IMG/VR virus record: IMGVR_UViG_3300020045_008024
Coordinates: 1 to 58,448 of that record
Reading direction: 5' to 3' (one strand)
Length of the DNA stretch: 58,448 bases
Source of the DNA: a virus
Taxonomy: Duplodnaviria; Caudoviricetes
A model generated the notes under the pieces. That model did no database searches. It had not been told where the DNA came from and saw only the letters and a program-made list of their open reading frames with translations. Below are positions 1 through 58,448 of this stretch, piece after piece. The position numbers were made by a program, and so were the translations under genes. The stretch's first letter is position 1; the number at the start of each line of letters is the position of its first letter.

Positions 1-121
1 CCACCTCAAGTAAGCCCTTGGCGGCTATGTCTGAAGGGCGGCGTGTTTTTATGCGCCGCCCTTTGTTGGTTTTGGATTACCTCGCAAGGTAAGGGCATAA
101 GATGGCAGCTATTAAACTCCC
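1..121. repeat. 121-bp direct terminal repeat, left copy (circular assembly overlap)
   Basis: 1-121 is identical to 58328-58448; it spans the end of the 57900 ORF and the start of the 102 ORF. Confidence 0.97.
34..73 (+). terminator. Probable intrinsic terminator after the lysis/tail block
   Basis: AAGGGCGGCG/CGCCGCCCTT stem followed by TGTTGGTTTT. Confidence 0.55.
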
Positions 122-1883
122 GACATTCGCAGGAATGATGCCGTCAATCGACGACCATTTGCTTGCCGACCAGAATGCTTCGTTCTGTGAAAACGCATGG
201 CTTTATTCCGGGTCGATGTACGGCCTTCCAGCGCGAGCGGAGCTGTACACCCTGCAGAGCCCCGCATCAACAACAGCATTCCGTATCCCGTTCAACGATG
301 GCGATCCGTCTTATCTCTATTCGAGCACATGGGTCGAGTTCGAGAACGCTGACACTGATTTTTTCAGTGCGCCTGTGGCCGGGGACACATACAAGCGCTT
401 CTACTGGACATCAACGTCCTCAATCCCGATGTACAACACGCTCGCCCGCATCATTGCCGGGCAGCCAGCGTGGAAGCTTGGTGTCCCGCAGCCGGGCAAC
501 ATCAACGTCACCTTGGCGGGCGGTTCGTCTTCCACGCTGGTGTCCCGCGCCTATGTGACTACCCTAGTCACGGAATACGGCGAGGAAGGCCCGGCCAGTA
601 GACCGGATCTGGTCAATGGTAAGATAGACGCGACTTACACAGTCCACATCGCTGCCGTCGGTGCCAATGACCTCGGCGTCGAACGCAACGTGAAGAAAAT
701 CCGCATCTATCGCACAATCACGTCGTCTATGGGGACGGCGGCATATTACATGGTGGCGGAAGTCACCGCGCTGTCCACGGCACAGACATACGATGACATT
801 CTCGAAGACGTGGATATCGCTGCCAACCCGATCCTCGAAAGCACGATCTGGACTGCCCCGCCGGATCTTGATGGTTTTGTCGTAATGCCGAATGGCATCA
901 TCGCAGGCTTTGTCAACAACGAGCTTTGGTTTTCGGAAGCCTACCGCCCGCACGCATGGCCAGCTGTCTACTCCATCACCGTCGAGTTCGACATCGTCGG
1001 CCTAGCTGTGATTGGCCAGACCCTTGTCGTTTGCACGAAGGGGAACCCGATCACAGCTGCCGGTGTCAACCCGTCATCGATCACCACATCAAAGCTGGCG
1101 GCGTTCGAGCCATGCCTGACGAAGGGCTCCATTCTTCCGACAGAGAACGGGGTTTATTACGCATCGCCAAACGGCATCATTCTGGTCAATTCCGGCTATG
1201 CACAGAACATCACCAGCCAGTTCATTTCCCATGACACGTGGAGTGAGATCGTTGACCGTGGCCGGGTGAACGCCGGGCGCTTCGGTAGTGCATATTACGC
1301 CTATGGGGCGGCCACCAGCGCAGCGTTCCAGCAGAACGCCTTCCAGAGCAACATGGTGCAGCAGGAAGACACTGGCGGGACATCTGACGGGTTCATGATT
1401 GACCCTGTAAACCAGAACATGGGGTTCACCTATCTGGCGGACGACAAAGACATCATCTCGATCTACAACGACGCCTATTCCGGCGAGATGCTTTTCGTGC
1501 GCGATGGCAAGGTATGCTGGCTCGACCAGCGCAAGGGGTATAAGGCAACCCCGTTCACATGGCGGTCCAAGATATTCCAGCCGCCAAAGATCGACAACTT
1601 TGCAGCCCTGAAAGTTTTCTTCTACACGGACGAGGATTACCTGCCGTCTGCACCACAGGATTTTAGCGTGGCGCAGACATTTGACCCGTTGACAAAAATG
1701 GGGGTCATCCGCATCATAGCAGACGGAAAGACAATCGCCGCCCGCGAGATACGGAAGCCCGGTGAGTTGTTCCGTCTACCATCCGGCTTCAAAGCCGACT
1801 TCTGGCAAATCGAGTTCGAGGGGCGTGTTCGGGTGAAGAGCATCCAGATGGCCACCTCTGTTAAGGAGCTATCAGGTGTATAA
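102..1883 (+). CDS. Podovirus tail nozzle/stabilisation protein (tail tubular B or P22 gp10-like position)
   Basis: 593 aa, beta-rich; YVTTLVTEYGEEGPAS, LWFSEAYRPHAWP and WRSKIF motifs; lies just before the GNAT and ejection genes. Confidence 0.7.
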   Translation: MAAIKLPTFAGMMPSIDDHLLADQNASFCENAWLYSGSMYGLPARAELYTLQSPASTTAFRIPFNDGDPSYLYSSTWVEFENADTDFFSAPVAGDTYKRFYWTSTSSIPMYNTLARIIAGQPAWKLGVPQPGNINVTLAGGSSSTLVSRAYVTTLVTEYGEEGPASRPDLVNGKIDATYTVHIAAVGANDLGVERNVKKIRIYRTITSSMGTAAYYMVAEVTALSTAQTYDDILEDVDIAANPILESTIWTAPPDLDGFVVMPNGIIAGFVNNELWFSEAYRPHAWPAVYSITVEFDIVGLAVIGQTLVVCTKGNPITAAGVNPSSITTSKLAAFEPCLTKGSILPTENGVYYASPNGIILVNSGYAQNITSQFISHDTWSEIVDRGRVNAGRFGSAYYAYGAATSAAFQQNAFQSNMVQQEDTGGTSDGFMIDPVNQNMGFTYLADDKDIISIYNDAYSGEMLFVRDGKVCWLDQRKGYKATPFTWRSKIFQPPKIDNFAALKVFFYTDEDYLPSAPQDFSVAQTFDPLTKMGVIRIIADGKTIAAREIRKPGELFRLPSGFKADFWQIEFEGRVRVKSIQMATSVKELSGV

Positions 1884-2058
1884 GTTTCCCGCCATCCCAG
1901 AGCCCACCACAGACGTTCGATCCCTGCAGGCGTCTGTGGCATCCCTGAAAGAGGCAGTCGAGCTGCTGACCGGCCAGCGGGGCGCACAGGCCCGTCCAGT
2001 GTCATGGGGTGACCTTGTTCGGCTTGGCATAGTCACGGAACAGGACATCCCGCGATGA
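1876..2058 (+). CDS. Small hypothetical virion-cluster protein
   Basis: 60 aa, GTG start, overlaps both neighbouring genes. Confidence 0.6.
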   Translation: MYKFPAIPEPTTDVRSLQASVASLKEAVELLTGQRGAQARPVSWGDLVRLGIVTEQDIPR

Positions 2059-2507
2059 TCAACACTGGCAACGTCGATCACGGCGAGCAGATAATGTCGT
2101 CCATTGGATCGGCGTTCACAAAAGTTACCATGCAGGTAATAAGCCGCAGCGAGAACGGTGTTCTCTTGGGCGGCGCGGTCTATGAAAACTACACCGGCAA
2201 GGGTGGATCCCTGTTGACCCATGTTGCCGGCTTTGCCCCGAATTGGGTCAACAGGGATCTGCTTTGGGTCATGTTCGACTACCCGTTTATCCAGCTTGAC
2301 TGCACGCAAGCGTTCTCCCAAGTCGCGGCGAAAAACAAGGCGTCTCTGTCCTTTTGCAAGAACTTGGGCTTTCAGGAAGTAATCACCTTGGGGGGTGTAT
2401 TTCCCGATGACGATATGATATTACTGCGGATGAAACGCAGCGAATGCCGCTTCCTGAAAATTCAACCAAAGACAATCTTTCCACGAAGGATCACCAACGA
2501 TGGGTAA
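2055..2507 (+). CDS. GNAT-fold acetyltransferase-like protein (T7 gp13/P22 gp14 position)
   Basis: FDYPF..L and NKASLSFCKNLGFQE GNAT C-terminal motif; between nozzle and ejection genes. Confidence 0.75.
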   Translation: MINTGNVDHGEQIMSSIGSAFTKVTMQVISRSENGVLLGGAVYENYTGKGGSLLTHVAGFAPNWVNRDLLWVMFDYPFIQLDCTQAFSQVAAKNKASLSFCKNLGFQEVITLGGVFPDDDMILLRMKRSECRFLKIQPKTIFPRRITNDG

Positions 2508-3597
2508 GCCAAGCGCGCCAGAACCGCCGGACTACACAGAGGTCGCTGCCGCATCGGAGAAGGCGTCGAAGTATGCTTTCCGTATTGCCAAGCAGCAACT
2601 CGCGTGGGCCAAGGAACAGTACTCCATGGACGCCAAAGTCTACGACCGTGTCGTGGACGGCTTTTTGGAAGACATGGATGTTAACTCGAAGAACGCTGCA
2701 GAAGATCGCCGCTTCTACGAGAACAATTTCCGGCCGCTCGAAAAAGACCTCGCCAAGGAAGCACAGAACTATGACACAGCGGCCCGCCGCCGCGAGGAAA
2801 TGGGCGCAGCGCAGGCCGGCGTTGCCGAGCAGTTCGCCGCCCAGCGTGAGAACGCCCAGCGCGAGCTAGAGGCGTATGGCATCGACCCGTCTTCGACACG
2901 CTACGCTGCCCTCGACATCGGCGTTCGCACATCGCAGGCCGCCACGCAGGCCGCCGCAGGGACTGCTGCAAGCAACCGCGTCGAAGACGTTGGCCGCGCA
3001 CTCAGGTCTGAAGCGATCAATGTTGGCCGTGGATACCCCGGCCAGATCGCCAGCAGCTACCAGACAGCCGCACAGATGGGCTCCGGTGCATCTGGTGCTA
3101 CAGGGCAGGCCACATCCATCGGCGGCCAGACCATGGGCACTGGACTGCAGTGGCAGGGTGCTGGCAACCAAGCCGTCGGCCAGTGGGGCAACACCCTCAA
3201 CATGGGATACAACAACCAGATCCAGCAGTTCAACGCAAACCAGCAGGCGTCGTCCGGTTGGGGCAGTGCGCTTGGCCTCATTGGGGGCCTCGCTACTGGC
3301 ATGTTCGAGGACGGCGGGTATGTGCAAGAGCAGGCTATTGACGATGGGCAGCGCGGTGGTGTAATCCACGAAGGGATGTCCCCGTCCGGCGGGGAAGTCG
3401 TCGACGATGTTCCCGCCCGCCTGAATGCTGGCGAGTTCGTCATCCCCGACGATGTCGTTTCATGGTACGGCGAGAAGCACATGTACGGCCTCATCGAGAA
3501 AGCCTCGAAGGAACGCGACATGGCAAAGCAGACTACCGGGGCCATCCCTGAAGAGGGTCCGCCTTTGCAGTCCGCTCCTGTCTACCAGTCTGCATAA
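2500..3597 (+). CDS. Internal virion/ejection protein 1
   Basis: MGKPSAPEPPDY start; Ala/Gly/Gln-rich; hydrophobic GSALGLIGGLATG; DDVPARLNAGEFVIPDDVV motif. Confidence 0.7.
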   Translation: MGKPSAPEPPDYTEVAAASEKASKYAFRIAKQQLAWAKEQYSMDAKVYDRVVDGFLEDMDVNSKNAAEDRRFYENNFRPLEKDLAKEAQNYDTAARRREEMGAAQAGVAEQFAAQRENAQRELEAYGIDPSSTRYAALDIGVRTSQAATQAAAGTAASNRVEDVGRALRSEAINVGRGYPGQIASSYQTAAQMGSGASGATGQATSIGGQTMGTGLQWQGAGNQAVGQWGNTLNMGYNNQIQQFNANQQASSGWGSALGLIGGLATGMFEDGGYVQEQAIDDGQRGGVIHEGMSPSGGEVVDDVPARLNAGEFVIPDDVVSWYGEKHMYGLIEKASKERDMAKQTTGAIPEEGPPLQSAPVYQSA

Positions 3598-3618
3598 TTA
3601 CCGCGAAAGGTAACTCAA

Positions 3619-6069
3619 ATGGGTTTCGGTGCCGAACTAAAAGATTTTGTCGGGGCGTTCGAGAGTGGTTACAAGATGACCTCGGACCGCGAAGAGCGCA
3701 AGAACAAGAAAGCGCAGCAGGAAGCTGACTTCAAGCGCACTGGCGAATGGCATGACGACGACAAGAACTATCGCGACGACAAGTTCGAATACGACAAGGC
3801 GCAGGATAGCTGGCGTCGGGGTAAGTGGGAACAAGAGTTCGATTACCGCCGGCGGCAAGACGGGACCATACAGGGCCGTTGGGAAGAGCAGCAATCTGCT
3901 GATGAGAAGGACAGGCAGCTGAAGCGCGATGCCCTGCGCATCGGTGCAGCAAAAGACGGCGTCGACCCAGAGCAGATGAGAGAGCGCGATGGGTATGTTG
4001 CGCCCACTGACCGCGCACAGCCGCAAGCGCTGCCGGACGACGAGCAGAGCCTGAATGACACTGGTGATGCAACACTGCAGCAGACTTCTACCAGCACTGG
4101 CGATTTCAGCCTGCGGAACTATCTGGCATCTGTTAAGCATTCGGAGAGCGGCGGCCGTCTTCGTGCGAAGAACTCGGAGTCTTCCGCCTATGGGCCATAC
4201 CAGTTCCTTCGCGGGACGTGGGATCAGCTTGCAAGGCAGCACCCGAAGCTCGGCCTCACTCATGACGGCCGGGACGACCCGGAGCAGAACGAGCGCGCCA
4301 TCCGCCAGTTTACCTACAACAACGCCCTCGCCCTCGACAGGGCCGGCATCCCAGTCACCAATGGGACTGTCTACGCAGCGCATTTTCTTGGACCCGGCGA
4401 CGCTCCTAAGCTTCTCCGGCATTCTTCCGACACCCCGGTAAGTGAGGTTCTTGGGCGTAAAACTCTAAGTGCCAATCCGTTCCTTCGCGGGATGACCGTT
4501 GGCGACTTCCGCCGTTGGGCCGAACGCAAGGGCAACTCCCGCTCGCGCCGCCGTCAGGCCATCCCAGACGACGGTGCAGTCAGCGCAGCATCAGGCGGCC
4601 TGATCGAAGAGACAGCGCCGGATGACTTCATTCTGCCTATGGACGAAGCGGCCCCGATCCCAGAAGAGCGCCCGGCCGATGCTCCGGTTGCTACTGCAAT
4701 CCCCGAAGAGCAGGCTACGGTGCCGGCCCCCGACTATTCGGGAGAAGTTACTTCCGAAGGTAAGGAAGAGCCCACCGACGATCCGTGGGAGCAAGGCCGC
4801 CGCGCTGTGCGTGATGGCATGAAAAAGTCCATCAAGGACGCCGGCATGGACAGAGATGACGGTGCCATCGACGACCCCGAGCTTGAGGCTATCCGGCAGA
4901 ATTACCTCAAGGGGTATGGCGCTGCCCCGTCGCAGATGATGAAGCAGGTGGCCGACAAGATCGACCCAGACAAACAGATGCCCCCTGCAGAGCGCAACAT
5001 GAAGGCGATGGGGACCGTCTACCAATATTACATGGAGAAGGGCGAGCCGGAGAAGGCTCAGGCTGCTGCTGCGTCCATGGTGCAATACTACCGGGGTGCT
5101 TCGCAGCAGTTCCTTGCTCTTGCACAGAGCGCGGCTGAAAATGGCGACCTCGACAATGCTGCAAAGATGGCCATTGCTGCTTATGCCAACATCCCGAACG
5201 GCCGTGACATGTCCATCAAAAAGACAGAAGATGGCCAGTATGACATCTCAGTTGTTGACATCAAAACTGGCAAAACGGTCAACAAGAAACTCCTACCACC
5301 GGACCAGTTCGCTGCTGCCGCCATGGGCTTCAACGCCAAGACGTTTGACGATGAAATCCTGAACGCTGCCGGTGTGCCGGCTGACAAATACACAGACGCA
5401 TCTGTGGCCGACATCAGCAAAGTGGCGGAAGCTGCGCAGATGCAGGCAGAAGAGATGTTCCCAGACATGCTGCCGGCCCGGCGCTCGCTGCTTGCAGACA
5501 GCGCAGCCAGCATCGCGGCCATCAAGGAAAACGGGCTTTCTGCAAGCGATGCTCTTCGCCTAGTAGACCCCGGCGACGACGCGAGAGGTTTCGCGCCTGC
5601 GCTTGTCCCTAAAGCTGTTCGCGGGAACCCCGACCTTGTCGAGGTTACTGCTGGCGAGCAGAAGGTTATCATGCGCAAGAACACGCTTCGGCAGCTCCTC
5701 AAGGATCGTGCGACGGTGGCTGGGGAGCAGCAGGCGCTCAATGAAAAGAGAAAGACGGGCGCAAAGGACACGGAGAATACTATCAAGGATTTTTCGAATG
5801 CTGGCGATAAAATGAACGCTGCCGCTGATGAAGCAATGCAGGTTCCAGATAAAATCGTCAACGGCGCTATCGACACTGGAAAGGATATTTACAACAAGCT
5901 CATCGTCGAGCCCACCAGTGTCAAGGTCGACCGGCAGAGGCAGGATATTGTAGACGCTATCGCTGCCTACAAAAAGCAGCCTGATCCCGAAGAATTTGCA
6001 GGCGAGATTTCCGAACTTGAAGCCCGCCTGCGGATGCTCGATAGTCGTGGTGCCATCCCCGATGAATAG
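3619..6069 (+). CDS. Internal virion protein with lysozyme-like/lytic transglycosylase domain
   Basis: HSESGG...SSAYGPYQFLRGTW...YAAHFLGPG lysozyme-fold motifs near 4140-4400. Confidence 0.8.
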   Translation: MGFGAELKDFVGAFESGYKMTSDREERKNKKAQQEADFKRTGEWHDDDKNYRDDKFEYDKAQDSWRRGKWEQEFDYRRRQDGTIQGRWEEQQSADEKDRQLKRDALRIGAAKDGVDPEQMRERDGYVAPTDRAQPQALPDDEQSLNDTGDATLQQTSTSTGDFSLRNYLASVKHSESGGRLRAKNSESSAYGPYQFLRGTWDQLARQHPKLGLTHDGRDDPEQNERAIRQFTYNNALALDRAGIPVTNGTVYAAHFLGPGDAPKLLRHSSDTPVSEVLGRKTLSANPFLRGMTVGDFRRWAERKGNSRSRRRQAIPDDGAVSAASGGLIEETAPDDFILPMDEAAPIPEERPADAPVATAIPEEQATVPAPDYSGEVTSEGKEEPTDDPWEQGRRAVRDGMKKSIKDAGMDRDDGAIDDPELEAIRQNYLKGYGAAPSQMMKQVADKIDPDKQMPPAERNMKAMGTVYQYYMEKGEPEKAQAAAASMVQYYRGASQQFLALAQSAAENGDLDNAAKMAIAAYANIPNGRDMSIKKTEDGQYDISVVDIKTGKTVNKKLLPPDQFAAAAMGFNAKTFDDEILNAAGVPADKYTDASVADISKVAEAAQMQAEEMFPDMLPARRSLLADSAASIAAIKENGLSASDALRLVDPGDDARGFAPALVPKAVRGNPDLVEVTAGEQKVIMRKNTLRQLLKDRATVAGEQQALNEKRKTGAKDTENTIKDFSNAGDKMNAAADEAMQVPDKIVNGAIDTGKDIYNKLIVEPTSVKVDRQRQDIVDAIAAYKKQPDPEEFAGEISELEARLRMLDSRGAIPDE

Positions 6070-6148
6070 CCCTTGATATAGGGGAGCGGATAAAGTAAGT
6101 TACCGCCGAAGGTAACCAACCGCTCCCCCATTTCCAAGGTGAATACAT

Positions 6149-9100
6149 ATGGCCGAAGACGATCTCAGCGAATTTGTCGATCCGTTTGCAAGCAAAGAAT
6201 TTCGCGAAGCGACCGGCAACAAGATCATCGACCTGTCGGCTACCCCCCAAACTGAAAGCAGCTGGACGGATTATCCCGCAGCACTCGGATCTCGTGCAGC
6301 TGGCATCGGTGCTGATCTAAGCGCGACTGTCCGCGCCATCAGCGAAGATCGAAATGCTGATAGTGGTAGCAAAGCTTCGGCGGCTTCCGCTGCACTTGGC
6401 AAATTCGGCCAAACCCTCTTTGGTATGTTGGAAAGAGACGCAAAGGGGGCGATGACCGACGAAGGCCGGTCTGACCTCGACAGCACCATTACCGATCCGA
6501 ATTTCTGGACACTGAACTCGTTGGCGCTGAAGACAACCAACATGGCCCCCGATGTCATTGCATCGGCGGTCCCCGCTGTTGCGTTCAGGAGTGCAGCAGC
6601 AGCAGGCATAGTGAGCGGCACACTATCCGCGTCCCAGATGGTGGACGACTTCTATGCCCAGACGGACGCAATGTCCGACGAAGAGCTACGCCAGATCCCG
6701 ATGTACCGCGACTTGCGCAAGCAGGGTGCGACAGAAGAGGCTGCGCGTTCGAGCTATAACTCGTTCATCCGTGGGAACCGCCCGCTGTGGATCGGTGCAT
6801 TCACAGCGCTCACTAACAGCCTTACCCCGGGAGGCAAGATCGCGGGGGCTTTTGCTGGCACTGCAGAGAAGGCTGTTGGCGAGGTGGCAGAAGGCGTCGT
6901 AAAGCGCACTGTCAAGGGTGGAGCTGAAGGTGCCATTTCCGAAGGTGCTCAGGAAGGAACGCAGGACTACCTCACCCAGCAGGGCGAAGTAGCCGGGCAG
7001 TTGCGTGACAAGATTGACCCAAGCCAGACGGCCAACGCCGCTGCCACAGGTGCCGTCCTAGGAACAGTTCTGGGTGCAGGCGTCAGCGCGGTTACTGGTG
7101 GCAAGACAGCGGCAAAGCCAACACCGGAAGTGACACCGGAAGAGGCCATACCTTCAGAGGTAACACCGGCCACCCCCACGGAAACAACCCCTGTCGTGCC
7201 GTCTGAAGCAGTGGGCACTGAAGCGACGATTGCGCAGGACATGCAGTCGCTGAAGAACCACGGCAAAAAGTACGCCGAAATTGACGCTGCACAGCAGGCC
7301 GAAGTCGACGCCAAGCTTACTTCACGTGGGTTGAAGACGAACCCGAACGCCGCCAAGCCTGTTGAAGCTGTGGCAAAGCCGGGCGTATCGGTGGTGGAAG
7401 CCGCCGCGCCGAATGATGCACAGATACTTGCCATCACCAAGGGTAAAAAGAAAAAGCCGACTGCTGTGCTCCCAACGGACCAAGCCGTGGCAGTGGCGCT
7501 CCCGCCAGTCGAGCAGCCAGTTGCAGCACCTGTCGAGCAGGCCCCCGTGCAGCCAGTTGCAGCACCTGTCGAGCAGGCCCAGCCCGTTACCCCCGAGGTA
7601 ATTCAGGAAACCCCCACAGCTGCCCAGCCAGTGGCTTCAGAGCCTGTGGTGGCCCAACCAACCCAGACAATCGTAGAACCCACTCCTGCGCCAGCTGTGG
7701 CCGAACCTGCTATGGTCCCCGACGCTCCGGTGGTGGCCCCGAAGGGTCCGCGCATCCTAACCGACCCTGTTGCCGAAGCGAAGGCAGCAGCTGACTACGA
7801 TGCACAGCTCGAAAAGAACCTGCGTGGCGCTGCAGAAGCTGACAACAAGCTCATGAAGACTGCGGCGGCAGCTGACAGCCCAGAGGCGCTGGACATCAAG
7901 TCCAAGATCTCTGCGAAAAAGCGTGCTGACATCGTGGCCAATCATGAGCGCGCCAACAAGGTTATGGAAGCTCATCTGCCGGCGGACATTGAGCAGGGCG
8001 TATTCAGCACGAAGCCCGACCGCATCGTTGCCGGCCGCAAAGCCATGCTCGACCGTGCAACCGCTATGCTTGCGCAGGCGGAAAAGGACGGGGTGGCCAT
8101 CCTAGATAAGCTGAAAGACAACACCGACAGGGAAGTGGCCCCTACACCTGCGGCCATTCTTCTGGCAGAAGCCCGTGGCCTTGTTCGTGCTGCGGCGAAG
8201 GCTAAGGCCGAAGGTAAGGAAGTGAGCAAGGCTCGCCTGCAGGAGTTCTCCAAGCGCGAATTCTCGCTGCGCATCGGTGACGCCAAGGATGTACTCGAAG
8301 CCCGTCGCGTTGCCGGTGATGCTGCGAAGAAAGTTGTGTCGTCTGATGAAGTCGTCGGCGCGACTGTTGACGAGGACGTGCAGGAGCTTGGTGACGGCGC
8401 TCCGATCGAAGACGGCGAGTTCACGGATGATGGCGACCGTGTCGACACCACACCGGACGACGAGGCGGCCAACACCGGGAACCCGGAAGACGCCATTATC
8501 CGCAAGGAAGAGGGCGAAGTTGCCTCAGAGGTAGAAGGCAAGCAGCGCCCGGTCGCAGCCAAGGTCAAGGCTATGGGCGAGGGAGAGGGCTTCACAACCC
8601 CGAAGACCGATACCCGCAAGGCTGTCGTCGAGACGAAGAAAAAGCGTGTCTTCGTCAAGCCGGCGGCTAAAGAGCCAAGCCCGGCGGCAGCGCGCAAGCT
8701 GGCTGAAATCAAGCTCACCGTTGCCGAACAGCGTGTCGGACGGCAGATCGTCGAGGATGCCATTGCCGAAGACAAGGCTGCAAAGGCCACGGTCAAGGAG
8801 CGTATTGAGAAAGCACGTGGGGAGACGAACACCGCCCCCACACAGGCGCAGGCCACTGCTGGCAATTACAAGAAAGGCAAGGTCAGCATCGACGGTGTGG
8901 CCATCGCCATCGAGAACCCGAAGGGGTCTGTCCGGTCCAACAAGGATCCGGCCGGCCCGGCGTGGTCTGTCAAGATGCGCCATGACTATGGTTACCTCGA
9001 AGGTACGAAAGGTGCCGACGGCGATCCGATTGACGTTTACGTCGGCCCGAAGCCCGATGCGACTTACGTCTATGTCGTCGATCAGATCGACCCGTTTACC

Positions 9101-12100
9101 CAAGCGTTCGATGAACACAAGGTTATGTTTGGCTTTGATACACAGCAGGAAGCTGTTCGCGCCTACGATGCTGCGTTTTCCGATGGCCTAGGCATCAACC
9201 GCATCGGCGGCATGGCGCAGATGACACGCGAAGAGTTCAAGGCGTGGTCGAAGTCTGCCCAGCAGGAGCGCTCCGACCTGTCCACGGCCCGAGCTGATGA
9301 AATGCGTTCGCTGATGGTTGGGGAGCCGGACCCTGATGTGGCCACCTACTCCGTCGATGCAACTCTTGCAGAGGAGCTGCGGCGCGAAGTTGCGTTCACT
9401 GGCAAGGTTCGCGACGGGTATGTGCTCGACCCGCTGACCAAGCGCTTCGCCAAGGCTGTCCGCGAAATGTCGGTCAGCGATGCACTGTGGGAGGTTGATC
9501 TGTCCAATCTCGCTGGTGCGCCCCGGGTGATTGCCGGCACGGCGCGGGCGCAGCTCACCAAGCTTGTCGGTGATATGCGCATCCATATTGTCACCAACGC
9601 CGATATCCTGCGCCTTTCCAACTATTCCCCGACCGTAAAACTCAACGGCTACCATGCGTTCAACGCTGCTGCCAAAGACAGCGATGTCATTATCATCAAC
9701 CAAGATCTTCTGGCCAACCCTGACAAGTTCCGGCATGTCGTGCTGCATGAAGTCACCCACGCGGCGACTGTTCGTGGCATGGTGCAGGACACCACTCTAC
9801 TCAACAACATCATCAACTCGGCCAACTACATCCGTGATTATCTTCGGAAGGCGGGCCGGCAGGAAGACCTCGACGCTGTTGCCTATGGGACAACAGGCGC
9901 GAACGGCGTGACGGCAGCGAAAGAGTTCATTGCCGAAGCATTCTCGAACAAGCGCTTCCAAGAAATCCTAGCCACGATCCCCGCTCACGAAAAGATGGTC
10001 GAGTATTTCAAGCTCGGTGAGAGCCGCAAGACCATGTGGGGCGCACTGGTGTCGGCTGTCCGGCGCGCACTCAAGATGCCCGATGGCTCTTACAACGTGC
10101 TTGAGGTCGCTATCCGGCTAACTGAAGACGCGATGAAGCCCCGCGTCAACGCTGTCGAAGATCTGGAAAACTTCTTCAACGCCCGCTCGTTCCTTGGGGA
10201 AGGCATGGCGAAGTCCGTCGGTGATCAGGCCCGCAGGATCGTCAAGGACTTTGAGGCACGGCAGGAGTATGCGCCGACCAAGGGCAACCCTTGGCTTATC
10301 GGCCTGCGCACCCTCGACAGCATCGCCCGGGCTTCGGATCGTTACTTCAAGGGTAACAATGTCGTCCGCAAAATCGCCAACATCATGGAAGGCCAGCGCG
10401 TCGCTGCCATCCGTGAGTTCGATGCTGCCGCCCCAATCATCCAGAAGCTCCACAGCCTCGAACGAAAGTACCAAGGCAAGGTGTGGGAAGACTTCACCCA
10501 GCTGGTTCACGACGAGACGATGGCCGGTGTCTACGCTGACCGCCCTCTTTCCGACCAGAAGCACATCAGTGCCAAGGGCAAGAAAGACACGTGGCAGCGC
10601 TCGCAGCACCCCGTCCTCGCCAAGATGCACGCCGCGCTCCCTGCCGATCTGAAGGTAGCCCGGCTCGAAGCTATGAGCTATTTCCGCGACAAGCAGAACG
10701 AGGTGGCTGTCAAGCTCATCCGCAACCGCATCGTCACGCTGTTTGACACGACGGATCCCGATGGTATGGCGACCCGGCTCCATGAAGGCAAAGCCACGGA
10801 CGCTGACAAGCTCCTCATGAGCGAGGCATACGATGCCATTGCAGCCGCTGGTGTTCTGTCCAAGATCAATGGCCCGTATTTCCCGCTCATGCGCCGTGGC
10901 AATTACGTGGTCAAGGGGAAGACGGAAGTTACCTTGCCGGGTAACGCGACCCGCATTTCCGACAACGAGTTCGAGTTCACCGATGCCGATGCAGCGGCTG
11001 AGTTCTCACAGTCGCAGTCCGGCCGCCCGACAATCCGCACCATCTACGTGGACAAGGACACCGGGGCAACGACTGGCACTGAAGACGGCAAGACCGTTCG
11101 TCTCGGTTCCAACGACATGAACGCCGTCCCGCGCTACCGTGTGGTTGTCCAGAACCGCCACATGGAGATGTTCGACACCATGAAGCAAGCTCGTGACCGC
11201 GTGGCGCAGCTGCGTGCCAAGGGCATTCAGGCTGACGACGCGGTGCCACGGTCTTTTGAAGCACATGGCCTGCAGACCGATGCCCTGTCCACACAGATGC
11301 GTCGGATGAACACCGTGCTTGAGCGCCGGGCAGATGAACGCCAGTTCACCCCCACCCAGAAGCAGGAGCTTTTGGACACGCTCAACGAGATGTCTATCAA
11401 CATGCTCGGATCGACCCGCATCCAGTCCCGCCACCTGCCGCGCCAGTATGTCGCTGGTGCGTCGAAGGATCTGGTGCGCAACACGACTGACTATGCGCAC
11501 AGCATGGGCAACTACGTCGCCAAGCTGGACTATCGCCCGCAGCTCGACACCGCTTTGGTCGAGCTTGACGATGCAGTAAAGGCCAACGCTGCTGACGGCC
11601 TGTCCGCCGGCCGCACGGCTATCCAGAACGAGATCGTTCGCCGCGTCACCACCGCAAACCCGATTGCTGAAAACCAGTTCGGCAACGCGGTGACGAAGCG
11701 CATTCTTGCCGTGTCGTTCATCGACAAGCTCATGTCGCCTTCGTATTCCGTGATCAACGCCCTGCAGCCGATGATGACGACGGCACCATACCTTGCTGGC
11801 CACTATGGCGCTGGCCGGGCCTACGCCGCCATGTCCAAGGCGTACAGCGACGTTGGATCCCTGAAGGTGCTCAAGGAAGGCTTTATCGCCACGGCTGACA
11901 AGGTCCGCGCCGGCCGCGAGAACGTGCCGACAGACCCGGTGAACCTGATCAAGTCCCGCCTGAAGAACAAGCAAGAGATCGCCATGCTCGACATCCTTAT
12001 CGAGCGCGGATCGCTCGACGTTGAGAGTGGGCTTGAAGTCTCTGAAATGGTCCGTGACAAAGCCGGTATTATCGGCAAGCTGGACACTGGTATCGGTTAC

Positions 12101-13279
12101 CTTGAAGGTATCGGTCGCCAGATGCCCAAGGCTGTTGAAAGCATCAACCGCAGTGTTTCGGCACTGGCCGCTTACCGGCTCGAAATGCAGCGGTCAGGCA
12201 ACCATGAGCGTGCTGTGCAGTTTGCACAGGACACGGTCAACTTGACACAGTTCAACTACTCGGCCACCAACTCGGCCCCGTACATGAACCACCCGGCGCT
12301 GCGCCTGATGCTGCAGTTCAAGAAATACGGCGCTGGCATGTATCAGATGCTTGGTGAGCAGGTGGCCATCGCCATCCGCAACGAGAACCCGGGCGACCGT
12401 GCACGGGCCATCAAGTCGTTGAGCTTCACTATCGGCATGCACGTGCTCGTTGCCGGTGCCATGGGCCTGCCGACAGAACCGATCAAGCTTCTGGTGACTG
12501 CAGCGAACGGCCTTGGTATCACCGACTGGTCTTGGGGCGATGTCGAAGACGCGCAGCGGGAAGCCGCCGCCGATCTGTTTGGGGCAAAGTTTGGCGAGAT
12601 CGTTTCTCGCGGGCTCCCCCGGGCGGTCGGTATCGACCTGTCCAGTCGTATGGGCATCGACACCCTCATGGGGCCGTTCGGCCAGCCGCGCTCCAATGAG
12701 GCACAGGACTGGAAAGCTTACGCATGGGACGCTGTTGCGGGCGCACCCGCCGGCCTTGTGGTCGATTGGGCCAAGGGCATCAACGATCTGGCAGAGGGCG
12801 ACTTCCAGCGGGCGGCAGAGAGGCTGGTGCCGGTAAAGGTGTTTGCAGACAGCCTGAAAGCCTACCGCGTGGCCACAGAGGGGACCGTGAGCGAGACTAG
12901 CGGCAAACAGGTCATGTCCCCGTATAGCGGTCTAGAAGCCTTTGGGCGAGCCATGGGCATGGCCCCAGCACGCGAAGCCGAAGCCTTCGAACGGTCTGGC
13001 GCTTTCTACCGCGCCAAAGAGAACCAAGACGCTGCCCGCACCGAGTTCCAGCGTGAATGGGTCGATGCTTCTGGCGCTGCCCGAGGCCGTCTGTGGCGGG
13101 AAATTCGGAAGTGGAACAAGGACCAGCCGGCAGAAGCTCGCCTTACGATTTCCGAGCTTAGGGGCTACCAAAAGCGGATGAAAGCTGATATGAAGGAAAC
13201 CAAGGAAGGCATTCGCGCTCGCCGTAGGGAAGAACACATCCTGAACCGGGCAGATGCCACCTACAATTTCCTCCCCTAG
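6149..13279 (+). CDS. Large polyvalent/ejection protein (InPase-like, zincin HExxH and PLxRFG-like domains)
   Basis: 2376 aa; GNYKKG..IENPKGSVR..DYGY..GADGDPIDV..FDEHKVM near 8860-9190; LHEVTH (9746-9760) with downstream EFIAEAFSN; YFPLMRRGNY near 10877-10906. Confidence 0.8.
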   Translation: MAEDDLSEFVDPFASKEFREATGNKIIDLSATPQTESSWTDYPAALGSRAAGIGADLSATVRAISEDRNADSGSKASAASAALGKFGQTLFGMLERDAKGAMTDEGRSDLDSTITDPNFWTLNSLALKTTNMAPDVIASAVPAVAFRSAAAAGIVSGTLSASQMVDDFYAQTDAMSDEELRQIPMYRDLRKQGATEEAARSSYNSFIRGNRPLWIGAFTALTNSLTPGGKIAGAFAGTAEKAVGEVAEGVVKRTVKGGAEGAISEGAQEGTQDYLTQQGEVAGQLRDKIDPSQTANAAATGAVLGTVLGAGVSAVTGGKTAAKPTPEVTPEEAIPSEVTPATPTETTPVVPSEAVGTEATIAQDMQSLKNHGKKYAEIDAAQQAEVDAKLTSRGLKTNPNAAKPVEAVAKPGVSVVEAAAPNDAQILAITKGKKKKPTAVLPTDQAVAVALPPVEQPVAAPVEQAPVQPVAAPVEQAQPVTPEVIQETPTAAQPVASEPVVAQPTQTIVEPTPAPAVAEPAMVPDAPVVAPKGPRILTDPVAEAKAAADYDAQLEKNLRGAAEADNKLMKTAAAADSPEALDIKSKISAKKRADIVANHERANKVMEAHLPADIEQGVFSTKPDRIVAGRKAMLDRATAMLAQAEKDGVAILDKLKDNTDREVAPTPAAILLAEARGLVRAAAKAKAEGKEVSKARLQEFSKREFSLRIGDAKDVLEARRVAGDAAKKVVSSDEVVGATVDEDVQELGDGAPIEDGEFTDDGDRVDTTPDDEAANTGNPEDAIIRKEEGEVASEVEGKQRPVAAKVKAMGEGEGFTTPKTDTRKAVVETKKKRVFVKPAAKEPSPAAARKLAEIKLTVAEQRVGRQIVEDAIAEDKAAKATVKERIEKARGETNTAPTQAQATAGNYKKGKVSIDGVAIAIENPKGSVRSNKDPAGPAWSVKMRHDYGYLEGTKGADGDPIDVYVGPKPDATYVYVVDQIDPFTQAFDEHKVMFGFDTQQEAVRAYDAAFSDGLGINRIGGMAQMTREEFKAWSKSAQQERSDLSTARADEMRSLMVGEPDPDVATYSVDATLAEELRREVAFTGKVRDGYVLDPLTKRFAKAVREMSVSDALWEVDLSNLAGAPRVIAGTARAQLTKLVGDMRIHIVTNADILRLSNYSPTVKLNGYHAFNAAAKDSDVIIINQDLLANPDKFRHVVLHEVTHAATVRGMVQDTTLLNNIINSANYIRDYLRKAGRQEDLDAVAYGTTGANGVTAAKEFIAEAFSNKRFQEILATIPAHEKMVEYFKLGESRKTMWGALVSAVRRALKMPDGSYNVLEVAIRLTEDAMKPRVNAVEDLENFFNARSFLGEGMAKSVGDQARRIVKDFEARQEYAPTKGNPWLIGLRTLDSIARASDRYFKGNNVVRKIANIMEGQRVAAIREFDAAAPIIQKLHSLERKYQGKVWEDFTQLVHDETMAGVYADRPLSDQKHISAKGKKDTWQRSQHPVLAKMHAALPADLKVARLEAMSYFRDKQNEVAVKLIRNRIVTLFDTTDPDGMATRLHEGKATDADKLLMSEAYDAIAAAGVLSKINGPYFPLMRRGNYVVKGKTEVTLPGNATRISDNEFEFTDADAAAEFSQSQSGRPTIRTIYVDKDTGATTGTEDGKTVRLGSNDMNAVPRYRVVVQNRHMEMFDTMKQARDRVAQLRAKGIQADDAVPRSFEAHGLQTDALSTQMRRMNTVLERRADERQFTPTQKQELLDTLNEMSINMLGSTRIQSRHLPRQYVAGASKDLVRNTTDYAHSMGNYVAKLDYRPQLDTALVELDDAVKANAADGLSAGRTAIQNEIVRRVTTANPIAENQFGNAVTKRILAVSFIDKLMSPSYSVINALQPMMTTAPYLAGHYGAGRAYAAMSKAYSDVGSLKVLKEGFIATADKVRAGRENVPTDPVNLIKSRLKNKQEIAMLDILIERGSLDVESGLEVSEMVRDKAGIIGKLDTGIGYLEGIGRQMPKAVESINRSVSALAAYRLEMQRSGNHERAVQFAQDTVNLTQFNYSATNSAPYMNHPALRLMLQFKKYGAGMYQMLGEQVAIAIRNENPGDRARAIKSLSFTIGMHVLVAGAMGLPTEPIKLLVTAANGLGITDWSWGDVEDAQREAAADLFGAKFGEIVSRGLPRAVGIDLSSRMGIDTLMGPFGQPRSNEAQDWKAYAWDAVAGAPAGLVVDWAKGINDLAEGDFQRAAERLVPVKVFADSLKAYRVATEGTVSETSGKQVMSPYSGLEAFGRAMGMAPAREAEAFERSGAFYRAKENQDAARTEFQREWVDASGAARGRLWREIRKWNKDQPAEARLTISELRGYQKRMKADMKETKEGIRARRREEHILNRADATYNFLP

Positions 13280-13303
13280 CAACATACCTTAGAGGTAATC
13301 CCT

Positions 13304-13489
13304 ATGGAAAATGAAACGAAGTCCGCAGCAACTTTGACAATCAAAGAGGCGGATCGCATGACTGAAGACGGCCGGAAGGAAGTAGCGGACTGGCTCCGCG
13401 CACAGGCCGACAGCCTAGAGGAAGGCGGGCATGACTACGCTGCCCGCTTCAGAGCCCGCTACATGTTTAGGGATGGTGACCATGGCTGA
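13304..13489 (+). CDS. Hypothetical protein
   Basis: 61 aa, GAGGT RBS provided by the palindrome at 13284. Confidence 0.65.
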   Translation: MENETKSAATLTIKEADRMTEDGRKEVADWLRAQADSLEEGGHDYAARFRARYMFRDGDHG

Positions 13490-13763
13490 AGGCGGAGAAA
13501 AGCGGGATCCGAGTTCCCATCGGACCCCCGGCCAGATCAAGCGCAAGAACGCCGGGTATGATGCCCGGCCGGAAAACGTCAAAGCCCGCGCCAACAACAA
13601 CAAGGCGCGGGCCATGCTCATGAAAGAGGGCAAGGTGAAAAAGGGCGATGGCAAGGATGTCAACCACATCAAGCCCCAGCGATCCGGTGGAAGCACCGCC
13701 CGCTCGAACCTGAATGTCCAATCAGAACACAAGAACCGTGGCTGGCGGCGGGACGAGAAATGA
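13482..13763 (+). CDS. Small HNH endonuclease
   Basis: KGDGKDVNHIKP..GGS...NLNVQS...NR HNH pattern; ATG at 13482. Confidence 0.75.
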   Translation: MAEGGEKRDPSSHRTPGQIKRKNAGYDARPENVKARANNNKARAMLMKEGKVKKGDGKDVNHIKPQRSGGSTARSNLNVQSEHKNRGWRRDEK

Positions 13764-14191
13764 TCGAGACATTCACTGAAACTGCTGTCACCACCCTGCT
13801 AACCCAAGGAACCGGGTGGGTGGTGGCTGTCCTTTTGGGGATATGGTGCTATGTCCTAGACAAGAGACTTGCTGCCGCAGGGGGTGCCTGCGATATCCAA
13901 GTTTCTGCCGCCAACCAAGCGGTAAAAGACCAGTATGAAAAACGTCTCGCGGAATTCCGCGAGATACTCGACGTTATGACCAACTCGACCAACACGGTCA
14001 ATGCGATGCACGGCAGTGTATCTGCCACTACCGAAGCAATCAACCAGCTCGCTGCCGGTTTCGCCAAGCTCCTGACGGAATTCCAAAATCAGCATACGCG
14101 CTGGGATGACAAGAGCGGTACGATGTCGCAGCAACTCGAAGATCTTCGGCACCGCCTCGAAGTTCTGCAGAGAGGGGTGCAAGCCGCATGA
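13760..14191 (+). CDS. Membrane-anchored coiled-coil protein (possible lysis accessory)
   Basis: N-terminal TM segment (GWVVAVLLGIWCYVL) then heptad-rich region; ATGA overlap. Confidence 0.6.
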   Translation: MIETFTETAVTTLLTQGTGWVVAVLLGIWCYVLDKRLAAAGGACDIQVSAANQAVKDQYEKRLAEFREILDVMTNSTNTVNAMHGSVSATTEAINQLAAGFAKLLTEFQNQHTRWDDKSGTMSQQLEDLRHRLEVLQRGVQAA

Positions 14192-14436
14192 ACCCGTTTT
14201 CCCGCCTATTTGGATACAAACGCGACAGTGTCGATCCGGTTAACCAGCCGGACGACAGCCACATCACCGAAACATTGCTACGCGCCAAAAAAGAAAACAC
14301 TACCGCAGCCACGACGTTCGTTGTCGAGGCTCGCAAGCAAGAGAGGGATGCACAATTCGCAAGAAAAATCATCAGCGACGTGATCAACCGTGCTGACAAG
14401 TTAAAGGCAATAGAAAATGCGGGCATTCAAAAGTAA
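14188..14436 (+). CDS. Hypothetical protein
   Basis: 82 aa, ATGA-coupled. Confidence 0.6.
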   Translation: MNPFSRLFGYKRDSVDPVNQPDDSHITETLLRAKKENTTAATTFVVEARKQERDAQFARKIISDVINRADKLKAIENAGIQK

Positions 14437-14914
14437 GGTACTCCATGCAGCGCTAATGCTGCTGGTTTCGTTCGTCCCTCTTGCACTGGTGTTCGAGCCC
14501 ATCGAGCTTTACATGCTCACAGGATCTGTACTGTTCACCACGTCTTTTGCCGTGGTGCATGCGTATTGGCCGGCCCTGCGGACTACCATCGACGCCAGTG
14601 GTGATAAGGCAGAACGTGTCGACGCGCTGGCCATGGCCATCGTGCTTATATTTCTCGCAACAGGACTGCGAGAATGTTATGTGACGTTCTATCGGGAATT
14701 TGTGAACAACACTCGATGGCTTCCGACTGACTACTACAAGCCGCTGGTGTTCATCAGATACACAGCAGCAGTGGCGGCTGTAATGGCTTTGGTATCGATG
14801 CGGGTGCCAAGGGGGGAGACGTGGCTTTCTCGCCTGCCGGGGTGGCCTAGGGCGGCAAGTTCCGTTGCGCTCGGTCTGGTCATCGGGGCAATCTTGATCC
14901 TCAACCGATCCTGA
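14417..14914 (+). CDS. Multi-pass membrane protein
   Basis: 165 aa with 4-5 hydrophobic segments; last gene of the rightward arm. Confidence 0.65.
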   Translation: MRAFKSKVLHAALMLLVSFVPLALVFEPIELYMLTGSVLFTTSFAVVHAYWPALRTTIDASGDKAERVDALAMAIVLIFLATGLRECYVTFYREFVNNTRWLPTDYYKPLVFIRYTAAVAAVMALVSMRVPRGETWLSRLPGWPRAASSVALGLVIGAILILNRS

Positions 14915-14931
14915 TTACCTCTCAAGGTAAC

Positions 14932-14962
14932 AAAAAGCCCCGGCGATGAGCCGGGGCTTTTT
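14932..14962. terminator. Bidirectional intrinsic terminator between the convergent arms
   Basis: AAAAAGCCCCGGC-GATGA-GCCGGGGCTTTTT. Confidence 0.9.
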
Positions 14963-15241
14963 CTATTGGATGGTGTTGCGGGTTTCGAGCATCAGACCCA
15001 TAATGTACTCGGTCATTGCCGCTTCGCTTGTGCCACGGATCTTGTCCCACGATATTTCAATCGTGATGACTTTGTCATCCATGATCAGCCCGATTTTTAT
15101 TACCGGCTTGCTGCGGGCAGCTTCCAGCTTTTCGGCCATGTAGTTGTTTGGGCGTTCGCCCCGCTCAAGCGCCTTGAGGTTATAGGCGATGCTGGCGGCT
15201 TCTGTGCGGATAACCCGGAGCGGTGAGTTCTTCGTCGACAT
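14963..15241 (-). CDS. Hypothetical protein
   Basis: MSTKNSPLRVIR...; ATG overlaps the TGA of the upstream gene. Confidence 0.65.
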   Translation of the reverse strand: MSTKNSPLRVIRTEAASIAYNLKALERGERPNNYMAEKLEAARSKPVIKIGLIMDDKVITIEISWDKIRGTSEAAMTEYIMGLMLETRNTIQ

Positions 15242-15513
15242 CAGTTCACCATCCCCGTAGGCGGGCGCTGCACTGCGATGATAGACTGCACCATGGCCAG
15301 CCCAGCCCATAGCACCTTTGCCGCCTCTTCTGGCTCGACCTCGGTCAGGACGAAGCCGCCGGAGCACTTTTCGCCCTGCTTGTGAACCTTGTGCACGGCG
15401 ACGACTACGTCAACATTTATGCCGCCAGCCAGATCGGTGGCGATGGTTTTCAGTCGCGCCAGAATGGCTTCGATTTCGTCGGTGGCTTTCTTCACTTCAA
15501 TGTGGTCTTCCAT
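15241..15513 (-). CDS. Hypothetical protein
   Basis: 90 aa with AGGAG RBS. Confidence 0.7.
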   Translation of the reverse strand: MEDHIEVKKATDEIEAILARLKTIATDLAGGINVDVVVAVHKVHKQGEKCSGGFVLTEVEPEEAAKVLWAGLAMVQSIIAVQRPPTGMVN

Positions 15514-15522
15514 GGTCAGCTC

Positions 15523-18500
15523 CTATGCTTCATCAATGAAGTTCATGATTTTCGAGTTGGTGATGTCGATCTCGACAAGGTATTCCGTCGCATTCGCATA
15601 CGACGTTCCAGCCCCAAGGCGGCCCTGTGTGAGCACCGCCCCGAGTTCCGACTGCAGTGCCTTGAGGAACACATGCCGTGGGTAATTGTTCTGCTGCAGC
15701 CAGTCATAGAGGTAGGCTTGGCCGATCCGCAGGACGTGATCAGAGGCCCCGACGTGCACGTGGATGCTGTCAAGGCGGGATGCGTCACCGATGACGGACA
15801 CTGTGCCGGCAGCAGGCTTTCCGCGCAGCCGGTGGATGACGTTGGTGACGAGGGTGTGCCGGGCGCGGTTCTCGTTGAGGAAGCGCGCCAGCGTGTTGAC
15901 GACGTTGGAGACGTTGCGCATGTCGACTGGCTGCGATGCTCGCTGGCTGCGCATGTCCTTGAGGGTCTGGTACATGAATGTCTTGAGCGCTGCTTCGTCA
16001 ATCGACGTGTACCCAAGGGCGTTGGCATATCTGGCGCCTAGCAGTGTAACCCCGATAAGGGCCACCCAGAACCGTTCATCGGCGTGCATCCCAACTTCCT
16101 TGCCGATGTTCGACAGAGTGGTGCCAACATCCTTCTCGACCTGCTGGTGGTTGATCCCCAGATAGCTTGCATAGTCATAGCCGATGTTGCCATAGTTGTC
16201 GTGCAGCTTGGCGAGCGTGCGCTGCGCAATGGTTGGGTCGATCTGCCCCGGAGCGCCGGCCTTCGGTGGGTCAACCGTAAACTCGAATACGCGGTAGATG
16301 CCGGCCGTGGTGGCGCGGGTCTTGTAGGCGATGCTGTCCATAAGGCTTTCGTTGGATGCTGCGACCATAACTGTCTGCCATGTGCCGGGCGTCCGCTGAG
16401 TTACCTTCGAGGTCATTCTCGATTTTTCCTTGCCGAGTGTCAACCGGAATACGGTGTCGACAAATTTCTTCGTGTCCTCTTCCGACTTCAATTCGTCCCA
16501 ATAGATCGGCAGCGAGCGCAGTTCACCGAGTTTGTTGAGCACGGAGTTCTGCGTGTCGGACAGAGACTGTACAGCCTTGACCGGGTCGCCCCATACAGCC
16601 TGTGCGATCTTCAGGGCGGTTGACTTGCCGATGCCACTCTCGATGGAGTATGCGGACATGAGCAAGCCGGCGTGCCCGGTGTATCTCACCAGCGGCGCAG
16701 CGAAAGCTGATGCGACGATAGCGTCGAGGGATGGGCGCTTCTGGTCGGTGATCATCAGTGCAGCATCGAGCCACGGCTGTGTGTCGCCTTCCGGGGAGAA
16801 CTGGCGCTGCAGCTCCGGGTCGGTGTTCGAGGCGATCTCGGTGCCGTTGGGGGTGTGGAGCTTGCCGCCGTAAACGAACCCGTGGGTCTTGCCGCTGCGG
16901 ACCAGCCAGCCGAACGGCACAGAGGTCACAATGCTGTCCTTGGTAGTCTGAAGTTTGGAAATCCAAGCCATGATAAAATCCGATAGGTTGTTGAAGCCAC
17001 GCACGCCGCCGCCCACCATGAAGCCTTGCTCCTGCATGGACTTTTTCATTTCACCCGTGCCAACATCTTTGCACGGGACAGAAATCTGGGACAGCTTGCC
17101 GAATTCAGTTTCAGTTGTGAAGTTGAGCGACCACGGGTCACGCTGCATCCATGGGTCGATCATGGGGTAGCGTGTCACGGGGAACCATGTTGTGGAACCA
17201 TCGTCCTGCGGTGCGGCGAAGAGGATGACACCGTTGTTGTTGCGCAGGTATCCATTCGGAAGGTCAGGATCCTGCTGCCCGGTTCCGGGGACCAGCAGGG
17301 CAGGGGCGGCCACTGGCTGCGGTGCTGTGGTCAGGTGGGCCGATGTAGCCGCCGATGCCACAACGGCCGCCACGGGCTGCGAGAAGCCGCCCTGCACTGC
17401 CGCCTGCTGCGTTACCTTGGGGGTAAAGTTGAGCGGCGACCTGTTTTCCGGCCGATGGTGGCAGGTGGCGCAGGCTGTGCATCCACTAGCCGCGATAGAC
17501 GCACAGCTAGGCCACCCCAGATTGCGGGTGATCTTCTCGTTGGACTTGCGGTCGAACAGCTCATCAGTCTCACCCGGCCCATAGTTCGAATGGCCACTTG
17601 CCATGCGGTGGGCGTCGACGCGGCCACCTTCTGTGAACGTGGCAATAAGTGTCGTCAGGTTCCACAGCGGGTTGCTGAAAGCCGCGCCGCCGGTCGCCAG
17701 TGCTTCGGCAATGAAGCCACACTCAAACACTAGGCTGTCGAGCTTGACAGGCGCAGCGGACGATAGATCGATACCAGATGCCAGATCGGACACGCCTTGG
17801 ATAGGGGTCTTGGGCGGCAGCAGGGTCATTGATGCGGTTAGAGTGGAGTGGGGAACCGTCACCTCGAAGGGCTTCAGGATGCTGGCAATCTTGTCGTTCG
17901 AGTAGTCGAACTCAACCATGTTACCCACCAAGGTAACATCGCGTGGTGGGTCGTATTTGTAGTTCTTCGTACCCGGAACGCGAAGCACGCGAGCGGCGTC
18001 GATAGTGCATTGCGTGTCGCAGCGCAGCCCTGCCTGCTTCGTGGCTTCCGCCATGGCGTAGGCAAGCGGAAGCCACTCCTCGACGCCCAGAGGGCGGACA
18101 AGGCACCAGTACACATGGAAGCCGCCGCCTGAAGACACAACGGCGGTAGGGCGGGGAAGTCCAGTGAACTTGATAAACGCGAGGAGTGCTTCGCCAAACT
18201 CTTTCGTGGTGGCATAGCCCTTGCTCTTGTCGGCCTTCCCATCAACTAGGTCGATGTCGATGAACAGGGCCTTCATCCGCACCGCGTTCTCTGCCGCCCG
18301 CACAGCCTTGAAATACTTGAAGCCCTTGGCTGATACTTTCTCTTCGGCGTAGATCTGGGTCGAGGTGCAGAAGTAGATATCCTTCGAGCCTTCATTCGAT
18401 GAGGCGTACTCGACAGCCTTGACGGCTTCGCCCAACGACAGACATGCCTTGCCGGTCCACGGTAGAAGCGGGCGGCCGGTGGTCTTGTTTATCCGAATGG

Positions 18501-18624
18501 TCGACTTGTCCGACGGTTCGAAGGTGTTATGGATGTTCACATATGCCTTAGCATCCCCATCCTGTGGCCATGCTACAACGCGGGCGAGGAACAGTTTCGT
18601 ATTGGTGGTGGGGGGGATATTCAT
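15523..18624 (-). CDS. Primase-helicase (AEP/RepB-like primase, Cys-rich linker, DUF927-type P-loop domain)
   Basis: FIDID, SSGGGFHVYW and DAARVLRVPGTKN primase motifs; CASI..CTACATC; Walker A SGIGKST and Walker B IYWDE. Confidence 0.85.
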   Translation of the reverse strand: MNIPPTTNTKLFLARVVAWPQDGDAKAYVNIHNTFEPSDKSTIRINKTTGRPLLPWTGKACLSLGEAVKAVEYASSNEGSKDIYFCTSTQIYAEEKVSAKGFKYFKAVRAAENAVRMKALFIDIDLVDGKADKSKGYATTKEFGEALLAFIKFTGLPRPTAVVSSGGGFHVYWCLVRPLGVEEWLPLAYAMAEATKQAGLRCDTQCTIDAARVLRVPGTKNYKYDPPRDVTLVGNMVEFDYSNDKIASILKPFEVTVPHSTLTASMTLLPPKTPIQGVSDLASGIDLSSAAPVKLDSLVFECGFIAEALATGGAAFSNPLWNLTTLIATFTEGGRVDAHRMASGHSNYGPGETDELFDRKSNEKITRNLGWPSCASIAASGCTACATCHHRPENRSPLNFTPKVTQQAAVQGGFSQPVAAVVASAATSAHLTTAPQPVAAPALLVPGTGQQDPDLPNGYLRNNNGVILFAAPQDDGSTTWFPVTRYPMIDPWMQRDPWSLNFTTETEFGKLSQISVPCKDVGTGEMKKSMQEQGFMVGGGVRGFNNLSDFIMAWISKLQTTKDSIVTSVPFGWLVRSGKTHGFVYGGKLHTPNGTEIASNTDPELQRQFSPEGDTQPWLDAALMITDQKRPSLDAIVASAFAAPLVRYTGHAGLLMSAYSIESGIGKSTALKIAQAVWGDPVKAVQSLSDTQNSVLNKLGELRSLPIYWDELKSEEDTKKFVDTVFRLTLGKEKSRMTSKVTQRTPGTWQTVMVAASNESLMDSIAYKTRATTAGIYRVFEFTVDPPKAGAPGQIDPTIAQRTLAKLHDNYGNIGYDYASYLGINHQQVEKDVGTTLSNIGKEVGMHADERFWVALIGVTLLGARYANALGYTSIDEAALKTFMYQTLKDMRSQRASQPVDMRNVSNVVNTLARFLNENRARHTLVTNVIHRLRGKPAAGTVSVIGDASRLDSIHVHVGASDHVLRIGQAYLYDWLQQNNYPRHVFLKALQSELGAVLTQGRLGAGTSYANATEYLVEIDITNSKIMNFIDEA

Positions 18625-18640
18625 TGCGAGCGGGGCTCCA

Positions 18641-18681
18641 AAAATTAATGATGGCGGGCCAGCAAAAAGCCAGCCCGCCAG
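18641..18681 (-). terminator. Probable terminator/attenuator between SSB-like gene and primase
   Basis: TGGCGGGC/GCCCGCCA stem followed on the minus strand by TCATTAATTTT. Confidence 0.5.
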
Positions 18682-18710
18682 TGTTATTCCGCACTACCGC
18701 GCCGCAGTTT

Positions 18711-19928
18711 TTAGCCCAAGAGGCCGTTCAGCATATCGTCAAGCTCGGCGGCGAAGCCGGTCGTTGCCGGGTCAGCCTCTTCCTTGTCCTTGACGGGTTC
18801 GACCGGGGCGACCGTAGCGCTGGCAGCGGCGGCTTTCTTCGCGGCAGCTGCAGCCTTGATCTTGAGGTAGGCTTCCTCGGCTTCGCGGATTTCCCGGTCT
18901 TCGTCGCTTTCAGTTACCTCGGGGGTAACAGATGCAGCTGCGAGTGCAGCGGCGGCGCGGGCTTCAGCTTCTGCAGCGGCCTTTTCAGCAGCAGCCTTTT
19001 CAGCAGCGGCCTTCTCGTTCGCAGCCTTGGTCGCAGCAGCTTTCTTCGCCGTTGCAGCAGCCTTGGCCTTGGCCAGAGCTTCGGCAGCAGCCTTCTCGTC
19101 AGCGTCGCTTGTGTCGGCAACAGGCTCGACAGCAGCGACACGAGCGCCAACATCAGGCGCCTGCTCGAACAGCGGTGCAGCCTCCGCAGGTGCGGCCGCA
19201 GGGGCAGGGCCGAACTCGCTTTCAGAGAGAATGCGGCTGACAGTGTGGCCTTCACGAGCCGATAGCACGATGTCGGCTTCCGCATCGCTCAATGGGCGCA
19301 CGCCCGAAAAGACGAACTTCGGATAGCTCTCGCCGGGGTCGAAAGCAATTTTCGTGCCAATCGAGTAATAGGGGTAGCCCATCTGCTGCATCTTCTGGCC
19401 GTACATGGCCAGATCCTGCAGGGATGCTGCCGGGACGCGCAACAGCATCGGGCCGCCATAGACGGTGTTTTCCAGATCCTGCAGCGGAGCGACGGCGATG
19501 CGCTTGCTGTCGGCGCAGGACTTGCCCTGCTTACCGGCCGGGGTAATGCGCGATCCCCACTGGTTGTGTGGGCAGACGGCACAGCTCTCGCACTGCTTCG
19601 CCGTCGAGGTAGCTTCGGGGGTCACGCCATTGTTCGAGAAGCAATCGGGGGCGGCGTTCGAGCCTTCAACGTAGCCATCCTTGTAATAGATCTTGGAGAT
19701 CGACTGGCTGGCCTTGAGGATGACGACTTCAATGGAGCCACGGGGGCCGTCGCCGTCGTCGCGCAGGAGCTGCGTTTCGTCGCCACGATACTTGAGCGAC
19801 CAGACCTTACCCTTGTAGCCGACCAGTGCGAAAGAGGACTGGATGCCGGAAGAGAGGTCGTCAACAACCGGAGTTCCGGCGAATTTGGTGGAAATTGCGC
19901 CGAAGTTTACGGGGATTAGTTCTGACAT
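18711..19928 (-). CDS. Putative ssDNA-binding/annealing protein
   Basis: PDCFS, CESCAVCPHNQWGS, GKSCADSKR Cys cluster; Ala/Lys/Glu-rich linker; acidic C-terminus; next to primase. Confidence 0.6.
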   Translation of the reverse strand: MSELIPVNFGAISTKFAGTPVVDDLSSGIQSSFALVGYKGKVWSLKYRGDETQLLRDDGDGPRGSIEVVILKASQSISKIYYKDGYVEGSNAAPDCFSNNGVTPEATSTAKQCESCAVCPHNQWGSRITPAGKQGKSCADSKRIAVAPLQDLENTVYGGPMLLRVPAASLQDLAMYGQKMQQMGYPYYSIGTKIAFDPGESYPKFVFSGVRPLSDAEADIVLSAREGHTVSRILSESEFGPAPAAAPAEAAPLFEQAPDVGARVAAVEPVADTSDADEKAAAEALAKAKAAATAKKAAATKAANEKAAAEKAAAEKAAAEAEARAAAALAAASVTPEVTESDEDREIREAEEAYLKIKAAAAAKKAAAASATVAPVEPVKDKEEADPATTGFAAELDDMLNGLLG

Positions 19929-19954
19929 GGGGTTTTCTCCTGATAGGGAAATTC

Positions 19955-19983
19955 AGTATAGATGGGGGGTATGGGGTTGTCAA
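19955..19983 (-). promoter_or_regulatory. Sigma70-type promoter for the SSB-like gene
   Basis: TTGACA-17 bp-TATACT on the minus strand. Confidence 0.85.
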
Positions 19984-19995
19984 GTGGTAAACAAA

Positions 19996-20397
19996 CTATT
20001 TCCGGCGGACACCGACAACCTGTGTAGAAGTCCATTTGACGCCGGGGGGCAGGACGCCGTGCTCGTTCACGAATGCCTCGACGCCGGCAACACTGGCTTT
20101 CTTGTCGAGCAAATCCCAATCCTCGGACCCGATGACATGGCGCATGAAAGAATCGCTGTCTTCGAGGGATGCCGACCGCTTGGTGGTGCGGTAGACGGTG
20201 CCGGCCGGACTGGACACGCTGTCGCCGCCGATCTTAATGAGGTGGTCGAGCATTACCGCGTTGAGCTTTTCGAGGGCTTCGCGGTAGGGTTGCATCTTGG
20301 CTTTGTGTGCATCGTCCTGCTCTTTGATCACGTCGCGAAGCTTGATGTACTGGCCGATGCGGATGTTTATGTCAGTCTCGGTTGGTGCTGTTGTCAT
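19996..20397 (-). CDS. Conserved phage replication-module protein (coiled coil plus GTVYR motif)
   Basis: YIKLRD..., GTVYRTT, DWDLLDKK; start placed at MTTAP. Confidence 0.65.
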   Translation of the reverse strand: MTTAPTETDINIRIGQYIKLRDVIKEQDDAHKAKMQPYREALEKLNAVMLDHLIKIGGDSVSSPAGTVYRTTKRSASLEDSDSFMRHVIGSEDWDLLDKKASVAGVEAFVNEHGVLPPGVKWTSTQVVGVRRK

Positions 20398-20408
20398 GGT
20401 CTTACCTT

Positions 20409-20633
20409 TCAAGGTACGTTGTCAACTTCTACTCTGTCGTCAATGACGACACGAAGGTCATCAGCGTCTAGGTAGTAAACCACCGAAGACACCCTAGAGA
20501 AGGGAAGGGCTTTTGCCGGCCCCCTTCTCAATCTTATCACGTGCATCGGCTCATCATAGGTGCCGCCCATAAGGGCTGCACGAGCCCTGTAGTATTCGAG
20601 TTTACTGGTCTGATCTTCGCTCAAGAGCTTCAA
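20409..20633 (-). CDS. RAxLMG/DAxTLEP family small protein, divergent copy
   Basis: YYRARAALMGGTYD...YLDADDL; start uncertain (TTG). Confidence 0.6.
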   Translation of the reverse strand: MKLLSEDQTSKLEYYRARAALMGGTYDEPMHVIRLRRGPAKALPFSRVSSVVYYLDADDLRVVIDDRVEVDNVP

Positions 20634-20760
20634 CCAGATCTGCCGTCCGCACGTCGCTGTTATAGCGCCTGTTGTACTCGACGCAAGTCGTTTCCATCAG
20701 ACGGTTGTCTGGGGCGTTCGGGTATTTTTCCCGCATTTCGTCCCAGAGATTACAAAGCAT
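20602..20760 (-). CDS. Small hypothetical protein (52 aa, not in ORF track)
   Basis: Manual translation MLCNLWDEMREKYPNAPDNRLMET...; fills the gap between neighbours. Confidence 0.5.
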   Translation of the reverse strand: MLCNLWDEMREKYPNAPDNRLMETTCVEYNRRYNSDVRTADLVEALERRSDQ

Positions 20761-20764
20761 GATC

Positions 20765-21082
20765 TCACCGCGTTTCATTGATCTTCTCCAATATTCGTTT
20801 GATTTCCCTTATTTCCTGCACCCCGCTGAAGATAGCCGAGGTTCCCCCTGAATAGTTGTTAGAAAGAGCCTCCACTGCGCTTTTCACCCCCTTGATTTCG
20901 GCCGTGATGTTCCACGAATTACTTTGCGTCATTCGCACGTCAGCACAGGTGTCGTGGAGCTGGTCAGCGATGCGCTTCATTGAGACTGCGATTGATAGAA
21001 TTGCAGTCTGCATGTCCACCGGGGCCAAGCCGGGCTCGATACGCTCTAGCGTGGCCTCAAGGTTTAATGGGTGGGGTTCCAT
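20765..21082 (-). CDS. Hypothetical coiled-coil protein
   Basis: 105 aa; SIAVSMKRIADQL. Confidence 0.65.
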   Translation of the reverse strand: MEPHPLNLEATLERIEPGLAPVDMQTAILSIAVSMKRIADQLHDTCADVRMTQSNSWNITAEIKGVKSAVEALSNNYSGGTSAIFSGVQEIREIKRILEKINETR

Positions 21083-21090
21083 GTTACCTC

Positions 21091-22674
21091 CTAGGTAATA
21101 GGGTTCTGGTTGGTGGCGTCGGCAAACATCCCGAGGAATGCGTCCTGCACCTGCTGGTTACTCTGCAGTAGCTTGTAGATTTTCTTCTCAACCGGGGTCG
21201 CCTGCAGATGAAGAACGAGCTGCTTATGTTTCTGGCCGACACGCCGGATGCGAGCGTTGGCCTGCTCGTAGATTTCCAGCGAGGTGACAGGGGCGTACCA
21301 TACGATGGTGTTGGCCGTCGTCAAGGTGATGCCGTGAGCGAGGCACTGCGGGTGCGCCAGAAGGACTTTATATTTGTCCGTGTTCTGGAACAGGTTGAAC
21401 ACCTCTGACCGTTCATTGATCGGGGTGTTGCCGGACACGACAGCGTGCTCGATACCTTCGGCGGTAAGTGCGGCCGATATACCATCCAGCGCATGGATGA
21501 ATGGCACGAAAACAAGCACCTTCTGCTCTGCCGCGTCGATAGTCTCGACCAGCGCGGCAACGCGGTCCTCGCCGTCCAGCGCCACAGTGTTGCGCTCCTT
21601 GTCATATACCCATCCAGTGGCGACCTGAAGCAGCTTCATCATGACGGCACCAGCATTCGCGGCGGTGATCTCGCTTGACCCCACAGCAGCAAAGCATGCC
21701 GATGTGAGTGCGCGATACACCTTGAGCTGCTTGACGCCCATCGGGATGTCGCGGGTCTGCACCACGAGTTCGGGCAGCTCCTGCACGTCGTCCATGGTGA
21801 ACCGAACGGCCGGCTGCATGACAGAGTATGCAGTCTCGACGGCGTCTTTCTTCGGCATGAACTTGAACTGGTTGATGCGCACCATGACCTTATCACGGAA
21901 CGCATTGAAGTGGCGCGGAACTGTCGCCGGGGTAAGGATCTGGCACTGTGACCACACATCAGTTGGTGAGCGCGGCATCGGGCTTCCGGTCATCCCCCAT
22001 GCCCATTCCATCGTTGCAGCAAGGGCCTTCATGGCCTTCGTCCGCAAGCTCTTACCGTTGCGGTAAACAGCAAGCTCGTCGATGATCAACGTGTCGATGA
22101 TGCCGGCCTTGACCAGCGCGTTGATCTCCGGCTGCAGTAGCTTGGCCCCGTCATGGTTCATGATGTAGATATCAGCATCGGGGTTGTTCAGCTGCTCTAC
22201 TCTCTTGAGCCTCGAACTGTTGTGCACCACGATGCCCCGACGGTGTGGCAGGGTGTTGAACACCTCGCGCAGCCATGTGAACTTCAGGGTGGACAACGGT
22301 GCAATGACCAGCAGCTTTCGCGCCAGCCCCTGCGAATAGAGATAGTCCCATGACCACAAGGCAGATGAGGTCTTGCCGGTCCCCATGGAGTTGAGGACAT
22401 AGGCGCGCTTGTTCATGGTCAACAAGCCGGCAGTCTGGCGCTGTGCATCGAACGGCTTGAACGCGCCCGGCCATTCATAGTGGGTCAGGATCGGTGCCGG
22501 CACAGTGAAGCCCATCGTCCGCAGGATGAAGCACTCTGCCGGGTGATGCGGTACGAGGTGGAATTCCTTACCTTTCAAGGTAACGAGCTTGGCGTCGGGG
22601 AACATGTTCCCGATAGTCGTGTCTTTAGGCACTACGAGCATTTTGTGCGCAGCGCTCACAAACAATTCAGTCAT
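21091..22674 (-). CDS. SNF2-like superfamily 2 helicase
   Basis: MGTGKT, IIDE, MTGSP, HGITLT and QANARIRRVGQ motifs; start placed at MTELF. Confidence 0.9.
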   Translation of the reverse strand: MTELFVSAAHKMLVVPKDTTIGNMFPDAKLVTLKGKEFHLVPHHPAECFILRTMGFTVPAPILTHYEWPGAFKPFDAQRQTAGLLTMNKRAYVLNSMGTGKTSSALWSWDYLYSQGLARKLLVIAPLSTLKFTWLREVFNTLPHRRGIVVHNSSRLKRVEQLNNPDADIYIMNHDGAKLLQPEINALVKAGIIDTLIIDELAVYRNGKSLRTKAMKALAATMEWAWGMTGSPMPRSPTDVWSQCQILTPATVPRHFNAFRDKVMVRINQFKFMPKKDAVETAYSVMQPAVRFTMDDVQELPELVVQTRDIPMGVKQLKVYRALTSACFAAVGSSEITAANAGAVMMKLLQVATGWVYDKERNTVALDGEDRVAALVETIDAAEQKVLVFVPFIHALDGISAALTAEGIEHAVVSGNTPINERSEVFNLFQNTDKYKVLLAHPQCLAHGITLTTANTIVWYAPVTSLEIYEQANARIRRVGQKHKQLVLHLQATPVEKKIYKLLQSNQQVQDAFLGMFADATNQNPIT

Positions 22675-22873
22675 TGTACCAATCTCCACCTTTTGCTAGG
22701 GGTAGTCTTGCTTTACTTTGCCTCTCCCTAACTTGGTCTATCGACAAAGGCTCAAGGGACATAGCGTCTAGGCGGTTTCTATGGGGGTCTATACCTTCTG
22801 CATAGTAGCCAAACACCCCTACGTATACCATCCCCATCAGCTTGGCGCGCAGCTTGTGTTCTTCACGTGTCAT
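22667..22873 (-). CDS. RAxLMG/DAxTLEP family small protein
   Basis: MTREEHKLRAKLMGMVY...RLDAMSLEPL. Confidence 0.8.
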   Translation of the reverse strand: MTREEHKLRAKLMGMVYVGVFGYYAEGIDPHRNRLDAMSLEPLSIDQVRERQSKARLPLAKGGDWYND

Positions 22874-23048
22874 CTATTTCCTCGCAGATCCACGTCGTTT
22901 CTGTCTCGACCTGCACAGTTGAGGTCCGGCCGCACTCGTCACATTCGAGTAATGTCATGGTGTAGTAGAACTTGTCATCAGCAGTGAACTGCCGGCCGCA
23001 GCCAAAGTACGGGCATTTTGGGCCTTCCTTCGAATAGCTCTCAGACAT
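22863..23048 (-). CDS. Small zinc-ribbon protein
   Basis: CPYFGC...CDECG; start at MSESY. Confidence 0.65.
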   Translation of the reverse strand: MSESYSKEGPKCPYFGCGRQFTADDKFYYTMTLLECDECGRTSTVQVETETTWICEEIDDT

Positions 23049-23367
23049 TGCGCCACTCCCCTTTGACCATAAGCATGAGAACTGTGCGCAGCTGGTCGAC
23101 CGTTGTTGTCTGGTCGGTGCCGTCGATGACAAACGCGGCTCCGCCGGATTTCGTCACCCGCCGGATGCGCTCCACCTGACGGGGTGTTGGCTTTTTGCCG
23201 GGGGCCTTTGTCTCGATGCTGATAAAGTACCCACCAGCACTGCCGACCCAATCGAGGTGGCTTTCACCATAGCCGGACGGCACAGGCCAGAAGCCGTCTA
23301 CTTCGTCACCGAAGCTTGCGAGCACCTTGTTGACACTCGCCTTCACTTTACTTTCCGGGGTGGCCAT
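23041..23367 (-). CDS. VRR-NUC domain nuclease (resolvase-like)
   Basis: PESKVK...LDWV...IETKAPGKKPTPRQ...GGAAFVID. Confidence 0.85.
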   Translation of the reverse strand: MATPESKVKASVNKVLASFGDEVDGFWPVPSGYGESHLDWVGSAGGYFISIETKAPGKKPTPRQVERIRRVTKSGGAAFVIDGTDQTTTVDQLRTVLMLMVKGEWRNV

Positions 23368-23640
23368 CTATTTTCCTAACAACATGAGGGTTGCTTTCAT
23401 TCGGTCTGACGGGAATTCGTTGATGCTCTCCCTCATTGTAGCACCATCTCCCAGATCGAACACCACATACCAGTCCTCGAACTTGCTACCCTCTAGGTTA
23501 ACATCGAAGCATCTTATCCACTTCGGGTTACCACCAGTGATTTCTTTCACCAGCTGCTCTACAAGGCCGGCCGACATGTTGCGCTTGGAGCGCAGTGCGC
23601 CAGCTTCCATTTCCCGCTTGGTTCTCTCCGATAATTCCAT
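23368..23640 (-). CDS. Small protein with C-terminal FPSD...LMLL motif
   Basis: Ends NEFPSDRMKATLMLLGK. Confidence 0.7.
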   Translation of the reverse strand: MELSERTKREMEAGALRSKRNMSAGLVEQLVKEITGGNPKWIRCFDVNLEGSKFEDWYVVFDLGDGATMRESINEFPSDRMKATLMLLGK

Positions 23641-23657
23641 GGTCTTACCTTTCGAGG

Positions 23658-23909
23658 TTACCTCAGCAGTCTTATGCTAGCGTCCACCCCGGGGTCTAGC
23701 GTGAACCCCCACGGATCGTCTTCTGCCGGGAATAGTTGTGTCATTCCTACATACTGATGTGCTTTATCAGAAAGAACGACTACCCTTATCAGAAAAACCA
23801 TAGGGTCTGGCTGGTAAGCCACTTCAACCGCAAACCCTATCCCGGGAAACTTGGTTCGCAGCACCATTGAAACAACCTGCCGCAGTAGGACTCCGTTACC
23901 CGACGCCAT
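23658..23909 (-). CDS. Small protein ending ...ASIRLLR
   Basis: 83 aa; stop codon lies inside the palindrome at 23645. Confidence 0.6.
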   Translation of the reverse strand: MASGNGVLLRQVVSMVLRTKFPGIGFAVEVAYQPDPMVFLIRVVVLSDKAHQYVGMTQLFPAEDDPWGFTLDPGVDASIRLLR

Positions 23910-24585
23910 GGTGTTTACATTCCTTCACGATGCAGTGCTTGCGGCACAGGCCAGATGGCTTGGGTGGGAAGTTCATGGTGAGGTGTGCCTGCTCAAGTGT
24001 CATCACATCCGGCAGCACCCGCGCCCACGTCTCTTTGCGCTTGCTGCGGTAGAAGTCCCCGCGTGTTGCAGCATCGTCCTTCAGCCACCAGAATTCGGAG
24101 CGAACGGCATCGACCTGCGGGTAGTGGGCGAACACGCATTCAGCGATTAGCGCGAGCTGCTGGCTGTCCTCGATAATCTTGCCGGTCTTGTAGTCGATGG
24201 CCAGTGCCACCCGGCCGTCGATGCGCAGGTAATCAGCTATGGACCGGAACCATGTGTCTTTTGCAAACCAGTCGCATGCTGTCAGATCTTTGCGGATGGC
24301 GAGCTGCTGCTCAACGAGGATCTTGCCAGAGGCATTGACAAGGTTTTCAACCATCGGCTCGAAGTACTCCATCCCCTTGGGGAATGGTGTGCCATCTCGA
24401 ACTCGCTTCTCGAACGCCGTGTGCACCTGCTTGCCCCACTGCAGATGCTCGCCAGTGAAGTCCTCTTGGTATTTCTTCTCGTGGTCGATTTTCTGGTATC
24501 GAAAGCCACATGTCTTGAAGTTCTTCAGCTTGGAGTAAGACCAAGAGAATGCCTTCTGGTTCTTGCCGTTTGTATAAGTGACCAT
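23896..24585 (-). CDS. PD-(D/E)xK Cas4/RecB-like exonuclease
   Basis: WSYSKL..C, G...H, E, IADY, IDYKTGK, QL and C-terminal PSGLCRKHC..C cluster. Confidence 0.85.
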   Translation of the reverse strand: MVTYTNGKNQKAFSWSYSKLKNFKTCGFRYQKIDHEKKYQEDFTGEHLQWGKQVHTAFEKRVRDGTPFPKGMEYFEPMVENLVNASGKILVEQQLAIRKDLTACDWFAKDTWFRSIADYLRIDGRVALAIDYKTGKIIEDSQQLALIAECVFAHYPQVDAVRSEFWWLKDDAATRGDFYRSKRKETWARVLPDVMTLEQAHLTMNFPPKPSGLCRKHCIVKECKHHGVG

Positions 24586-24606
24586 GTCGTTACCTTGCGA
24601 AGTAAA

Positions 24607-24993
24607 TTACTTGAGGAGCCGCAGCTGTGTGACGAGGGCGTCAGACGGGAACAGCTCGTTGTCGTCTTCCAGTGTTACCGGCTGCCCCTTCGACACGACA
24701 AACACAAATGTCGTTCTCGGGCCTGCATGGGCGGCAATGAAGTCGAACAGCTGCACACCGACTGGAACTCGCAGCCGCATCCCGATCATCTCAAGCAGCT
24801 CGCGGCTTTTGTTTTCGTGCGCCATTGGCAAACTCCACCTAGGGCGGGCCGTGCTAACTGACCTGGATAACAACGGATCACTGCCGACACCAGAAAGAAA
24901 TCCGAGGTCGTCGAGATTATTCTTGTGCTGGCTTTCGAAGTATTTTTGGGCCGCTGCAAGGCCAGATGTGTTCTTACCGCCAGACAATGGCAT
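24607..24993 (-). CDS. Protein with C-terminal FPSD...LRLL motif
   Basis: Ends ELFPSDALVTQLRLLK. Confidence 0.7.
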   Translation of the reverse strand: MPLSGGKNTSGLAAAQKYFESQHKNNLDDLGFLSGVGSDPLLSRSVSTARPRWSLPMAHENKSRELLEMIGMRLRVPVGVQLFDFIAAHAGPRTTFVFVVSKGQPVTLEDDNELFPSDALVTQLRLLK

Positions 24994-25304
24994 CAGGCTT
25001 CTCCCATGAATTCTTTCACGCGGAAGTCAACACAATTGCGATCTTCCTCGCTGATCCAGTAGCCGACATTTGGCTTGTTCTCGATGAACAGGCCATGGGC
25101 TTCGAGCTTCGACCGCGTGCGGCTAACCGCGATCTTGATGGGGGCCTTGACCCCGGTGTAGTCCTTCAGCTCTTTTGCCGTCACGATAGAGCACCGTGAC
25201 AGGCAAGACAGGACTGCTGCCTGCGAGGGGGAGATGTCAAAGATGCGGCCGAGAACGCGCTCATGCTCCCGGTCGCGGTCTGGCAGTTTAATTTTGCTGA
25301 TCAT
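24993..25304 (-). CDS. Stand-alone OmpR/CtrA-type winged-helix DNA-binding protein
   Basis: IKIAVSRTRSKL...IENKPNVGYWI matches the recognition helix and wing pattern; own promoter upstream. Confidence 0.7.
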   Translation of the reverse strand: MISKIKLPDRDREHERVLGRIFDISPSQAAVLSCLSRCSIVTAKELKDYTGVKAPIKIAVSRTRSKLEAHGLFIENKPNVGYWISEEDRNCVDFRVKEFMGEA

Positions 25305-25337
25305 TGGTGATCTTTCTTGGTGGTGGATACCCTCTGG

Positions 25338-25366
25338 TATATACACTGTTACCAAAGGGTTGTCAA
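25338..25366 (-). promoter_or_regulatory. Sigma70-type promoter with CAAC-N7-TAAC operator
   Basis: TTGACAACCctttGGTAACagtgTATATA, 17-bp spacer. Confidence 0.8.
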
Positions 25367-25701
25367 CGACTTTCTTTGCCACCCGGCCGCCGCGCCAGCT
25401 GCAGTTCGACGGCACGATCAAGGTTCTTCGTTGCAGTCTTGAGCATCTTTGCTACTGCGTCGGCCCCTACTGCGTTGAACGACACACCACTACCAAACAT
25501 AGCCGCGACTTCGAGCTTGACGATGATAGGTGCAAACACCGATCTCCATTCGGTGCACTTATCCGATGGGCCAATGTCGAGCGGGTCATCCGGCTCCGGC
25601 GGCATTACCTTGAGGGTAACCATCGGCGGTGCCGGGCGCTTCATCGCGACATAGTAACCGACCATGACGCCGAAACCATATGCCATAAGGTCTACCATCA
25701 T
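25363..25701 (-). CDS. Hypothetical protein with N-terminal membrane anchor
   Basis: 112 aa, hydrophobic N-terminus, ATGA coupling. Confidence 0.55.
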   Translation of the reverse strand: MMVDLMAYGFGVMVGYYVAMKRPAPPMVTLKVMPPEPDDPLDIGPSDKCTEWRSVFAPIIVKLEVAAMFGSGVSFNAVGADAVAKMLKTATKNLDRAVELQLARRPGGKESR

Positions 25702-25817
25702 TGCTTGTGCCCTTTATGAATGTGGATCAGAAGCGCAAAGGCGAGAAACCATATGGCCACGCTGTTTGCACCTGCTGCGGAAGACCCGATTGCAAACCCT
25801 ATTAATGAGGCTATCAT
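25698..25817 (-). CDS. Small membrane peptide
   Basis: MIASLIGFAIG...IWFLAFALLIH; ATGA overlaps at both ends. Confidence 0.5.
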   Translation of the reverse strand: MIASLIGFAIGSSAAGANSVAIWFLAFALLIHIHKGHKQ

Positions 25818-26035
25818 GGGCGTGTGCTTTCTATAAAACTTTCCCCGAGGAGCACCATCGCTTTTGCTTCCTCTACAGTGCGGGGGAGCATGACAAACCC
25901 GTCTTGCACATACTGCCCGCCGGCTGGGTGTTGCAGCATTCTTATGGCAGCGTGCACGCTGTCCGGTGGATGTTTGGCTGCGAAGTCCAGCGCCCTGAGA
26001 ACGCTGGTTCTGGTGTACAATATGTCTTGTGTCAT
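25814..26035 (-). CDS. Hypothetical protein
   Basis: 73 aa, ATGA-coupled to the polymerase stop. Confidence 0.65.
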   Translation of the reverse strand: MTQDILYTRTSVLRALDFAAKHPPDSVHAAIRMLQHPAGGQYVQDGFVMLPRTVEEAKAMVLLGESFIESTRP

Positions 26036-27927
26036 TTTGCATCTCCGTAGTTGTCGCCGGATCCGACTTCACAGTCGAGCGGCACGTTGGGGAGCCAAGT
26101 CGGGCGAACCCGAAGCTCGTGGGTGAGGACGAAACGGACAACCTGCTCGTACTCTTTCTTCACGACAAACACGAGTTCGTCATGCACCTGCAGTGCGAGC
26201 GGAATGCCGAGCTTCGCGAGCCTGAGCTTGATGCGCACGGCGGCTTCCATGACGACAATGCGCGCCAGTGCCTGCACGATGTTTTCAAGCAGCATCCCGC
26301 CATAGCAACGCTTCGTCTTGCCGGCATACTCGAACACCCATTCGTGTCCGAACCGGCCACCCGCCACCTGCTTCAAATTGTGGTAGAACAGGCTGAGGCC
26401 GTTCGGCAGGAGAATTTCTTCCTTGCGGAACAGCACCGGCCCCCACCACCATTCATCGCCGGTAGCTAGTGCGTGGATGCCCTGCTCGCCCAACAGCTTC
26501 CATGTCTGCTTGATCTTCGCATACCTTGTGCGGTAAAGATTTACGACGCGCTTGCCTTCCTCTGACGGCATAAGGATCTTCGTGCCAAGCTGGTTGAACG
26601 ACAGCACCGGGATGCCCTTGGTGAAGTTCTCATCCCCAAGCCCGAAGCCAAGCCCGAGAATACAGGTCTTGCCGATCCACCGTTCGATCTTGTCGGCCTT
26701 GGTGATGGACCTTGAGAACAGATCGGATGCAAACGAGCAATAAACGTCGATGCCATCCTCGAACGCCTTGCGCAGGTCTTCCTGCCCACACAGCGTAGCG
26801 ACGAAGCGTGCCTCGACTTGGCTCTCGTCTCCTGCCACCACCACATGCCCGGCCGGCGCTTCCAGAGACTGGCGCAGCTTAGACCCACGCCCCATGTTCT
26901 GGACGTTGAGGCTCCACTCGCCGGACAGGCGATGTGTGTGCGCGCCAGCATACCGCAGTGGCATAGGCATAAGGGCGAGCTTACCTCCGGGGGTAAGAGG
27001 CGTTGCCGGCCAGTCAAGGTCAGCGATCTTCAGGAACCGCTCGTGTCGGCTCTCTTCAATGGTCGACTTATGCCCGAGTCTCGTGGCCACAAGCGTCGAT
27101 ATAGTCGTGCTTGGATGGTCCAATAGGTCGAGGAATGCTTCGTCCGACTTGGCGAAGGCGTAGGCTTGCTTGCCGGTGATGCCGGAAATCTTGGTCGGGG
27201 GCTCCACCCCGTTCGCCCGCAGCAGCTCTGCAAACTTGTCGTTGGACATCAGATCCTCTTTGCCGGCACCCATCGCAGAGATAAGCTGCAGCGTGCGCTC
27301 TTTCTCTTTCTGAATGCCTTCGAGGGATTGGGCCAGCACATTCCTGTTGACCCTGAATTGCGGCTGCACAGTGCAGCGGATGATAGCATCCATGATGGCA
27401 AGCTCCACCCTCGGAAACTCGCCAGACAGCACGTACCTGTCAAAGATACCGAAGCACAGATCCGCATCGTTCATGCCATACTCGACATAGCGGCGGTGCA
27501 GGTCAGGGTGCTGTTTGATTTCGGCAAGCCGCATCCCCATTACGTTGGCCAGCGCCCCTGTTTTCTTGCCTAGGCCCATATGCTTGGCAACACTGTCCAG
27601 TGACAGGGACTTGAGTTGCTTCTGCAGGATTGCGCGGGCGATGCCGAGCGTGTCACAGATCATCTTCGGCACCCAGCCATAGCGCCATACACAGATCGCT
27701 GCGTCGAACGGGGCGTTGTGCGCCACCATCATTACGTTGGTGTCCTGCTTGGCGAGGAAGCGTCCAACATCAAGCCCGTCGACCCAGAAGGATGGCTCCC
27801 GGTTGCGCTTGACCGCTAGGCCATGGCACTCGAATTCTTTATTGAGGATGTACTCAATCGGTGTCATCTTGCGCAATGAATACTGTGTCGAATAGTAGCT
27901 TTCGAAGTCCAATGTCAGAATATTCAT
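26032..27927 (-). CDS. polA: Family A DNA polymerase with 3'-5' exonuclease
   Basis: ExoI LDFES, ExoII HNAPFD, ExoIII Y..ND; motif A DESQVEAR, motif B RWIGKTCILGLGFG, motif C QVHDEL. Confidence 0.95.
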   Translation of the reverse strand: MNILTLDFESYYSTQYSLRKMTPIEYILNKEFECHGLAVKRNREPSFWVDGLDVGRFLAKQDTNVMMVAHNAPFDAAICVWRYGWVPKMICDTLGIARAILQKQLKSLSLDSVAKHMGLGKKTGALANVMGMRLAEIKQHPDLHRRYVEYGMNDADLCFGIFDRYVLSGEFPRVELAIMDAIIRCTVQPQFRVNRNVLAQSLEGIQKEKERTLQLISAMGAGKEDLMSNDKFAELLRANGVEPPTKISGITGKQAYAFAKSDEAFLDLLDHPSTTISTLVATRLGHKSTIEESRHERFLKIADLDWPATPLTPGGKLALMPMPLRYAGAHTHRLSGEWSLNVQNMGRGSKLRQSLEAPAGHVVVAGDESQVEARFVATLCGQEDLRKAFEDGIDVYCSFASDLFSRSITKADKIERWIGKTCILGLGFGLGDENFTKGIPVLSFNQLGTKILMPSEEGKRVVNLYRTRYAKIKQTWKLLGEQGIHALATGDEWWWGPVLFRKEEILLPNGLSLFYHNLKQVAGGRFGHEWVFEYAGKTKRCYGGMLLENIVQALARIVVMEAAVRIKLRLAKLGIPLALQVHDELVFVVKKEYEQVVRFVLTHELRVRPTWLPNVPLDCEVGSGDNYGDAK

Positions 27928-28028
27928 TGCGTTAGGTCCAGTCCTTGTCTATGGTGGGGCGCGGCCCTGTTGTGGGGTTGGGCTGCATGGCGGGAGGGGG
28001 CTGCGTTATGCGTGGCCCCCTCTTCCTG

Positions 28029-28775
28029 TTACATGTCCAGCCAGATGTCTTCGTCATCCATTTTGATCTTGATATCCGGCTGGTTGATGCACAGCATCGT
28101 GTCGCTTTGGTTCGGGTTCTTACCTTGCAAGGTATTCATGAGAACCTGTGAGGCGAACCAGTTGGACACATGCTTTACAATGGCGCGCTGTGCGATGGTG
28201 TACCCAACACCCGGCGGGGCGCGCTTGATGTCGCGGACCTTGTCAGCTATCTTGGAGTGGCCGGCAGACTTCAGGAGATGCACGATGGGCGGGAACGTGT
28301 GCCGCATCTGCTCATACGTCTCGCACTTTACCACGACAATAGACACAGCCTTTTTGAACAGGTGCCGGTCGACAGTATCTGCGAAGGTCTGCTGCAGTAA
28401 TGGCATGAAGTAGTCCCGGTGCTCCCAGAACTTGTCGCTGATCATGTCTGGCGCATGCCTTGGGAAAAGCATGCCGGGGTCGCTTCTCGGCGCTTGGAAC
28501 CTGAAAGGAAGTGACACCTCGCTACCTGCTTTGTTGGGCAGCAGGGGGTGGTCTGCCATTACCCTGAAGGTAACAAGCCCATGCCCGGGGTCGAGCTGTG
28601 CCGGGTTTACATTCGCCCGAACGAAGTCAACATACCGCAGCTCTTTCTCTGTCCAGAACAAGCTTAGAAACTTGTTTCTGTCGGCGTACTGCGCATGGGC
28701 GCCTGCAATAAAGTTCGAGGTAGTCTCTGATCTCTGGATGAGGTCATCGACAACTTTTGTTGTTTTAGTGGTCAT
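28029..28775 (-). CDS. Hypothetical protein (weak resemblance to Nmad5-type proteins)
   Basis: 248 aa; CETYEQMRHTFPPIVHLL segment. Confidence 0.65.
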   Translation of the reverse strand: MTTKTTKVVDDLIQRSETTSNFIAGAHAQYADRNKFLSLFWTEKELRYVDFVRANVNPAQLDPGHGLVTFRVMADHPLLPNKAGSEVSLPFRFQAPRSDPGMLFPRHAPDMISDKFWEHRDYFMPLLQQTFADTVDRHLFKKAVSIVVVKCETYEQMRHTFPPIVHLLKSAGHSKIADKVRDIKRAPPGVGYTIAQRAIVKHVSNWFASQVLMNTLQGKNPNQSDTMLCINQPDIKIKMDDEDIWLDM

Positions 28776-28917
28776 GGTAAGATCCCGTTGTTTGAGTGCG
28801 CGATGTTGGGGGTTTAGCAGGTTTCACGGTCCATGGTCTTTGCGCTACCGAACCCGCTCATTGTTGCTGACGCAAGCCCTTCTCCCCCTAGGTGCTTTGG
28901 GACTTCAGCGCAGATGG

Positions 28918-28946
28918 AGTATAGGTTACTTGCTGGTTGCCGTCAA
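28918..28946 (-). promoter_or_regulatory. Sigma70-type promoter with CAAC-N7-TAAC operator
   Basis: TTGACGgCAACCagcaAGTAACcTATACT, 17-bp spacer. Confidence 0.75.
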
Positions 28947-29189
28947 CATGGCTTCCAGACTATCGTAAGCCCTGATCTCGTAGCCCTTGCCCGGGTTGGC
29001 AATCAGGGTGTAGGGCTTTCCGATGGTTTCGAGGTGGTGCAGCACGGCACAGATCGTTGTGCCGGATGCTGAGTGGTAGGAAGGCCGGCCGTTGGCCACC
29101 ACTTCGCTGACATGCTGCAGCGCCTTATTGCGGCGCTGTGACGGGGTGATGCCCTTGTTGAGGGCGTCACTGAATTTTGTATTCGGCAT
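28926..29189 (-). CDS. Hypothetical protein
   Basis: MPNTKFSD...; GGAGAG RBS. Confidence 0.6.
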   Translation of the reverse strand: MPNTKFSDALNKGITPSQRRNKALQHVSEVVANGRPSYHSASGTTICAVLHHLETIGKPYTLIANPGKGYEIRAYDSLEAMLTATSK

Positions 29190-29355
29190 CTGCTTCTCTC
29201 CGATTGACTGCGATGGTGAGGGCTTCCGCCCATGGCTCGATCTCGGCCAGCTCATTGAGCGCCCGGTTCAATTCCTGCTGCATCTGGTCAAGATCCATGC
29301 AGTTCAGATCGTTCTTGAACTGCCGCAGTATTGCATCTTCAATTTCCTTGTGCAT
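29167..29355 (-). CDS. Small coiled-coil protein
   Basis: 62 aa; RBS overlaps the palindrome at 29360. Confidence 0.65.
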   Translation of the reverse strand: MHKEIEDAILRQFKNDLNCMDLDQMQQELNRALNELAEIEPWAEALTIAVNRREADAEYKIQ

Positions 29356-29378
29356 TTGGTTACCCTCAAGGTAAGTTG

Positions 29379-29642
29379 TTACTTGTCAGCTATTGGGGTT
29401 GGTCTTGGGCGGCTGTCATGCCCCGGGCCTTCACCCCCTGTGCCACCACACCATTCGTTCGCCCGCCCTACGAGTGTGGCTTCGCTTATGGGCTCAAGTG
29501 TTTCAGCGTCTATCGCATGCATGTGTGATAGGTGCTTACTCTCAACGTCGGCGTAGAAGCAATAGCTCCCATCCCGCCAGTCATAAACCCGCCCCATCAG
29601 AATGGCGCGGGCTCTGTGTTGTTCATGTGTCAGCTTCTGCAT
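29379..29642 (-). CDS. RAxLMG/DAxTLEP family small protein
   Basis: MQKLTHEQHRARAILMGRVYDWRDGSY...IDAETLEPI. Confidence 0.8.
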   Translation of the reverse strand: MQKLTHEQHRARAILMGRVYDWRDGSYCFYADVESKHLSHMHAIDAETLEPISEATLVGRANEWCGGTGGEGPGHDSRPRPTPIADK

Positions 29643-29895
29643 AGGGTGTTGTCCTTGGTGCGTTGCCGGGGCCATAATATATGACAAATACCTGCCAATC
29701 AGGATCTTTGTTTCTGTGCGCTACTTGCTCACCCGTCATTGGCTTTAGTGTCTGCGCATCAACTACCCACCACGTAGCTACACTACCGTCCCGAAAAGTG
29801 CCCATTGGCCGGTAATAGGTGCCATTGCGCCAGTCATACGCAAGGCCCATCAGCATCGCACGGGCCTTGTGTTGTTCATGTGTCAGCTTCTGCAT
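29623..29895 (-). CDS. RAxLMG/DAxTLEP family small protein
   Basis: MQKLTHEQHKARAMLMGLAYDWRNGTY...VDAQTLKPM. Confidence 0.8.
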   Translation of the reverse strand: MQKLTHEQHKARAMLMGLAYDWRNGTYYRPMGTFRDGSVATWWVVDAQTLKPMTGEQVAHRNKDPDWQVFVIYYGPGNAPRTTPYAEADT

Positions 29896-29911
29896 CGCTT
29901 ACCTCGTGAGG

Positions 29912-31204
29912 TTACTTGACGGGGATGTCGATCACCTCGCCGAAGGGGTACTTGCTGCCGGGATTGATGTTGCCCCAGATGACTGAATAACCGGGCTCTT
30001 CCTTCGGGAAGCTACCAAGCCCATCGGTCAGGTAGATGAGGGCATCCGGCTCAAGCCCGAGTTCTTCGACCTTGTCGAATACCGGCGCGAATGCAGTGCC
30101 ACCGCCACCCGGCGCACCTGTTGCGCGGATGGTCATCAGGTCGTCAGTGTCGACAGCCTCGTCGATACGGTTGACACGTGCATCGCACCACACCAGCATG
30201 ATGCGCTCAGGCCGCACGTCGTCGAGAATGCCACACATCTCCCCGAAGAACAGATCGAGGATCTTTGGGCCAATGGAGCCCGAAGTGTCGATGCCGATGA
30301 CGACAAGGCCGGCACCGAAGCCAGTGCGCGCTGGTGCAATGATGCCACGGGTAATGAACCGACGGTCAGCCTTGCGCCAGTCGTAAGACCCGCCGCCGGA
30401 CTTGCGGTTAAAGAAACCGATGACCTTGTCCGTCCAGTCCACGACAGGTGACAGCACTTCGTTGAACATGCGTTCGAGTGCACCCGGCAGCTTGCCCTGT
30501 GCCTTGGCGCTGGCCATAGCACCGGCGACCGCTGTCTTCCACTCAACATCGCTGCGCTGTGCCACCGCAGACGCCGGATCCTGCCCCGTGGACGCGCCCG
30601 GGGGCAGATGGGTATCAAAGGACTGCTGACCACTCTTGTCGCTGCCACCGCCGCTCCCTGTGCCCCCCTGCCCACCGCCGCCATTCTGCTGCTGTTGCTG
30701 GAAGATCCGGCGATAAGCAGTCAGGACGCTGTCCGTGTGCTTGGCGATGACTTTGTCATGCAGCCAGTCCTTTTTGTACTGGCCGATCTTGCTTTCGATG
30801 AGCATGTCATTGACGACGTAATCCATCGCCTTGTTCATCGTGTCGACATCGAAGGCGAGTTCCTTACCGTCGGGGTAAGATACCTTGCCGATGGCGGATA
30901 GGCGGTGCAGCATCTCGACGTGGCCGAAGATACCGTGCAGGATCTCGTGGGCAACGACGAAGATGCGCTCGGACAGGGTGAGCGGAAAGAACGTGTCAGG
31001 GTTGATCAGCACGTTGCGGCCGTCAGTCGCTGCAACCGGGACTTCCTTGGTGAACAAGGCGATGTGCTTGCCGTTGTTGTTGTTCATCATGGAGTAGAAA
31101 ATATGGGTGAAGGCCGGGCAGTGCCAGACCAGTGCGGTGCGTGTGTCGCCCCAAAGCTTCTCCTGCTGGGGGGTGATGTCGCAAATTTCGGGTGCGTTTC
31201 TCAT
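29912..31204 (-). CDS. HExxH metallopeptidase-like plus vWA protein (DUF2201-type)
   Basis: AATDG, AHEILH, AMDYVVN; MIDAS DTSGS, GGGGTAF, YLTDG; start placed at MRNAP. Confidence 0.88.
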   Translation of the reverse strand: MRNAPEICDITPQQEKLWGDTRTALVWHCPAFTHIFYSMMNNNNGKHIALFTKEVPVAATDGRNVLINPDTFFPLTLSERIFVVAHEILHGIFGHVEMLHRLSAIGKVSYPDGKELAFDVDTMNKAMDYVVNDMLIESKIGQYKKDWLHDKVIAKHTDSVLTAYRRIFQQQQQNGGGGQGGTGSGGGSDKSGQQSFDTHLPPGASTGQDPASAVAQRSDVEWKTAVAGAMASAKAQGKLPGALERMFNEVLSPVVDWTDKVIGFFNRKSGGGSYDWRKADRRFITRGIIAPARTGFGAGLVVIGIDTSGSIGPKILDLFFGEMCGILDDVRPERIMLVWCDARVNRIDEAVDTDDLMTIRATGAPGGGGTAFAPVFDKVEELGLEPDALIYLTDGLGSFPKEEPGYSVIWGNINPGSKYPFGEVIDIPVK

Positions 31205-31218
31205 TGGCTCGATCCTTG

Positions 31219-31452
31219 TTACTTCTGAGGTAAGATGATGTCCGGCAGCTGTGGCCAGCGCTTCACACGTTTTCGCATTACAAGACGCTGCTTGCCGTCG
31301 CTGCCCCACCACTCTTTGTGCAGCAGCTTTTCTGGTATTTTCTTCGGGTAGCCATGAGCCCGTGTCCAGCCTGCACCGATCTCGGTAATTGTCATTGTCG
31401 GGTGTGCCCACCCGCGAGGGTTTTTGTGCCGTTTGCGGGCGGCACCCGTCAC
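31219..31452 (-). CDS. Small basic Trp-rich protein
   Basis: 77 aa, GTGA overlap with upstream stop; own stop lies in the palindrome at 31219. Confidence 0.55.
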   Translation of the reverse strand: MTGAARKRHKNPRGWAHPTMTITEIGAGWTRAHGYPKKIPEKLLHKEWWGSDGKQRLVMRKRVKRWPQLPDIILPQK

Positions 31453-31688
31453 TCCCCCGAGGTGTCGTCCGGTACTGGCGGGCGCTCGTGTTCGGGGAAC
31501 ATGCCCTTCTCGTCGCTGACTTCGAACATGTCGCCGGCAGTGACCGACATGCGCGGCGGGCGCTTTTCCTTCATCAGCATCGCCACGGTCATCATCTGCC
31601 GGGCGGTCTCGCGGACATGTTCGAGGGTCAAATCATAGGTGCTTTCGTCCTCGTAGTCGACGCGAAGTTCGATGGTGTAGGTTCTCAT
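31449..31688 (-). CDS. Hypothetical protein
   Basis: 79 aa, GAGGAG RBS. Confidence 0.7.
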   Translation of the reverse strand: MRTYTIELRVDYEDESTYDLTLEHVRETARQMMTVAMLMKEKRPPRMSVTAGDMFEVSDEKGMFPEHERPPVPDDTSGE

Positions 31689-31987
31689 GATGAAGTCTCC
31701 TCTGCAATTTGTTGTATCTTGGCGATTGCCGACAAGATGTGGGTGAATTTCGTTACCTCGGAGTTAACCCCGGGGCGTGTCCAGTCCGAGACATAGTAGA
31801 GCACGCCGCCGGGCTGTGGCTCAAGATACTTGCCAAGCACGATGTACCTAGCAGCCCCAAATCAGATTATGAGTGCGCCATCTATTGCCCTGCTCTCGTG
31901 CGTCCCAAATCCCAACCCGTCCGGTATCCCTTGGTGATCTTTGGGCTCTTCCAGATTGTCCCACCATCGTTTATGCCTCTTTGCCAT
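31685..31987 (-). pseudogene. 101-codon frame interrupted by an in-frame TGA at 31862-31864
   Basis: MAKRHKRWW...GALII*FGAARYIVLGK...EETSS*; distal stop overlaps the next ATG (ATGA). Confidence 0.6.
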
Positions 31988-32267
31988 TGTTACCCCCACG
32001 GTAACTTGCCAGCACATCCGAGATATAGAGTGCTGCAGCTAGTGCACCAAAAACCCTGTAGTCTGTACCATTAGAATTAGGCTGGGCAGCACGGACGACT
32101 ATGAGCCCGTTGTGTGCTGCGTTCATCACTAGGATGTGCCTATGCGTGCCGGGGACAGGGATCGCTAGCCACTGGCATTCCTCATCCCATAACTCCCCTT
32201 CAAACCCCAAAGCTATCGGTCCCATTGCCGTCTCCATTGATGGTGGGCGCACCATTACGCCCACCAT
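31971..32267 (-). CDS. Hypothetical protein
   Basis: 98 aa; start uncertain. Confidence 0.6.
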   Translation of the reverse strand: MVGVMVRPPSMETAMGPIALGFEGELWDEECQWLAIPVPGTHRHILVMNAAHNGLIVVRAAQPNSNGTDYRVFGALAAALYISDVLASYRGGNNGKEA

Positions 32268-32282
32268 TACCTCGCAAAGTAA

Positions 32283-33374
32283 TCAGCTCTGCACGTCGAT
32301 CTGCGCCATGAGGCTGGCGTTCGCGATCACCCACTTGTTGAACGCCGGGGTGATGACAAGCCGGCGGTCGCGGTCAACAGCCGCCTTGGCGAAGATGACC
32401 GAGAATTCCTTCGGCATGCGGTCGACGTACTCGATAACCGGGGAAGCCGTCTCGGCGGTGACGCGGTGGGCGAGGTTGTAGCACACCAGCATCGCCGCAT
32501 CCGGCTTGGTCGGCACCTTGACGCCCTTGGGCGAGGCAATGATGTCCTCGTACTTGGGCATCTCGCGTTCGAGTTTGACGAAAGAGAACAGCTGCGCTGC
32601 CGCCGCATCACCGATCATGCCGGCAATTTCTTCCATCAGGCTCGGATCTTCCGGCAGATTGCCGTCCTCGTCGCGCGGGATGACCGACAGGTAATCATCG
32701 GCGGCGACCGCACTACGAGGCGTGCACCACGGACCCTGCTTTTCAGGCACGCCGTCGCTGAAGACGATCTGCGGGTTCTGGTTGGTGAAGGTCCGCATCA
32801 GGGGCGACACGCCGCGCTTGTTGGCCCATGCGTTCCAGCTGTCGAGGTCGTCGTCAACGTCGATCTCCATGCGGCGGTTGATGAGGTGGTCGAGTTCCTT
32901 GGTCGAGCCCGAGCGGTCCTTCTGGCGGTTGCCTGCCATCCAGATCACCCAGCCTTCGGGCAGGGCATGCGGGCCGAGCCGGCCGGAAAGGGCAGCTTCA
33001 CCGATGACTTTCTTGACATCGACATCGGCCTTGTCCATCTCGTCGACGACGATGATGCCACCGTCGTACTCGGAGATGCGCTTACCTTCGCGGGTACGGA
33101 ACCAGAAGGGGTCGGTGTAGACGCTTTCCATCCGCTCGATGCCGTCTTCGCCGGTCACACGCTTCGGCACCAGATAGCCGATGCTGTCTGCCGGGGTGAG
33201 AAGGGGAGCGTTGATGACGACAAGACCGAGGTTCTTGCCGGTTACCTTGGAAAGTAATGCCGGCGCTGCCGACAGGACTTCGGTCTTGCCGCGACCCGGT
33301 GCAGACTTGAGGTAAATGCACTTCTGTGCAGCGTACCAAGCGGGCATGCGGGAAAGAATGGTAGAGAGCTTCAT
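32283..33374 (-). CDS. AAA+ ATPase (MoxR/CbbQ-like partner of the vWA protein)
   Basis: Walker A SAPGRGKT, Walker B VVDEMDK, MAGNR, LINR, TPRS. Confidence 0.9.
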   Translation of the reverse strand: MKLSTILSRMPAWYAAQKCIYLKSAPGRGKTEVLSAAPALLSKVTGKNLGLVVINAPLLTPADSIGYLVPKRVTGEDGIERMESVYTDPFWFRTREGKRISEYDGGIIVVDEMDKADVDVKKVIGEAALSGRLGPHALPEGWVIWMAGNRQKDRSGSTKELDHLINRRMEIDVDDDLDSWNAWANKRGVSPLMRTFTNQNPQIVFSDGVPEKQGPWCTPRSAVAADDYLSVIPRDEDGNLPEDPSLMEEIAGMIGDAAAAQLFSFVKLEREMPKYEDIIASPKGVKVPTKPDAAMLVCYNLAHRVTAETASPVIEYVDRMPKEFSVIFAKAAVDRDRRLVITPAFNKWVIANASLMAQIDVQS

Positions 33375-33416
33375 GATAAAGTCCTTTGAGTGCGCGCTAC
33401 GTCAGCGCTGAGGTTA

Positions 33417-33445
33417 ATTATACAGGGTTACAAACAGGTTGTCAA
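33417..33445 (-). promoter_or_regulatory. Consensus sigma70 promoter for the AAA-vWA operon, with operator
   Basis: TTGACAACCtgttTGTAACcctgTATAAT, perfect -35 and -10 with 17-bp spacer. Confidence 0.9.
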
Positions 33446-33480
33446 TAGGTATGTGTTCCTAAGTTAATAGGATCACAGTC

Positions 33481-33804
33481 CTAGTCGTAGTAGCCGACGA
33501 ACTTCAGGCCGCTGTCATCGACGCGGGTGAATTCCTTGTCAGTCGACAGCAGGTAGTCCTGCATGAAGCGCGGGAGCTTTGCGTTCTCGTCGCGGTCGAT
33601 ATGCAGGATGTTGCGGTCCGCTTCCAGCCACGACAGCATCGGCGGCACGTGGTCGAGCTTGCCATAGCGGAACAGGCGAGCACGTTCGATGGTTTGTTCG
33701 GTCATTTTGAAATCTCCGTTGAGGGCGTAGTCTATTATGGTGAAGGCGATCCCCCACCATAACCAGATGAGGACCGGCAGCAGTGCTATTGTTACCCAAA
33801 TCAT
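33481..33804 (-). CDS. Hypothetical protein (possible N-terminal TM; alternative start 33705)
   Basis: In-frame ATGs at 33804 and 33705, the latter with GGAG RBS. Confidence 0.55.
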   Translation of the reverse strand: MIWVTIALLPVLIWLWWGIAFTIIDYALNGDFKMTEQTIERARLFRYGKLDHVPPMLSWLEADRNILHIDRDENAKLPRFMQDYLLSTDKEFTRVDDSGLKFVGYYD

Positions 33805-33819
33805 TGCTGCCGGCTCCTG

Positions 33820-34269
33820 TTATTGGCTTGCTTCCATCTCCTCGTACAGCTTGTACAAGCCAGCGGCGTAGACGATGGCACCGAGCGCTTCGGCCTTGGC
33901 ACCGGAGAAGTTCTTGTTACCTGCCATGGTAACACTCTCCTGCGCTTTCTTCGCCACCTGATAGGCATGCCCACCCGGGCCGACCATACGAGCGATCGAC
34001 AAGATGGGCTGATCGTGCCAGTCACGTTGCCCGACGGGGCTTGCAGCGTGGCGCTCTTTGCCTTTGCCGGTGGCCGCTTGCGCCAGAGCAAGCGCGAGGA
34101 TGCGCTGCAGGTGGGCGTAAGGGCCAGCCGGCAAGGTGGCTGTCGAGGTCTTTGCAACAGCTGTGTAAATGTCGCGAGCACGTTCGATGGTTTGTTCGTT
34201 CACGCTTGCAGCTGCCTCTGCTGCAATGTCGGCATCAACCTTGTCCATTGCGTCCTTGAAGTCTTTCAT
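33820..34269 (-). CDS. Conserved phage all-helical protein (QAATGKGKERHA family; possible nucleotide pyrophosphohydrolase fold)
   Basis: QAATGKGKERHA...QPI...QVAKKAQE...EALGAIVY; function tentative. Confidence 0.65.
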   Translation of the reverse strand: MKDFKDAMDKVDADIAAEAAASVNEQTIERARDIYTAVAKTSTATLPAGPYAHLQRILALALAQAATGKGKERHAASPVGQRDWHDQPILSIARMVGPGGHAYQVAKKAQESVTMAGNKNFSGAKAEALGAIVYAAGLYKLYEEMEASQ

Positions 34270-34272
34270 TGT

Positions 34273-34701
34273 CTAATCCTTGAGTGCATGGTCGAGCTTG
34301 CGGAGTTGCTTCTCGATCCGGTCATATTCGAAGGCGAGATACTTCTCTATCTCGTTGCGGTCCCCCTCTCGTTTGCGCATTGCCAGCTCCATCTTGCGGA
34401 TGACAGGCAGCGGTTTTACTTCCGAGGTAACAGGGCCAGCGAACATGCGCCGCCGCCTGTCTTCCTCAAACTCTGTCATCGGCCGGTCCACGAACGGGAC
34501 ATCCGATACCTGAATGTCCCCCTCGCCGCCATACGGTGCCAATGAATAGAAGCCGTGCATGCAGTCAACGTTGTTGCACACATGCCGGCGCATGTACCCG
34601 TCAGCGTAAGGCGACGCCATGCGAATGGTTGACCCCGACCCGCATTTCCTGCAGGTGAGGTAAGCTTTCGGGATCTGAGTGCGCGGAACCCGCATCTTCA
34701 T
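34273..34701 (-). CDS. Ogr/Delta-like zinc-finger protein
   Basis: CRKC-X21-CNNVDC..F resembles P2 Ogr C-X2-C-X22-C-X4-C. Confidence 0.6.
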   Translation of the reverse strand: MKMRVPRTQIPKAYLTCRKCGSGSTIRMASPYADGYMRRHVCNNVDCMHGFYSLAPYGGEGDIQVSDVPFVDRPMTEFEEDRRRRMFAGPVTSEVKPLPVIRKMELAMRKREGDRNEIEKYLAFEYDRIEKQLRKLDHALKD

Positions 34702-35261
34702 GACCAGTCCTCCCCGAACGCGCCGCGCTCGTATTCGATGTTCTCGTCTTGAGGGCTTACCTCAAGAGGTAATGGTGTCGGGGCGAGGCGGTCGGACAGC
34801 ACCACAACAGGGCGCAGCTGCACCTTGCCGTCGACCAATGTCCTTACGGTCGTTGGTTCAAGGTCGCCCTCGACCTCGACGAGGGTGCGCTCCTGCCCGG
34901 GTGCCTGCGCCCCATACCACCAGCGATCCCCATAGGTGTCATAGTGGATGAGATTGTCCAGCCTGTTGTCCATCTTCAGGCCGTTGATATGCTCCATCCA
35001 CCCGGTCGGCCATGTGCCTGTCGAGATGTACCATGCAAGGTAATCAGCGCGGAAATACTCGACGCGCCGCTCACCCCTGCCGACATCCTGATTACTGACC
35101 GGCAGAGGGATGTGCAGGTGTCCGTCTTTGTGTGAGGCACCTGTCGACACGTAGGGCGGCATCGTCTGCAGCACCCCTGTCTCCGGGTCATAGTCCACCA
35201 ACTCTATCAAGCATTCGAAAGAGCCTGTGTATTTCTTCGCCTTCCGGCCCATCGACTTCAT
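34698..35261 (-). CDS. HNH endonuclease-domain protein, possibly degenerate
   Basis: YDPETG...ADYLAW...EHINGLKMDNRLDNL. Confidence 0.7.
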   Translation of the reverse strand: MKSMGRKAKKYTGSFECLIELVDYDPETGVLQTMPPYVSTGASHKDGHLHIPLPVSNQDVGRGERRVEYFRADYLAWYISTGTWPTGWMEHINGLKMDNRLDNLIHYDTYGDRWWYGAQAPGQERTLVEVEGDLEPTTVRTLVDGKVQLRPVVVLSDRLAPTPLPLEVSPQDENIEYERGAFGEDWS

Positions 35262-35475
35262 CTTGTTCTTCCTCTCCTACGGGCAGCATCACCCAGCGTT
35301 CCATATAAGTGAGTTTGTCAGTCGCGGTAAGCTCAACCAGTGTTTCGGCGTCATACCATATCTCTTTCACTCCGCCAAACCCGCTAGGGAAGTCGTCTCT
35401 TGAGTAGACGCCAAGCCCTCTCGTGTATTTCATCCCGAGCAACATTGCACGGGCGATGTGTTCTTCATCCGTCAT
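35188..35475 (-). CDS. RAxLMG/DAxTLEP family small protein
   Basis: MTDEEHIARAMLLGMKY...YDAETLVEL. Confidence 0.75.
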   Translation of the reverse strand: MTDEEHIARAMLLGMKYTRGLGVYSRDDFPSGFGGVKEIWYDAETLVELTATDKLTYMERWVMLPVGEEEQDEVDGPEGEEIHRLFRMLDRVGGL

Positions 35476-35533
35476 CTAGCCCGAGCCTCTTGTTCGAGAT
35501 GGTGTTTGACCCTTTCATGAGCCCAGCGTAAAG

Positions 35534-35704
35534 TTACCGGCGCATTGCCTCGCCTATCGGGAGTGGTTCCAGCGTGTTTGCGTCGATGGACCCAGTGTAT
35601 TTGTATTTCTGCCCGCCGGGCGACCGATCCCGGTAGGCATGCGTTGCGCTGTCGTACCAGAGCCCCAGCATGCGGGCGCGGGCATAGTGTGCTTGTCCGT
35701 TCAT
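35534..35704 (-). CDS. RAxLMG/DAxTLEP family small protein
   Basis: MNGQAHYARARMLGLWYD...IDANTLEPL; AGGAG RBS. Confidence 0.8.
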   Translation of the reverse strand: MNGQAHYARARMLGLWYDSATHAYRDRSPGGQKYKYTGSIDANTLEPLPIGEAMRR

Positions 35705-35723
35705 GGGGGCTCCTGAGTGCGCG

Positions 35724-36002
35724 TTACATGTCATCGTAGATCGGCGGCGGCTTGCTACCACCCGACGCTGTCAGGCCGAGCGTGTTGTGCCGGTACGACC
35801 GCATGAGTTTGTCACCCGCCGGCCCGGCCCGCTGTGCCGTGGTGAGGCTGGCCCACTCTTTACGCAGGCCAGCAAGGGTTACCTCGAAAGTAACAGCAGC
35901 CCCTTCAGGCACTGGCCTTGGGGTGATCAGGTCGACGGCAGGGCGAGGGGTAAAGATCTCCATTTTGCCGGTGATCGGGTTGCGTCGTTTAGTCCCTTTC
36001 AT
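35724..36002 (-). CDS. Hypothetical protein
   Basis: 92 aa, RRNPITGKM; AGGAG RBS. Confidence 0.65.
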   Translation of the reverse strand: MKGTKRRNPITGKMEIFTPRPAVDLITPRPVPEGAAVTFEVTLAGLRKEWASLTTAQRAGPAGDKLMRSYRHNTLGLTASGGSKPPPIYDDM

Positions 36003-36252
36003 AGTCGCTTGCTCCTAGTTCGCCTGCCTTTACCTTAGCCCTTCGCAGTGAGTAAGCACCCCAAGGCATAGGCTCTAAAGTGTCCGCATCCAGATACGCC
36101 GGGTCTGGTGTTGTGGTGTCCCCGAAAGGGAGTGTGCTCCTAACTTCGGTGCTAGTCTGCATGTCAAACGAATGGTCGGTTTCATCATACCCCATTCCCA
36201 TCAGCGCAGCCAGCAGCGTGAAATACTCGGTCGGGTGTTCACTCCTTGCCAT
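35989..36252 (-). CDS. RAxLMG/DAxTLEP family small protein
   Basis: EYFTLLAALMGMGYD...YLDADTLEPM. Confidence 0.75.
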   Translation of the reverse strand: MARSEHPTEYFTLLAALMGMGYDETDHSFDMQTSTEVRSTLPFGDTTTPDPAYLDADTLEPMPWGAYSLRRAKVKAGELGASDYERD

Positions 36253-36433
36253 GCCCTTCGTACTCCTTGATGATGTCGCCGTCCTTGAACAGCGTCACGT
36301 TCTCGCCGGCAGCGCGCCCGTGCTCGTGCTTGGACAATTCGGCCCAAGAGTTGAACAGGCGGCGTGCGTTGTTCTCGTGCTCGCCTTCGAACACGAGCCC
36401 GATGTTGCCGACGAACACCTCAAACTTCGCCAT
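36239..36433 (-). CDS. Hypothetical early protein
   Basis: VFVGNIGLVFEG...GRAAGENVTLFKDG. Confidence 0.7.
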   Translation of the reverse strand: MAKFEVFVGNIGLVFEGEHENNARRLFNSWAELSKHEHGRAAGENVTLFKDGDIIKEYEGHGKE

Positions 36434-36695
36434 TGTCGTCACCCCCGTCTTTTACCTCAGAGGTAACACCGTCGGCCTTGAGTGCGCGCAACGCCTTGAG
36501 CGTAACCTTGCCCTTGCCGCCCAGCGACACCCAAGAAATGCGCAGCGCCTCGCCGTCGCACATCCACGAGTTGGCACCGTTGAGCGTGTTGACAACGCTC
36601 TCCATGTACCGCCCCAGCTTGACCGGATCTTTGGCCCACTGGAAGGTGTGCCTAAGATTTGTCTTGTAGGTCTTCAGGAATTCTTCACGTGTCAT
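36420..36695 (-). CDS. Hypothetical early protein
   Basis: MTREEFLKTY...; GAGGAG RBS. Confidence 0.65.
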   Translation of the reverse strand: MTREEFLKTYKTNLRHTFQWAKDPVKLGRYMESVVNTLNGANSWMCDGEALRISWVSLGGKGKVTLKALRALKADGVTSEVKDGGDDNGEV

Positions 36696-36696
36696 G

Positions 36697-37314
36697 TTAT
36701 CGTCTCCTCTCGACAGGTGGGCCGCGACGGCGCGGGTTGTTGTATGTGCGGCGGATCTCCCGCACTTTGGACCGTGACACACCGAAGCGCTCCATCAGCT
36801 CCTCGACTGTGACGTTGGTGGCTGTGCCGATCTGCTCGAACTCCCATGCCTCAAGGGGACCGCGCCCCGATGCAAAGGGCCGACCGATAGGCTGTGGCTC
36901 TGGTTTCGTCTCGTTGAACGTGTCGAGCATCGTTGCCTGATACGTTTTACCTGTGAGGTAATTGATGGTGCGGTCGCATTCATCCCGGGGGATGTATGGC
37001 ACGTTCTTGAACCGCCCCACCTGCTTCACACGTGACACGGTGTCATAGGATATGCCCCAGTCGGCCGCGATCTGTGCACGTGGTCGCGTGTCGGCAGCGA
37101 TCTCGTCGACCTCTGCCCTGTATAGCGATGACATCCGACCCCCACGCAATCGCGGTGGCCTCACCCCATGGATAACCTCGTCCTCTTCCTGCGACAGGTA
37201 GGACGGACCTGTTTTTGCCGGGACCGACGCCAGCAGCTTGTCGACAAGACTGTTGCCGCGCCGATCTTCCGGCTCGTTCGGGTTGTTGATGTTGATGCTG
37301 AATGGCTCTTTCAT
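36697..37314 (-). CDS. Protein with two helix-turn-helix segments
   Basis: RAQIAADWGISYDTVSRVK and VEELMERFGVSRSKVREIR. Confidence 0.7.
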   Translation of the reverse strand: MKEPFSININNPNEPEDRRGNSLVDKLLASVPAKTGPSYLSQEEDEVIHGVRPPRLRGGRMSSLYRAEVDEIAADTRPRAQIAADWGISYDTVSRVKQVGRFKNVPYIPRDECDRTINYLTGKTYQATMLDTFNETKPEPQPIGRPFASGRGPLEAWEFEQIGTATNVTVEELMERFGVSRSKVREIRRTYNNPRRRGPPVERRR

Positions 37315-37325
37315 TTCGTCCTCTC

Positions 37326-37451
37326 TTACTTTGCGAGGTAACGGGCAGCGCTGACCACTACCGGCGACCATGCGAAGAAACTTGCATACACCAGCACGAG
37401 TGTGGCGGCAACGAGCACGAACTTCACGAGGTCGTTAATCAATGTGAACAT
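37326..37451 (-). CDS. Small membrane peptide (41 aa, not in ORF track)
   Basis: MFTLINDLVKFVLVAATLVLVYASFFAW...; GAGGAGG RBS; stop in the palindrome at 37326. Confidence 0.55.
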   Translation of the reverse strand: MFTLINDLVKFVLVAATLVLVYASFFAWSPVVVSAARYLAK

Positions 37452-37764
37452 TCTTCGAGTCCTCCTCGTAAGAGAGTGGCATGATGTTGCCAGCCGATAC
37501 AGACGGCGCGTTTACCGGCTGATAGCCCGACGGTATGATGTCGGCATGCAGGGCGAACTGCCGCAGCAGGCTGTCACCACGGGTGATCTGGTAGCCGTCG
37601 AACCCGCGATCACGGCAGACTTTGACTGCAGCCCACTTCATATTGTATAGGGACTGTCGGCCGTCCAGCCGGATAATAGCGCGATCCCCGCAGGGCTCGA
37701 CCCAGCGCTGCCGTCCTGTCGCAGCATCCGTTTCGAGGCGGTAAAATTGTGCGAAGTGTTTCAT
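37435..37764 (-). CDS. Hypothetical early protein
   Basis: EPCGDRAIIRLDGR motif; ATGA overlap. Confidence 0.7.
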   Translation of the reverse strand: MKHFAQFYRLETDAATGRQRWVEPCGDRAIIRLDGRQSLYNMKWAAVKVCRDRGFDGYQITRGDSLLRQFALHADIIPSGYQPVNAPSVSAGNIMPLSYEEDSKNVHID

Positions 37765-38078
37765 TGTTCTTTCTCCCATGGTGCTGTCTTGTCATCTCTT
37801 ACCTCATCAGGTAACGCCCACGGCATGGGCAATGGATTGCCTAGGCCCATATATGACGTGCCATTAAATAGCCTAAGCTCTTCCGCATCGGCCGCATCCA
37901 CGGGTTCGAACGTGTTGCAGTCAATCAGGAAGCCACTTGCCGGCAATGCCGACGTAGGCTCTTGCGCGTTGTCCACATACGTCCCATCGCGCCAGTCGTA
38001 CCAGCGCCCCATAAGGCTGGCACGCAGCCTGTGCTCGGCGTGAGTGAACAGCGGCTTGTGAGTGCGCGGCCCGTTCAT
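37761..38078 (-). CDS. RAxLMG/DAxTLEP family small protein
   Basis: FTHAEHRLRASLMGRWYDWRDGTY...IDCNTFEPV; ATG 38078 overlaps upstream TGA. Confidence 0.8.
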   Translation of the reverse strand: MNGPRTHKPLFTHAEHRLRASLMGRWYDWRDGTYVDNAQEPTSALPASGFLIDCNTFEPVDAADAEELRLFNGTSYMGLGNPLPMPWALPDEVRDDKTAPWEKEQ

Positions 38079-38326
38079 GAGTGGATGTGCCCATCGTGCT
38101 CGATGCCGACCCACATGCCGCACCAATTCACCATCACGCTGCCGAAGTCGCCCATCAGGAACTCGGCACGGAACTCTTTGTAAGAGATCGGCCCGAAGTT
38201 CACCACGTCGCCGTTCATATCGTTCGATGTTAGGTTGCCATAGCTGTTGAAATACAGCGGCGAGCGATCGTACATGATCTTGGCGGCGCGGCGTTGTGCA
38301 CGTGTGATGTTGATATGGCGTGGCAT
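38075..38326 (-). CDS. Hypothetical early protein
   Basis: Ends WCGMWVGIEHDGHIHS; AAGGAG RBS. Confidence 0.7.
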   Translation of the reverse strand: MPRHINITRAQRRAAKIMYDRSPLYFNSYGNLTSNDMNGDVVNFGPISYKEFRAEFLMGDFGSVMVNWCGMWVGIEHDGHIHS

Positions 38327-38338
38327 TTCTGTCTCCTT

Positions 38339-38551
38339 TTACTTTAGAGGTAATGCCGCCCATGCGGCGACTACACGGTCGTTCAACTCTCGTATAGTAA
38401 GTGGTTCTAGCGTGTCGGCGTCGATGCGTTGCGACACAAAGCTAAAGTCTGGGGTGTAGGTGTTTGTCCGTGGTGAATAGCGCATGCCCATCAGCTTGGC
38501 GCGCAGCCGGTGCTGCTCTTTCGTGAGTTTACCTTCTGGGGTAATGTCCAT
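38339..38551 (-). CDS. RAxLMG/DAxTLEP family small protein
   Basis: LTKEQHRLRAKLMGMRY...IDADTLEPL. Confidence 0.8.
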   Translation of the reverse strand: MDITPEGKLTKEQHRLRAKLMGMRYSPRTNTYTPDFSFVSQRIDADTLEPLTIRELNDRVVAAWAALPLK

Positions 38552-38553
38552 GC

Positions 38554-38880
38554 TTAGTCGCCTCCCCCTATCAGGAACCCGGCTTTATTTACTCCGGCAT
38601 GATGGGCTGTGCTGTACCTAGCGCGGCACTCCTCGAAACTCAACTCCTGCAGCGTGTCCGCATCGATATACCCCACCCACATTTTACCAGCTGCCGGACG
38701 ATACGTATGGGACATTAGGGAATAGTACACGCCCATCAGCTTGGCGCGCAGCTTGTGCTGCTCACGTGTCAGCGGCTCGGATGTGCTACGGTCCGACGGT
38801 TTTACCTCAGAGGTAACCTCTTTCTCGCTGCCGTCCCCCACTGCTGCCATAATATCACAGTCCTCGTTTGTTAGCTGCAT
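38554..38880 (-). CDS. RAxLMG/DAxTLEP family small protein
   Basis: LTREQHKLRAKLMGVYY...IDADTLQEL; start uncertain. Confidence 0.75.
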   Translation of the reverse strand: MQLTNEDCDIMAAVGDGSEKEVTSEVKPSDRSTSEPLTREQHKLRAKLMGVYYSLMSHTYRPAAGKMWVGYIDADTLQELSFEECRARYSTAHHAGVNKAGFLIGGGD

Positions 38881-38906
38881 AGCGCTGCATGTTGCAACCT
38901 ACGAGT

Positions 38907-38935
38907 AGTATAGTCGAAACTTCAGGGATAGTCAA
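38907..38935 (-). promoter_or_regulatory. Sigma70-type early promoter
   Basis: TTGACT-17 bp-TATACT. Confidence 0.8.
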
Positions 38936-38937
38936 TA

Positions 38938-39756
38938 GGGGTAACCCTAAAGTTTCAGGGTATGCATGCTTAGGTTGTGGCGCTGTTTCTACGGCAGAGA
39001 AAGTTTCAAGCCGCCGCTTAGTGTTTTGCCCGTTCGAGCGGAGTTTTCGGACTAAACGCAATCGAAATACGTGATTATAGGTATAATCGAAATATCGGGA
39101 TAGTTTTGGGTTGGGCTAGGGGGGTAACCCTAAATGTCTAGATAAAACTTACGCGGTAAAACTACGATTTTTACAACTTGCCAAAGTTTGGGTATAGGTC
39201 GATTTGATAATCGAGTTTTTAGTGTTTGATAATAGTGGTATTTCGATTAAATTCACTATCCTATGGTTTGATTTTCAGGCTGCCTTATTTTGTAAGTGCT
39301 TGTGAAGTGCAACGAAAGTTTGGGTTTAGCTTTTCGTTCTATTGTAATATTTGTTTTTTTCGACACACCCATCCCTGTAAGTTCGAGCTGGACGGCAGCG
39401 AAGCTCCGAGCTTTCGATGGTCCGGCGGCCGCTCTTGTATATTAGCAGTTCATTTTTTCAAGTATTAGATGGGTATATGGTAAATGTTATAATAAATATA
39501 TAAGAGAGGAATTAAAAACCAATTTCTGGTTGCCGTCCCTATTATCCGCGAAGTTTTGGGTTACCTATACCCCACTAACCCTAAAGTTTCAGGCTGGTTT
39601 TCGAGCTTGCCCAGCATTGGTCGTATGAGTGCGCGGCTTGAAACACAGGCAGGCGCCGGCCGTCCTGATATAACCCTAAAGTTTTGGGATACCCCGAAGG
39701 ACTAACCCAAAACTTTCTCACTAAACCTAAACGGTAAAACTACCAATTTTGCAACC
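38938..39756. other. AT-rich non-coding region with iteron-like repeats (candidate origin or genome end)
   Basis: TAACCCTAAAGTTTCAGG at 38942 and 39576, variants at 39125 and 39671; AAAGTTTGGGT at 39183 and 39315. Confidence 0.6.
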
Positions 39757-39775
39757 ATTACCTTGTGAGGTAGAC

Positions 39776-39810
39776 ATAATAAAACCGCCCAACCTTTCGG
39801 CGGGGCGGTT
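39776..39810 (-). terminator. Intrinsic terminator after the 246-aa gene
   Basis: AACCGCCC/GGGCGGTT stem, with TTTTATTAT on the minus strand. Confidence 0.7.
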
Positions 39811-39830
39811 CAATATGGCAACCGGATCTG

Positions 39831-40571
39831 CTAGGCCAGCATCAGGCCGAGCGCTGCAGCCTGCTTACGGACCGCCAGAGTGGCGCGCAGCTTGGCCATC
39901 TTGTCGAGACGTTCCTTGACGGCATTCATCGCGGCCTCGGTCAATTCGTCGGTGTCACGAAGGCCGTCCTTGTTGTCGCCGGTCACCAGACCTTCGAGTG
40001 TCTTGAGGATCCGCTGCAGTTCCTTTTCCAGTTCCTTGCCCTTCGGGCCGTCCTTGATCGCCAGCTGGCGCAGTTCGGCGGTGGTGAGGGCCTTGTCGGT
40101 CTTGAGTTGCTCGCGAGCCACGTCGATATAGAAGGCATAGGCCGACTTCACCTTTTCCTCGCCGGCAGCGGCTTCGTTGCGCGCTTCAAAGGCGTCCTGC
40201 ATAACCGACACAGCATCGATCGTGGTCATCGCGCCCATGGTGATAAGCTGGCGCAGCTTGCTGGCATTGGCAGCGATACCGCCGACGGAATGATCGTGCA
40301 AAGCTTTCTTGCCTTCCGCGTCGGCATACCGGGTGTAGATCGCCGTCGCAGCGTCGTTGCCGTTCTTGTCCTTTTCGCCCGGCTTAATCACACCGTCAGC
40401 CGCAGCCTTCACCACGGCATGGGCCAACTTCGGGAGGCTGTCCTTGCCGCCGGCGGCTTCCTCGCCCAGCTTGGAAACCATCTTGTTCAGTTCTGCAAGG
40501 CGCTTGTCGTTTTTGGTTTCGACGACAGGAGCGGCGGCAGTGGCGTTGTTGAGAATGTCAGTCATGGTCAT
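39831..40571 (-). CDS. Helical hypothetical protein (likely highly expressed)
   Basis: 246 aa, AAGGA RBS, own terminator, strongly biased codons. Confidence 0.8.
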   Translation of the reverse strand: MTMTDILNNATAAAPVVETKNDKRLAELNKMVSKLGEEAAGGKDSLPKLAHAVVKAAADGVIKPGEKDKNGNDAATAIYTRYADAEGKKALHDHSVGGIAANASKLRQLITMGAMTTIDAVSVMQDAFEARNEAAAGEEKVKSAYAFYIDVAREQLKTDKALTTAELRQLAIKDGPKGKELEKELQRILKTLEGLVTGDNKDGLRDTDELTEAAMNAVKERLDKMAKLRATLAVRKQAAALGLMLA

Positions 40572-40640
40572 ATCCTTTTTTGGGGTTCGCCAACACGGCT
40601 GGTTACTTTATGAGGTAAGTTAGTTCAGCATGCAAGTCTT

Positions 40641-40799
40641 TTATGCGTTGGCGATCCGCGAAAACATTTCGAGGTTGGACCGTCGCACCATTTCAAACGT
40701 CGCGGCAGGAGCCGGGCGGCTGACAGAGAACGAAAGGTTGAACCGGCCGATCTTGATAAACCAGATCCCGCCAACCTTGCGTCGTGAGAAGTTAAACAT
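40641..40799 (-). CDS. Small basic protein (52 aa, not in ORF track)
   Basis: MFNFSRRKVGGIWFIKIGRFNLSFSVS...; RBS from the palindrome at 40805. Confidence 0.6.
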   Translation of the reverse strand: MFNFSRRKVGGIWFIKIGRFNLSFSVSRPAPAATFEMVRRSNLEMFSRIANA

Positions 40800-41329
40800 G
40801 ATTGTTACCTTTCGTGGTAAGAGTTAACGAGCGCGGCCAGTAATTGGTCGCGCCTTTAACTGTTACGCTTCTGTGCCATCCTGTCACTATGGCCTGCGTT
40901 ATTTACAATAAACACCCATGACATTCGCGAGGACGTTTGAGGGTGCCAGATACTCAATCGACACATGGTTGTATGGTCAATTGGTTTCAGTCCAGCCGTT
41001 AAAGCCGCCCACCTTTACCCGTCACCGGGCTGTTACCGGCAAGAAGTCTTATGGTGGCGGGTGTTACTTCACCCGTTCACTAAGCTTGTCTATTATGGAG
41101 TGGCAAGCCGCACACCGTTCCCTAAAGGTCCCCCTATTCAGTGCTCGCCTTAGAGCTTCAAATAACCGTGGCCGCCGCCACTATTCCCTAGACCGCTTGC
41201 GATCCGTCCATTCCCTACACCATAGGTAAACGGGGAAATGGGGGTTACCCCCGGGGGTAAGTGTCCAAGGGGCAGGGGGGTGGGGGGGTCTGTTTAGGTG
41301 CACCATAAATATGTACGAGGAAAAAGCAC

Positions 41330-41358
41330 TTGACAACCCCACAGCAACCCGATAAAAC
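41330..41358 (+). promoter_or_regulatory. Sigma70-type rightward promoter 1
   Basis: AAAAAGCAC-TTGACA-17 bp-TAAAAC. Confidence 0.7.
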
Positions 41359-41506
41359 CATCGAACCACCTAGCCGCAAAGTGGGAAGGGCCTACAAAGC
41401 CCGATGTTTCCGGGGTGTAACGAGCCACCATAGTGCTGGAACGAGGTCAGCCTGTGGACAGTCCTCAAGAAAAAACTCTACAGCTAATTCAAACAGGAGC
41501 CGCCCA

Positions 41507-41653
41507 ATGACCATCTACGAAGCATTCTGGATGTTGTACTCTGCCGCGCTCGCGGTGTTCCTCTTTATAGTGATCTTCGGGGCTCTGCCGCGCTGGATGG
41601 TGTTCACTGCTGCCGTCCTCACTATCTCCTACATCACAACACACATGGCATAA
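41507..41653 (+). CDS. Small two-TM membrane protein
   Basis: 48 aa, AGGAG RBS, two hydrophobic helices. Confidence 0.65.
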   Translation: MTIYEAFWMLYSAALAVFLFIVIFGALPRWMVFTAAVLTISYITTHMA

Positions 41654-41676
41654 AAAAGCAGTTCTAGGGGCCAGCC

Positions 41677-41949
41677 ATGCAGACAATCCGCCAGATAATG
41701 ATCACCCCCGGGGAAGACCACGTTATGGTCCGGTCTTTTGACAGGGGAACCCCGCCAGCAGACATCCCCCTGTTTACCGTGGTGCTGGTGTCCGAGCGGG
41801 GGCTGGAAGATGTTAGAGAGGTCATCGGCAACCGGGTGGAGCCCCTGTACATCGTGACACTTTTTGAAGCAGGGGAAGAGGCGAACTATAGCGTGGAGTG
41901 GAACATCCGGTATTTTCTGGAAAATAAAAAACCCCAAAAAAGCACTTGA
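41677..41949 (+). CDS. Hypothetical protein
   Basis: 90 aa. Confidence 0.6.
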   Translation: MQTIRQIMITPGEDHVMVRSFDRGTPPADIPLFTVVLVSERGLEDVREVIGNRVEPLYIVTLFEAGEEANYSVEWNIRYFLENKKPQKST

Positions 41950-41974
41950 CAACCTTATGGTAACATGGTAGAAA
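41946..41974 (+). promoter_or_regulatory. Sigma70-type rightward promoter 2 with operator
   Basis: AAAAAGCAC-TTGACAACCttatGGTAACatggTAGAAA; shares an 18-bp upstream block with promoter 1. Confidence 0.7.
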
Positions 41975-42018
41975 CTAAGTACCCCGACCACACGCAACAC
42001 GGGGCAACAGGAGGCACC

Positions 42019-42681
42019 ATGACCGACACCACAAACACCCAGAATGTGAGCACCCAGAATGTGAGCACCCAGAATGTGAGCACCCAGAATGTGAGCACCA
42101 AGGAGTTCACTGACGCCCTTCGTTCTGCCGCTGCCATCAGCCTCAGTGAGATAGATGCTGTGCCGAAGTGGCGCGAAGACGACGCGGGCGTCCTCGACCT
42201 GTCCCACGTGCATGGCGTCGTTGCCGGGTTCCAATCGCTCCTGTTGTCGGCCGCGACCGAGATCGACGCGCTTACCGACACCATTGTCGGAATGCAGCCC
42301 AACCTCATGACAGGACCACACACCGTCAGCTATGAGCGCGGCGCGGGTCCGACCGACGACACCCTCGTCGTCTACAAGGTCATTCGGCAGTTTGCAGGCT
42401 TCGAGCAGAACACCCCGCCGCCCTCTGCCCAGATCCAAGACATCCTCGACGAGAAAGCGCAGGAGACGCTTAACTTGTTCTGCGACAGGCCGCTAGGCGT
42501 AGGCCCGAAGTTCAAGCTCGGGGACAAGGTCTACAAGTCCAAAGGGTCGCACTGGTCGGGCACCATCGTCGGCACCTTCTCCTCCATCCTGACGCCTGAA
42601 GGGTACTGCGTCGAAGGCAGCGACAACTATGGTGGCGAGCGGATGTACCCAGCCTCTGCGCTCGAACGCTCGGAGTTGTAA
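42019..42681 (+). CDS. Protein with C-terminal R67/DfrB-like SH3 domain
   Basis: FKLGDKVYKSKGSHWSGTIVGTFSSILTPEGYCVE...YPASALER aligns with R67 DHFR; AGGAGG RBS before ATG 42019. Confidence 0.8.
   Translation: MTDTTNTQNVSTQNVSTQNVSTQNVSTKEFTDALRSAAAISLSEIDAVPKWREDDAGVLDLSHVHGVVAGFQSLLLSAATEIDALTDTIVGMQPNLMTGPHTVSYERGAGPTDDTLVVYKVIRQFAGFEQNTPPPSAQIQDILDEKAQETLNLFCDRPLGVGPKFKLGDKVYKSKGSHWSGTIVGTFSSILTPEGYCVEGSDNYGGERMYPASALERSEL
42036..42099 (+). repeat. 15-bp tandem repeat x4 (CACCCAGAATGTGAG; TQNVS)
   Basis: Four perfect units, no spacers. Confidence 0.95.
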
Positions 42682-42682
42682 C

Positions 42683-42922
42683 ATGTCAGAGGGCGCAGTT
42701 CGACGCTTTCATCGCTGGTTCGCTGACACCATGGCCAACGCAGATGGTAATTTCGGCCATATGCCGGCGTGGCTCAAGAACCACCAGCGCATCGCGTATC
42801 TTGCCGGCTACGAGGCTGGCAAGAAAGCACGCGAGGACAACTCTGCTGCCGCAACACGAGTTCGTATGCGGCAGCAGGCCAAGAGGGCGGAAGTGGAGCG
42901 GTATGATGGGGACAGCACCTAA
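42683..42922 (+). CDS. Hypothetical protein
   Basis: MSEGAVRRFHRWF...AYLAGYEAG; GGAG RBS. Confidence 0.6.
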   Translation: MSEGAVRRFHRWFADTMANADGNFGHMPAWLKNHQRIAYLAGYEAGKKAREDNSAAATRVRMRQQAKRAEVERYDGDST

Positions 42923-43136
42923 ATACACGCTCACCGAGATGCAGGCCATGGCGCGGTTGTTGGGGGGTGCCCAGCCGGTGCCATGCGTAACTTGCTCGGG
43001 GACGGGGCGAAGCTCCATATTCTTCGGGTGGGTGGAGTGCAGTCACTGCGCTGGCTACGGGTACACATACATCGGGCCACGGCTGTGTGAAGCCCTCGGA
43101 ATAAGTTTTCATAAAATGCACGTGGAGAGAAAATGA
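42903..43136 (+). CDS. DnaJ-type zinc-finger small protein
   Basis: CVTCSGTG and CSHCAGYG. Confidence 0.65.
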   Translation: MMGTAPKYTLTEMQAMARLLGGAQPVPCVTCSGTGRSSIFFGWVECSHCAGYGYTYIGPRLCEALGISFHKMHVERK

Positions 43137-43417
43137 GCGATATTACTTTCGAAGGTAAGGTGCTGCCAATGGTGCGGCCGGTGCCAGCACCTGAAGACAT
43201 CCAGACCGAGTACTTTCAGTCTGTCGACCAAGCCCATGCGTCCATAATGGGTCAGTTGCAGGGGTGGAACGACAGGCGCGAGACGCAAGTCATCATTGCC
43301 TACAACGCCGAAGGGCAGGGCATCGCGTGGTTCGGTGTAAAGACTGAAGAGGACCGTAGGCATATCCTGCGCCAGCTCGCGGAGCTTACAGCAGAGGTCA
43401 GAACAAGGGAACTCTAA
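43133..43417 (+). CDS. Hypothetical protein
   Basis: 94 aa, ATGA overlap. Confidence 0.65.
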   Translation: MSDITFEGKVLPMVRPVPAPEDIQTEYFQSVDQAHASIMGQLQGWNDRRETQVIIAYNAEGQGIAWFGVKTEEDRRHILRQLAELTAEVRTREL

Positions 43418-43420
43418 CCT

Positions 43421-43463
43421 ATGGACTACGCGCACCGCGTCGTGTATGGTGCGCGTAGTCCAT
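43421..43463. other. Perfect 16-bp inverted repeat, no U-tract
   Basis: ATGGACTACGCGCACC-11 nt-GGTGCGCGTAGTCCAT. Confidence 0.85.
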
Positions 43464-43479
43464 CAAAGGGGTTCCCAAA

Positions 43480-43839
43480 ATGAGCACAGTATTTGTCACC
43501 TTCCACACTGCGGGGAACCGCTCTGTTGAGAAGGAGAGCATGCCAGTCATGCGCCTTACCGGAGCGATCACCGAAGTCGTTACAGCGTCCGGTGCCAGCG
43601 TCCGCACCGCCACCGTGTCTAATGGCGAGAGCGCCTATGCGTCTCGCGACGGCGGCTTTGTCACTATCCGCGCCGGCACCGCCAACCTGTGGGTCGTTAC
43701 CGGCAAATCCGCCGATAACCCTGTCGCAGCAAAGCCTGCAGCTGGCGCGGCCGGACCCGGGTTCCCCGTCATGGCCAACGAAGCCGTATCGGTCGGCGTC
43801 GACGATGGCCACAAGATCGCAATGATTGAGTGGAGCTAA
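43480..43839 (+). CDS. Putative head-spike base/decoration protein
   Basis: 119 aa, beta-rich, directly upstream of the head-spike fibre. Confidence 0.55.
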   Translation: MSTVFVTFHTAGNRSVEKESMPVMRLTGAITEVVTASGASVRTATVSNGESAYASRDGGFVTIRAGTANLWVVTGKSADNPVAAKPAAGAAGPGFPVMANEAVSVGVDDGHKIAMIEWS

Positions 43840-43842
43840 TCG

Positions 43843-46266
43843 ATGGTCGGAATGATGAACTTCGGGCTTGGCCTCTTCCCGGGGCTAGGCAAAGCTGGTG
43901 GTTCGGGGGCCGCACAGCAGCAGAACGTCGCACAGCGCGGCCAGCAGCACAATGGCACCACGGCGAAGAACGGCCTGCTGTCACGCATGAAGGGCGTCAC
44001 GCGCTTCACAGTCGGTCATGGTGGCGCGCTGTCCCTCGCGGGGGTCATCAACAATTTCTGGCTGAATAACGCGGTGGCGCGGGAAGTCAGCGGTGCTGCG
44101 TACACCATCCGCAAGGCGGCTATTTCCTATAACGGCATCACAGTGCCTGTTACCTTCGACGGTAACAGGACACTGGCAGTTACCGCCGGGATGGATGAGA
44201 AGCTGACAAGCTCCGTCTATCCGTCGCAGTTCGGTGTGTCGCAGTTCGTCGCCGGCCAGCCGGTGTTCTTCCGCATGAGCCTCGATCTGCCGTCAGACGG
44301 GTCTGGCATCGCAGTGCAGTCAAGCCCGATGTATCTCGGGACCGAGAGCCAGTTTCGCTACAACCCTGCCAACGACATCGACGACGTGGACGCGGTGCCG
44401 GGGATGGCCCAGCCGACGGGCGCTGAAACGTGGATACCCTTCCCCCATCCCGTCATGCTGGTAGGCACCCCGGCGGCTCCTATGTCGTCTCTGGTGGGTA
44501 TCGGTGACAGCATCATCGACGGGTCTGTCGACAACTCTGGCGACGGCGGTGCTGGTGGTGGCTGGTTGCGTCGTGCTGCCTATGCGGAGAACATCCCGTA
44601 CTTCTCCCTTACGCGCACAGGCGACAAGCACCAGTTCTTCAACGCATCGAGCACCAAGAGCCTGAAGATGGTGAAGCGCGCCGCTGCGAACGCGGCCTAT
44701 ATCGCGTTGGGTAACAATGACATTCGCGACGGCCGGAGCTATGTGAACATGCAGGCGGACGCCCGGGCCACGTGGCTGGCGCTGCGCGCTGTCGGCGTCG
44801 GGTACATCGGCCAAGCCCTTGTCACCACCGAGACGACTTCTACAGACCAGAATTCGTCGTTGGCAGGGCAGACGCCGGTTACGAATTTCGGCGTCGGCGG
44901 TGTGAAGGATCAGTTCAACACGTTCCTGTCAGGGCTCGACGGCGGCGCGCTCAACGAAGCCATCGACACACCGAGCGCGATCCAGACCAACTACAAATTC
45001 AACGTGCCGATGTTTCAGACGACGCTAGCTGCCGCTGCTGTTGCGTATGCCGGCAACGTGAGCTTGACGCACAAACCAGACGATCTGCAGTATCTTGTTT
45101 TCGAGCCATCCACCCCGGCAAATCAGGAAGTGACATACTTTCACGTCACCGGATCCTCTGGGGCAGGTCCATACACCACCACGCTGACGTTCGGCCCTAC
45201 CAAGGCCCATGCGTCTGGCGCGGTGATCAAGTCCAGCCTTGCAGGTGATGGTGTGCACCCCCAACAGCTCGCACACAAGGCCATGGCGACAAAGGCAGCG
45301 CCGGCCGCCAAGCGCATCAAAGGACTCAAGAGCCGCTGGTATAACCTAGCCAGCTCGTTCGAGATCGACTTCGAGAACAGGCGGGCGATAAAGTCTGGCC
45401 TCATCGTCCCGATCTCTTCGTTTGTCACATGCAGCCGCGCTTCAGTAGGCCGGGCGTATGACGGCCAGTCGTGGTCCGACTTCGCGGCCGACCAGCTGCG
45501 GTATGCTGATGGTGGCGGGCTCTACGTCGAGCCGCAGCGTATCAACTACTTCAGGAACAACACGTTCCAAGGTGGTGTTGCCCCGACTACAAAGCCAAAT
45601 ATTTGGCTGTTCAACGTCCCTGCGGGGGTCACTGCCACCAGCTACGCATATGGGGTAGAGAACGGCATCGACTTTGCTGATGTTCGGTTTTCTGGCACAG
45701 CTTCAGCTACTGGCGGCATCACGGTCGATGGTGAGGTGTCTATAGCAACAGCCGTCGGTGACACGTGGACTTCATCTGGTTACGTAGCGTTGCTTGGCAA
45801 CGCTGGCATACCGTTAACAGGGACAAATATCGGCGGACGATCTGCAACCAGTGGCGGCAGTGCCACCGAGTTTCCGACAAGCGCAAACACTATGTCCCAG
45901 ATGACTAGGAGCATGAAACGGTTTTCGCACACGTTCACGCTCACAGTCGCCGGTACTGCCTTGGTGAACCACCGAACCAGCTATAACTGGTTCGGTGCAG
46001 GGGCAATCGATTTCACTGTAAGGTTTGGTTCCCACCAGATGGAGAAAGCCAGTTCGGCCACCAGCCTAATTACGACAACAGGAGCCTCCGCAACAAGAGA
46101 GGCTGATGTTGTCACAATCGCGCTTCCAGCCGGCACCCACTCCCTGACGTTCACGTTCGATGACCTGACAACACAGACGATAACAGGATGCACAGGCAAC
46201 TATGTCATCCCGACAAACCTGAACAGGCAAGTTATCGAGAAGATCGTGGGTGTTCAGACAGCCTAA
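43843..46266 (+). CDS. Head-spike fibre-like protein with SGNH/GDSL esterase domain
   Basis: N-terminal FGLGL peptide; GDS, GNND and DGVHP SGNH blocks; C-terminal 300 aa resembles the RcGTA head-spike fibre (IDFE..SRAS..LRY..QMEKASSATSLITTTGASATREAD). Confidence 0.75.
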   Translation: MVGMMNFGLGLFPGLGKAGGSGAAQQQNVAQRGQQHNGTTAKNGLLSRMKGVTRFTVGHGGALSLAGVINNFWLNNAVAREVSGAAYTIRKAAISYNGITVPVTFDGNRTLAVTAGMDEKLTSSVYPSQFGVSQFVAGQPVFFRMSLDLPSDGSGIAVQSSPMYLGTESQFRYNPANDIDDVDAVPGMAQPTGAETWIPFPHPVMLVGTPAAPMSSLVGIGDSIIDGSVDNSGDGGAGGGWLRRAAYAENIPYFSLTRTGDKHQFFNASSTKSLKMVKRAAANAAYIALGNNDIRDGRSYVNMQADARATWLALRAVGVGYIGQALVTTETTSTDQNSSLAGQTPVTNFGVGGVKDQFNTFLSGLDGGALNEAIDTPSAIQTNYKFNVPMFQTTLAAAAVAYAGNVSLTHKPDDLQYLVFEPSTPANQEVTYFHVTGSSGAGPYTTTLTFGPTKAHASGAVIKSSLAGDGVHPQQLAHKAMATKAAPAAKRIKGLKSRWYNLASSFEIDFENRRAIKSGLIVPISSFVTCSRASVGRAYDGQSWSDFAADQLRYADGGGLYVEPQRINYFRNNTFQGGVAPTTKPNIWLFNVPAGVTATSYAYGVENGIDFADVRFSGTASATGGITVDGEVSIATAVGDTWTSSGYVALLGNAGIPLTGTNIGGRSATSGGSATEFPTSANTMSQMTRSMKRFSHTFTLTVAGTALVNHRTSYNWFGAGAIDFTVRFGSHQMEKASSATSLITTTGASATREADVVTIALPAGTHSLTFTFDDLTTQTITGCTGNYVIPTNLNRQVIEKIVGVQTA

Positions 46267-46281
46267 GTTACCTCGCAAAGT

Positions 46282-46312
46282 AAAACCCCCGGCTCATCAC
46301 CGGGGGTTTTTT
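46282..46312. terminator. Bidirectional intrinsic terminator
   Basis: AAAACCCCCGG-CTCATCA-CCGGGGGTTTTTT between convergent genes. Confidence 0.88.
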
Positions 46313-47706
46313 CATGTCCAAGCAGCGGGGCTAAAGCGCGCCTTGCCGAACTGCGGCGGCTTCAGCTTCCGCATGATGACGCCCTGCACCATGCCACCAT
46401 GAGCCGCCAGCGCCGCATACTGCAGGGCATCGATTGGGTGTGAGTAGGCGTTCTTGTCCGGCGTCGGCTTTGTCTGGCCGGACTTCATCTTTGAATAGCG
46501 GTAGCCGCCACGCAGCCCCTGCACAATTGTCGGGCAGCGTGAGCGGTCAACCATGAACGTCGCCTTCCCGCCGGACTGCTGCAGCAGGAAACTCTCGATA
46601 GCACGCAGCCGGGGGTCGATGTCGTTGGTTGGCGCGGGGAACGCCATGAAGCCGGCTGACTTCAACAGGTCGAAGGAAGTCTCTTCATAGTGGCTGGACT
46701 TGGCTATGCCAGATGGATCCCCGATCACGGCCACAGGCATGCCCATGTAGCGGTCTTGGTAGATAGCAGGCTTGAGGTTCCGCTGCACGTGGAGATCAAG
46801 CCCTATGCCCGTCCCTGCCACCTCTTCGAGCACAAGGAAGCGCCCCCGGTGATCCAGCTGGCATATGATGCTCCACGGGTCGCGCCCGAAGTCCTGCCCA
46901 ACCAGCAGCGGGCGGCCGGGGACTGGCTCAAGGCTGTCATATGAATGGAAATCATGAGTATAGCTTTCGCGGAACACAGCCATGCCAGAAGGGTCGTTGC
47001 CGTATTCAGCATCGACATAACGGCGGACCCATTCAGCGGACTGCCCGCGTGCTAGGCGCTCGTAATATTCGTAGCCGCCCGGCAGATGGGCGATATTTTC
47101 AGCCCATTTCGTCCGGCCGCCCGGCTGCTTGAAAAGATGGTAGTCTGACGGCAGACTGTCTTCGAGCAGGGAGTGCCACTCGCCGCCTTCGTTTGGGAAG
47201 TTTCCATCCATGATCAGACCGAACCACGTCGGGCCGCCCTGCGCCGAAGACGGATAACGCCCAAGACGGCCGCAAAGGGACGGAATGATGGCGGGGTCAA
47301 TCTCGGGGAATTCGTTCACCCACGCTCCGGTGAGCTGCATCGACAGCAGACGCCGCTGGTCGTTTTCATCGTCGAGCGGGATGAGATGGATTTCGCACCG
47401 CACGTCATCGAACGTGATATAGATCGTGTTTTCACTTACCTTGAAGGTAGTGATCGGTTCTGCCCATGTGTAGAATTCCTTCAACACGGTCTGCTTGATC
47501 TGCTGCAGGGTCTGGCGGACGATGGCGAAGCGCGTGTGCCGCAAGCCGTCCGGCCCGGGGGCCTGTTCTTGGGCGCGGCGGAGTACTTCCATAAGGCACC
47601 CCGTCGACTTGCCGGACCCAACAGGGCCTAGGATGATGCGGACGAACGCATCAGACCTCATGAACGAAGACACGATAGGTGGTGCGTCGAAGAGCATTGT
47701 TGCCAT
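46312..47706 (-). CDS. terL: Terminase large subunit
   Basis: Walker A GPVGSGKS, GAWVNE Walker B, nuclease GQDFG, GDPSG, SHPIDALQY. Confidence 0.92.
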   Translation of the reverse strand: MATMLFDAPPIVSSFMRSDAFVRIILGPVGSGKSTGCLMEVLRRAQEQAPGPDGLRHTRFAIVRQTLQQIKQTVLKEFYTWAEPITTFKVSENTIYITFDDVRCEIHLIPLDDENDQRRLLSMQLTGAWVNEFPEIDPAIIPSLCGRLGRYPSSAQGGPTWFGLIMDGNFPNEGGEWHSLLEDSLPSDYHLFKQPGGRTKWAENIAHLPGGYEYYERLARGQSAEWVRRYVDAEYGNDPSGMAVFRESYTHDFHSYDSLEPVPGRPLLVGQDFGRDPWSIICQLDHRGRFLVLEEVAGTGIGLDLHVQRNLKPAIYQDRYMGMPVAVIGDPSGIAKSSHYEETSFDLLKSAGFMAFPAPTNDIDPRLRAIESFLLQQSGGKATFMVDRSRCPTIVQGLRGGYRYSKMKSGQTKPTPDKNAYSHPIDALQYAALAAHGGMVQGVIMRKLKPPQFGKARFSPAAWT

Positions 47707-48251
47707 TATGAGAAGTCTTCCAGCGTGTTGGGGGAACTGAACGGGTCGTAGGCGTCTTCAGTAGCACCATCCTCGTAGTTTATCAACTTGCCCATTTCTG
47801 GGCGAATGCTGATCCGTTCCGACACGCCCGGCCCGATGTTGATCTGCAGATGGAAACCACCGCTGCCGGCCACGCCAGTGTTCAACACACGGGGCTCGCC
47901 CATACCTGCGATCTTAGCCACCAGCTTACCAAGCTCAACGCGCTGGTTGAGTGGCGTCTTGCGGTCATGGAGCCCGGCATGCGCCTCTTGCATGAATTCT
48001 TCCATGACAATGGCGGCCTTCATTTTTGTGCGCTCTGCCGTGTTCGTCGCAGCATTCCACGCTTCCTGTTCTGTTTTCAGGTAGCTGATGAAGCGCGGGT
48101 GGCCCTTCCAGCGGTCGAATTCGCGCCGGTCAATGGCAAAGTTTGACAAAATATGCTCAAGCTCGTACAACCCCATGGAGAGGGTGCGGGCAACTTTCCG
48201 CATTGTTGTATCAAGATCTTTTATATCGGGTAGAGACATGCTATCAGACAT
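47706..48251 (-). CDS. Terminase small subunit (putative)
   Basis: Coupled to terL (TAATG overlap); N-terminal HTH-like segment and FHLQINIG strand. Confidence 0.65.
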   Translation of the reverse strand: MSDSMSLPDIKDLDTTMRKVARTLSMGLYELEHILSNFAIDRREFDRWKGHPRFISYLKTEQEAWNAATNTAERTKMKAAIVMEEFMQEAHAGLHDRKTPLNQRVELGKLVAKIAGMGEPRVLNTGVAGSGGFHLQINIGPGVSERISIRPEMGKLINYEDGATEDAYDPFSSPNTLEDFS

Positions 48252-48306
48252 GGTGTATGCTCTCGTAAAGTGGGGTTACCCCACAAGGTAACATCAGGCG
48301 GACAAT

Positions 48307-50388
48307 ATGGCAAACAACAATTCGAATATTGGACTATTGCGTGTGGTTGGGCCGGCTGACCTCGACGCGCAGCTCGCTGAAAAAGACAAGCGGGACTTCG
48401 AAGACCGGAAGTCTGCGGAAGCCAAATCCTCTGATTTACTCGACACGAACCTGATGTCATTCATCAGGATGGAGTGGGAGCACATGAAGCGCCACCGCAA
48501 CAGTTCGTCCGGTTGGAGCGAGCGCCTGCTGACCGCTATGCGCACCTTCAACGGCGAGTATTCAACTGAAAAGCTGAATGAGATCAGGAAATTTGGCGGG
48601 TCTGAAGTTTATGCCCGCATCATTGCCATGAAATGCCGTGGCGCATCCTCACTCCTTCGCGATGTCTACCTGACGCCAGACCGCTCGTGGGCAGTTGCCC
48701 CGCCGGCCGACCCTGACGTGCCGGACGAGATCACGCAGCGCATCCTTTCCCTCGTCACTGCCGAAGCGCAAGCGATGCAGGCCGCCGGACAGCCGGTGCC
48801 AGCCAGTGCCATCCGCGACCGCATGCAGCAGCTGATGGAGAGCGCCCGGGGGGCCGAGAAGAAACAGGCCCGCGCCCGCGCCAAGCTCGCGCAAGAGCGC
48901 ATCGACGAGATCCTTGAAAGCGGTGGCTTCTATAAGGCGTTGGCTGAATTCCTCGTTGATCTTCCGCTGTTCCCGTTCGCCTGCATCAAGGGGCCGGTAG
49001 TCAGGATCGTTCCGACCGTGAAGTGGGCGGGCGGAAAGGCTCAGATCCAACAGGAAGCCCGCCTGTTCTGGCAGCGCACGTCGCCGTTTGATATCTGGTG
49101 GACGCCGGGTGTGTCTGATATCGAAGATGCCGCTGTCATCGAGCGCACCCGCATTACCCGCGCTGACCTCAACGACCTGTTGGACCTTCCCGGCTACAAC
49201 CATGATGCCATCCGCAATGCCCTCAATGATTACGGGCGCGGCGGCTATACGGAAGCGCCGGACACCAACGACAGCCAGCGCGCCGAGTACGAGAACCGCG
49301 AAAACCCCAACATGAACACGTCGGGGATGATCGATTGCCTCGAATTTCATGGCAACGTGCAAGGCAAGATCTTGCTCGAACAGGGCATGTCATCCGAGCA
49401 GGTGCCGGACGAACTCCGCGACTATATGGTGCAAGCCTACGTCGTCGGTCGGTACGTGATCAAGGTGCAGCTAGCCCCCAGCCCGCGCAAGCGCCATCCA
49501 TACTTCATCACGTCGTTCGAGAAGGTTCCCGGCACGCCAGTCGGCAACGGACTGCCGGATATCCTGTCGGACATCCAAGAAGTCGCAAACGCTGCCCTTC
49601 GCTCACTGGTCAACAACCTGTCAATTTCTTCTGGCCCGCAGGTGGTCATTCGCGATGACATGGCCAACGGCAGCGAGGACAATGACTCCCTCTACCCGTG
49701 GAAGCGCTGGCACGTCCAAGCTGACATGATGGGATCCGGCGGGCAGACCATCAAGCCGGTCGACTTTTTCCAGCCGCAGTCCAATGCGCAGGAGCTGCTT
49801 GGGGTCTACACGAAGTTCGGGGAGATCGCAGATGAGCTGTCGGCCATCCCGCGCCACATGAGCGGCGCAAACCCCGGCGGCGGTGCCGGCCGCACAGCTT
49901 CCGGCCTAGCCATGCTCATGGGTAACGCCTCGAAGATCCTGCAGACAGTCGCCGCCAACATCGACCGTGATGTCATGAGCCCCGCGCTTTTGGCCCTTTA
50001 CGATATGTTGATGTTGACAGATGACACAGGAATGCTTAACGGTGATGAGAACATCCGCGTCATGGGTGTGAATGTCGCAGTCCAGAGGGAAACACAGAGG
50101 GTTCGCCAGCTTGAATTCCTGCAAATCACCGCCAACCCGGTCGACGCACAAATCATCGGTATCCCGGGCCGCGCAAAAGTGCTTCGCTCCGTCGCCAACG
50201 AAATCGGCCTCGACGGAGAGGGAGTTGTGCCACCAGACGATCAACTTGCAGCGTCGATGCAACAGGCACAGGAAGCCGCCGCAGCCGGCGCGGAAGCAGA
50301 AGCAACCGGAGCAGCCAGAGGGTCTGCAATGGGGGCAAGAGGAGCCGCCCCGGCAAACACAGATCCCCGCACAAACGTGACGGGATAA
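48307..50388 (+). CDS. Portal protein
   Basis: 693 aa; ACIKGPV, PVGNGLP, LVNNLSISSGPQV, RTASGLAMLM; sits between terminase and scaffold. Confidence 0.85.
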   Translation: MANNNSNIGLLRVVGPADLDAQLAEKDKRDFEDRKSAEAKSSDLLDTNLMSFIRMEWEHMKRHRNSSSGWSERLLTAMRTFNGEYSTEKLNEIRKFGGSEVYARIIAMKCRGASSLLRDVYLTPDRSWAVAPPADPDVPDEITQRILSLVTAEAQAMQAAGQPVPASAIRDRMQQLMESARGAEKKQARARAKLAQERIDEILESGGFYKALAEFLVDLPLFPFACIKGPVVRIVPTVKWAGGKAQIQQEARLFWQRTSPFDIWWTPGVSDIEDAAVIERTRITRADLNDLLDLPGYNHDAIRNALNDYGRGGYTEAPDTNDSQRAEYENRENPNMNTSGMIDCLEFHGNVQGKILLEQGMSSEQVPDELRDYMVQAYVVGRYVIKVQLAPSPRKRHPYFITSFEKVPGTPVGNGLPDILSDIQEVANAALRSLVNNLSISSGPQVVIRDDMANGSEDNDSLYPWKRWHVQADMMGSGGQTIKPVDFFQPQSNAQELLGVYTKFGEIADELSAIPRHMSGANPGGGAGRTASGLAMLMGNASKILQTVAANIDRDVMSPALLALYDMLMLTDDTGMLNGDENIRVMGVNVAVQRETQRVRQLEFLQITANPVDAQIIGIPGRAKVLRSVANEIGLDGEGVVPPDDQLAASMQQAQEAAAAGAEAEATGAARGSAMGARGAAPANTDPRTNVTG

Positions 50389-50396
50389 CAAGGAAA

Positions 50397-50615
50397 ATGC
50401 CAATGGTTATGAAGAACAAGCAGCTGTCGATGAAGAAAACCACTTTTGCCAAGGCCGGCCCGTCTGGCAAGATGATGCAGGGGCAGGCCACCGGCCAGCA
50501 GAAGCCCGGCGTCACCTCGCAGGAACAGTCCCGGTCGAAGTCGAAGAGCGCGCCGGCTGGCGGCAAGACCAAGATGTTCGGCAAGCAGACCGTGAAGCCT
50601 CAGAAGGCGAGCTAA
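50397..50615 (+). CDS. Small basic virion-cluster protein
   Basis: 72 aa, Lys/Gly-rich, AAGGA RBS. Confidence 0.65.
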   Translation: MPMVMKNKQLSMKKTTFAKAGPSGKMMQGQATGQQKPGVTSQEQSRSKSKSAPAGGKTKMFGKQTVKPQKAS

Positions 50616-50647
50616 CGCTTACCTTCTGAGGTAACAAGGAGAGAGCA

Positions 50648-50818
50648 ATGGAAAAGAAAAAGGCGCCCTTGCCCCCCACGAAAACCAAGGGCCTAACCCG
50701 CGAAAACCTCGACAGGGGTCAGCGCTCGAATACCGGCGGCGATCACTATGACCGTTTCCGGGGCAGGTACTCGAAAGAGGAACCTGTGCAGCAGGACGAC
50801 GACATGTTGTTCCGCTAG
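50648..50818 (+). CDS. Small hypothetical protein (56 aa, not in ORF track)
   Basis: MEKKKAPLPPTKTKG...; AAGGAG RBS. Confidence 0.55.
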   Translation: MEKKKAPLPPTKTKGLTRENLDRGQRSNTGGDHYDRFRGRYSKEEPVQQDDDMLFR

Positions 50819-50829
50819 GAAGTAAAGCC

Positions 50830-51078
50830 ATGCAAGCCAAAGAATACCTCACAATAAAGGCCGCAATACTGGCAAGAACCGCCCCAAATGAATGGCGCGA
50901 GTTCTTGTCAGCTCTTGGGCAGTTTACAGAACACCACAGAGAAAACCTAGTTTCGTCGCCCCTTGCAGATCTTCCAATTAACCAAGGCCGCGCCCAAATA
51001 CTTGGCGCGCTCCTGAAGAACATGGAGAACTGCACAAAAGACGCCGATGAACTTGCCAGAAAGGCACGCACCAAATGA
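50830..51078 (+). CDS. Small helical head-cluster protein
   Basis: NQGRAQIL motif typical of pre-scaffold podovirus proteins. Confidence 0.7.
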   Translation: MQAKEYLTIKAAILARTAPNEWREFLSALGQFTEHHRENLVSSPLADLPINQGRAQILGALLKNMENCTKDADELARKARTK

Positions 51079-52094
51079 GCTACACCCCGATCAAGAAGCA
51101 CGACCCCATCGACGAAAACGTCAAAATCCCGGCCGCAATTCTCGCTGCCGCAGCCCGTTCCCAGAAGCTCCACGATGAAGCTTACAAGGGGGACACAGCC
51201 GGATCCGAGCAGGCGGACCAATCCGAGACTGTGGACCCCGGTGCCCAGCAGGCACCGCAGCAGGCACCGCAGCAGGCACCGCAGCAGGCACCGCAGCAGG
51301 CACCGCAGCAGAGCGACTTCGAGCACAAATACAACTCGCTCAAGGGCCGCTATGACCAGCAGTCAACGACTATCAGCTCGCTGAACAACCGTCTGCAGCA
51401 GCTCGAAGGCGCGCTCGCAGCACAGCAGCAGCAGGCACAGGCGAAGTCGAACCCCGACCTGCAGTTCAAGTCGATCACGCAGGAAGATCGTGAAACCTAC
51501 GGCGAAGACTTCATCGACGTGGCGGCTCGTGCGGCGCAGGAAAAGCTCAACCCGGAAATCGAAGAACTCAAGCGGAAGTTCGAGCAGCTTTCCGGCAAGG
51601 TCGGGCAGGTTTCCGAGACGACACAGCTCTCGCGAACGCAGCAGACGTACCGCGATCTCGACGACGGCCTCGCCAACTGGCGCGAAATCAACCGCGACCC
51701 TGAATTTCTTTCATGGGTGAACTTGCCAGATCCTTTTTCTGGTGTTATACGTATCAACATGCTGAAGGAAGCATTCGCCCAAGGTGACAGCCAGCGGGTG
51801 TTGCGGTTCTTCAAAGGCTTCCTCGCAGATGAGGCTGCAACGGACCCCACGAAGGTCAGCGAGCCGGCCAAGCCGAATGGCAAAGTCCCGCTCTCGACAT
51901 TCGCGGCCCCGGGCAGAGCCAAGGCACCGGCAGCGACCACGCCCCCCGGTGAAAAGGAAACCATCACAACCGCGCAGATCGCCGCGTTCTACTCCATGGT
52001 CAACAAGGGCCATTACCGGGGGAACGAAGCTGAGAAGGACAGGCTCGAAGCCATGATCTTCAAGGCGCAGGCTGAAGGGCGCGTAACCTCGTAA
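51075..52094 (+). CDS. Capsid scaffolding protein (putative)
   Basis: Coiled coil, KYNSLKGRY, C-terminal AQAEGRV; immediately upstream of the capsid gene. Confidence 0.75.
   Translation: MSYTPIKKHDPIDENVKIPAAILAAAARSQKLHDEAYKGDTAGSEQADQSETVDPGAQQAPQQAPQQAPQQAPQQAPQQSDFEHKYNSLKGRYDQQSTTISSLNNRLQQLEGALAAQQQQAQAKSNPDLQFKSITQEDRETYGEDFIDVAARAAQEKLNPEIEELKRKFEQLSGKVGQVSETTQLSRTQQTYRDLDDGLANWREINRDPEFLSWVNLPDPFSGVIRINMLKEAFAQGDSQRVLRFFKGFLADEAATDPTKVSEPAKPNGKVPLSTFAAPGRAKAPAATTPPGEKETITTAQIAAFYSMVNKGHYRGNEAEKDRLEAMIFKAQAEGRVTS
51246..51311 (+). repeat. 12-bp tandem repeat x5.5 (CAGCAGGCACCG; QQAP)
   Basis: Perfect in-frame units. Confidence 0.95.
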
Positions 52095-52125
52095 AACCCT
52101 TTTCACGCATTATCGGAGCAAGACA

Positions 52126-53115
52126 ATGCCGTTTCCCGTCGCCACCTCTGGCACAGTTCCCCCGATCTACCCGGTCGGTTCCACCGGCAACGGCCTGAAG
52201 GCCGCCGGCTTTATCCCCGAAATCTGGTCCGGCAAGCTGATCGAAAAGTTCTATGCCGCCACCGTCCTCGCCGCCATCTCGAACACCGACTATGAAGGTG
52301 AAATCAAGAACAAGGGCGACACTGTCAAGATCCGCACGAAGCCGACGATCACGATCAAGGACTACAAGGCCGACGGCCTGCTGGAACTCGAACGTCCGAA
52401 GGGCTCCGTTGTCGACCTGACAATCGACAAGGGCAAGTACTTCAACACGATCCTCGACGATGTCATGGAAGTCCAGTCGGACATCCAGAACATGTCTCTC
52501 TGGGCCGACGACGCCTCCGAGCAGATGAAGATCGTTGTCGACACCGAAGTTCTGACCAGCCTCTACAACAAGGCCGCCGCCACCACCAACCGGGGCGTCA
52601 CCGCCGGCAAGGTGTCCGCCGACATCAACCTCGGCGTCACCGGCACACCGCTGGCCGTTGTTGCTGACAACGCCACGACCGGCGAAGTAGATGTTATCGA
52701 TGTGATCCTGCGCCTCGGTCAGGTGCTCGACGAGCAGAACATCCCCGAGCAGGGGCGCTGGCTGGTTGTCCCGACGTGGTTCTCGACCATGATCAAGCGT
52801 TCGGAACTTCGTCAGGCGTATCTGTCCGGCGATGGTGTCTCGATGCTCCGCAACGGCCGCATCGGCATGGTGGATCGCTTCACCATCTATGTGTCGAACC
52901 TGCTTCCGCAGGGCGTCGCTGCCGGCCTCGCCGCCGGGGAGTCTGTTGTTTACGCCGGCCACGCCCACGCGCTGACCTTCGCATCGCAGATCAACAACGT
53001 CGAGAGCATGCGTTCCGAGCAGACCTTCGGCACCATCCTGCGCGGCCTGCAGGTTTACGGCTACAGCGTGATCGACAACGTCGCGCTGACACAGGCTGTC
53101 ATCACCAAGGGCTAA
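52126..53115 (+). CDS. Major capsid protein
   Basis: FIPEIWSGKL...NTDYEGEI..GDTVKI, LDEQNIP..GRW, RGLQVYG; biased codons; followed by a terminator. Confidence 0.92.
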   Translation: MPFPVATSGTVPPIYPVGSTGNGLKAAGFIPEIWSGKLIEKFYAATVLAAISNTDYEGEIKNKGDTVKIRTKPTITIKDYKADGLLELERPKGSVVDLTIDKGKYFNTILDDVMEVQSDIQNMSLWADDASEQMKIVVDTEVLTSLYNKAAATTNRGVTAGKVSADINLGVTGTPLAVVADNATTGEVDVIDVILRLGQVLDEQNIPEQGRWLVVPTWFSTMIKRSELRQAYLSGDGVSMLRNGRIGMVDRFTIYVSNLLPQGVAAGLAAGESVVYAGHAHALTFASQINNVESMRSEQTFGTILRGLQVYGYSVIDNVALTQAVITKG

Positions 53116-53137
53116 GTTACCTCGCAGGGTAACAATT

Positions 53138-53169
53138 GAGAGGCGGGCCGTTGTGTCCGCCTCTTTTTT
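53138..53169 (+). terminator. Intrinsic terminator after the capsid gene
   Basis: GAGAGGCGG...CCGCCTCT followed by a T-run. Confidence 0.85.
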
Positions 53170-53202
53170 CATGTACAGTACCCCCAACAAGAGGGATGCC
53201 CT

Positions 53203-53541
53203 GTGAACACAATCCAAGATTACATCACTTCCGCCCGCATCCAGATGCAGGACACGACGGCGGACCCCCGCTACCCTGATGAGCAGTACAAGCTGGCGCT
53301 CGACCTCGCCTTTGACGAAGCGTACCGCCTGCGACCGGATCTGTTCATCCGCAATGAGGTGGTATCTGTCGTGTCGTCGCCGCTGTCCACGCCGGTCCCT
53401 GTCCCGAGGGGGTATCAGTCGGCGTTCCTTTATTACATGTGCGGGCATGTCCAGCTTCAGGATAACGAAGACACGACCGACAGCCGCGCCTCTGTGTTCC
53501 TCAACAAATTCGTCGCACAGCTCATGACGACACCGGCATAA
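53203..53541 (+). CDS. Head-tail adaptor-like protein
   Basis: ARIQMQD...RY...RLRPDLF pattern; GTG start. Confidence 0.65.
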   Translation: MNTIQDYITSARIQMQDTTADPRYPDEQYKLALDLAFDEAYRLRPDLFIRNEVVSVVSSPLSTPVPVPRGYQSAFLYYMCGHVQLQDNEDTTDSRASVFLNKFVAQLMTTPA

Positions 53542-53550
53542 GGATCAGAC

Positions 53551-54135
53551 ATGGCCACCCCATTCGCACGGATCATGGACAACGCACGGGTTCATCTGCC
53601 GGGGGCGTTTGACAACGCTATCCAGCTTGAGCTGTTCAACGTCTGCAGAGACTTTTTCATGCTCAGTAACACGTGGCGCGAGAAGGTTCCTTTCAGTGTC
53701 GATGCTGGGGAGAGTACCGCAGATATCGTCCCATTCGCCGGCCGCATCGTCCGCCTCATCGGCGTGTGGAAAGACGACCTCGGTGTGCGCGGGGCGACCA
53801 TGCCAGCTATCGGGACCATCAGGCTGTCTTCCCCGGTGAATGTTGACACGTCGTATTCCGCAGAAGTCGTGCTGACTGTTACCGACCCCGTGGCGCGTGA
53901 TGCTTACCCGATCATCCCATTCGAGCTTGTTGACAGGTATGGAGACGAGTTGCTTGACGGCGTGCTCGCCCGCATGATGTCCCAACCATCCAAGCCCTAC
54001 TCAAACACCGTGCTTGCGCAATACCACCTGATGCGATACAAGGGTGGCGCAGCGCGGGCAAGAAACGCCGTCAACGCCGAAAACTCTCTCGGCGCGCAGC
54101 GGTGGACATACCCGCAGGATTTTGCAAACCGATAA
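53551..54135 (+). CDS. Adaptor/tail tubular A-like protein
   Basis: CRDFF..SNTW, DGVLARMMSQPSKPYSN. Confidence 0.65.
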   Translation: MATPFARIMDNARVHLPGAFDNAIQLELFNVCRDFFMLSNTWREKVPFSVDAGESTADIVPFAGRIVRLIGVWKDDLGVRGATMPAIGTIRLSSPVNVDTSYSAEVVLTVTDPVARDAYPIIPFELVDRYGDELLDGVLARMMSQPSKPYSNTVLAQYHLMRYKGGAARARNAVNAENSLGAQRWTYPQDFANR

Positions 54136-54147
54136 CAGGAGCGCCAC

Positions 54148-54522
54148 ATGGCCGTCGTCTACTCTGTCACAATGAAGAATGCCCGCATGCAGGCAGTCAT
54201 CGACGCCCTAGGCGCAGGTGCGCTGCTTGTCATTGGCACAGCCGCCCTTTCCGGCGCAACCGGCGTCCTCGCCTCTGTGCCGTTCGCTACGCCAGCGTTT
54301 ACGGTCGCAGGTGGTGTTCTCACCGTCGCCTCGCTGCCCCGCACTGTGGCCGCCACTGCGACCGGCGTTGCGGCCCTCGCAGAGCTGCGCACGTCCGGTG
54401 GCACCACGATCTGCAGCGGCCTCACAGTCGGAACGTCTGGCACCAATATCATCATCAACGCCACGTCGATCAGCACCGGCCAGACCGTGCAGGTAACCGC
54501 CGGCACGATTACCCACGGCTAA
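54148..54522 (+). CDS. Small beta-rich virion structural protein
   Basis: 124 aa, Ala/Thr/Gly-rich, AGGAG RBS. Confidence 0.7.
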   Translation: MAVVYSVTMKNARMQAVIDALGAGALLVIGTAALSGATGVLASVPFATPAFTVAGGVLTVASLPRTVAATATGVAALAELRTSGGTTICSGLTVGTSGTNIIINATSISTGQTVQVTAGTITHG

Positions 54523-54538
54523 CCCATAGGGGGCCGTT

Positions 54539-55333
54539 ATGGCTGACGGGGCGTTCCAAAGTACGGCGTTTGATACATTCGCTTTCCAGAGCGAGTATAG
54601 CCTTCAGTTGAGCGCCACTGAAGCACAGGATACTGCTTCATTCAGCACTGCTATTGTGGCGGTGCTGAATATGGCTGTTACTGACACGCAGGACATAGCA
54701 TCATTTACTGTGTCCGTCGCCCGGCTGGTTTCTATCGACGTTACAGAAGCGCAGGACACAGCGTCATTCACATCCGACGCGACAACAGTTGTGGCAATAG
54801 CAGCCACCGAAGCGCAAGACGTTGCAGCACTTACTGTGGCGCTCGATACGAACGCATACCTGTACTTCAATCTTGACGAGGTGCCGGACGTAGCAGCGTT
54901 TGCTACAACTTCCACGACGTTCGCTAGTTTTGCTGTGGCAGAAGCGCCAGATATAGCCGCCGTTACGGTCGAGCTTGCTGCGGCGCTTACCTTCGCGGTA
55001 ACAGAAGCACAGGACACTGCTGGTTTTGTGGCAACGTCCACGACGGTAGCGACACTGGCCGTAACCGAGCCACAAGACACTGCGAGCTTTGCAACAAGCT
55101 CCACAACGTTCGCCACGTTCTCCATTTCGGAGCTACCCGACGTTGCATCGTTCACGTTGTCGAGCAAGACACTGGTTACCTTCGCGGTAAGCGAAGCCCA
55201 AGACATGGCAGTGTTCCGAAGCTTCACAGCATTTGTCGATGCGGATGACGATAGCGACAGCGTGTTCGTGCCACCAGAAAACAAGCTGTCTATTGTGGCA
55301 GCGGTCCAAGACATAGCCACAGTGCAGAGGTAG
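54539..55333 (+). CDS. Fibre-like protein with ten 21-aa repeats (TEAQDxAxF)
   Basis: Repeats visible in translation; N-terminal AFQSTAFDTFAFQ. Confidence 0.75.
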   Translation: MADGAFQSTAFDTFAFQSEYSLQLSATEAQDTASFSTAIVAVLNMAVTDTQDIASFTVSVARLVSIDVTEAQDTASFTSDATTVVAIAATEAQDVAALTVALDTNAYLYFNLDEVPDVAAFATTSTTFASFAVAEAPDIAAVTVELAAALTFAVTEAQDTAGFVATSTTVATLAVTEPQDTASFATSSTTFATFSISELPDVASFTLSSKTLVTFAVSEAQDMAVFRSFTAFVDADDDSDSVFVPPENKLSIVAAVQDIATVQR

Positions 55334-55340
55334 GTGCAGC

Positions 55341-55625
55341 ATGCAGATTGGTAAGTTTCGAAAGGCTGTGGCCGACCGTAAAAAATACACGGTCGATTAC
55401 GTAAACTGGCTGGAAAGTGATGAGACAATCACAGCGGTCGCCGCTTCGGTGCCGGCCCCGGCAGACGATTTCTATGTCGACATGTTCGTAGTGGACACGA
55501 CAGGCAAACTGGTGGTATTCTACGTCAGCGGCGGGCTTTCCAGCGGGGAGTACCGGGTGGTTGTCAAGATCACCACGAGCGAAAACCAAATCAAAGAGGA
55601 TTGGGTTACCTTCGTGGTAACTTGA
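55341..55625 (+). CDS. Fibre-tail adaptor-like protein
   Basis: YTVDYVNWL...VSGG..G.YRV...TT. Confidence 0.7.
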   Translation: MQIGKFRKAVADRKKYTVDYVNWLESDETITAVAASVPAPADDFYVDMFVVDTTGKLVVFYVSGGLSSGEYRVVVKITTSENQIKEDWVTFVVT

Positions 55626-55638
55626 AGAGGGATGCAAA

Positions 55639-56370
55639 ATGGCAATCGAAGTCAAACATAATTTCCAGTCTGCCAAGGCGGACAGCGCCGATGCGTCGCT
55701 CATCCGGCCGTCTTCGTGGAACGAAGCCCACAAGGTCATCATGGGGACCGCAGCTCTCGTCGGCCGCTATACAGCAGGTACTGGCGATGCGCAGGAAGTT
55801 GGCCTCGGCAACGGCCTGCAGTTTACTGCGGGCACTCTGGTGGTGAACCAGTCGCAGCTTACCCAGCTGGCCCGCCTCGACGGCGCGGACTTCACCGGGC
55901 AGGTTACAGCACTCACCCAAGCCACTGCGAACGACACCACCCGCGTGGCGACAACCGCATATGTCAAAGCTAACTTTTCCGCCCGCCTGATCAACGCCGG
56001 GTTTGGTATGGAAGGTGGCGGCGACCTCAGTGCAAACAGGACGATTACGCTTGGTCTACCGTCCACACTCAGCGCCTCGTCTTCGAACGACGTTTCCGGG
56101 TACTCCCACACCCACGCAGTCAATACGCTCAGCGTAGTGCAGGACGGCACAAAGCAGATCGGTGCAGGTGCTGTCGGCAGCTATGCAATGCTGTACACGC
56201 AGGTCAACTCAGTCGCGTCACCTGACGACGTGCGATCAGGTGGCAACTTGAATTACGCAGATGCAGACGGCGGAACAGGAGCGAGCCCCGGCGGCAGCTG
56301 GCGGTGCATGAGCCGGTCGAACGCAGGCACGCTCGGCACTCGTGTGTCCCTGTGGGTGCGAATTTCGTAA
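55639..56370 (+). CDS. Short tail fibre/receptor-binding protein
   Basis: PSSWNEAH, ATTAYVK, GGGDLSANRT, HTH, GAVGSYA, GSWRCM fibre motifs. Confidence 0.75.
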   Translation: MAIEVKHNFQSAKADSADASLIRPSSWNEAHKVIMGTAALVGRYTAGTGDAQEVGLGNGLQFTAGTLVVNQSQLTQLARLDGADFTGQVTALTQATANDTTRVATTAYVKANFSARLINAGFGMEGGGDLSANRTITLGLPSTLSASSSNDVSGYSHTHAVNTLSVVQDGTKQIGAGAVGSYAMLYTQVNSVASPDDVRSGGNLNYADADGGTGASPGGSWRCMSRSNAGTLGTRVSLWVRIS

Positions 56371-56382
56371 AGGAGAAAGAAT

Positions 56383-56817
56383 ATGGAATTTCGACTTCCC
56401 GCCTACAACAGGCACGGAACAATTGACTGCGAAATCAACCACCCTGTTTATGGGTGGATCCCCACAACACTGCAGCCGGACGATGCTGAAACGTCGGCGC
56501 TGTATGAGGAGGTTCTCGCTGCCGGCAACATCGACGCATATGTTGCCCCGTCACCGGAAGAGGCCCGGGCCAACCTTGCGCCTCTCACACGCCGACAGTT
56601 CCGGCTTGGGATGCGGCAGCTCAACATTTCCACTGACAGCATCGCCGCTGCGATCAATGCTATACCCGACGATGCTGACCGTGAAATCGCGCTGATTGAG
56701 TGGGAAGAGGCAGACGGGTTCGACAGAATGCACCCGCTTGTCATCTCGCTTACCGGCGCATTCGGCCTGCAGCCAATCGATGTCGATGCGATGTGGACTG
56801 CAGTATCCACAGTCTAA
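56383..56817 (+). CDS. Tail fibre assembly chaperone-like protein
   Basis: IDCEINHPVYGWIP, LTRRQFRLG, IEWEEA..FDRMHPLV. Confidence 0.7.
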   Translation: MEFRLPAYNRHGTIDCEINHPVYGWIPTTLQPDDAETSALYEEVLAAGNIDAYVAPSPEEARANLAPLTRRQFRLGMRQLNISTDSIAAAINAIPDDADREIALIEWEEADGFDRMHPLVISLTGAFGLQPIDVDAMWTAVSTV

Positions 56818-56841
56818 CTTACCCCGGAAGGTAAACCCCCA

Positions 56842-57507
56842 ATGTTGAACCTCGCAGATCTACAGAAGGCCCAGAAGGGCAAAGTTAACGTCGCAAATGC
56901 AGTGGTGGCTCTCGACGCCGTCGCTGCCTATCCGAAGTTCGGCCTCGATATCAACCGCCGTGCTGTCCAGTATTTTGCCCAGCTCATGCACGAAAGCGGC
57001 GAGTTCCGCTACGACCGCGAAATCTGGGGGCCGACGGCCGCACAGGCGCGCTATGACACCAGAACGGATCTCGGCAACACCGCAGCACGTGACGGCGATG
57101 GCAAGCTCTACATGGGCCGCACGCCGATCCAGATCACAGGAAAGGCCAACTATCTGGAATACTATAACTGGTGCCTCGCCAACATCGGTGGCACCGTTCC
57201 GAATTTCGTGTCCAACCCGGAAGCGGTGCTGACCGCGCCGTGGGAAGGGCTCGGCCCGGTATGGTATTGGTCGACGCGCAAGCTCAACGACTATGCTGAT
57301 GTCGGCAATGTCGAGATGATCACACGTCGCATCAATGGCGGCCTCAACGGCTACGATGACCGGCTCGACTATCTGGTTCGCCTATCGCTTGTTGTCCTCG
57401 GATACGGGCCAATTGACGTGCGTGCGTTCCAGAAGAACAACAAGCTCACCGCCGACGGTATCGCCGGCCCCATGACCAGAGCAGCGCTCCACAAAGCCCT
57501 CGGCTGA
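56842..57507 (+). CDS. Endolysin, GH19 family with C-terminal peptidoglycan-binding domain
   Basis: FAQLMHESG, YMGRTPIQITGKANY, ITRRINGGLNG; FQK...LTADGIAGPMT. Confidence 0.92.
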   Translation: MLNLADLQKAQKGKVNVANAVVALDAVAAYPKFGLDINRRAVQYFAQLMHESGEFRYDREIWGPTAAQARYDTRTDLGNTAARDGDGKLYMGRTPIQITGKANYLEYYNWCLANIGGTVPNFVSNPEAVLTAPWEGLGPVWYWSTRKLNDYADVGNVEMITRRINGGLNGYDDRLDYLVRLSLVVLGYGPIDVRAFQKNNKLTADGIAGPMTRAALHKALG

Positions 57508-57518
57508 AAGACACCACC

Positions 57519-57872
57519 ATGGACAGCATCTTAGCACTCCTGACCTCTGCGTTGGCCCCCGTGGTCACCGCCATGGTCCCGATCCTCACAGCCGCCATCG
57601 TTACCGGAGTTGTGAAGTTCATCAACAAGCTCGGTGTCGACGTTGACGCCAAGAACCGCGAAGCACTGCAGTCGGCGCTGGCGAACGCCGCTATCGTGGC
57701 ACTGTCGCCGGCAGCGGCGTCGAGTGTGCACTCGAAGAAAGTCCTCGACGTTGCCGCCGAATATGTCGAGAAGTCGGTGCCGGGTGCCTTGCAGCACTTT
57801 GGTGTCAGCCGCGTCAAGCTGCTTGACTTGCTCGAACCGCATCTGGTACAAGAGTCCAAGAGCAAGAAATAA
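57519..57872 (+). CDS. Holin-like membrane protein
   Basis: N-terminal TM, REALQSAL, basic C-terminus; directly after the endolysin. Confidence 0.6.
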   Translation: MDSILALLTSALAPVVTAMVPILTAAIVTGVVKFINKLGVDVDAKNREALQSALANAAIVALSPAAASSVHSKKVLDVAAEYVEKSVPGALQHFGVSRVKLLDLLEPHLVQESKSKK

Positions 57873-57899
57873 CCAACCCCCAAACGAAGGAATTCCACA

Positions 57900-58340
57900 A
57901 TGGCAGTATCATCGAAAGTGCAGCAGCTGGTTGAAGCCACCCGTGCACGCAAGGCGAAGGGCGAAGTCGAAGCCGAAGCGGAAACCGACACCCTCGGGGA
58001 CATCCTCGCCTCGCTGCCGGAACTCGACGACGAGAAGCCGGAAGTCACCGTTACCGAAGCCGAAGACGACGACAAGGTGCTCGACGCCCCATCGCCGTTT
58101 ACGACGATGATCTCCGATGAGCCAATCGCCCCCGTCGAAGCCGAAGCCCGTGCGGCCAAAGCCGAAGTCGAAACACCAGCAACTCCGGTGGTTGACAAGT
58201 TGGGTGAAACACCGGCCGCTGCACCAGTCGTCGAACGCGAAACCCGCATTTCCGGCCGCCTCGCCGCTGAAATGGAGCGCGGCCGGCAGGCAGTAGCTCG
58301 TGCGGCAGAAGCCCGGGCGGCAGTGGCCCACCTCAAGTAA
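57900..58340 (+). CDS. Acidic hypothetical protein
   Basis: 146 aa, AAGGA RBS; C-terminal SGRLAAEMERGR. Confidence 0.7.
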   Translation: MAVSSKVQQLVEATRARKAKGEVEAEAETDTLGDILASLPELDDEKPEVTVTEAEDDDKVLDAPSPFTTMISDEPIAPVEAEARAAKAEVETPATPVVDKLGETPAAAPVVERETRISGRLAAEMERGRQAVARAAEARAAVAHLK

Positions 58341-58448
58341 GCCCTTGGCGGCTATGTCTGAAGGGCGGCGTGTTTTTATGCGCCGCCCTTTGTTGGTTTT
58401 GGATTACCTCGCAAGGTAAGGGCATAAGATGGCAGCTATTAAACTCCC
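58328..58448. repeat. 121-bp direct terminal repeat, right copy
   Basis: Identical to 1-121. Confidence 0.97.

Follow-up and report, generated by a model that had tools for sequence, protein, structure and literature searches.

A palindrome dispersed across the genome

The window (the whole stretch of DNA that we analysed, 58,448 nt) encodes a 2376-aa virion protein, a DUF927 primase-helicase, an SNF2 helicase, DNA polymerase A, and the terminase, portal, and capsid proteins. Scattered among and within these genes is the palindrome TTACC-N5/6-GGTAA, in 38 exact copies, of which 17 have a spacer of 5 bp and 21 a spacer of 6 bp. The window has direct terminal repeats of 121 bp (record class DTR), so the copies at 77..92 and 58404..58419 are one site, which leaves 37 exact copies in the 58,327 nt of unique sequence. 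We also counted 32 copies with one mismatch. (A sequence-only reading had given at least 37 and about 27, respectively.) Exact and one-mismatch sites together occur once per ~0.85 kb over the whole chromosome, essential genes included.

The enrichment is real, as the sequence-only reading had claimed. Dinucleotide-preserving shuffles (n = 100) gave a mean of 0.02 exact copies per spacer and a maximum of 1. The excess persists against codon-preserving shuffles (n = 300), which held every protein and the codon usage, with genes taken from our own rough calls: exact copies averaged 0.56 (maximum 3, versus 37 in the genome) and one-mismatch copies averaged 6.9 (maximum 15, versus 32).

The palindrome is strictly two-fold symmetric. 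When spacers of 0-20 were scanned, the inverted arrangement was found with 5 and 6 only, and the everted arrangement (GGTAA-N-TTACC) had 0-1 copies per spacer. Lone half-sites are ordinary: TTACC occurs 95 times (the 120th commonest 5-mer) and GGTAA 86 times (the 172nd). The arms extend inward, with Y after TTACC at 31 of 37 sites and R before GGTAA at 29, and to a lesser extent outward, with G before TTACC at 18 and C after GGTAA at 20.

Positions of the sites

Many exact sites lie at or near gene ends. The first (N6, 77..92) is in the terminal repeat, directly after a strong terminator-like hairpin (32-65) and 9 nt before an ATG at 102; its second copy (N6, 58404..58419) is in the other repeat. 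The N6 site at 3598..3613 fills the gap between a stop at 3597 and a start at 3619, and has the same arms with an altered loop in Rhizobium phage RHph_TM27A and in L003. Another N6 site (56819..56834) also fills a stop-to-start gap, a third (6100..6115) is intergenic, and those at 21084..21098 (N5) and 50619..50634 (N6) are at gene junctions. The N5 site at 29360..29374 has a start codon 4 nt downstream. At a convergent junction, an N6 site (14915..14930) abuts the stop at 14914 and adjoins a terminator-like hairpin. The N6 site at 48276..48291, between the divergent terminase and portal genes, is shared with RHph_TM27A, L005, and L006. The N6 site at 53117..53132 begins 1 nt past the capsid gene stop and is followed by a strong terminator-like hairpin (53138-53165); by a strict test, the exact motif is present at 4 of 9 aligned loci. 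The divergent early region holds N6 sites at 40805..40820, with a start codon 5 nt downstream, and at 41245..41260, a perfect 16-bp palindrome. Two more sites mark the 5' end of a small early gene with its minus-strand ATG at 38551 (N6, 38529..38544) and the neighborhood of the 5' end of its paralogue (N5, 38802..38816). The N5 site at 55606..55620 is at the 3' end of a gene and is present in all three aligned loci. Sites at 31990..32004 (N5) and 37799..37814 (N6) fall outside our gene calls.

The remaining exact sites are intragenic. The gene for the 2376-aa virion protein contains 7587..7601 (N5) and 10929..10944 (N6, not shared with RHph_TM27A). The primase-helicase gene contains 17412..17426 (N5) and 17921..17936 (N6; same arms and an altered loop in RHph_TM27A), and the SNF2 helicase gene contains 22052..22066 (N5; 8 of 10 arm bases shared with RHph_TM27A) and 22568..22583 (N6, not shared with it). 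The sites in the genes for DNA polymerase A (N6, 26981..26996) and a DUF2201 protein (N5, 30864..30878) have the same arms in RHph_TM27A. Other intragenic N5 sites are at 2125..2139 (every letter the same in RHph_TM27A), 18914..18928, 25605..25619, 28559..28573, 36452..36466 (a perfect 15-bp palindrome), 36947..36961, 54987..55001, and 55176..55190; other N6 sites are at 19531..19546 (not shared with RHph_TM27A), 33917..33932, 34757..34772, and 44150..44165.

Several one-mismatch sites have similar settings. Those at 13284..13298 and 24590..24605 lie in stop-to-start gaps, the latter filling its gap; those at 20402..20417 and 23645..23660 have a start codon 4 nt downstream; and 29899..29914 overlaps a stop codon, 32267..32282 abuts one, and the first three bases of 37326..37341 are the stop codon of a minus-strand gene. 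The site at 46268..46283 is at a convergent junction, 1 nt past a stop. On either side of the gene for a 244-aa protein are 39758..39773, adjoining a terminator-like hairpin past the gene, and 40603..40618, 37 nt upstream of it. In RHph_TM27A, the variant at 8992..9006 is identical, 10342..10356 is shared, and 12097..12111 is the same at every letter. The site in the large terminase gene (47436..47450) is possibly a chance copy because none of 32 aligned loci has the exact motif. The others are at 3843..3858, 4748..4763, 4902..4917, 6822..6837, 7148..7163, 16401..16415, 21452..21467, 26521..26536, 28120..28135, 31219..31233, 31753..31767, 33082..33097, 33242..33257, 34416..34430, 35028..35043, 35879..35893, 38339..38353, and 43143..43158.

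Overall, ~40% of the sites (15 of the 37 exact and 12 of the 32 one-mismatch ones) are not wholly within a called gene, in a genome called as 87% coding. Of the 22 intragenic exact sites, 18 are in the frame xTT-ACC, which explains the V/I-T...G-K and V/I-T...V peptides that had been noticed earlier.

The sites are more evenly spaced than chance. With the intergenic/intragenic split held in the null, the coefficient of variation of the gaps was 0.65, 0.71, and 0.68 in three genomes, versus 1.03-1.21 (P ≤ 0.0007); in a fourth genome it was 0.91 (P = 0.054). At 10 or more junctions, the 3' arm is 4-9 nt ahead of a start codon. Ribosome-binding sites are expected at this distance, so an effect of these sites on translation is possible. 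Tentatively, the sites are not at promoters (9, 12, and 9 matches in promoter scans, which are weak, versus 6.5, 9.9, and 6.1 in shuffles).

Conservation and spread in relatives

In RHph_TM27A, 8 of 12 aligned exact sites have all ten arm bases unchanged. Given a flank identity of 72%, such retention has a probability of 2e-9 by chance. Loop identity at these 8 sites is 71%, matching the background. Judging from the variants, it is the bases that are conserved and not their pairing: G·U-compatible variants show no strand preference (49 on the sense strand versus 44 on the antisense strand), and compensatory double changes occur at the chance rate, with none in excess (14 of 279, versus 3.7% expected). 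As single strands, the sites can fold weakly (a mean of −5.5 kcal/mol as RNA and −3.3 kcal/mol as DNA), so a reader of hairpins in single-stranded DNA is a less likely possibility.

The palindrome is spread across a family of phages. Among capsid-anchored loci from IMG/VR, 51 of 80 have at least one exact site, and among 47 nuclease-anchored records of related ~60-kb phages, 36 have 11-68 copies of TTAC-N7/8-GTAA (controls, 0-4). The hosts of relatives include Rhizobium and Bradyrhizobium. Other phage lineages have dispersed palindromes of their own, and these lineage-private variants argue for a reader that co-evolves with its sites. The closest published case is in Cluster O mycobacteriophages, which have 17-bp dyad repeats of unknown function.

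The palindrome is also specific to phage. Of the 12 exact sites in a Bradyrhizobium assembly of 8.7 Mb, 9 are on a 60.5-kb phage contig, and in a Xanthobacteraceae MAG, all 10 are within a prophage region. A reversed control pattern has 8-9 copies in these host assemblies, and on the host chromosomes the motif shows no excess, being at or below the control rate.

A proposed docking site for a phage protein

We propose, with a probability of about 0.55, that the palindrome is a duplex-DNA docking site for a two-fold symmetric, sequence-specific protein that is encoded by the phage and has a whole-genome job. That the reader is a protein, that the phage encodes it, that it binds duplex DNA, and what follows from binding are what we infer. 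In this proposal, a dimer would read one TTACC half-site with each subunit, and the bases between the half-sites would be unconstrained. The sequence-only reading considered two spacers in similar numbers to be odd for a rigid dimeric repressor. However, the half-site centers are 10 or 11 bp apart, straddling one helical turn, so both half-sites should be reachable from one face of the helix; and in relatives, one of the two spacings is usually dominant.

Selection would then maintain ~70 sites (37 of them exact), evenly spread at one per ~0.85 kb, with ~40% of the usable intergenic gaps occupied and the remaining sites written into coding sequence. Since the sites are even and genome-wide, the function would need coverage of the full chromosome rather than control of a few promoters. 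Possible jobs are marking, organizing, or road-blocking phage DNA during lytic growth. The sequence-only reading had suggested a genome-coating system, such as sites for a phage protein, or else a recurring RNA processing hairpin. The first part fits symmetric, conserved, phage-specific, and evenly spread sites whose positions are kept in relatives; the second fares poorly, as discussed below.

Alternative explanations

First, the palindrome could be a hairpin in single-stranded DNA that is read during replication. The lagging-strand template would fold and recruit the DUF927 primase-helicase or another replication protein, so that priming or loading could take place roughly once per kilobase in either direction of the fork. 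The even, genome-wide spacing of ~0.85 kb would suit this, as would a sequence that is identical on both strands and foldable as DNA; the phage encodes a primase-helicase, a polymerase, and an SNF2 helicase, and has a winged-helix gene within the replication module. Nevertheless, we consider it unlikely because the folds are weak (above −2 kcal/mol at 3 of 37 sites), because pairing is not conserved, and because the loops are 5 or 6 only although loops of 3-8 would be equally foldable. Also, no primase is known to require a 10-base palindrome.

Second, a transcribed hairpin could punctuate polycistronic mRNAs (for processing or stability) or hide the next ribosome-binding site, perhaps with an RNA-binding protein. 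The 15 exact sites at junctions often abut a stop codon and lie 4-9 nt ahead of the next start, the 3' arm together with the loop's purine-rich end looks like a Shine-Dalgarno sequence, and the mean folding energy as RNA is −5.5 kcal/mol. But tiny gaps would force sites near stop and start codons anyway, and the 22 intragenic sites include many that are over 1 kb from any start. Because variants show neither a G·U strand bias nor compensatory changes, a hairpin in RNA, or one selected purely for structure, is not supported. Nor do the loops differ between strands in a way that matches the direction of transcription. We therefore view an RNA element as quite improbable.

Third, an immunity repressor could bind all over the prophage and block transcription elongation, as at stoperators. 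In Cluster A mycobacteriophages, numerous sites likewise occupy both genes and the short gaps between them (PMC9283540). Some relatives of the window are temperate (the prophage in the Xanthobacteraceae MAG has a tyrosine integrase, and there are integrases in G001 and G002), and the specificities are lineage-private. Silencing of this kind nonetheless seems very unlikely. Stoperators are asymmetric and oriented with transcription (PMC9283540), whereas the window's sites are palindromes. The window has terminal repeats and no integrase, and exact copies are fewest in relatives with an integrase (3, 10, and 10, versus 37, 37, and 23 in those without), in a small sample that is confounded by ancestry.

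Fourth, these could be sites for a host regulator such as a CtrA-like response regulator. The N5 class shares its 4+7+4 geometry with the CtrA box (TTAA-N7-TTAA), phages that infect Alphaproteobacteria are known to contain such boxes (PMC9437464), and Rhizobium and Bradyrhizobium are hosts of relatives. Yet there is little to recommend this: the motif is not enriched on host chromosomes, the C at the fourth base and the CC/GG pair are kept, half of the sites are mis-spaced for CtrA, and related phages have different private palindromes.

Finally, and least probably, a DNA modification enzyme (a methyltransferase or restriction-modification specificity) could act on the palindrome, whose enrichment would then reflect a use of the mark itself. 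Interrupted palindromes whose halves are 4-5 bases long do resemble restriction-modification targets, and a putative methyltransferase is annotated in RHph_TM27A. But that gene has no relative in the window, the window proteins scanned include no methyltransferase family, and two spacings would be unusual for one modification enzyme.

Candidate reader proteins

If the palindrome is a docking site for a phage protein, then the best candidate reader in the window's lineage is a 103-aa winged-helix protein (P0123, 24993..25304, minus strand), though the odds are well against it. It had been suggested as a binder, and its predicted fold is in favor: the AlphaFold model (pLDDT 90) is a winged helix that matches MarR-family and OmpR-type DNA-binding domains, with a Trans_reg_C score under the Pfam cut-off. 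The gene is located in the replication module. On the other hand, the family is not universal among relatives that bear the motif.

Two other genes loosely track the motif: fam2 (24607..24993, minus strand), which adjoins the winged-helix gene and encodes a conserved C-terminal LFPSD motif, and the gene for the all-helical early protein of 244 aa (P0001, 39831..40565, minus strand; earlier given as 246 aa), which matched no known fold. We counted the three families in 39 records that are at least 90% complete; because these records are all kin, they do not provide independent events. Of the 31 motif-rich and 8 motif-poor records, the winged-helix family is present in 22 and 3, fam2 in 21 and 2, and the 244-aa family in 24 and 3. 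None of the three is universal among the 31 motif-rich relatives. The winged-helix family is absent from nine of these; five have neither the family (E ≤ 1) nor Pfam Trans_reg_C (E ≤ 0.1), and G078 and G086 have the Trans_reg_C domain only, with no match to the family. No ParB was found. The helix-turn-helix protein at 36697 and the ORF at 34273, two further proposed binders, have relatives in RHph_TM27A only.

A selected palindrome in the phage genome

The palindrome TTACC-N5/6-GGTAA (N5 and N6 being the spacer lengths) is real and strongly selected. The window holds 17 copies with the N5 spacer and 21 with the N6 spacer, as compared to 0.02 of each in dinucleotide shuffles. This makes 37 unique exact copies, because the site in the terminal repeat is counted twice. 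Another 32 copies have one mismatch. The sequence-only reading had judged the motif to be far more frequent than chance would allow, and the enrichment persists under codon-aware shuffling. Specifically, in 300 shuffles that preserve every protein sequence and the codon usage (given our own rough gene calls), exact copies had a mean of 0.56 and a maximum of 3, versus 37 observed, and one-mismatch copies had a mean of 6.9 and a maximum of 15, versus 32 observed. The two kinds of shuffles rule out chance or codon bias as the origin of the motif.

No other spacer between 0 and 20 occurs in the window, the everted arrangement is present only at noise level, and single half-sites are not enriched. 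The palindrome extends weakly both inward and outward (GTTACCY...RGGTAAC). Mobile repeats of the REP or MITE type, which are extragenic, at least 20-40 bp long, and inserted as units, do not fit: the sites are 15-16 bp long, lie in frame within genes, and occupy orthologous positions.

Placement of the sites

With our own rough gene calls, which make 87% of the genome coding, 22 of the 37 exact sites lie inside a called gene and 15 are not wholly within one. Many of the intergenic sites fill the whole gap from stop to start: they abut the stop codon, and 4-9 nt separate them from the start that follows. Of the gaps that are at least 10 nt long, a site is present in 20 of the 46 in the window and in 29 of the 48 in G005 (a related genome). 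All four strand-switch regions of the window have a site, and over four motif-rich genomes, 11 of 13 strand-switch regions do, as compared to 74 of 163 co-directional gaps; this excess is only suggestive because strand-switch gaps are longer. Strong terminator-like hairpins adjoin three sites (at 77, 14915, and 53117). As for promoters, there are seven sigma-70-like matches of at least 10 of 12 bases, one of which touches a one-mismatch site while the other six are 91-525 bp from the nearest site. As such matches are hardly more frequent in the window than in shuffles, the statement that sites are not tied to promoters is a weak one.

Within genes, 18 of the 22 exact sites use the frame xTT-ACC, which would sidestep an in-frame TAA and the rare TTA codon.

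The sites are also spread evenly. When exact and one-mismatch sites are taken together (69 in the window), the gaps have a coefficient of variation of 0.65 and reach 2.5 kb at most, as compared to a coefficient of 0.97 for random placement and 1.06 if the split between intergenic and intragenic sites is kept (P < 0.001). Even spacing is also found in the cultured Rhizobium phage RHph_TM27A (0.71) and in G005 (0.68); it is less clear in G004 (0.91, P = 0.054) and not significant in G002 by a simple test.

Selection on sequence rather than structure

Selection on the sites acts on sequence rather than structure. Twelve exact sites of the window can be aligned to RHph_TM27A, and in eight of them all ten arm bases are kept; given flanks that are 72% identical, this has a chance of 0.038 per site (P = 2e-9). 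Loop identity at these eight sites is 71%, equal to the background. If the sites acted as RNA hairpins, as the sequence-only reading had considered, then G·U-compatible variants should favor one strand, but among the one-mismatch variants of five genomes, 49 are of this kind on the sense strand, as compared to 44 on the antisense strand. Compensatory double changes come to 14 of 279, versus 3.7% expected. Single-strand folding of the sites is modest, with mean energies of −5.5 kcal/mol for RNA and −3.3 kcal/mol for DNA.

The motif belongs to the phages

Host genomes are not enriched for the motif, which belongs to the phages. In the 8.7-Mb assembly of a Bradyrhizobium isolate (G037), 9 of the 12 exact sites are on a single 60.5-kb contig that represents a whole phage, and only 3 lie outside it, versus 9 for the control pattern. 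In a second assembly, two contigs hold 11 of the 13 exact sites. In a Xanthobacteraceae MAG (G039), all ten exact sites fall within about 50 kb of one contig and none lie outside the prophage region. The reversed control pattern occurs 8-11 times per genome.

The prophage of the MAG (contig C32, about 48-108 kb; L180; L183:17238-18335) is a relative of the window phage. Host metabolic genes lie to one side of it, and a tyrosine integrase and an OmpR-type winged-helix gene lie to the other. Given this prophage and the whole-phage contig of the Bradyrhizobium isolate, part of the phage family is temperate or is carried in cultures. Members with an integrase have the lowest counts of exact copies (3 in G001, 10 in G002, and 10 in the G039 prophage), and those without have more (37 in the window, 37 in G005, and 23 in G004). 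This is evidence against silencing during lysogeny (the sequence-only reading had named silencing of the DNA as one possible role), within a small sample that is confounded by ancestry.

Spread through the family and lineage-private palindromes

Among capsid-anchored loci from IMG/VR, exact sites occur in 51 of 80, for a total of 155 over 852 kb. With the nuclease as the anchor, 234 stretches encode a relative, of which the best 80 were examined; 36 of 47 nuclease-anchored records have 11-68 copies of the core TTAC-N7/8-GTAA, as compared to 0-4 for controls.

The preferred spacing and the word itself vary between lineages. The ratio of N5 to N6 sites is 17:20 in the window, 8:26 in RHph_TM27A, 1:36 in G005, and 17:6 in G004 (in the form TTACCC-N3/4-GGGTAA), and thirteen loci have N5 only. 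Some lineages have shifted words (TTACT-N6-AGTAA, GTTAC-N8-GTAAC, or TACCT-N3-AGGTA). Other lineages have unrelated dispersed palindromes: ATGTCA...TGACAT, TCACTC...GAGTGA, GGTTNAACC, TCCCT-N6-AGGGA, TCACG-N7-CGTGA, TTAAC-N6-GTTAA, TTGCTC-N4-GAGCAA, and ACTAC-N-GTAGT. These counts are small, with only 5-10 copies of each per 17-67 kb.

In G018 (L204, L205), a 25-kb fragment, the private palindrome AATGTCAYAC...GTRTGACATT has five copies in total, at 907, 5212, 9553, 13916, and 23543. The first four are separated by strikingly regular steps of 4305, 4341, and 4363 bases.

Candidate readers

Which protein might recognize the motif (the hypothetical reader)? In a comparison of nine genomes, three protein families are present in all eight genomes that bear TTACC sites and are missing from the single motif-less genome. 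These are the families of P0123, a 103-aa winged-helix protein (24993-25304, minus strand); of fam2, its neighbor (24607-24993, minus strand); and of P0001, a 244-aa early protein (39831-40565, minus strand). We also considered a larger sample of 39 records that are at least 90% complete, of which 31 are motif-rich and 8 are motif-poor. The P0123 family is found in 22 of the 31 motif-rich records and 3 of the 8 motif-poor records, fam2 in 21 and 2, and the 244-aa family in 24 and 3. As none of the three families is universal in these 39 records, phyletic profiling does not pick out the binder, and the reader is not pinned to P0123, fam2, or P0001. Different lineages may have different readers, or a core protein with drifting specificity may play this part. 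In RHph_TM27A, the orthologs of the three candidates are EVB29_062 (the winged helix), EVB29_063, and EVB29_028.

The sequence-only reading had put forward the winged-helix protein at 24993 as a candidate. The fold is borne out by modeling, but the family's absence from 9 of the 31 complete motif-rich records weighs against it as the reader throughout. P0123 is predicted to have a winged-helix DNA-binding fold: the model (pLDDT 90.2) has helices and then a two-strand hairpin, in keeping with the three-helix bundle and beta-hairpin wing of this fold, and its top matches in Foldseek are MarR-family dimers and DNA-binding domains of the OmpR/SaeR/AdeR type (probability of 0.97-1.0 for nearly all of the listed matches and 0.92-0.96 for a few, TM of 0.44-0.57, and E of about 0.01-0.04). 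By sequence, P0123 scores 16.0-16.6 bits against Trans_reg_C from Pfam, which is under the gathering cut-off of 26.2; three of eight family members match Trans_reg_C at E ≤ 1; and the sole sequence match of P0123 in the PDB is a Trans_reg_C protein (E = 0.071). A winged helix of this kind was not detected in five complete genomes with 13-68 core copies, and two further genomes have only a canonical Trans_reg_C protein. The N5-only lineages have a longer, divergent homolog of P0123 elsewhere in the genome.

P0001 has a confident model (pLDDT 87), with no fold match in the PDB (best E of 0.58), no Pfam or PHROG family, and only unnamed viral clusters in the Atlas. Its relatives were found by profile searches; none was confirmed by a single-protein search. 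For fam2, there is no Pfam or PHROG family, no usable match in the Atlas, and only a poor model.

At 8-10 kb in each of five N5-only loci (L266, L274, L278, L255, and L282), two or three tandem small genes lie by the nuclease gene and share a fam2-like ending (...FPS/T..L/M.A.I.LA...). Their sequences suggest a small, expanding protein family.

Comparison with known systems

Dispersed dyad repeats were described in phages no later than 2015 (Cluster O mycobacteriophages, PMC4351075) and are still without a known function. A literature search on phage genomes with dyad-symmetric repeats gave the Cluster O papers as the only relevant match, and a search for the Rhizobium phages or for TTACC-N5/6-GGTAA gave nothing (supplementary files were outside its scope). 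The Cluster O repeats are the nearest published case, as an analogy of kind and not as homology. The repeat is a 17-bp dyad (TGTTCGG-N3-CCGAACA) with 34 copies (over 30 in each genome), about a third of them in genes; the copies are mostly off predicted promoters and not in the host genome, and the phages are not obviously temperate (PMC4351075). The authors predict a dimeric DNA-binding protein and assign no function. Like these repeats, the window motif is dyad-symmetric, has at least 30 copies, lies both within and between genes, and is not enriched in the host. Set against what is reported there, the motif sequence, the host phylum, and the virion type are unrelated, and the window motif has two spacings, about twice the density, and demonstrably even spacing; it is also conserved over a very large uncultured family, with private palindromes in sister lineages.

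The operator and stoperator sites of Cluster A phages (bound by L5 gp71 or the TipsytheTRex repressor) are the only such array with a known mechanism. There are at least 20 per genome, many in short intergenic gaps; they are asymmetric 13-mers, bound by a monomer, functional in a single orientation with respect to transcription, and serve lysogeny, and site and repressor co-evolve into distinct specificities (PMC9283540). The window family resembles them, so described, in its many dispersed sites, its use of short gaps, and its lineage-specific words. Unlike those sites, the window sites are palindromic, the same in both genome arms, and densest in members that lack an integrase. A stoperator system is unlikely given the palindromic site, the lack of any Phage_integrase match in the window, and the terminal repeats of the record; no repressor was identified.

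CtrA boxes (TTAA-N7-TTAA) are bound by an OmpR-family winged helix; both the protein and the sites belong to the host, and the boxes that occur in phages cluster in one region (PMC9437464). Like the CtrA box, the window motif has two halves of 4-5 bases one helical turn apart, and the winged-helix domain of CtrA is broadly of the type predicted for the candidate P0123. Unlike CtrA boxes, the window sites are evenly spread and not enriched in hosts. The sites are not CtrA boxes: every copy has, as the motif is defined, a C as its fourth base, the N8 geometry applies to 20 of 37, and the host is unenriched.

Finally, ParB or KorB acting at parS or OB sites is rejected because no ParB_N domain (PF02195) was found at E ≤ 0.1 in the six frames of the window, while control genomes did match.

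What the sites might do

We propose that the reader would be two-fold symmetric and would recognize duplex DNA. The sites point to this because of their strict two-fold symmetry, because the arm bases are kept while the center is free, and because there are only two spacings. On B-DNA, the centers of the half-sites would be 10 or 11 bp apart, straddling one helical turn of 10.5 bp. There may be a precedent for a single dimeric phage regulator that accepts palindromes of differing spacer: the C repressor of rhizobiophage 16-3 reportedly has operators of the forms ACAA-N4-TTGT and ACAA-N6-TTGT. Those are said to be few and to lie at promoters of a temperate phage, unlike the many genome-wide sites of the window. 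A weaker possibility is that the reader recognizes the same sequence on single-stranded DNA.

Returning to a reader of duplex DNA, we expect that it would be encoded by the phage and would co-evolve with its sites, because host chromosomes lack the motif and because sister lineages have private variants. Its function would probably require coverage of the whole chromosome, because the sites are evenly spread, make use of coding sequence, and are not tied to promoters (the last point being weak).

One speculative explanation, to which we give a probability of roughly one in five, is that the sites are a code that marks the phage's own DNA. Each lineage would write its own palindrome every 1-4 kb, and a fast-evolving phage protein would read it to distinguish own DNA from that of the host or of co-infecting phages. 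The proposal concerns this widespread family as a whole, whose phages have genomes of about 60 kb and belong to soil Proteobacteria. If correct, then the mark overrides codon choice in essential genes and is used for selective replication, packaging, protection, or exclusion, and it would be an undescribed identity system of lytic phages, akin to Chi or parS.

The density, the even spacing, the family-wide spread with private variants, and the cultured relatives distinguish this motif from known dispersed dyad repeats. With up to 68 core copies per genome, many uncultured relatives, and sister lineages that have other words, the family is an unusually good test bed, and because there are cultured isolates on Rhizobium, it lends itself to pull-downs and recoding. 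Should the sites serve to mark phage DNA as self or to organize it, they would amount to a general, overlooked level of chromosome biology in phages and would limit, in practice, how such genomes can be recoded or synthesized.

Other features of the genome

As a complete IMG/VR virus record, the window spans 58,448 bases, of which 58,327 are unique because its two ends share a direct repeat of 121 bp. The repeat copies (1-121 and 58328-58448) contain a terminator-like hairpin of 15 pairs (32-65) and then, directly after it, a TTACC site (77-92). Genes of the replication type include a DUF927 primase-helicase, an SNF2 helicase, a PD-(D/E)XK nuclease, a family A DNA polymerase, and a DUF2201/MoxR-type pair. 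For structure and packaging, there are a large terminase, an SU10-type portal, a capsid protein, and internal virion proteins. Among the latter is a 2376-aa virion protein (6149-13279) with an InPase domain (residues 899-1035), PHROG matches to DarB-like antirestriction proteins, and one match to a portal protein in the PDB. Its C-terminal part of 1200 residues has no assigned function, and the protein gave no match to a methyltransferase, helicase, or RNA polymerase family. More broadly, no phage RNA polymerase family was found among the window proteins that were scanned, nor any methyltransferase family in Pfam scans of the larger proteins.

The AT-rich stretch at 38900-39800, between the early genes and the 244-aa gene, has no called gene and no TTACC sites. 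It contains several copies of a second repeat, in direct and inverted orientation, with the core AACCCTAAAGTTT / AAACTTTGGG, as well as a longer direct-repeat pair near 39150 and 39730, and it looks like an origin or an iteron-bearing control region. Two small paralogous early genes nearby (38075-38551 and 38554-38850, minus strand) share the stretch ...EQH.LRAKLMG..., and each has a TTACC site near its 5' end; family searches gave only one weak PHROG match, for one of the two. At 42019-42681, a 220-aa protein has a C-terminus that matches the SH3-like domain of R67-type dihydrofolate reductase (DHFR_2, E of 2e-13), with no relative in the six genomes compared (RHph_TM27A and G001-G005).

Among cultured phages, the window is closest to a near-identical group of four from Rhizobium (RHph_TM27A, a phage of Rhizobium phaseoli, and three others); at the DNA level, 12% of the first 25 kb matches them at about 75% identity. 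In RHph_TM27A, EVB29_077 (L001:42248-45331) is annotated in GenBank as a "putative integrase protein." This name looks mistaken, as the gene is the ortholog of the DUF927 primase-helicase of the window (65% identity over 1029 residues). The 14-bp attL and attR features of the RHph_TM27A record fall within genes.

Follow-up and report, generated by a model that had tools for sequence, protein, structure and literature searches.

We identified a previously undescribed family of small proteins in IMGVR_UViG_3300020045_008024:1-58448, a complete virus record of a 58,448-nt phage related to Rhizobium phages; this whole stretch, which has direct terminal repeats at its ends, is called the window below. 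The family comprises ten diverged paralogous ORFs, all on the minus strand, with one domain of about 55 aa in common, and the copies almost certainly form a real, folded, lineage-specific multigene family. With a genome of only 58 kb, ten copies mean that about every eighth or ninth gene belongs to the family, and 10 to 15 copies take up about 4% of so compact a genome. We favor, at a probability of about 45%, the reading that these are dispensable early genes which diversify fast and encode mostly acidic proteins that bind host proteins.

Identification of the family

An earlier note on this DNA had listed ten minus-strand ORFs of 56-108 aa, in which a conserved N-box and C-box enclose a variable segment, and had not recognized the family. 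All ten are present on that strand with the stop coordinates given there; the lower limit of 56 aa stands, and the range becomes 56-105 aa with four starts corrected. A two-box regular expression run over the window recovered nine copies and missed the tenth (35989), whose N-box is degenerate. Profile A2, made from the cores of the ten copies, matched only these among the six-frame ORFs (E 1.9e-21 to 1.9e-29), and no eleventh copy was found with it in the window, the next ORF having E 3.2. These E-values are circular, since the profile was made from the same ten copies. In a non-circular test, the window-only profile recovered 13 copies in Rhizobium phage RHph_TM27A. All-versus-all BLASTP of 44 early-arm proteins gave 26 pairs at E ≤ 0.01, each pair inside the ten. 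The broader profile A3, whose 147 rows still include the window copies, again found ten copies and no eleventh in the window, with a lowest E of 0.22 in 20 shuffled windows; the most divergent copy is m1 (20409), at A3 E 1e-5. By profiles and BLASTP, the ten are true paralogues of an uncharacterized family.

The individual copies

All ten frames are open, and recognizable Shine-Dalgarno sites occur in seven or eight of them. Genes 1 and 2 after a sigma-70-type promoter-like site are m10 (38554..38850, 98 aa, or 108 aa from 38880; A2 E 1e-22) and m9 (38339..38551, 70 aa; A2 E 1.7e-22), which are 47% identical by BLASTP (E 1.1e-12). The m10 start is probably 38850, since a Shine-Dalgarno-like CGAGGA stands before that ATG and none before the ATG at 38880. 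The N-terminal extension of m10 holds one copy of a genome-wide palindrome (38802-38816), and m9 has the shortest loop of the ten, 18 aa. The promoter-like site, TTGACT-17-TATACT (38935-38907, minus strand), lies directly upstream of both genes at the edge of a low-GC block (38-40 kb); it agrees with the consensus at 10 of 12 positions and is the best in 34-42 kb, as a consensus match only. The earlier placing of m10 and m9 first after an early promoter holds for the gene order, with the promoter itself a candidate.

The m8 gene (37761..38078, 105 aa; A2 E 3.8e-26) belongs to a YDWRDG subfamily and has two PW-acidic motifs in its tail. Its start is corrected to 38078, an ATG that overlaps the stop of the gene upstream; a 200-aa ORF is an over-extension, and the database gene call (P0003) is also 105 aa. 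In m7 (35989..36252, 87 aa; A2 E 3.8e-23, A3 E 1.1e-11), the N-box has F for H and LL for R, and the loop is the longest of the ten at 32 aa. The bare domain is represented by m6 (35534..35704, 56 aa, pI 9.6; A2 E 6.8e-24), whose corrected start at 35704 has AGGAG 6 nt upstream of the ATG and matches the 56-aa gene call P0004. An acidic C-terminal extension is found in m5 (35188..35475, 95 aa; A2 E 6e-22), which overlaps the start of an HNH endonuclease ORF in its longest reading (34698-35261); the true HNH start may be further downstream.

With the VWA protein on one side and the DNA polymerase block on the other, m3 (29379..29642, 87 aa, tail ...TPIADK; A2 E 1.9e-26), of the YDWRDG subfamily, and m4 (29623..29895, 90 aa, tail ...TPYAEADT; A2 E 1.9e-29) stand in tandem with an overlap of 20 nt. 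The m3 start is corrected to 29642 from 29687, and the gene call P0002 is likewise 87 aa. The two are identical over their first 28 nt, and their nucleotide identity is 81% in the N-box versus 25% in the loop, a pattern that suggests gene conversion or recombination between copies. The 3' end of m2 (22667..22873, 68 aa, tail ...DWYND; A2 E 1.3e-21) runs into the start of the gene for the SNF2 helicase, and its ATG is preceded by a Shine-Dalgarno-like GAGGA. Downstream of the helicase lies m1 (20409..20633, 74 aa, TTG start; A2 E 1.9e-21), with a variant C-box ending ...DLRVVI and a BLASTP match to m7 at E 6.5e-5.

Predicted fold

AlphaFold2 models were made for two of the ten copies, m9 (pLDDT 90.3, pTM 0.74) and m4 (pLDDT 82, pTM 0.71). 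In the m9 model a helix (residues 11-20) is followed by two strands (23-26 and 31-34) and a second helix (53-65); the order of elements is the same in m4, with one helix more. Both are predicted to have one compact α/β fold. In both models the N-box comprises the capped helix α1, a stop at glycine and strand β1, which opens a β-hairpin (Y-D...G-x-Y); strand β3 and the turn into helix α2 make up the C-box. The two boxes would pack together as a constant core, leaving the β2-β3 loop and the C-terminal extension as variable surfaces. The common fold with a loop between the boxes that had been proposed for the family is borne out in the two modeled copies, where strands β2 and β3 are joined by the variable segment. 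This loop is 13-33 aa long across the wider family. Counted from the N-box Tyr to the C-box Asp, the spacing in the ten copies is 18-32 aa, nearly the 17-32 aa of the earlier note.

The same models bear on the suggestion that the N-box serves as a targeting signal by which the proteins enter proheads and are later injected. The idea came from the shared N-proximal motif, by likeness to T4 IPI-III, which are also small phage proteins with a common short motif of this kind; T4 IPI* counters restriction. Large internal and ejected proteins (PHROG internal virion protein; 2376-aa DarB-like) are indeed packaged by the phage. However, T4 capsid-targeted proteins, which are present in virions, carry their motif at the very N-terminal end and outside the fold, as a tag that the prohead protease removes, whereas the N-box is an internal structural helix, α1 (pLDDT > 90), buried in a confident globular model (block pLDDT 92-96) and co-conserved with the C-box. 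Between 0 and about 30 residues precede it, the number varying from copy to copy. The stretch immediately N-terminal to it is paired, in the tail-bearing subfamily, with the C-terminus of the same chain; in the m4 model the tail pairs with residues 4-5 of the N-terminal segment. The genes lie in the early arm, apart from the structural genes, and a PHROGs scan of 63 window proteins revealed no prohead protease. A capsid-targeting function is therefore very improbable.

Conserved residues and selection

Codons in the invariant A, G, Y and D columns agree fully (100%) at positions 1 and 2 but only to 0.36-0.53 at position 3. Conservation acts on the protein: the boxes are under amino-acid-level selection, with position 3 near random. 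In m1, m7 and several TM27A copies, F, Y or L takes the place of the near-invariant His; other copies have M, A, T or L for the Arg, and two have C or H for the Asp, so that no residue of the family looks catalytic. No Cys or His cluster is present in the family. The proteins, each of a single domain, are mostly acidic (median pI 5.2; pI below 6 in 85 of 132 parsed representatives and above 8 in 18), with m6 and m9 (pI 9.3) as basic exceptions.

Searches against known families and structures

The best Pfam-A match of the ten copies, at E 0.041, does not pass the cut-offs, and among 147 family members there was a single sub-threshold match, in one member; no nuclease or mobility domain was found by Pfam. 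The best PHROGs v4 match (E 0.0065) is to a family of unknown function and is not above threshold, and none of the anti-defense families that PHROGs includes was matched by the ten copies. NCBIfam 20 gave matches in 0 of 14 proteins, and PADLOC, which covers defense rather than counter-defense proteins, gave none for the one copy submitted, that of R. mayense. The Y-D-x-x-x-G-x-Y hairpin led us to consider YD/Rhs repeats, which we rejected: there was no Pfam RHS/YD match among 147 members, each protein has one hairpin, and the long multi-stretch matches P0024 and P0091 contain no YD or Rhs domain. None of the three findings that the earlier note named as contrary to its reading was obtained: the searches gave no characterized housekeeping family, the modeled copies share a fold and the boxes are under selection.

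Against PDB sequences, the best E of the family profile was 0.99. Foldseek gave no PDB match at E ≤ 0.001 for the m9 and m4 models, and VIA-align against 48,161 chains gave top Z-scores of 3.9 (m9) and 2.8 (m4). A missing structural match is not proof of a new fold. The only structural matches at E ≤ 0.001 were two in BFVD, with accessions of the A0A7S5 series; to judge from that series alone, they may be rhizobiophage proteins. The nearest neighbor is PipX, a small adaptor that binds partner proteins and in which, likewise, C-terminal helices follow a small core rich in β-structure. PDB 2xg8_D and 3n5b_B align to m9 with Z 3.9 and 3.5, rmsd 3.6 and 3.5 Å, over 56 and 57 residues at 7% and 5% identity, and to m4 with Z 2.4 and 2.0. 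As Z is under the tool's own meaningful level, PipX was rejected as a relative.

Among the weak neighbors are xRRM/RRM domains (Z 2.1-3.3). Together with the small α/β unit, the basic m6 and m9, and a repeated palindrome that is abundant in the genome and needs a reader, they raise the idea that these small proteins bind nucleic acid and regulate transcription or translation, each recognizing a different site. We regard this as quite improbable: acidic members predominate, the family lacks a conserved basic surface, its two partly conserved arginines are both replaceable, and the best structural match, at Z 3.9, is below any meaningful level.

Distribution among phages

Members of the family form 297 clusters in 1.84 billion proteins. 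Rhizobium phages RHph_TM27A, TM27B, TM29 and TM3_14A (GenBank MN988461-63, MN988472) have true homologues annotated "hypothetical protein", and three TM27A copies have no annotation at all. The broader profile raises the TM27A count from 13 to 14-15. These copies are 34-56% identical to those of the window over the core and lie in the same early arm, including before and after the SNF2 helicase; in TM27A, however, 10 of the 13 are in one cluster at the start of the arm, whereas those of the window are more scattered. Partial relatives (fragments L002, L003, L008 and L075) have one to three copies each. No copy was found in seven more distant relatives at least 90% complete (helicase 39-60% identical) by a search that finds 10 in the window and 15 in TM27A. 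Only three of 80 metagenome helicase loci have a copy within 4 kb. Among 400 Rhizobiaceae genomes a copy was found in just one, the seeded genome. The family is accessory, lineage-restricted and fast-evolving, with the diverged paralogues, varying copy number and absence from outgroups that describe a viral lineage-specific multigene family. The sole bacterial copy found lies between Zorya type I and type I restriction-modification systems, a single case.

Some positions are shared between phages. The m2 gene has counterparts in TM27A and L002 that also overlap the helicase start, and the post-helicase copies m1, TM27A (19988), L003 and L008 form one group (SH-aLRT 91). With m3 and m4 placed as described and m5 adjoining the HNH gene, such neighborhoods would suit phage-internal accessory subunits that dock on the SNF2 helicase, DNA polymerase, VWA/AAA pair and HNH protein to tune or bridge them. 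This explanation is unlikely. A copy directly adjoins the helicase start at only one of 59 eligible helicase loci; in this slot, L079, L082, L009 and L011, four of the seven closest eligible loci, have unrelated small genes or none; and most TM27A copies are clustered away from the replication genes. The seven complete relatives retain the helicase without the family, so the shared helicase-centered module works without it. The single insertion of copies between core replication genes, noted earlier, is correct, but the gene content of these slots is variable: they are hot spots, not places of conserved partnership.

Divergence and turnover

The best matches of the window copies in TM27A, L002 or L003 are 30-49% identical, versus 78-81% for the helicase, 65-70% for the primase and 65-68% for DNA polymerase; core replication proteins as a whole are 58-81% identical between the phages compared. 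In the tree, position-conserved groups stand beside pairs confined to the window (m9 with m10; m3 and m4 with m8) and pairs confined to TM27A, and m5 groups with the TM27A copy at 3604-3954 (SH-aLRT 85). At a place where the window has one copy, L075 has three in tandem. Number and position turn over by birth-and-death dynamics. In three near-identical Rhizobium phages, family ORFs have six non-synonymous and six synonymous SNPs, at 3.3 per kb versus 4.5 per kb elsewhere; these counts, too small to decide, give no hint of positive selection over that span of time.

Such turnover could also be that of filler genes, nearly neutral or selfish: small ORFs that duplicate and recombine their way into hot spots between genes and persist there with little gain for the phage. 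Number and position vary among close relatives, the copies sit at gene junctions and overlap their neighbors, the m3/m4 pattern points to recombination, and both m5 and one TM27A copy adjoin HNH endonuclease genes. Yet fold-forming residues are kept by protein-level selection despite saturated synonymous sites, the ten frames are open and mostly have Shine-Dalgarno sites, the proteins themselves lack a nuclease or mobility domain, and phages with only 65% identity in their polymerases have kept 10 to 15 copies. We do not think this account a likely one.

Proposed role as host-directed binders

The preferred reading, a repertoire of binders directed at the host, had been proposed in the earlier note. 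Its common fold and variable loop hold in the two modeled copies; the binding and anti-defense role is what we infer. A variable loop and tail are expected of any small, weakly constrained family, and turnover suits neutral genes as well as an arms race. Three copies keep their place next to replication genes, on either side of the helicase, and this could hint at a phage-internal role.

Comparable families are known in large DNA viruses. The MGF110/360/505 families of ASFV and the poxvirus ankyrin and Bcl-2-like families, whose roles in immune evasion and host range are established, also consist of many diverged, acidic paralogues of one small scaffold at an early genome end, with varying copy number and close outgroups that lack the family. 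They have no sequence or fold relation to the phage family, whose function we infer.

As host-directed binders, the proteins would be made from early-arm genes transcribed by host RNA polymerase and would be dispensable for the conserved replication cycle. Their genes have been duplicated, lost and moved, and have diverged quickly. Each paralogue may bind, and then block or redirect, a different host protein in host takeover or counter-defense, acting non-enzymatically, with target specificity carried by the loop and tail. Accessory, lineage-restricted and fast evolution fits such a repertoire better than a housekeeping role.

The window genome and its relatives

The window record is a complete virus, 58,448 bp long and bounded by direct terminal repeats. 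Its minus-strand arm (approximately 15-39 kb) encodes a primase/helicase (1033 aa), an SNF2 helicase, a VRR-NUC nuclease, a PD-(D/E)XK exonuclease, an HNH endonuclease, a family-A DNA polymerase, and a phrog_1314-matching protein with an AAA ATPase. We take the phrog_1314-matching protein to be a VWA protein; its orthologue in Rhizobium phage RHph_TM27A (MN988461; hereafter TM27A) is annotated as "metallopeptidase domain-containing". The plus-strand arms encode the portal, the terminase, internal virion proteins, and a 2376-aa DarB-like virion protein (6149-13279), whose PHROG matches are to DarB-like antirestriction, transglycosylase/endolysin, and virion-protein entries. The latter is probably a large virion protein that is ejected, in which case it would be a candidate packaged counter-defense factor already present in the phage, apart from the ten-copy family discussed below. 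The nearest cultured relatives are four near-identical Rhizobium phages of about 60.9 kb (RHph_TM27A, TM27B, TM29, and TM3_14A), with which the window shares 65% amino acid identity in the DNA polymerase and 76% nucleotide identity in the helicase gene. Because these closest cultured relatives are Rhizobium phages, the host of the window phage is likely a member of the Rhizobiaceae.

Membership and gene starts

All ten of the ORFs that the earlier note had grouped into one family were found, on the minus strand between 20409 and 38880. We refer to them as m1 to m10, with stop-side coordinates of 20409, 22667, 29379, 29623, 35188, 35534, 35989, 37761, 38339, and 38554. The proposed pair of conserved motifs, an N-box and a C-box flanking a variable segment, was matched by regular expression in nine copies, and the tenth has a degenerate N-box. 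A profile of the ten cores recovered only these ORFs from the window (next ORF, E 3.2), a circular test; independent checks were therefore made by BLASTP, with a broad profile, and in TM27A. When 44 early-arm proteins were compared all against all by BLASTP, 26 pairs reached E ≤ 0.01, each of them within the ten, and the broad profile (147 rows, including the ten) again found ten in the window, with a best E of 0.22 over 20 shuffles. Correction of four starts gave sizes of 56-105 aa, against the 56-108 aa first given. The corrected starts are 29642 for m3, 35704 for m6, and 38078 for m8, and that of m10 probably moves to 38850. A recognizable Shine-Dalgarno site precedes seven or eight of the ten copies, and m8 is coupled to its upstream gene through an overlapping stop and start.

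Repeated sequences in the window

A 15-nt palindrome, TTACCTCNGAGGTAA, occurs at 19 sites in the window with at most two mismatches, compared to 0.03 expected (7587, 8520, 8992, 13284, 16401, 17412, 18914, 21084, 31219, 31753, 34416, 35879, 36452, 36947, 38339, 38802, 54987, 55176, and 55606). TM27A has 10 sites in 40.9 kb of its sequence, with 0.10 expected. Many sites lie inside ORFs, where they code for V-T-S-E-V-K, and the N-terminal extension of m10 holds one; others are at gene junctions (the helicase stop and the m9 stop). A dimeric phage regulator may bind this palindrome; alternatively, it may act as an RNA hairpin containing a Shine-Dalgarno-like GAGG.

Four copies of a 21-nt repeat were also seen (20395-20415, 22561-22581, 23638-23658, and 28113-28133). 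In minus-strand orientation it comprises a small inverted repeat and then AGGTAAG, with an additional ATG in the best two copies, which coincide exactly with the starts of the genes at 19996-20412 and 23368-23640. It may be a common translation-initiation or regulatory element. A 36-nt direct repeat (72% identical; 38916-38951 and 39099-39134) terminates in GGGGTAACCCTAAA; the first copy overlaps the early promoter-like site (38907-38935, minus strand), a match to the sigma-70 consensus, and the second is 183 nt away, in a low-GC region between the divergent arms. Finally, a 29-nt repeat (97% identical; 33676-33704 and 34174-34202) lies within the adjacent minus-strand ORFs 33481-33804 and 33820-34269. 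Both ORFs contain the peptide EQTIERAR, and BLASTP found no link between them at E ≤ 0.01.

Domain anatomy and predicted fold

AlphaFold2 models were made from family alignments for two of the ten copies. The m9 model (70 aa; 147 rows; pLDDT 90.3, pTM 0.74) consists of a helix at residues 11-20, strands at 23-26 and 31-34, short bridges at 43-44 and 50, and a helix at 53-65. The m4 model (90 aa; 48 rows from a tail-bearing subfamily; pLDDT 82, pTM 0.71) has its elements in the same order with the addition of a third helix, so that a common fold, as anticipated, is predicted for these two copies. In the models, the N-box, L-T-x-E-E-H-x-A-R-A-M-L-M-G-x-x-Y-D, is a capped helix, a glycine stop, and strand β1; G-x-Y is strand β2; and the C-box, I-D-A-x-T-L-E-P, is strand β3 with the turn leading to helix α2. 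The suggestion that the copies are capsid-targeted internal proteins is very improbable. The variable segment is modeled as the β2-β3 loop, which has 18-32 aa in the window copies and 13-33 aa (median 22) in 132 parsed representatives of the family.

A C-terminal P-[YW]-[AEGVC] with acidic residues marks a subfamily of 32 of the 132 representatives, m4 and m8 among them. The tail of m3 is a degenerate TPI version outside this pattern, and the m2-type copies end in W-Y-(P)-x-D. The P-[YW]-[AEGVC] tail probably has a structural role rather than serving as a free docking peptide, because the m4 model folds it back onto the domain, with residues 83 and 86-87 in β-bridges with residues 4-5 and a pLDDT of 85 for the final ten residues.

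None of the polar residues is strictly invariant in the wider family: His is replaced by F, Y, or L, Arg by M, A, T, or L, and Asp by C or H. These replacements favor a scaffold over an enzyme. A catalytic or metal site at E-x-H...D was considered and ruled out, every residue being non-equivalently replaced in some copies. Most of the proteins are acidic (median pI 5.2, with a pI below 6 in 85 of 132), and we consider it improbable that they are nucleic-acid-binding regulators.

Comparison with databases and literature

The family has no match in Pfam, PHROGs, or NCBIfam, and a profile run against PDB sequences reached no better than E 0.99. Foldseek gave no PDB match at E ≤ 0.001 for the m9 or m4 model, and the best Z values in an exhaustive VIA-align comparison with 48,161 chains, 3.9 for m9 (PipX) and 2.8 for m4, are under the noise guidance of that tool. 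Matches in BFVD were solely to unnamed models of the A0A7S5 series, presumably rhizobiophage homologues. The ESM Atlas gave no usable feature match, and its structure neighbors had TM by query of 0.40-0.56, below the bar for naming a family. A weak search for longer or fused forms found none at E ≤ 0.01; the sole multi-domain form seen is the 152-aa metagenome protein P0023, which has two family domains in tandem and no Pfam match. Both the family and its predicted fold are undescribed in all of the libraries searched. No paper was found to contain the names RHph_TM27A, RHph_TM3_14A, or RHph_TM29, and the titles and abstract openings listed for Rhizobium phages and for multigene families gave no account of the family. 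Lineage-specific early multigene families of small acidic proteins are known from large eukaryotic viruses, usually for host manipulation. The phage family is of the same kind; its unusual features are the small size of the genome and the clean constant-variable-constant architecture.

Distribution and copy number

A profile search of 1.84 billion representative proteins recovered 297 clusters at E ≤ 0.001, of which 36 pass E ≤ 1e-10. Among the 150 clusters listed, all are small proteins except for two repetitive long ones, P0024 (2329 aa, 16 stretches) and P0091 (627 aa, 8 stretches), which are probably spurious and were left out of the alignments. Named source records label the family proteins "hypothetical", and the longest contigs carrying them are 58-62 kb. 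TM27A has 13 copies by the window-only profile, 10 of which are grouped at the start of the early arm, and 14-15 by the broad profile, the doubtful one of the 15 being on the opposite strand (E 1.6e-4). Three TM27A copies (MN988461.1 23072-23227, 34419-34586, and 40086-40238) lie in CDS gaps and are unannotated in GenBank.

Relatives were gathered by anchoring on the SNF2 helicase. A copy lies within 4 kb in three of the 80 helicase-anchored metagenome loci (495 kb; helicase 49-80% identical), and in all three the helicase is at least 77% identical. No copy was found at E ≤ 0.01 in seven IMG/VR relatives of at least 90% completeness, whose helicases are 39-60% identical; the same method found 10 in the window and 15 in TM27A. 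Degenerate DNA patterns back-translated from the N-box had no IMG/VR matches. The two matches to a looser pattern were due to chance, since the family is missing from both records.

The seeded Rhizobium mayense was the sole copy-bearing genome among the 400 Rhizobiaceae genomes scored, with candidates scored in part and one further genome left out. Its copy (scaffold L006, 10001-10213) is alone, on the opposite strand, within a defense island (5943-15722), between ZorA and ZorB of a type I Zorya system (E 3.6e-299 and 1.8e-122) and hsdS, hsdM, and hsdR of a type I restriction-modification system.

Turnover, divergence and selection

Between the window and TM27A or the partial relatives L002 and L003, core replication proteins are 58-81% identical, whereas the best local matches of family copies show 30-49% identity and many of the small ORFs beside them match nothing. 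The family tree (30 rows, 58 columns) is weakly resolved, with one of 27 inner branches starred. It has a post-helicase group of m1 with TM27A, L003, and L008 copies (SH-aLRT 91) and a pre-helicase group of m2 with TM27A and L002 copies (81). One TM27A copy pairs with m5 (85) and one joins m3, m4, and m8 (84), and m9 and m10 form a window-only pair (90).

The conserved copies flanking the helicase would suit a role as replisome accessory subunits, but adjacency to the helicase is not conserved (a copy abuts it in one of 59 eligible loci) and the outgroups lack the family, so that such a role is unlikely. The predicted complex of m2 with the SNF2 helicase scored 0.00 against a mark of 0.32, and has no weight for or against. 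Close relatives have unrelated small genes in the pre-helicase slot instead. In another partial relative (L075 479-1044; helicase 77% identical), three tandem copies immediately precede the helicase, in the place of the single copy in the window, and two of the three end in Y/W-Y-P-H-D, a tail also present on the TM27A pre-helicase copy. Because of this variation in the slot, including the three tandem copies, we interpret the pattern as birth-and-death evolution within accessory hot spots.

At the four columns invariant among the ten copies (A, G, Y, and D), identity is 100% at codon positions 1 and 2 and 0.36-0.53 at position 3; conservation across the copies works at the protein level. That the copies are near-neutral or selfish filler is, like the replisome role, unlikely. 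Mean third-position similarity is 0.42 in the N-box, as against 0.27 in the loop and 0.26 in the C-box. The tandem copies m3 and m4 agree at every one of their first 28 nt and share 81% nucleotide identity over the N-box; their loops, at 25%, are unalignable. Gene conversion or recombination at the N-box is suggested by this pattern, although methionine and codon bias also contribute to it. The family ORFs of three near-identical Rhizobium phages differ by 6 non-synonymous and 6 synonymous SNPs, and these 12 do not suffice for a selection test; SNP density in these ORFs is not raised, and ongoing positive selection is unsupported in so small a sample.

Possible functions

The evidence shows a selected, dispensable, and fast-diversifying family with a predicted fold, no catalytic signature, and putative early expression. 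The most economical mechanism would be stoichiometric binding of other proteins, with the specificity residing in the loop and tail. Host proteins would be the likeliest targets, because relatives with the same helicase-centered module have no family copy, because copies cluster directly after the early promoter-like site, and because the family proteins are acidic. We give a probability of roughly 0.45, a little short of even, to the paralogues binding host proteins for takeover or counter-defense.

A more specific proposal, somewhat less probable than either the replisome or the filler explanation, is a phage-encoded repertoire of binders diversified by recombination. The N-box would be kept at the DNA level as a homology arm, and loop-plus-tail cassettes would be swapped or replaced among copies, as perhaps in m3/m4. 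Every phage lineage would thereby build its own set of inhibitors against the defense systems of its Rhizobium hosts, and the R. mayense copy between the Zorya and type I restriction-modification genes would be a captured member. Such a repertoire would be a small-phage counterpart to the immune-evasion multigene families of large eukaryotic viruses, but with a new fold.

About one gene in eight or nine of this compact 58-kb phage belongs to a single undescribed protein family, the predicted fold of which has no counterpart among the solved structures searched. The family is well suited to experiment, having a confident predicted scaffold, a clear variable loop, natural "knock-out" outgroups, and cultured relatives, the RHph_TM27A group, that infect Rhizobium etli and R. 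phaseoli. If its members do bind host proteins as counter-defense or takeover factors, they could supply 10-15 new inhibitors from each phage, as well as a new small scaffold for binding.
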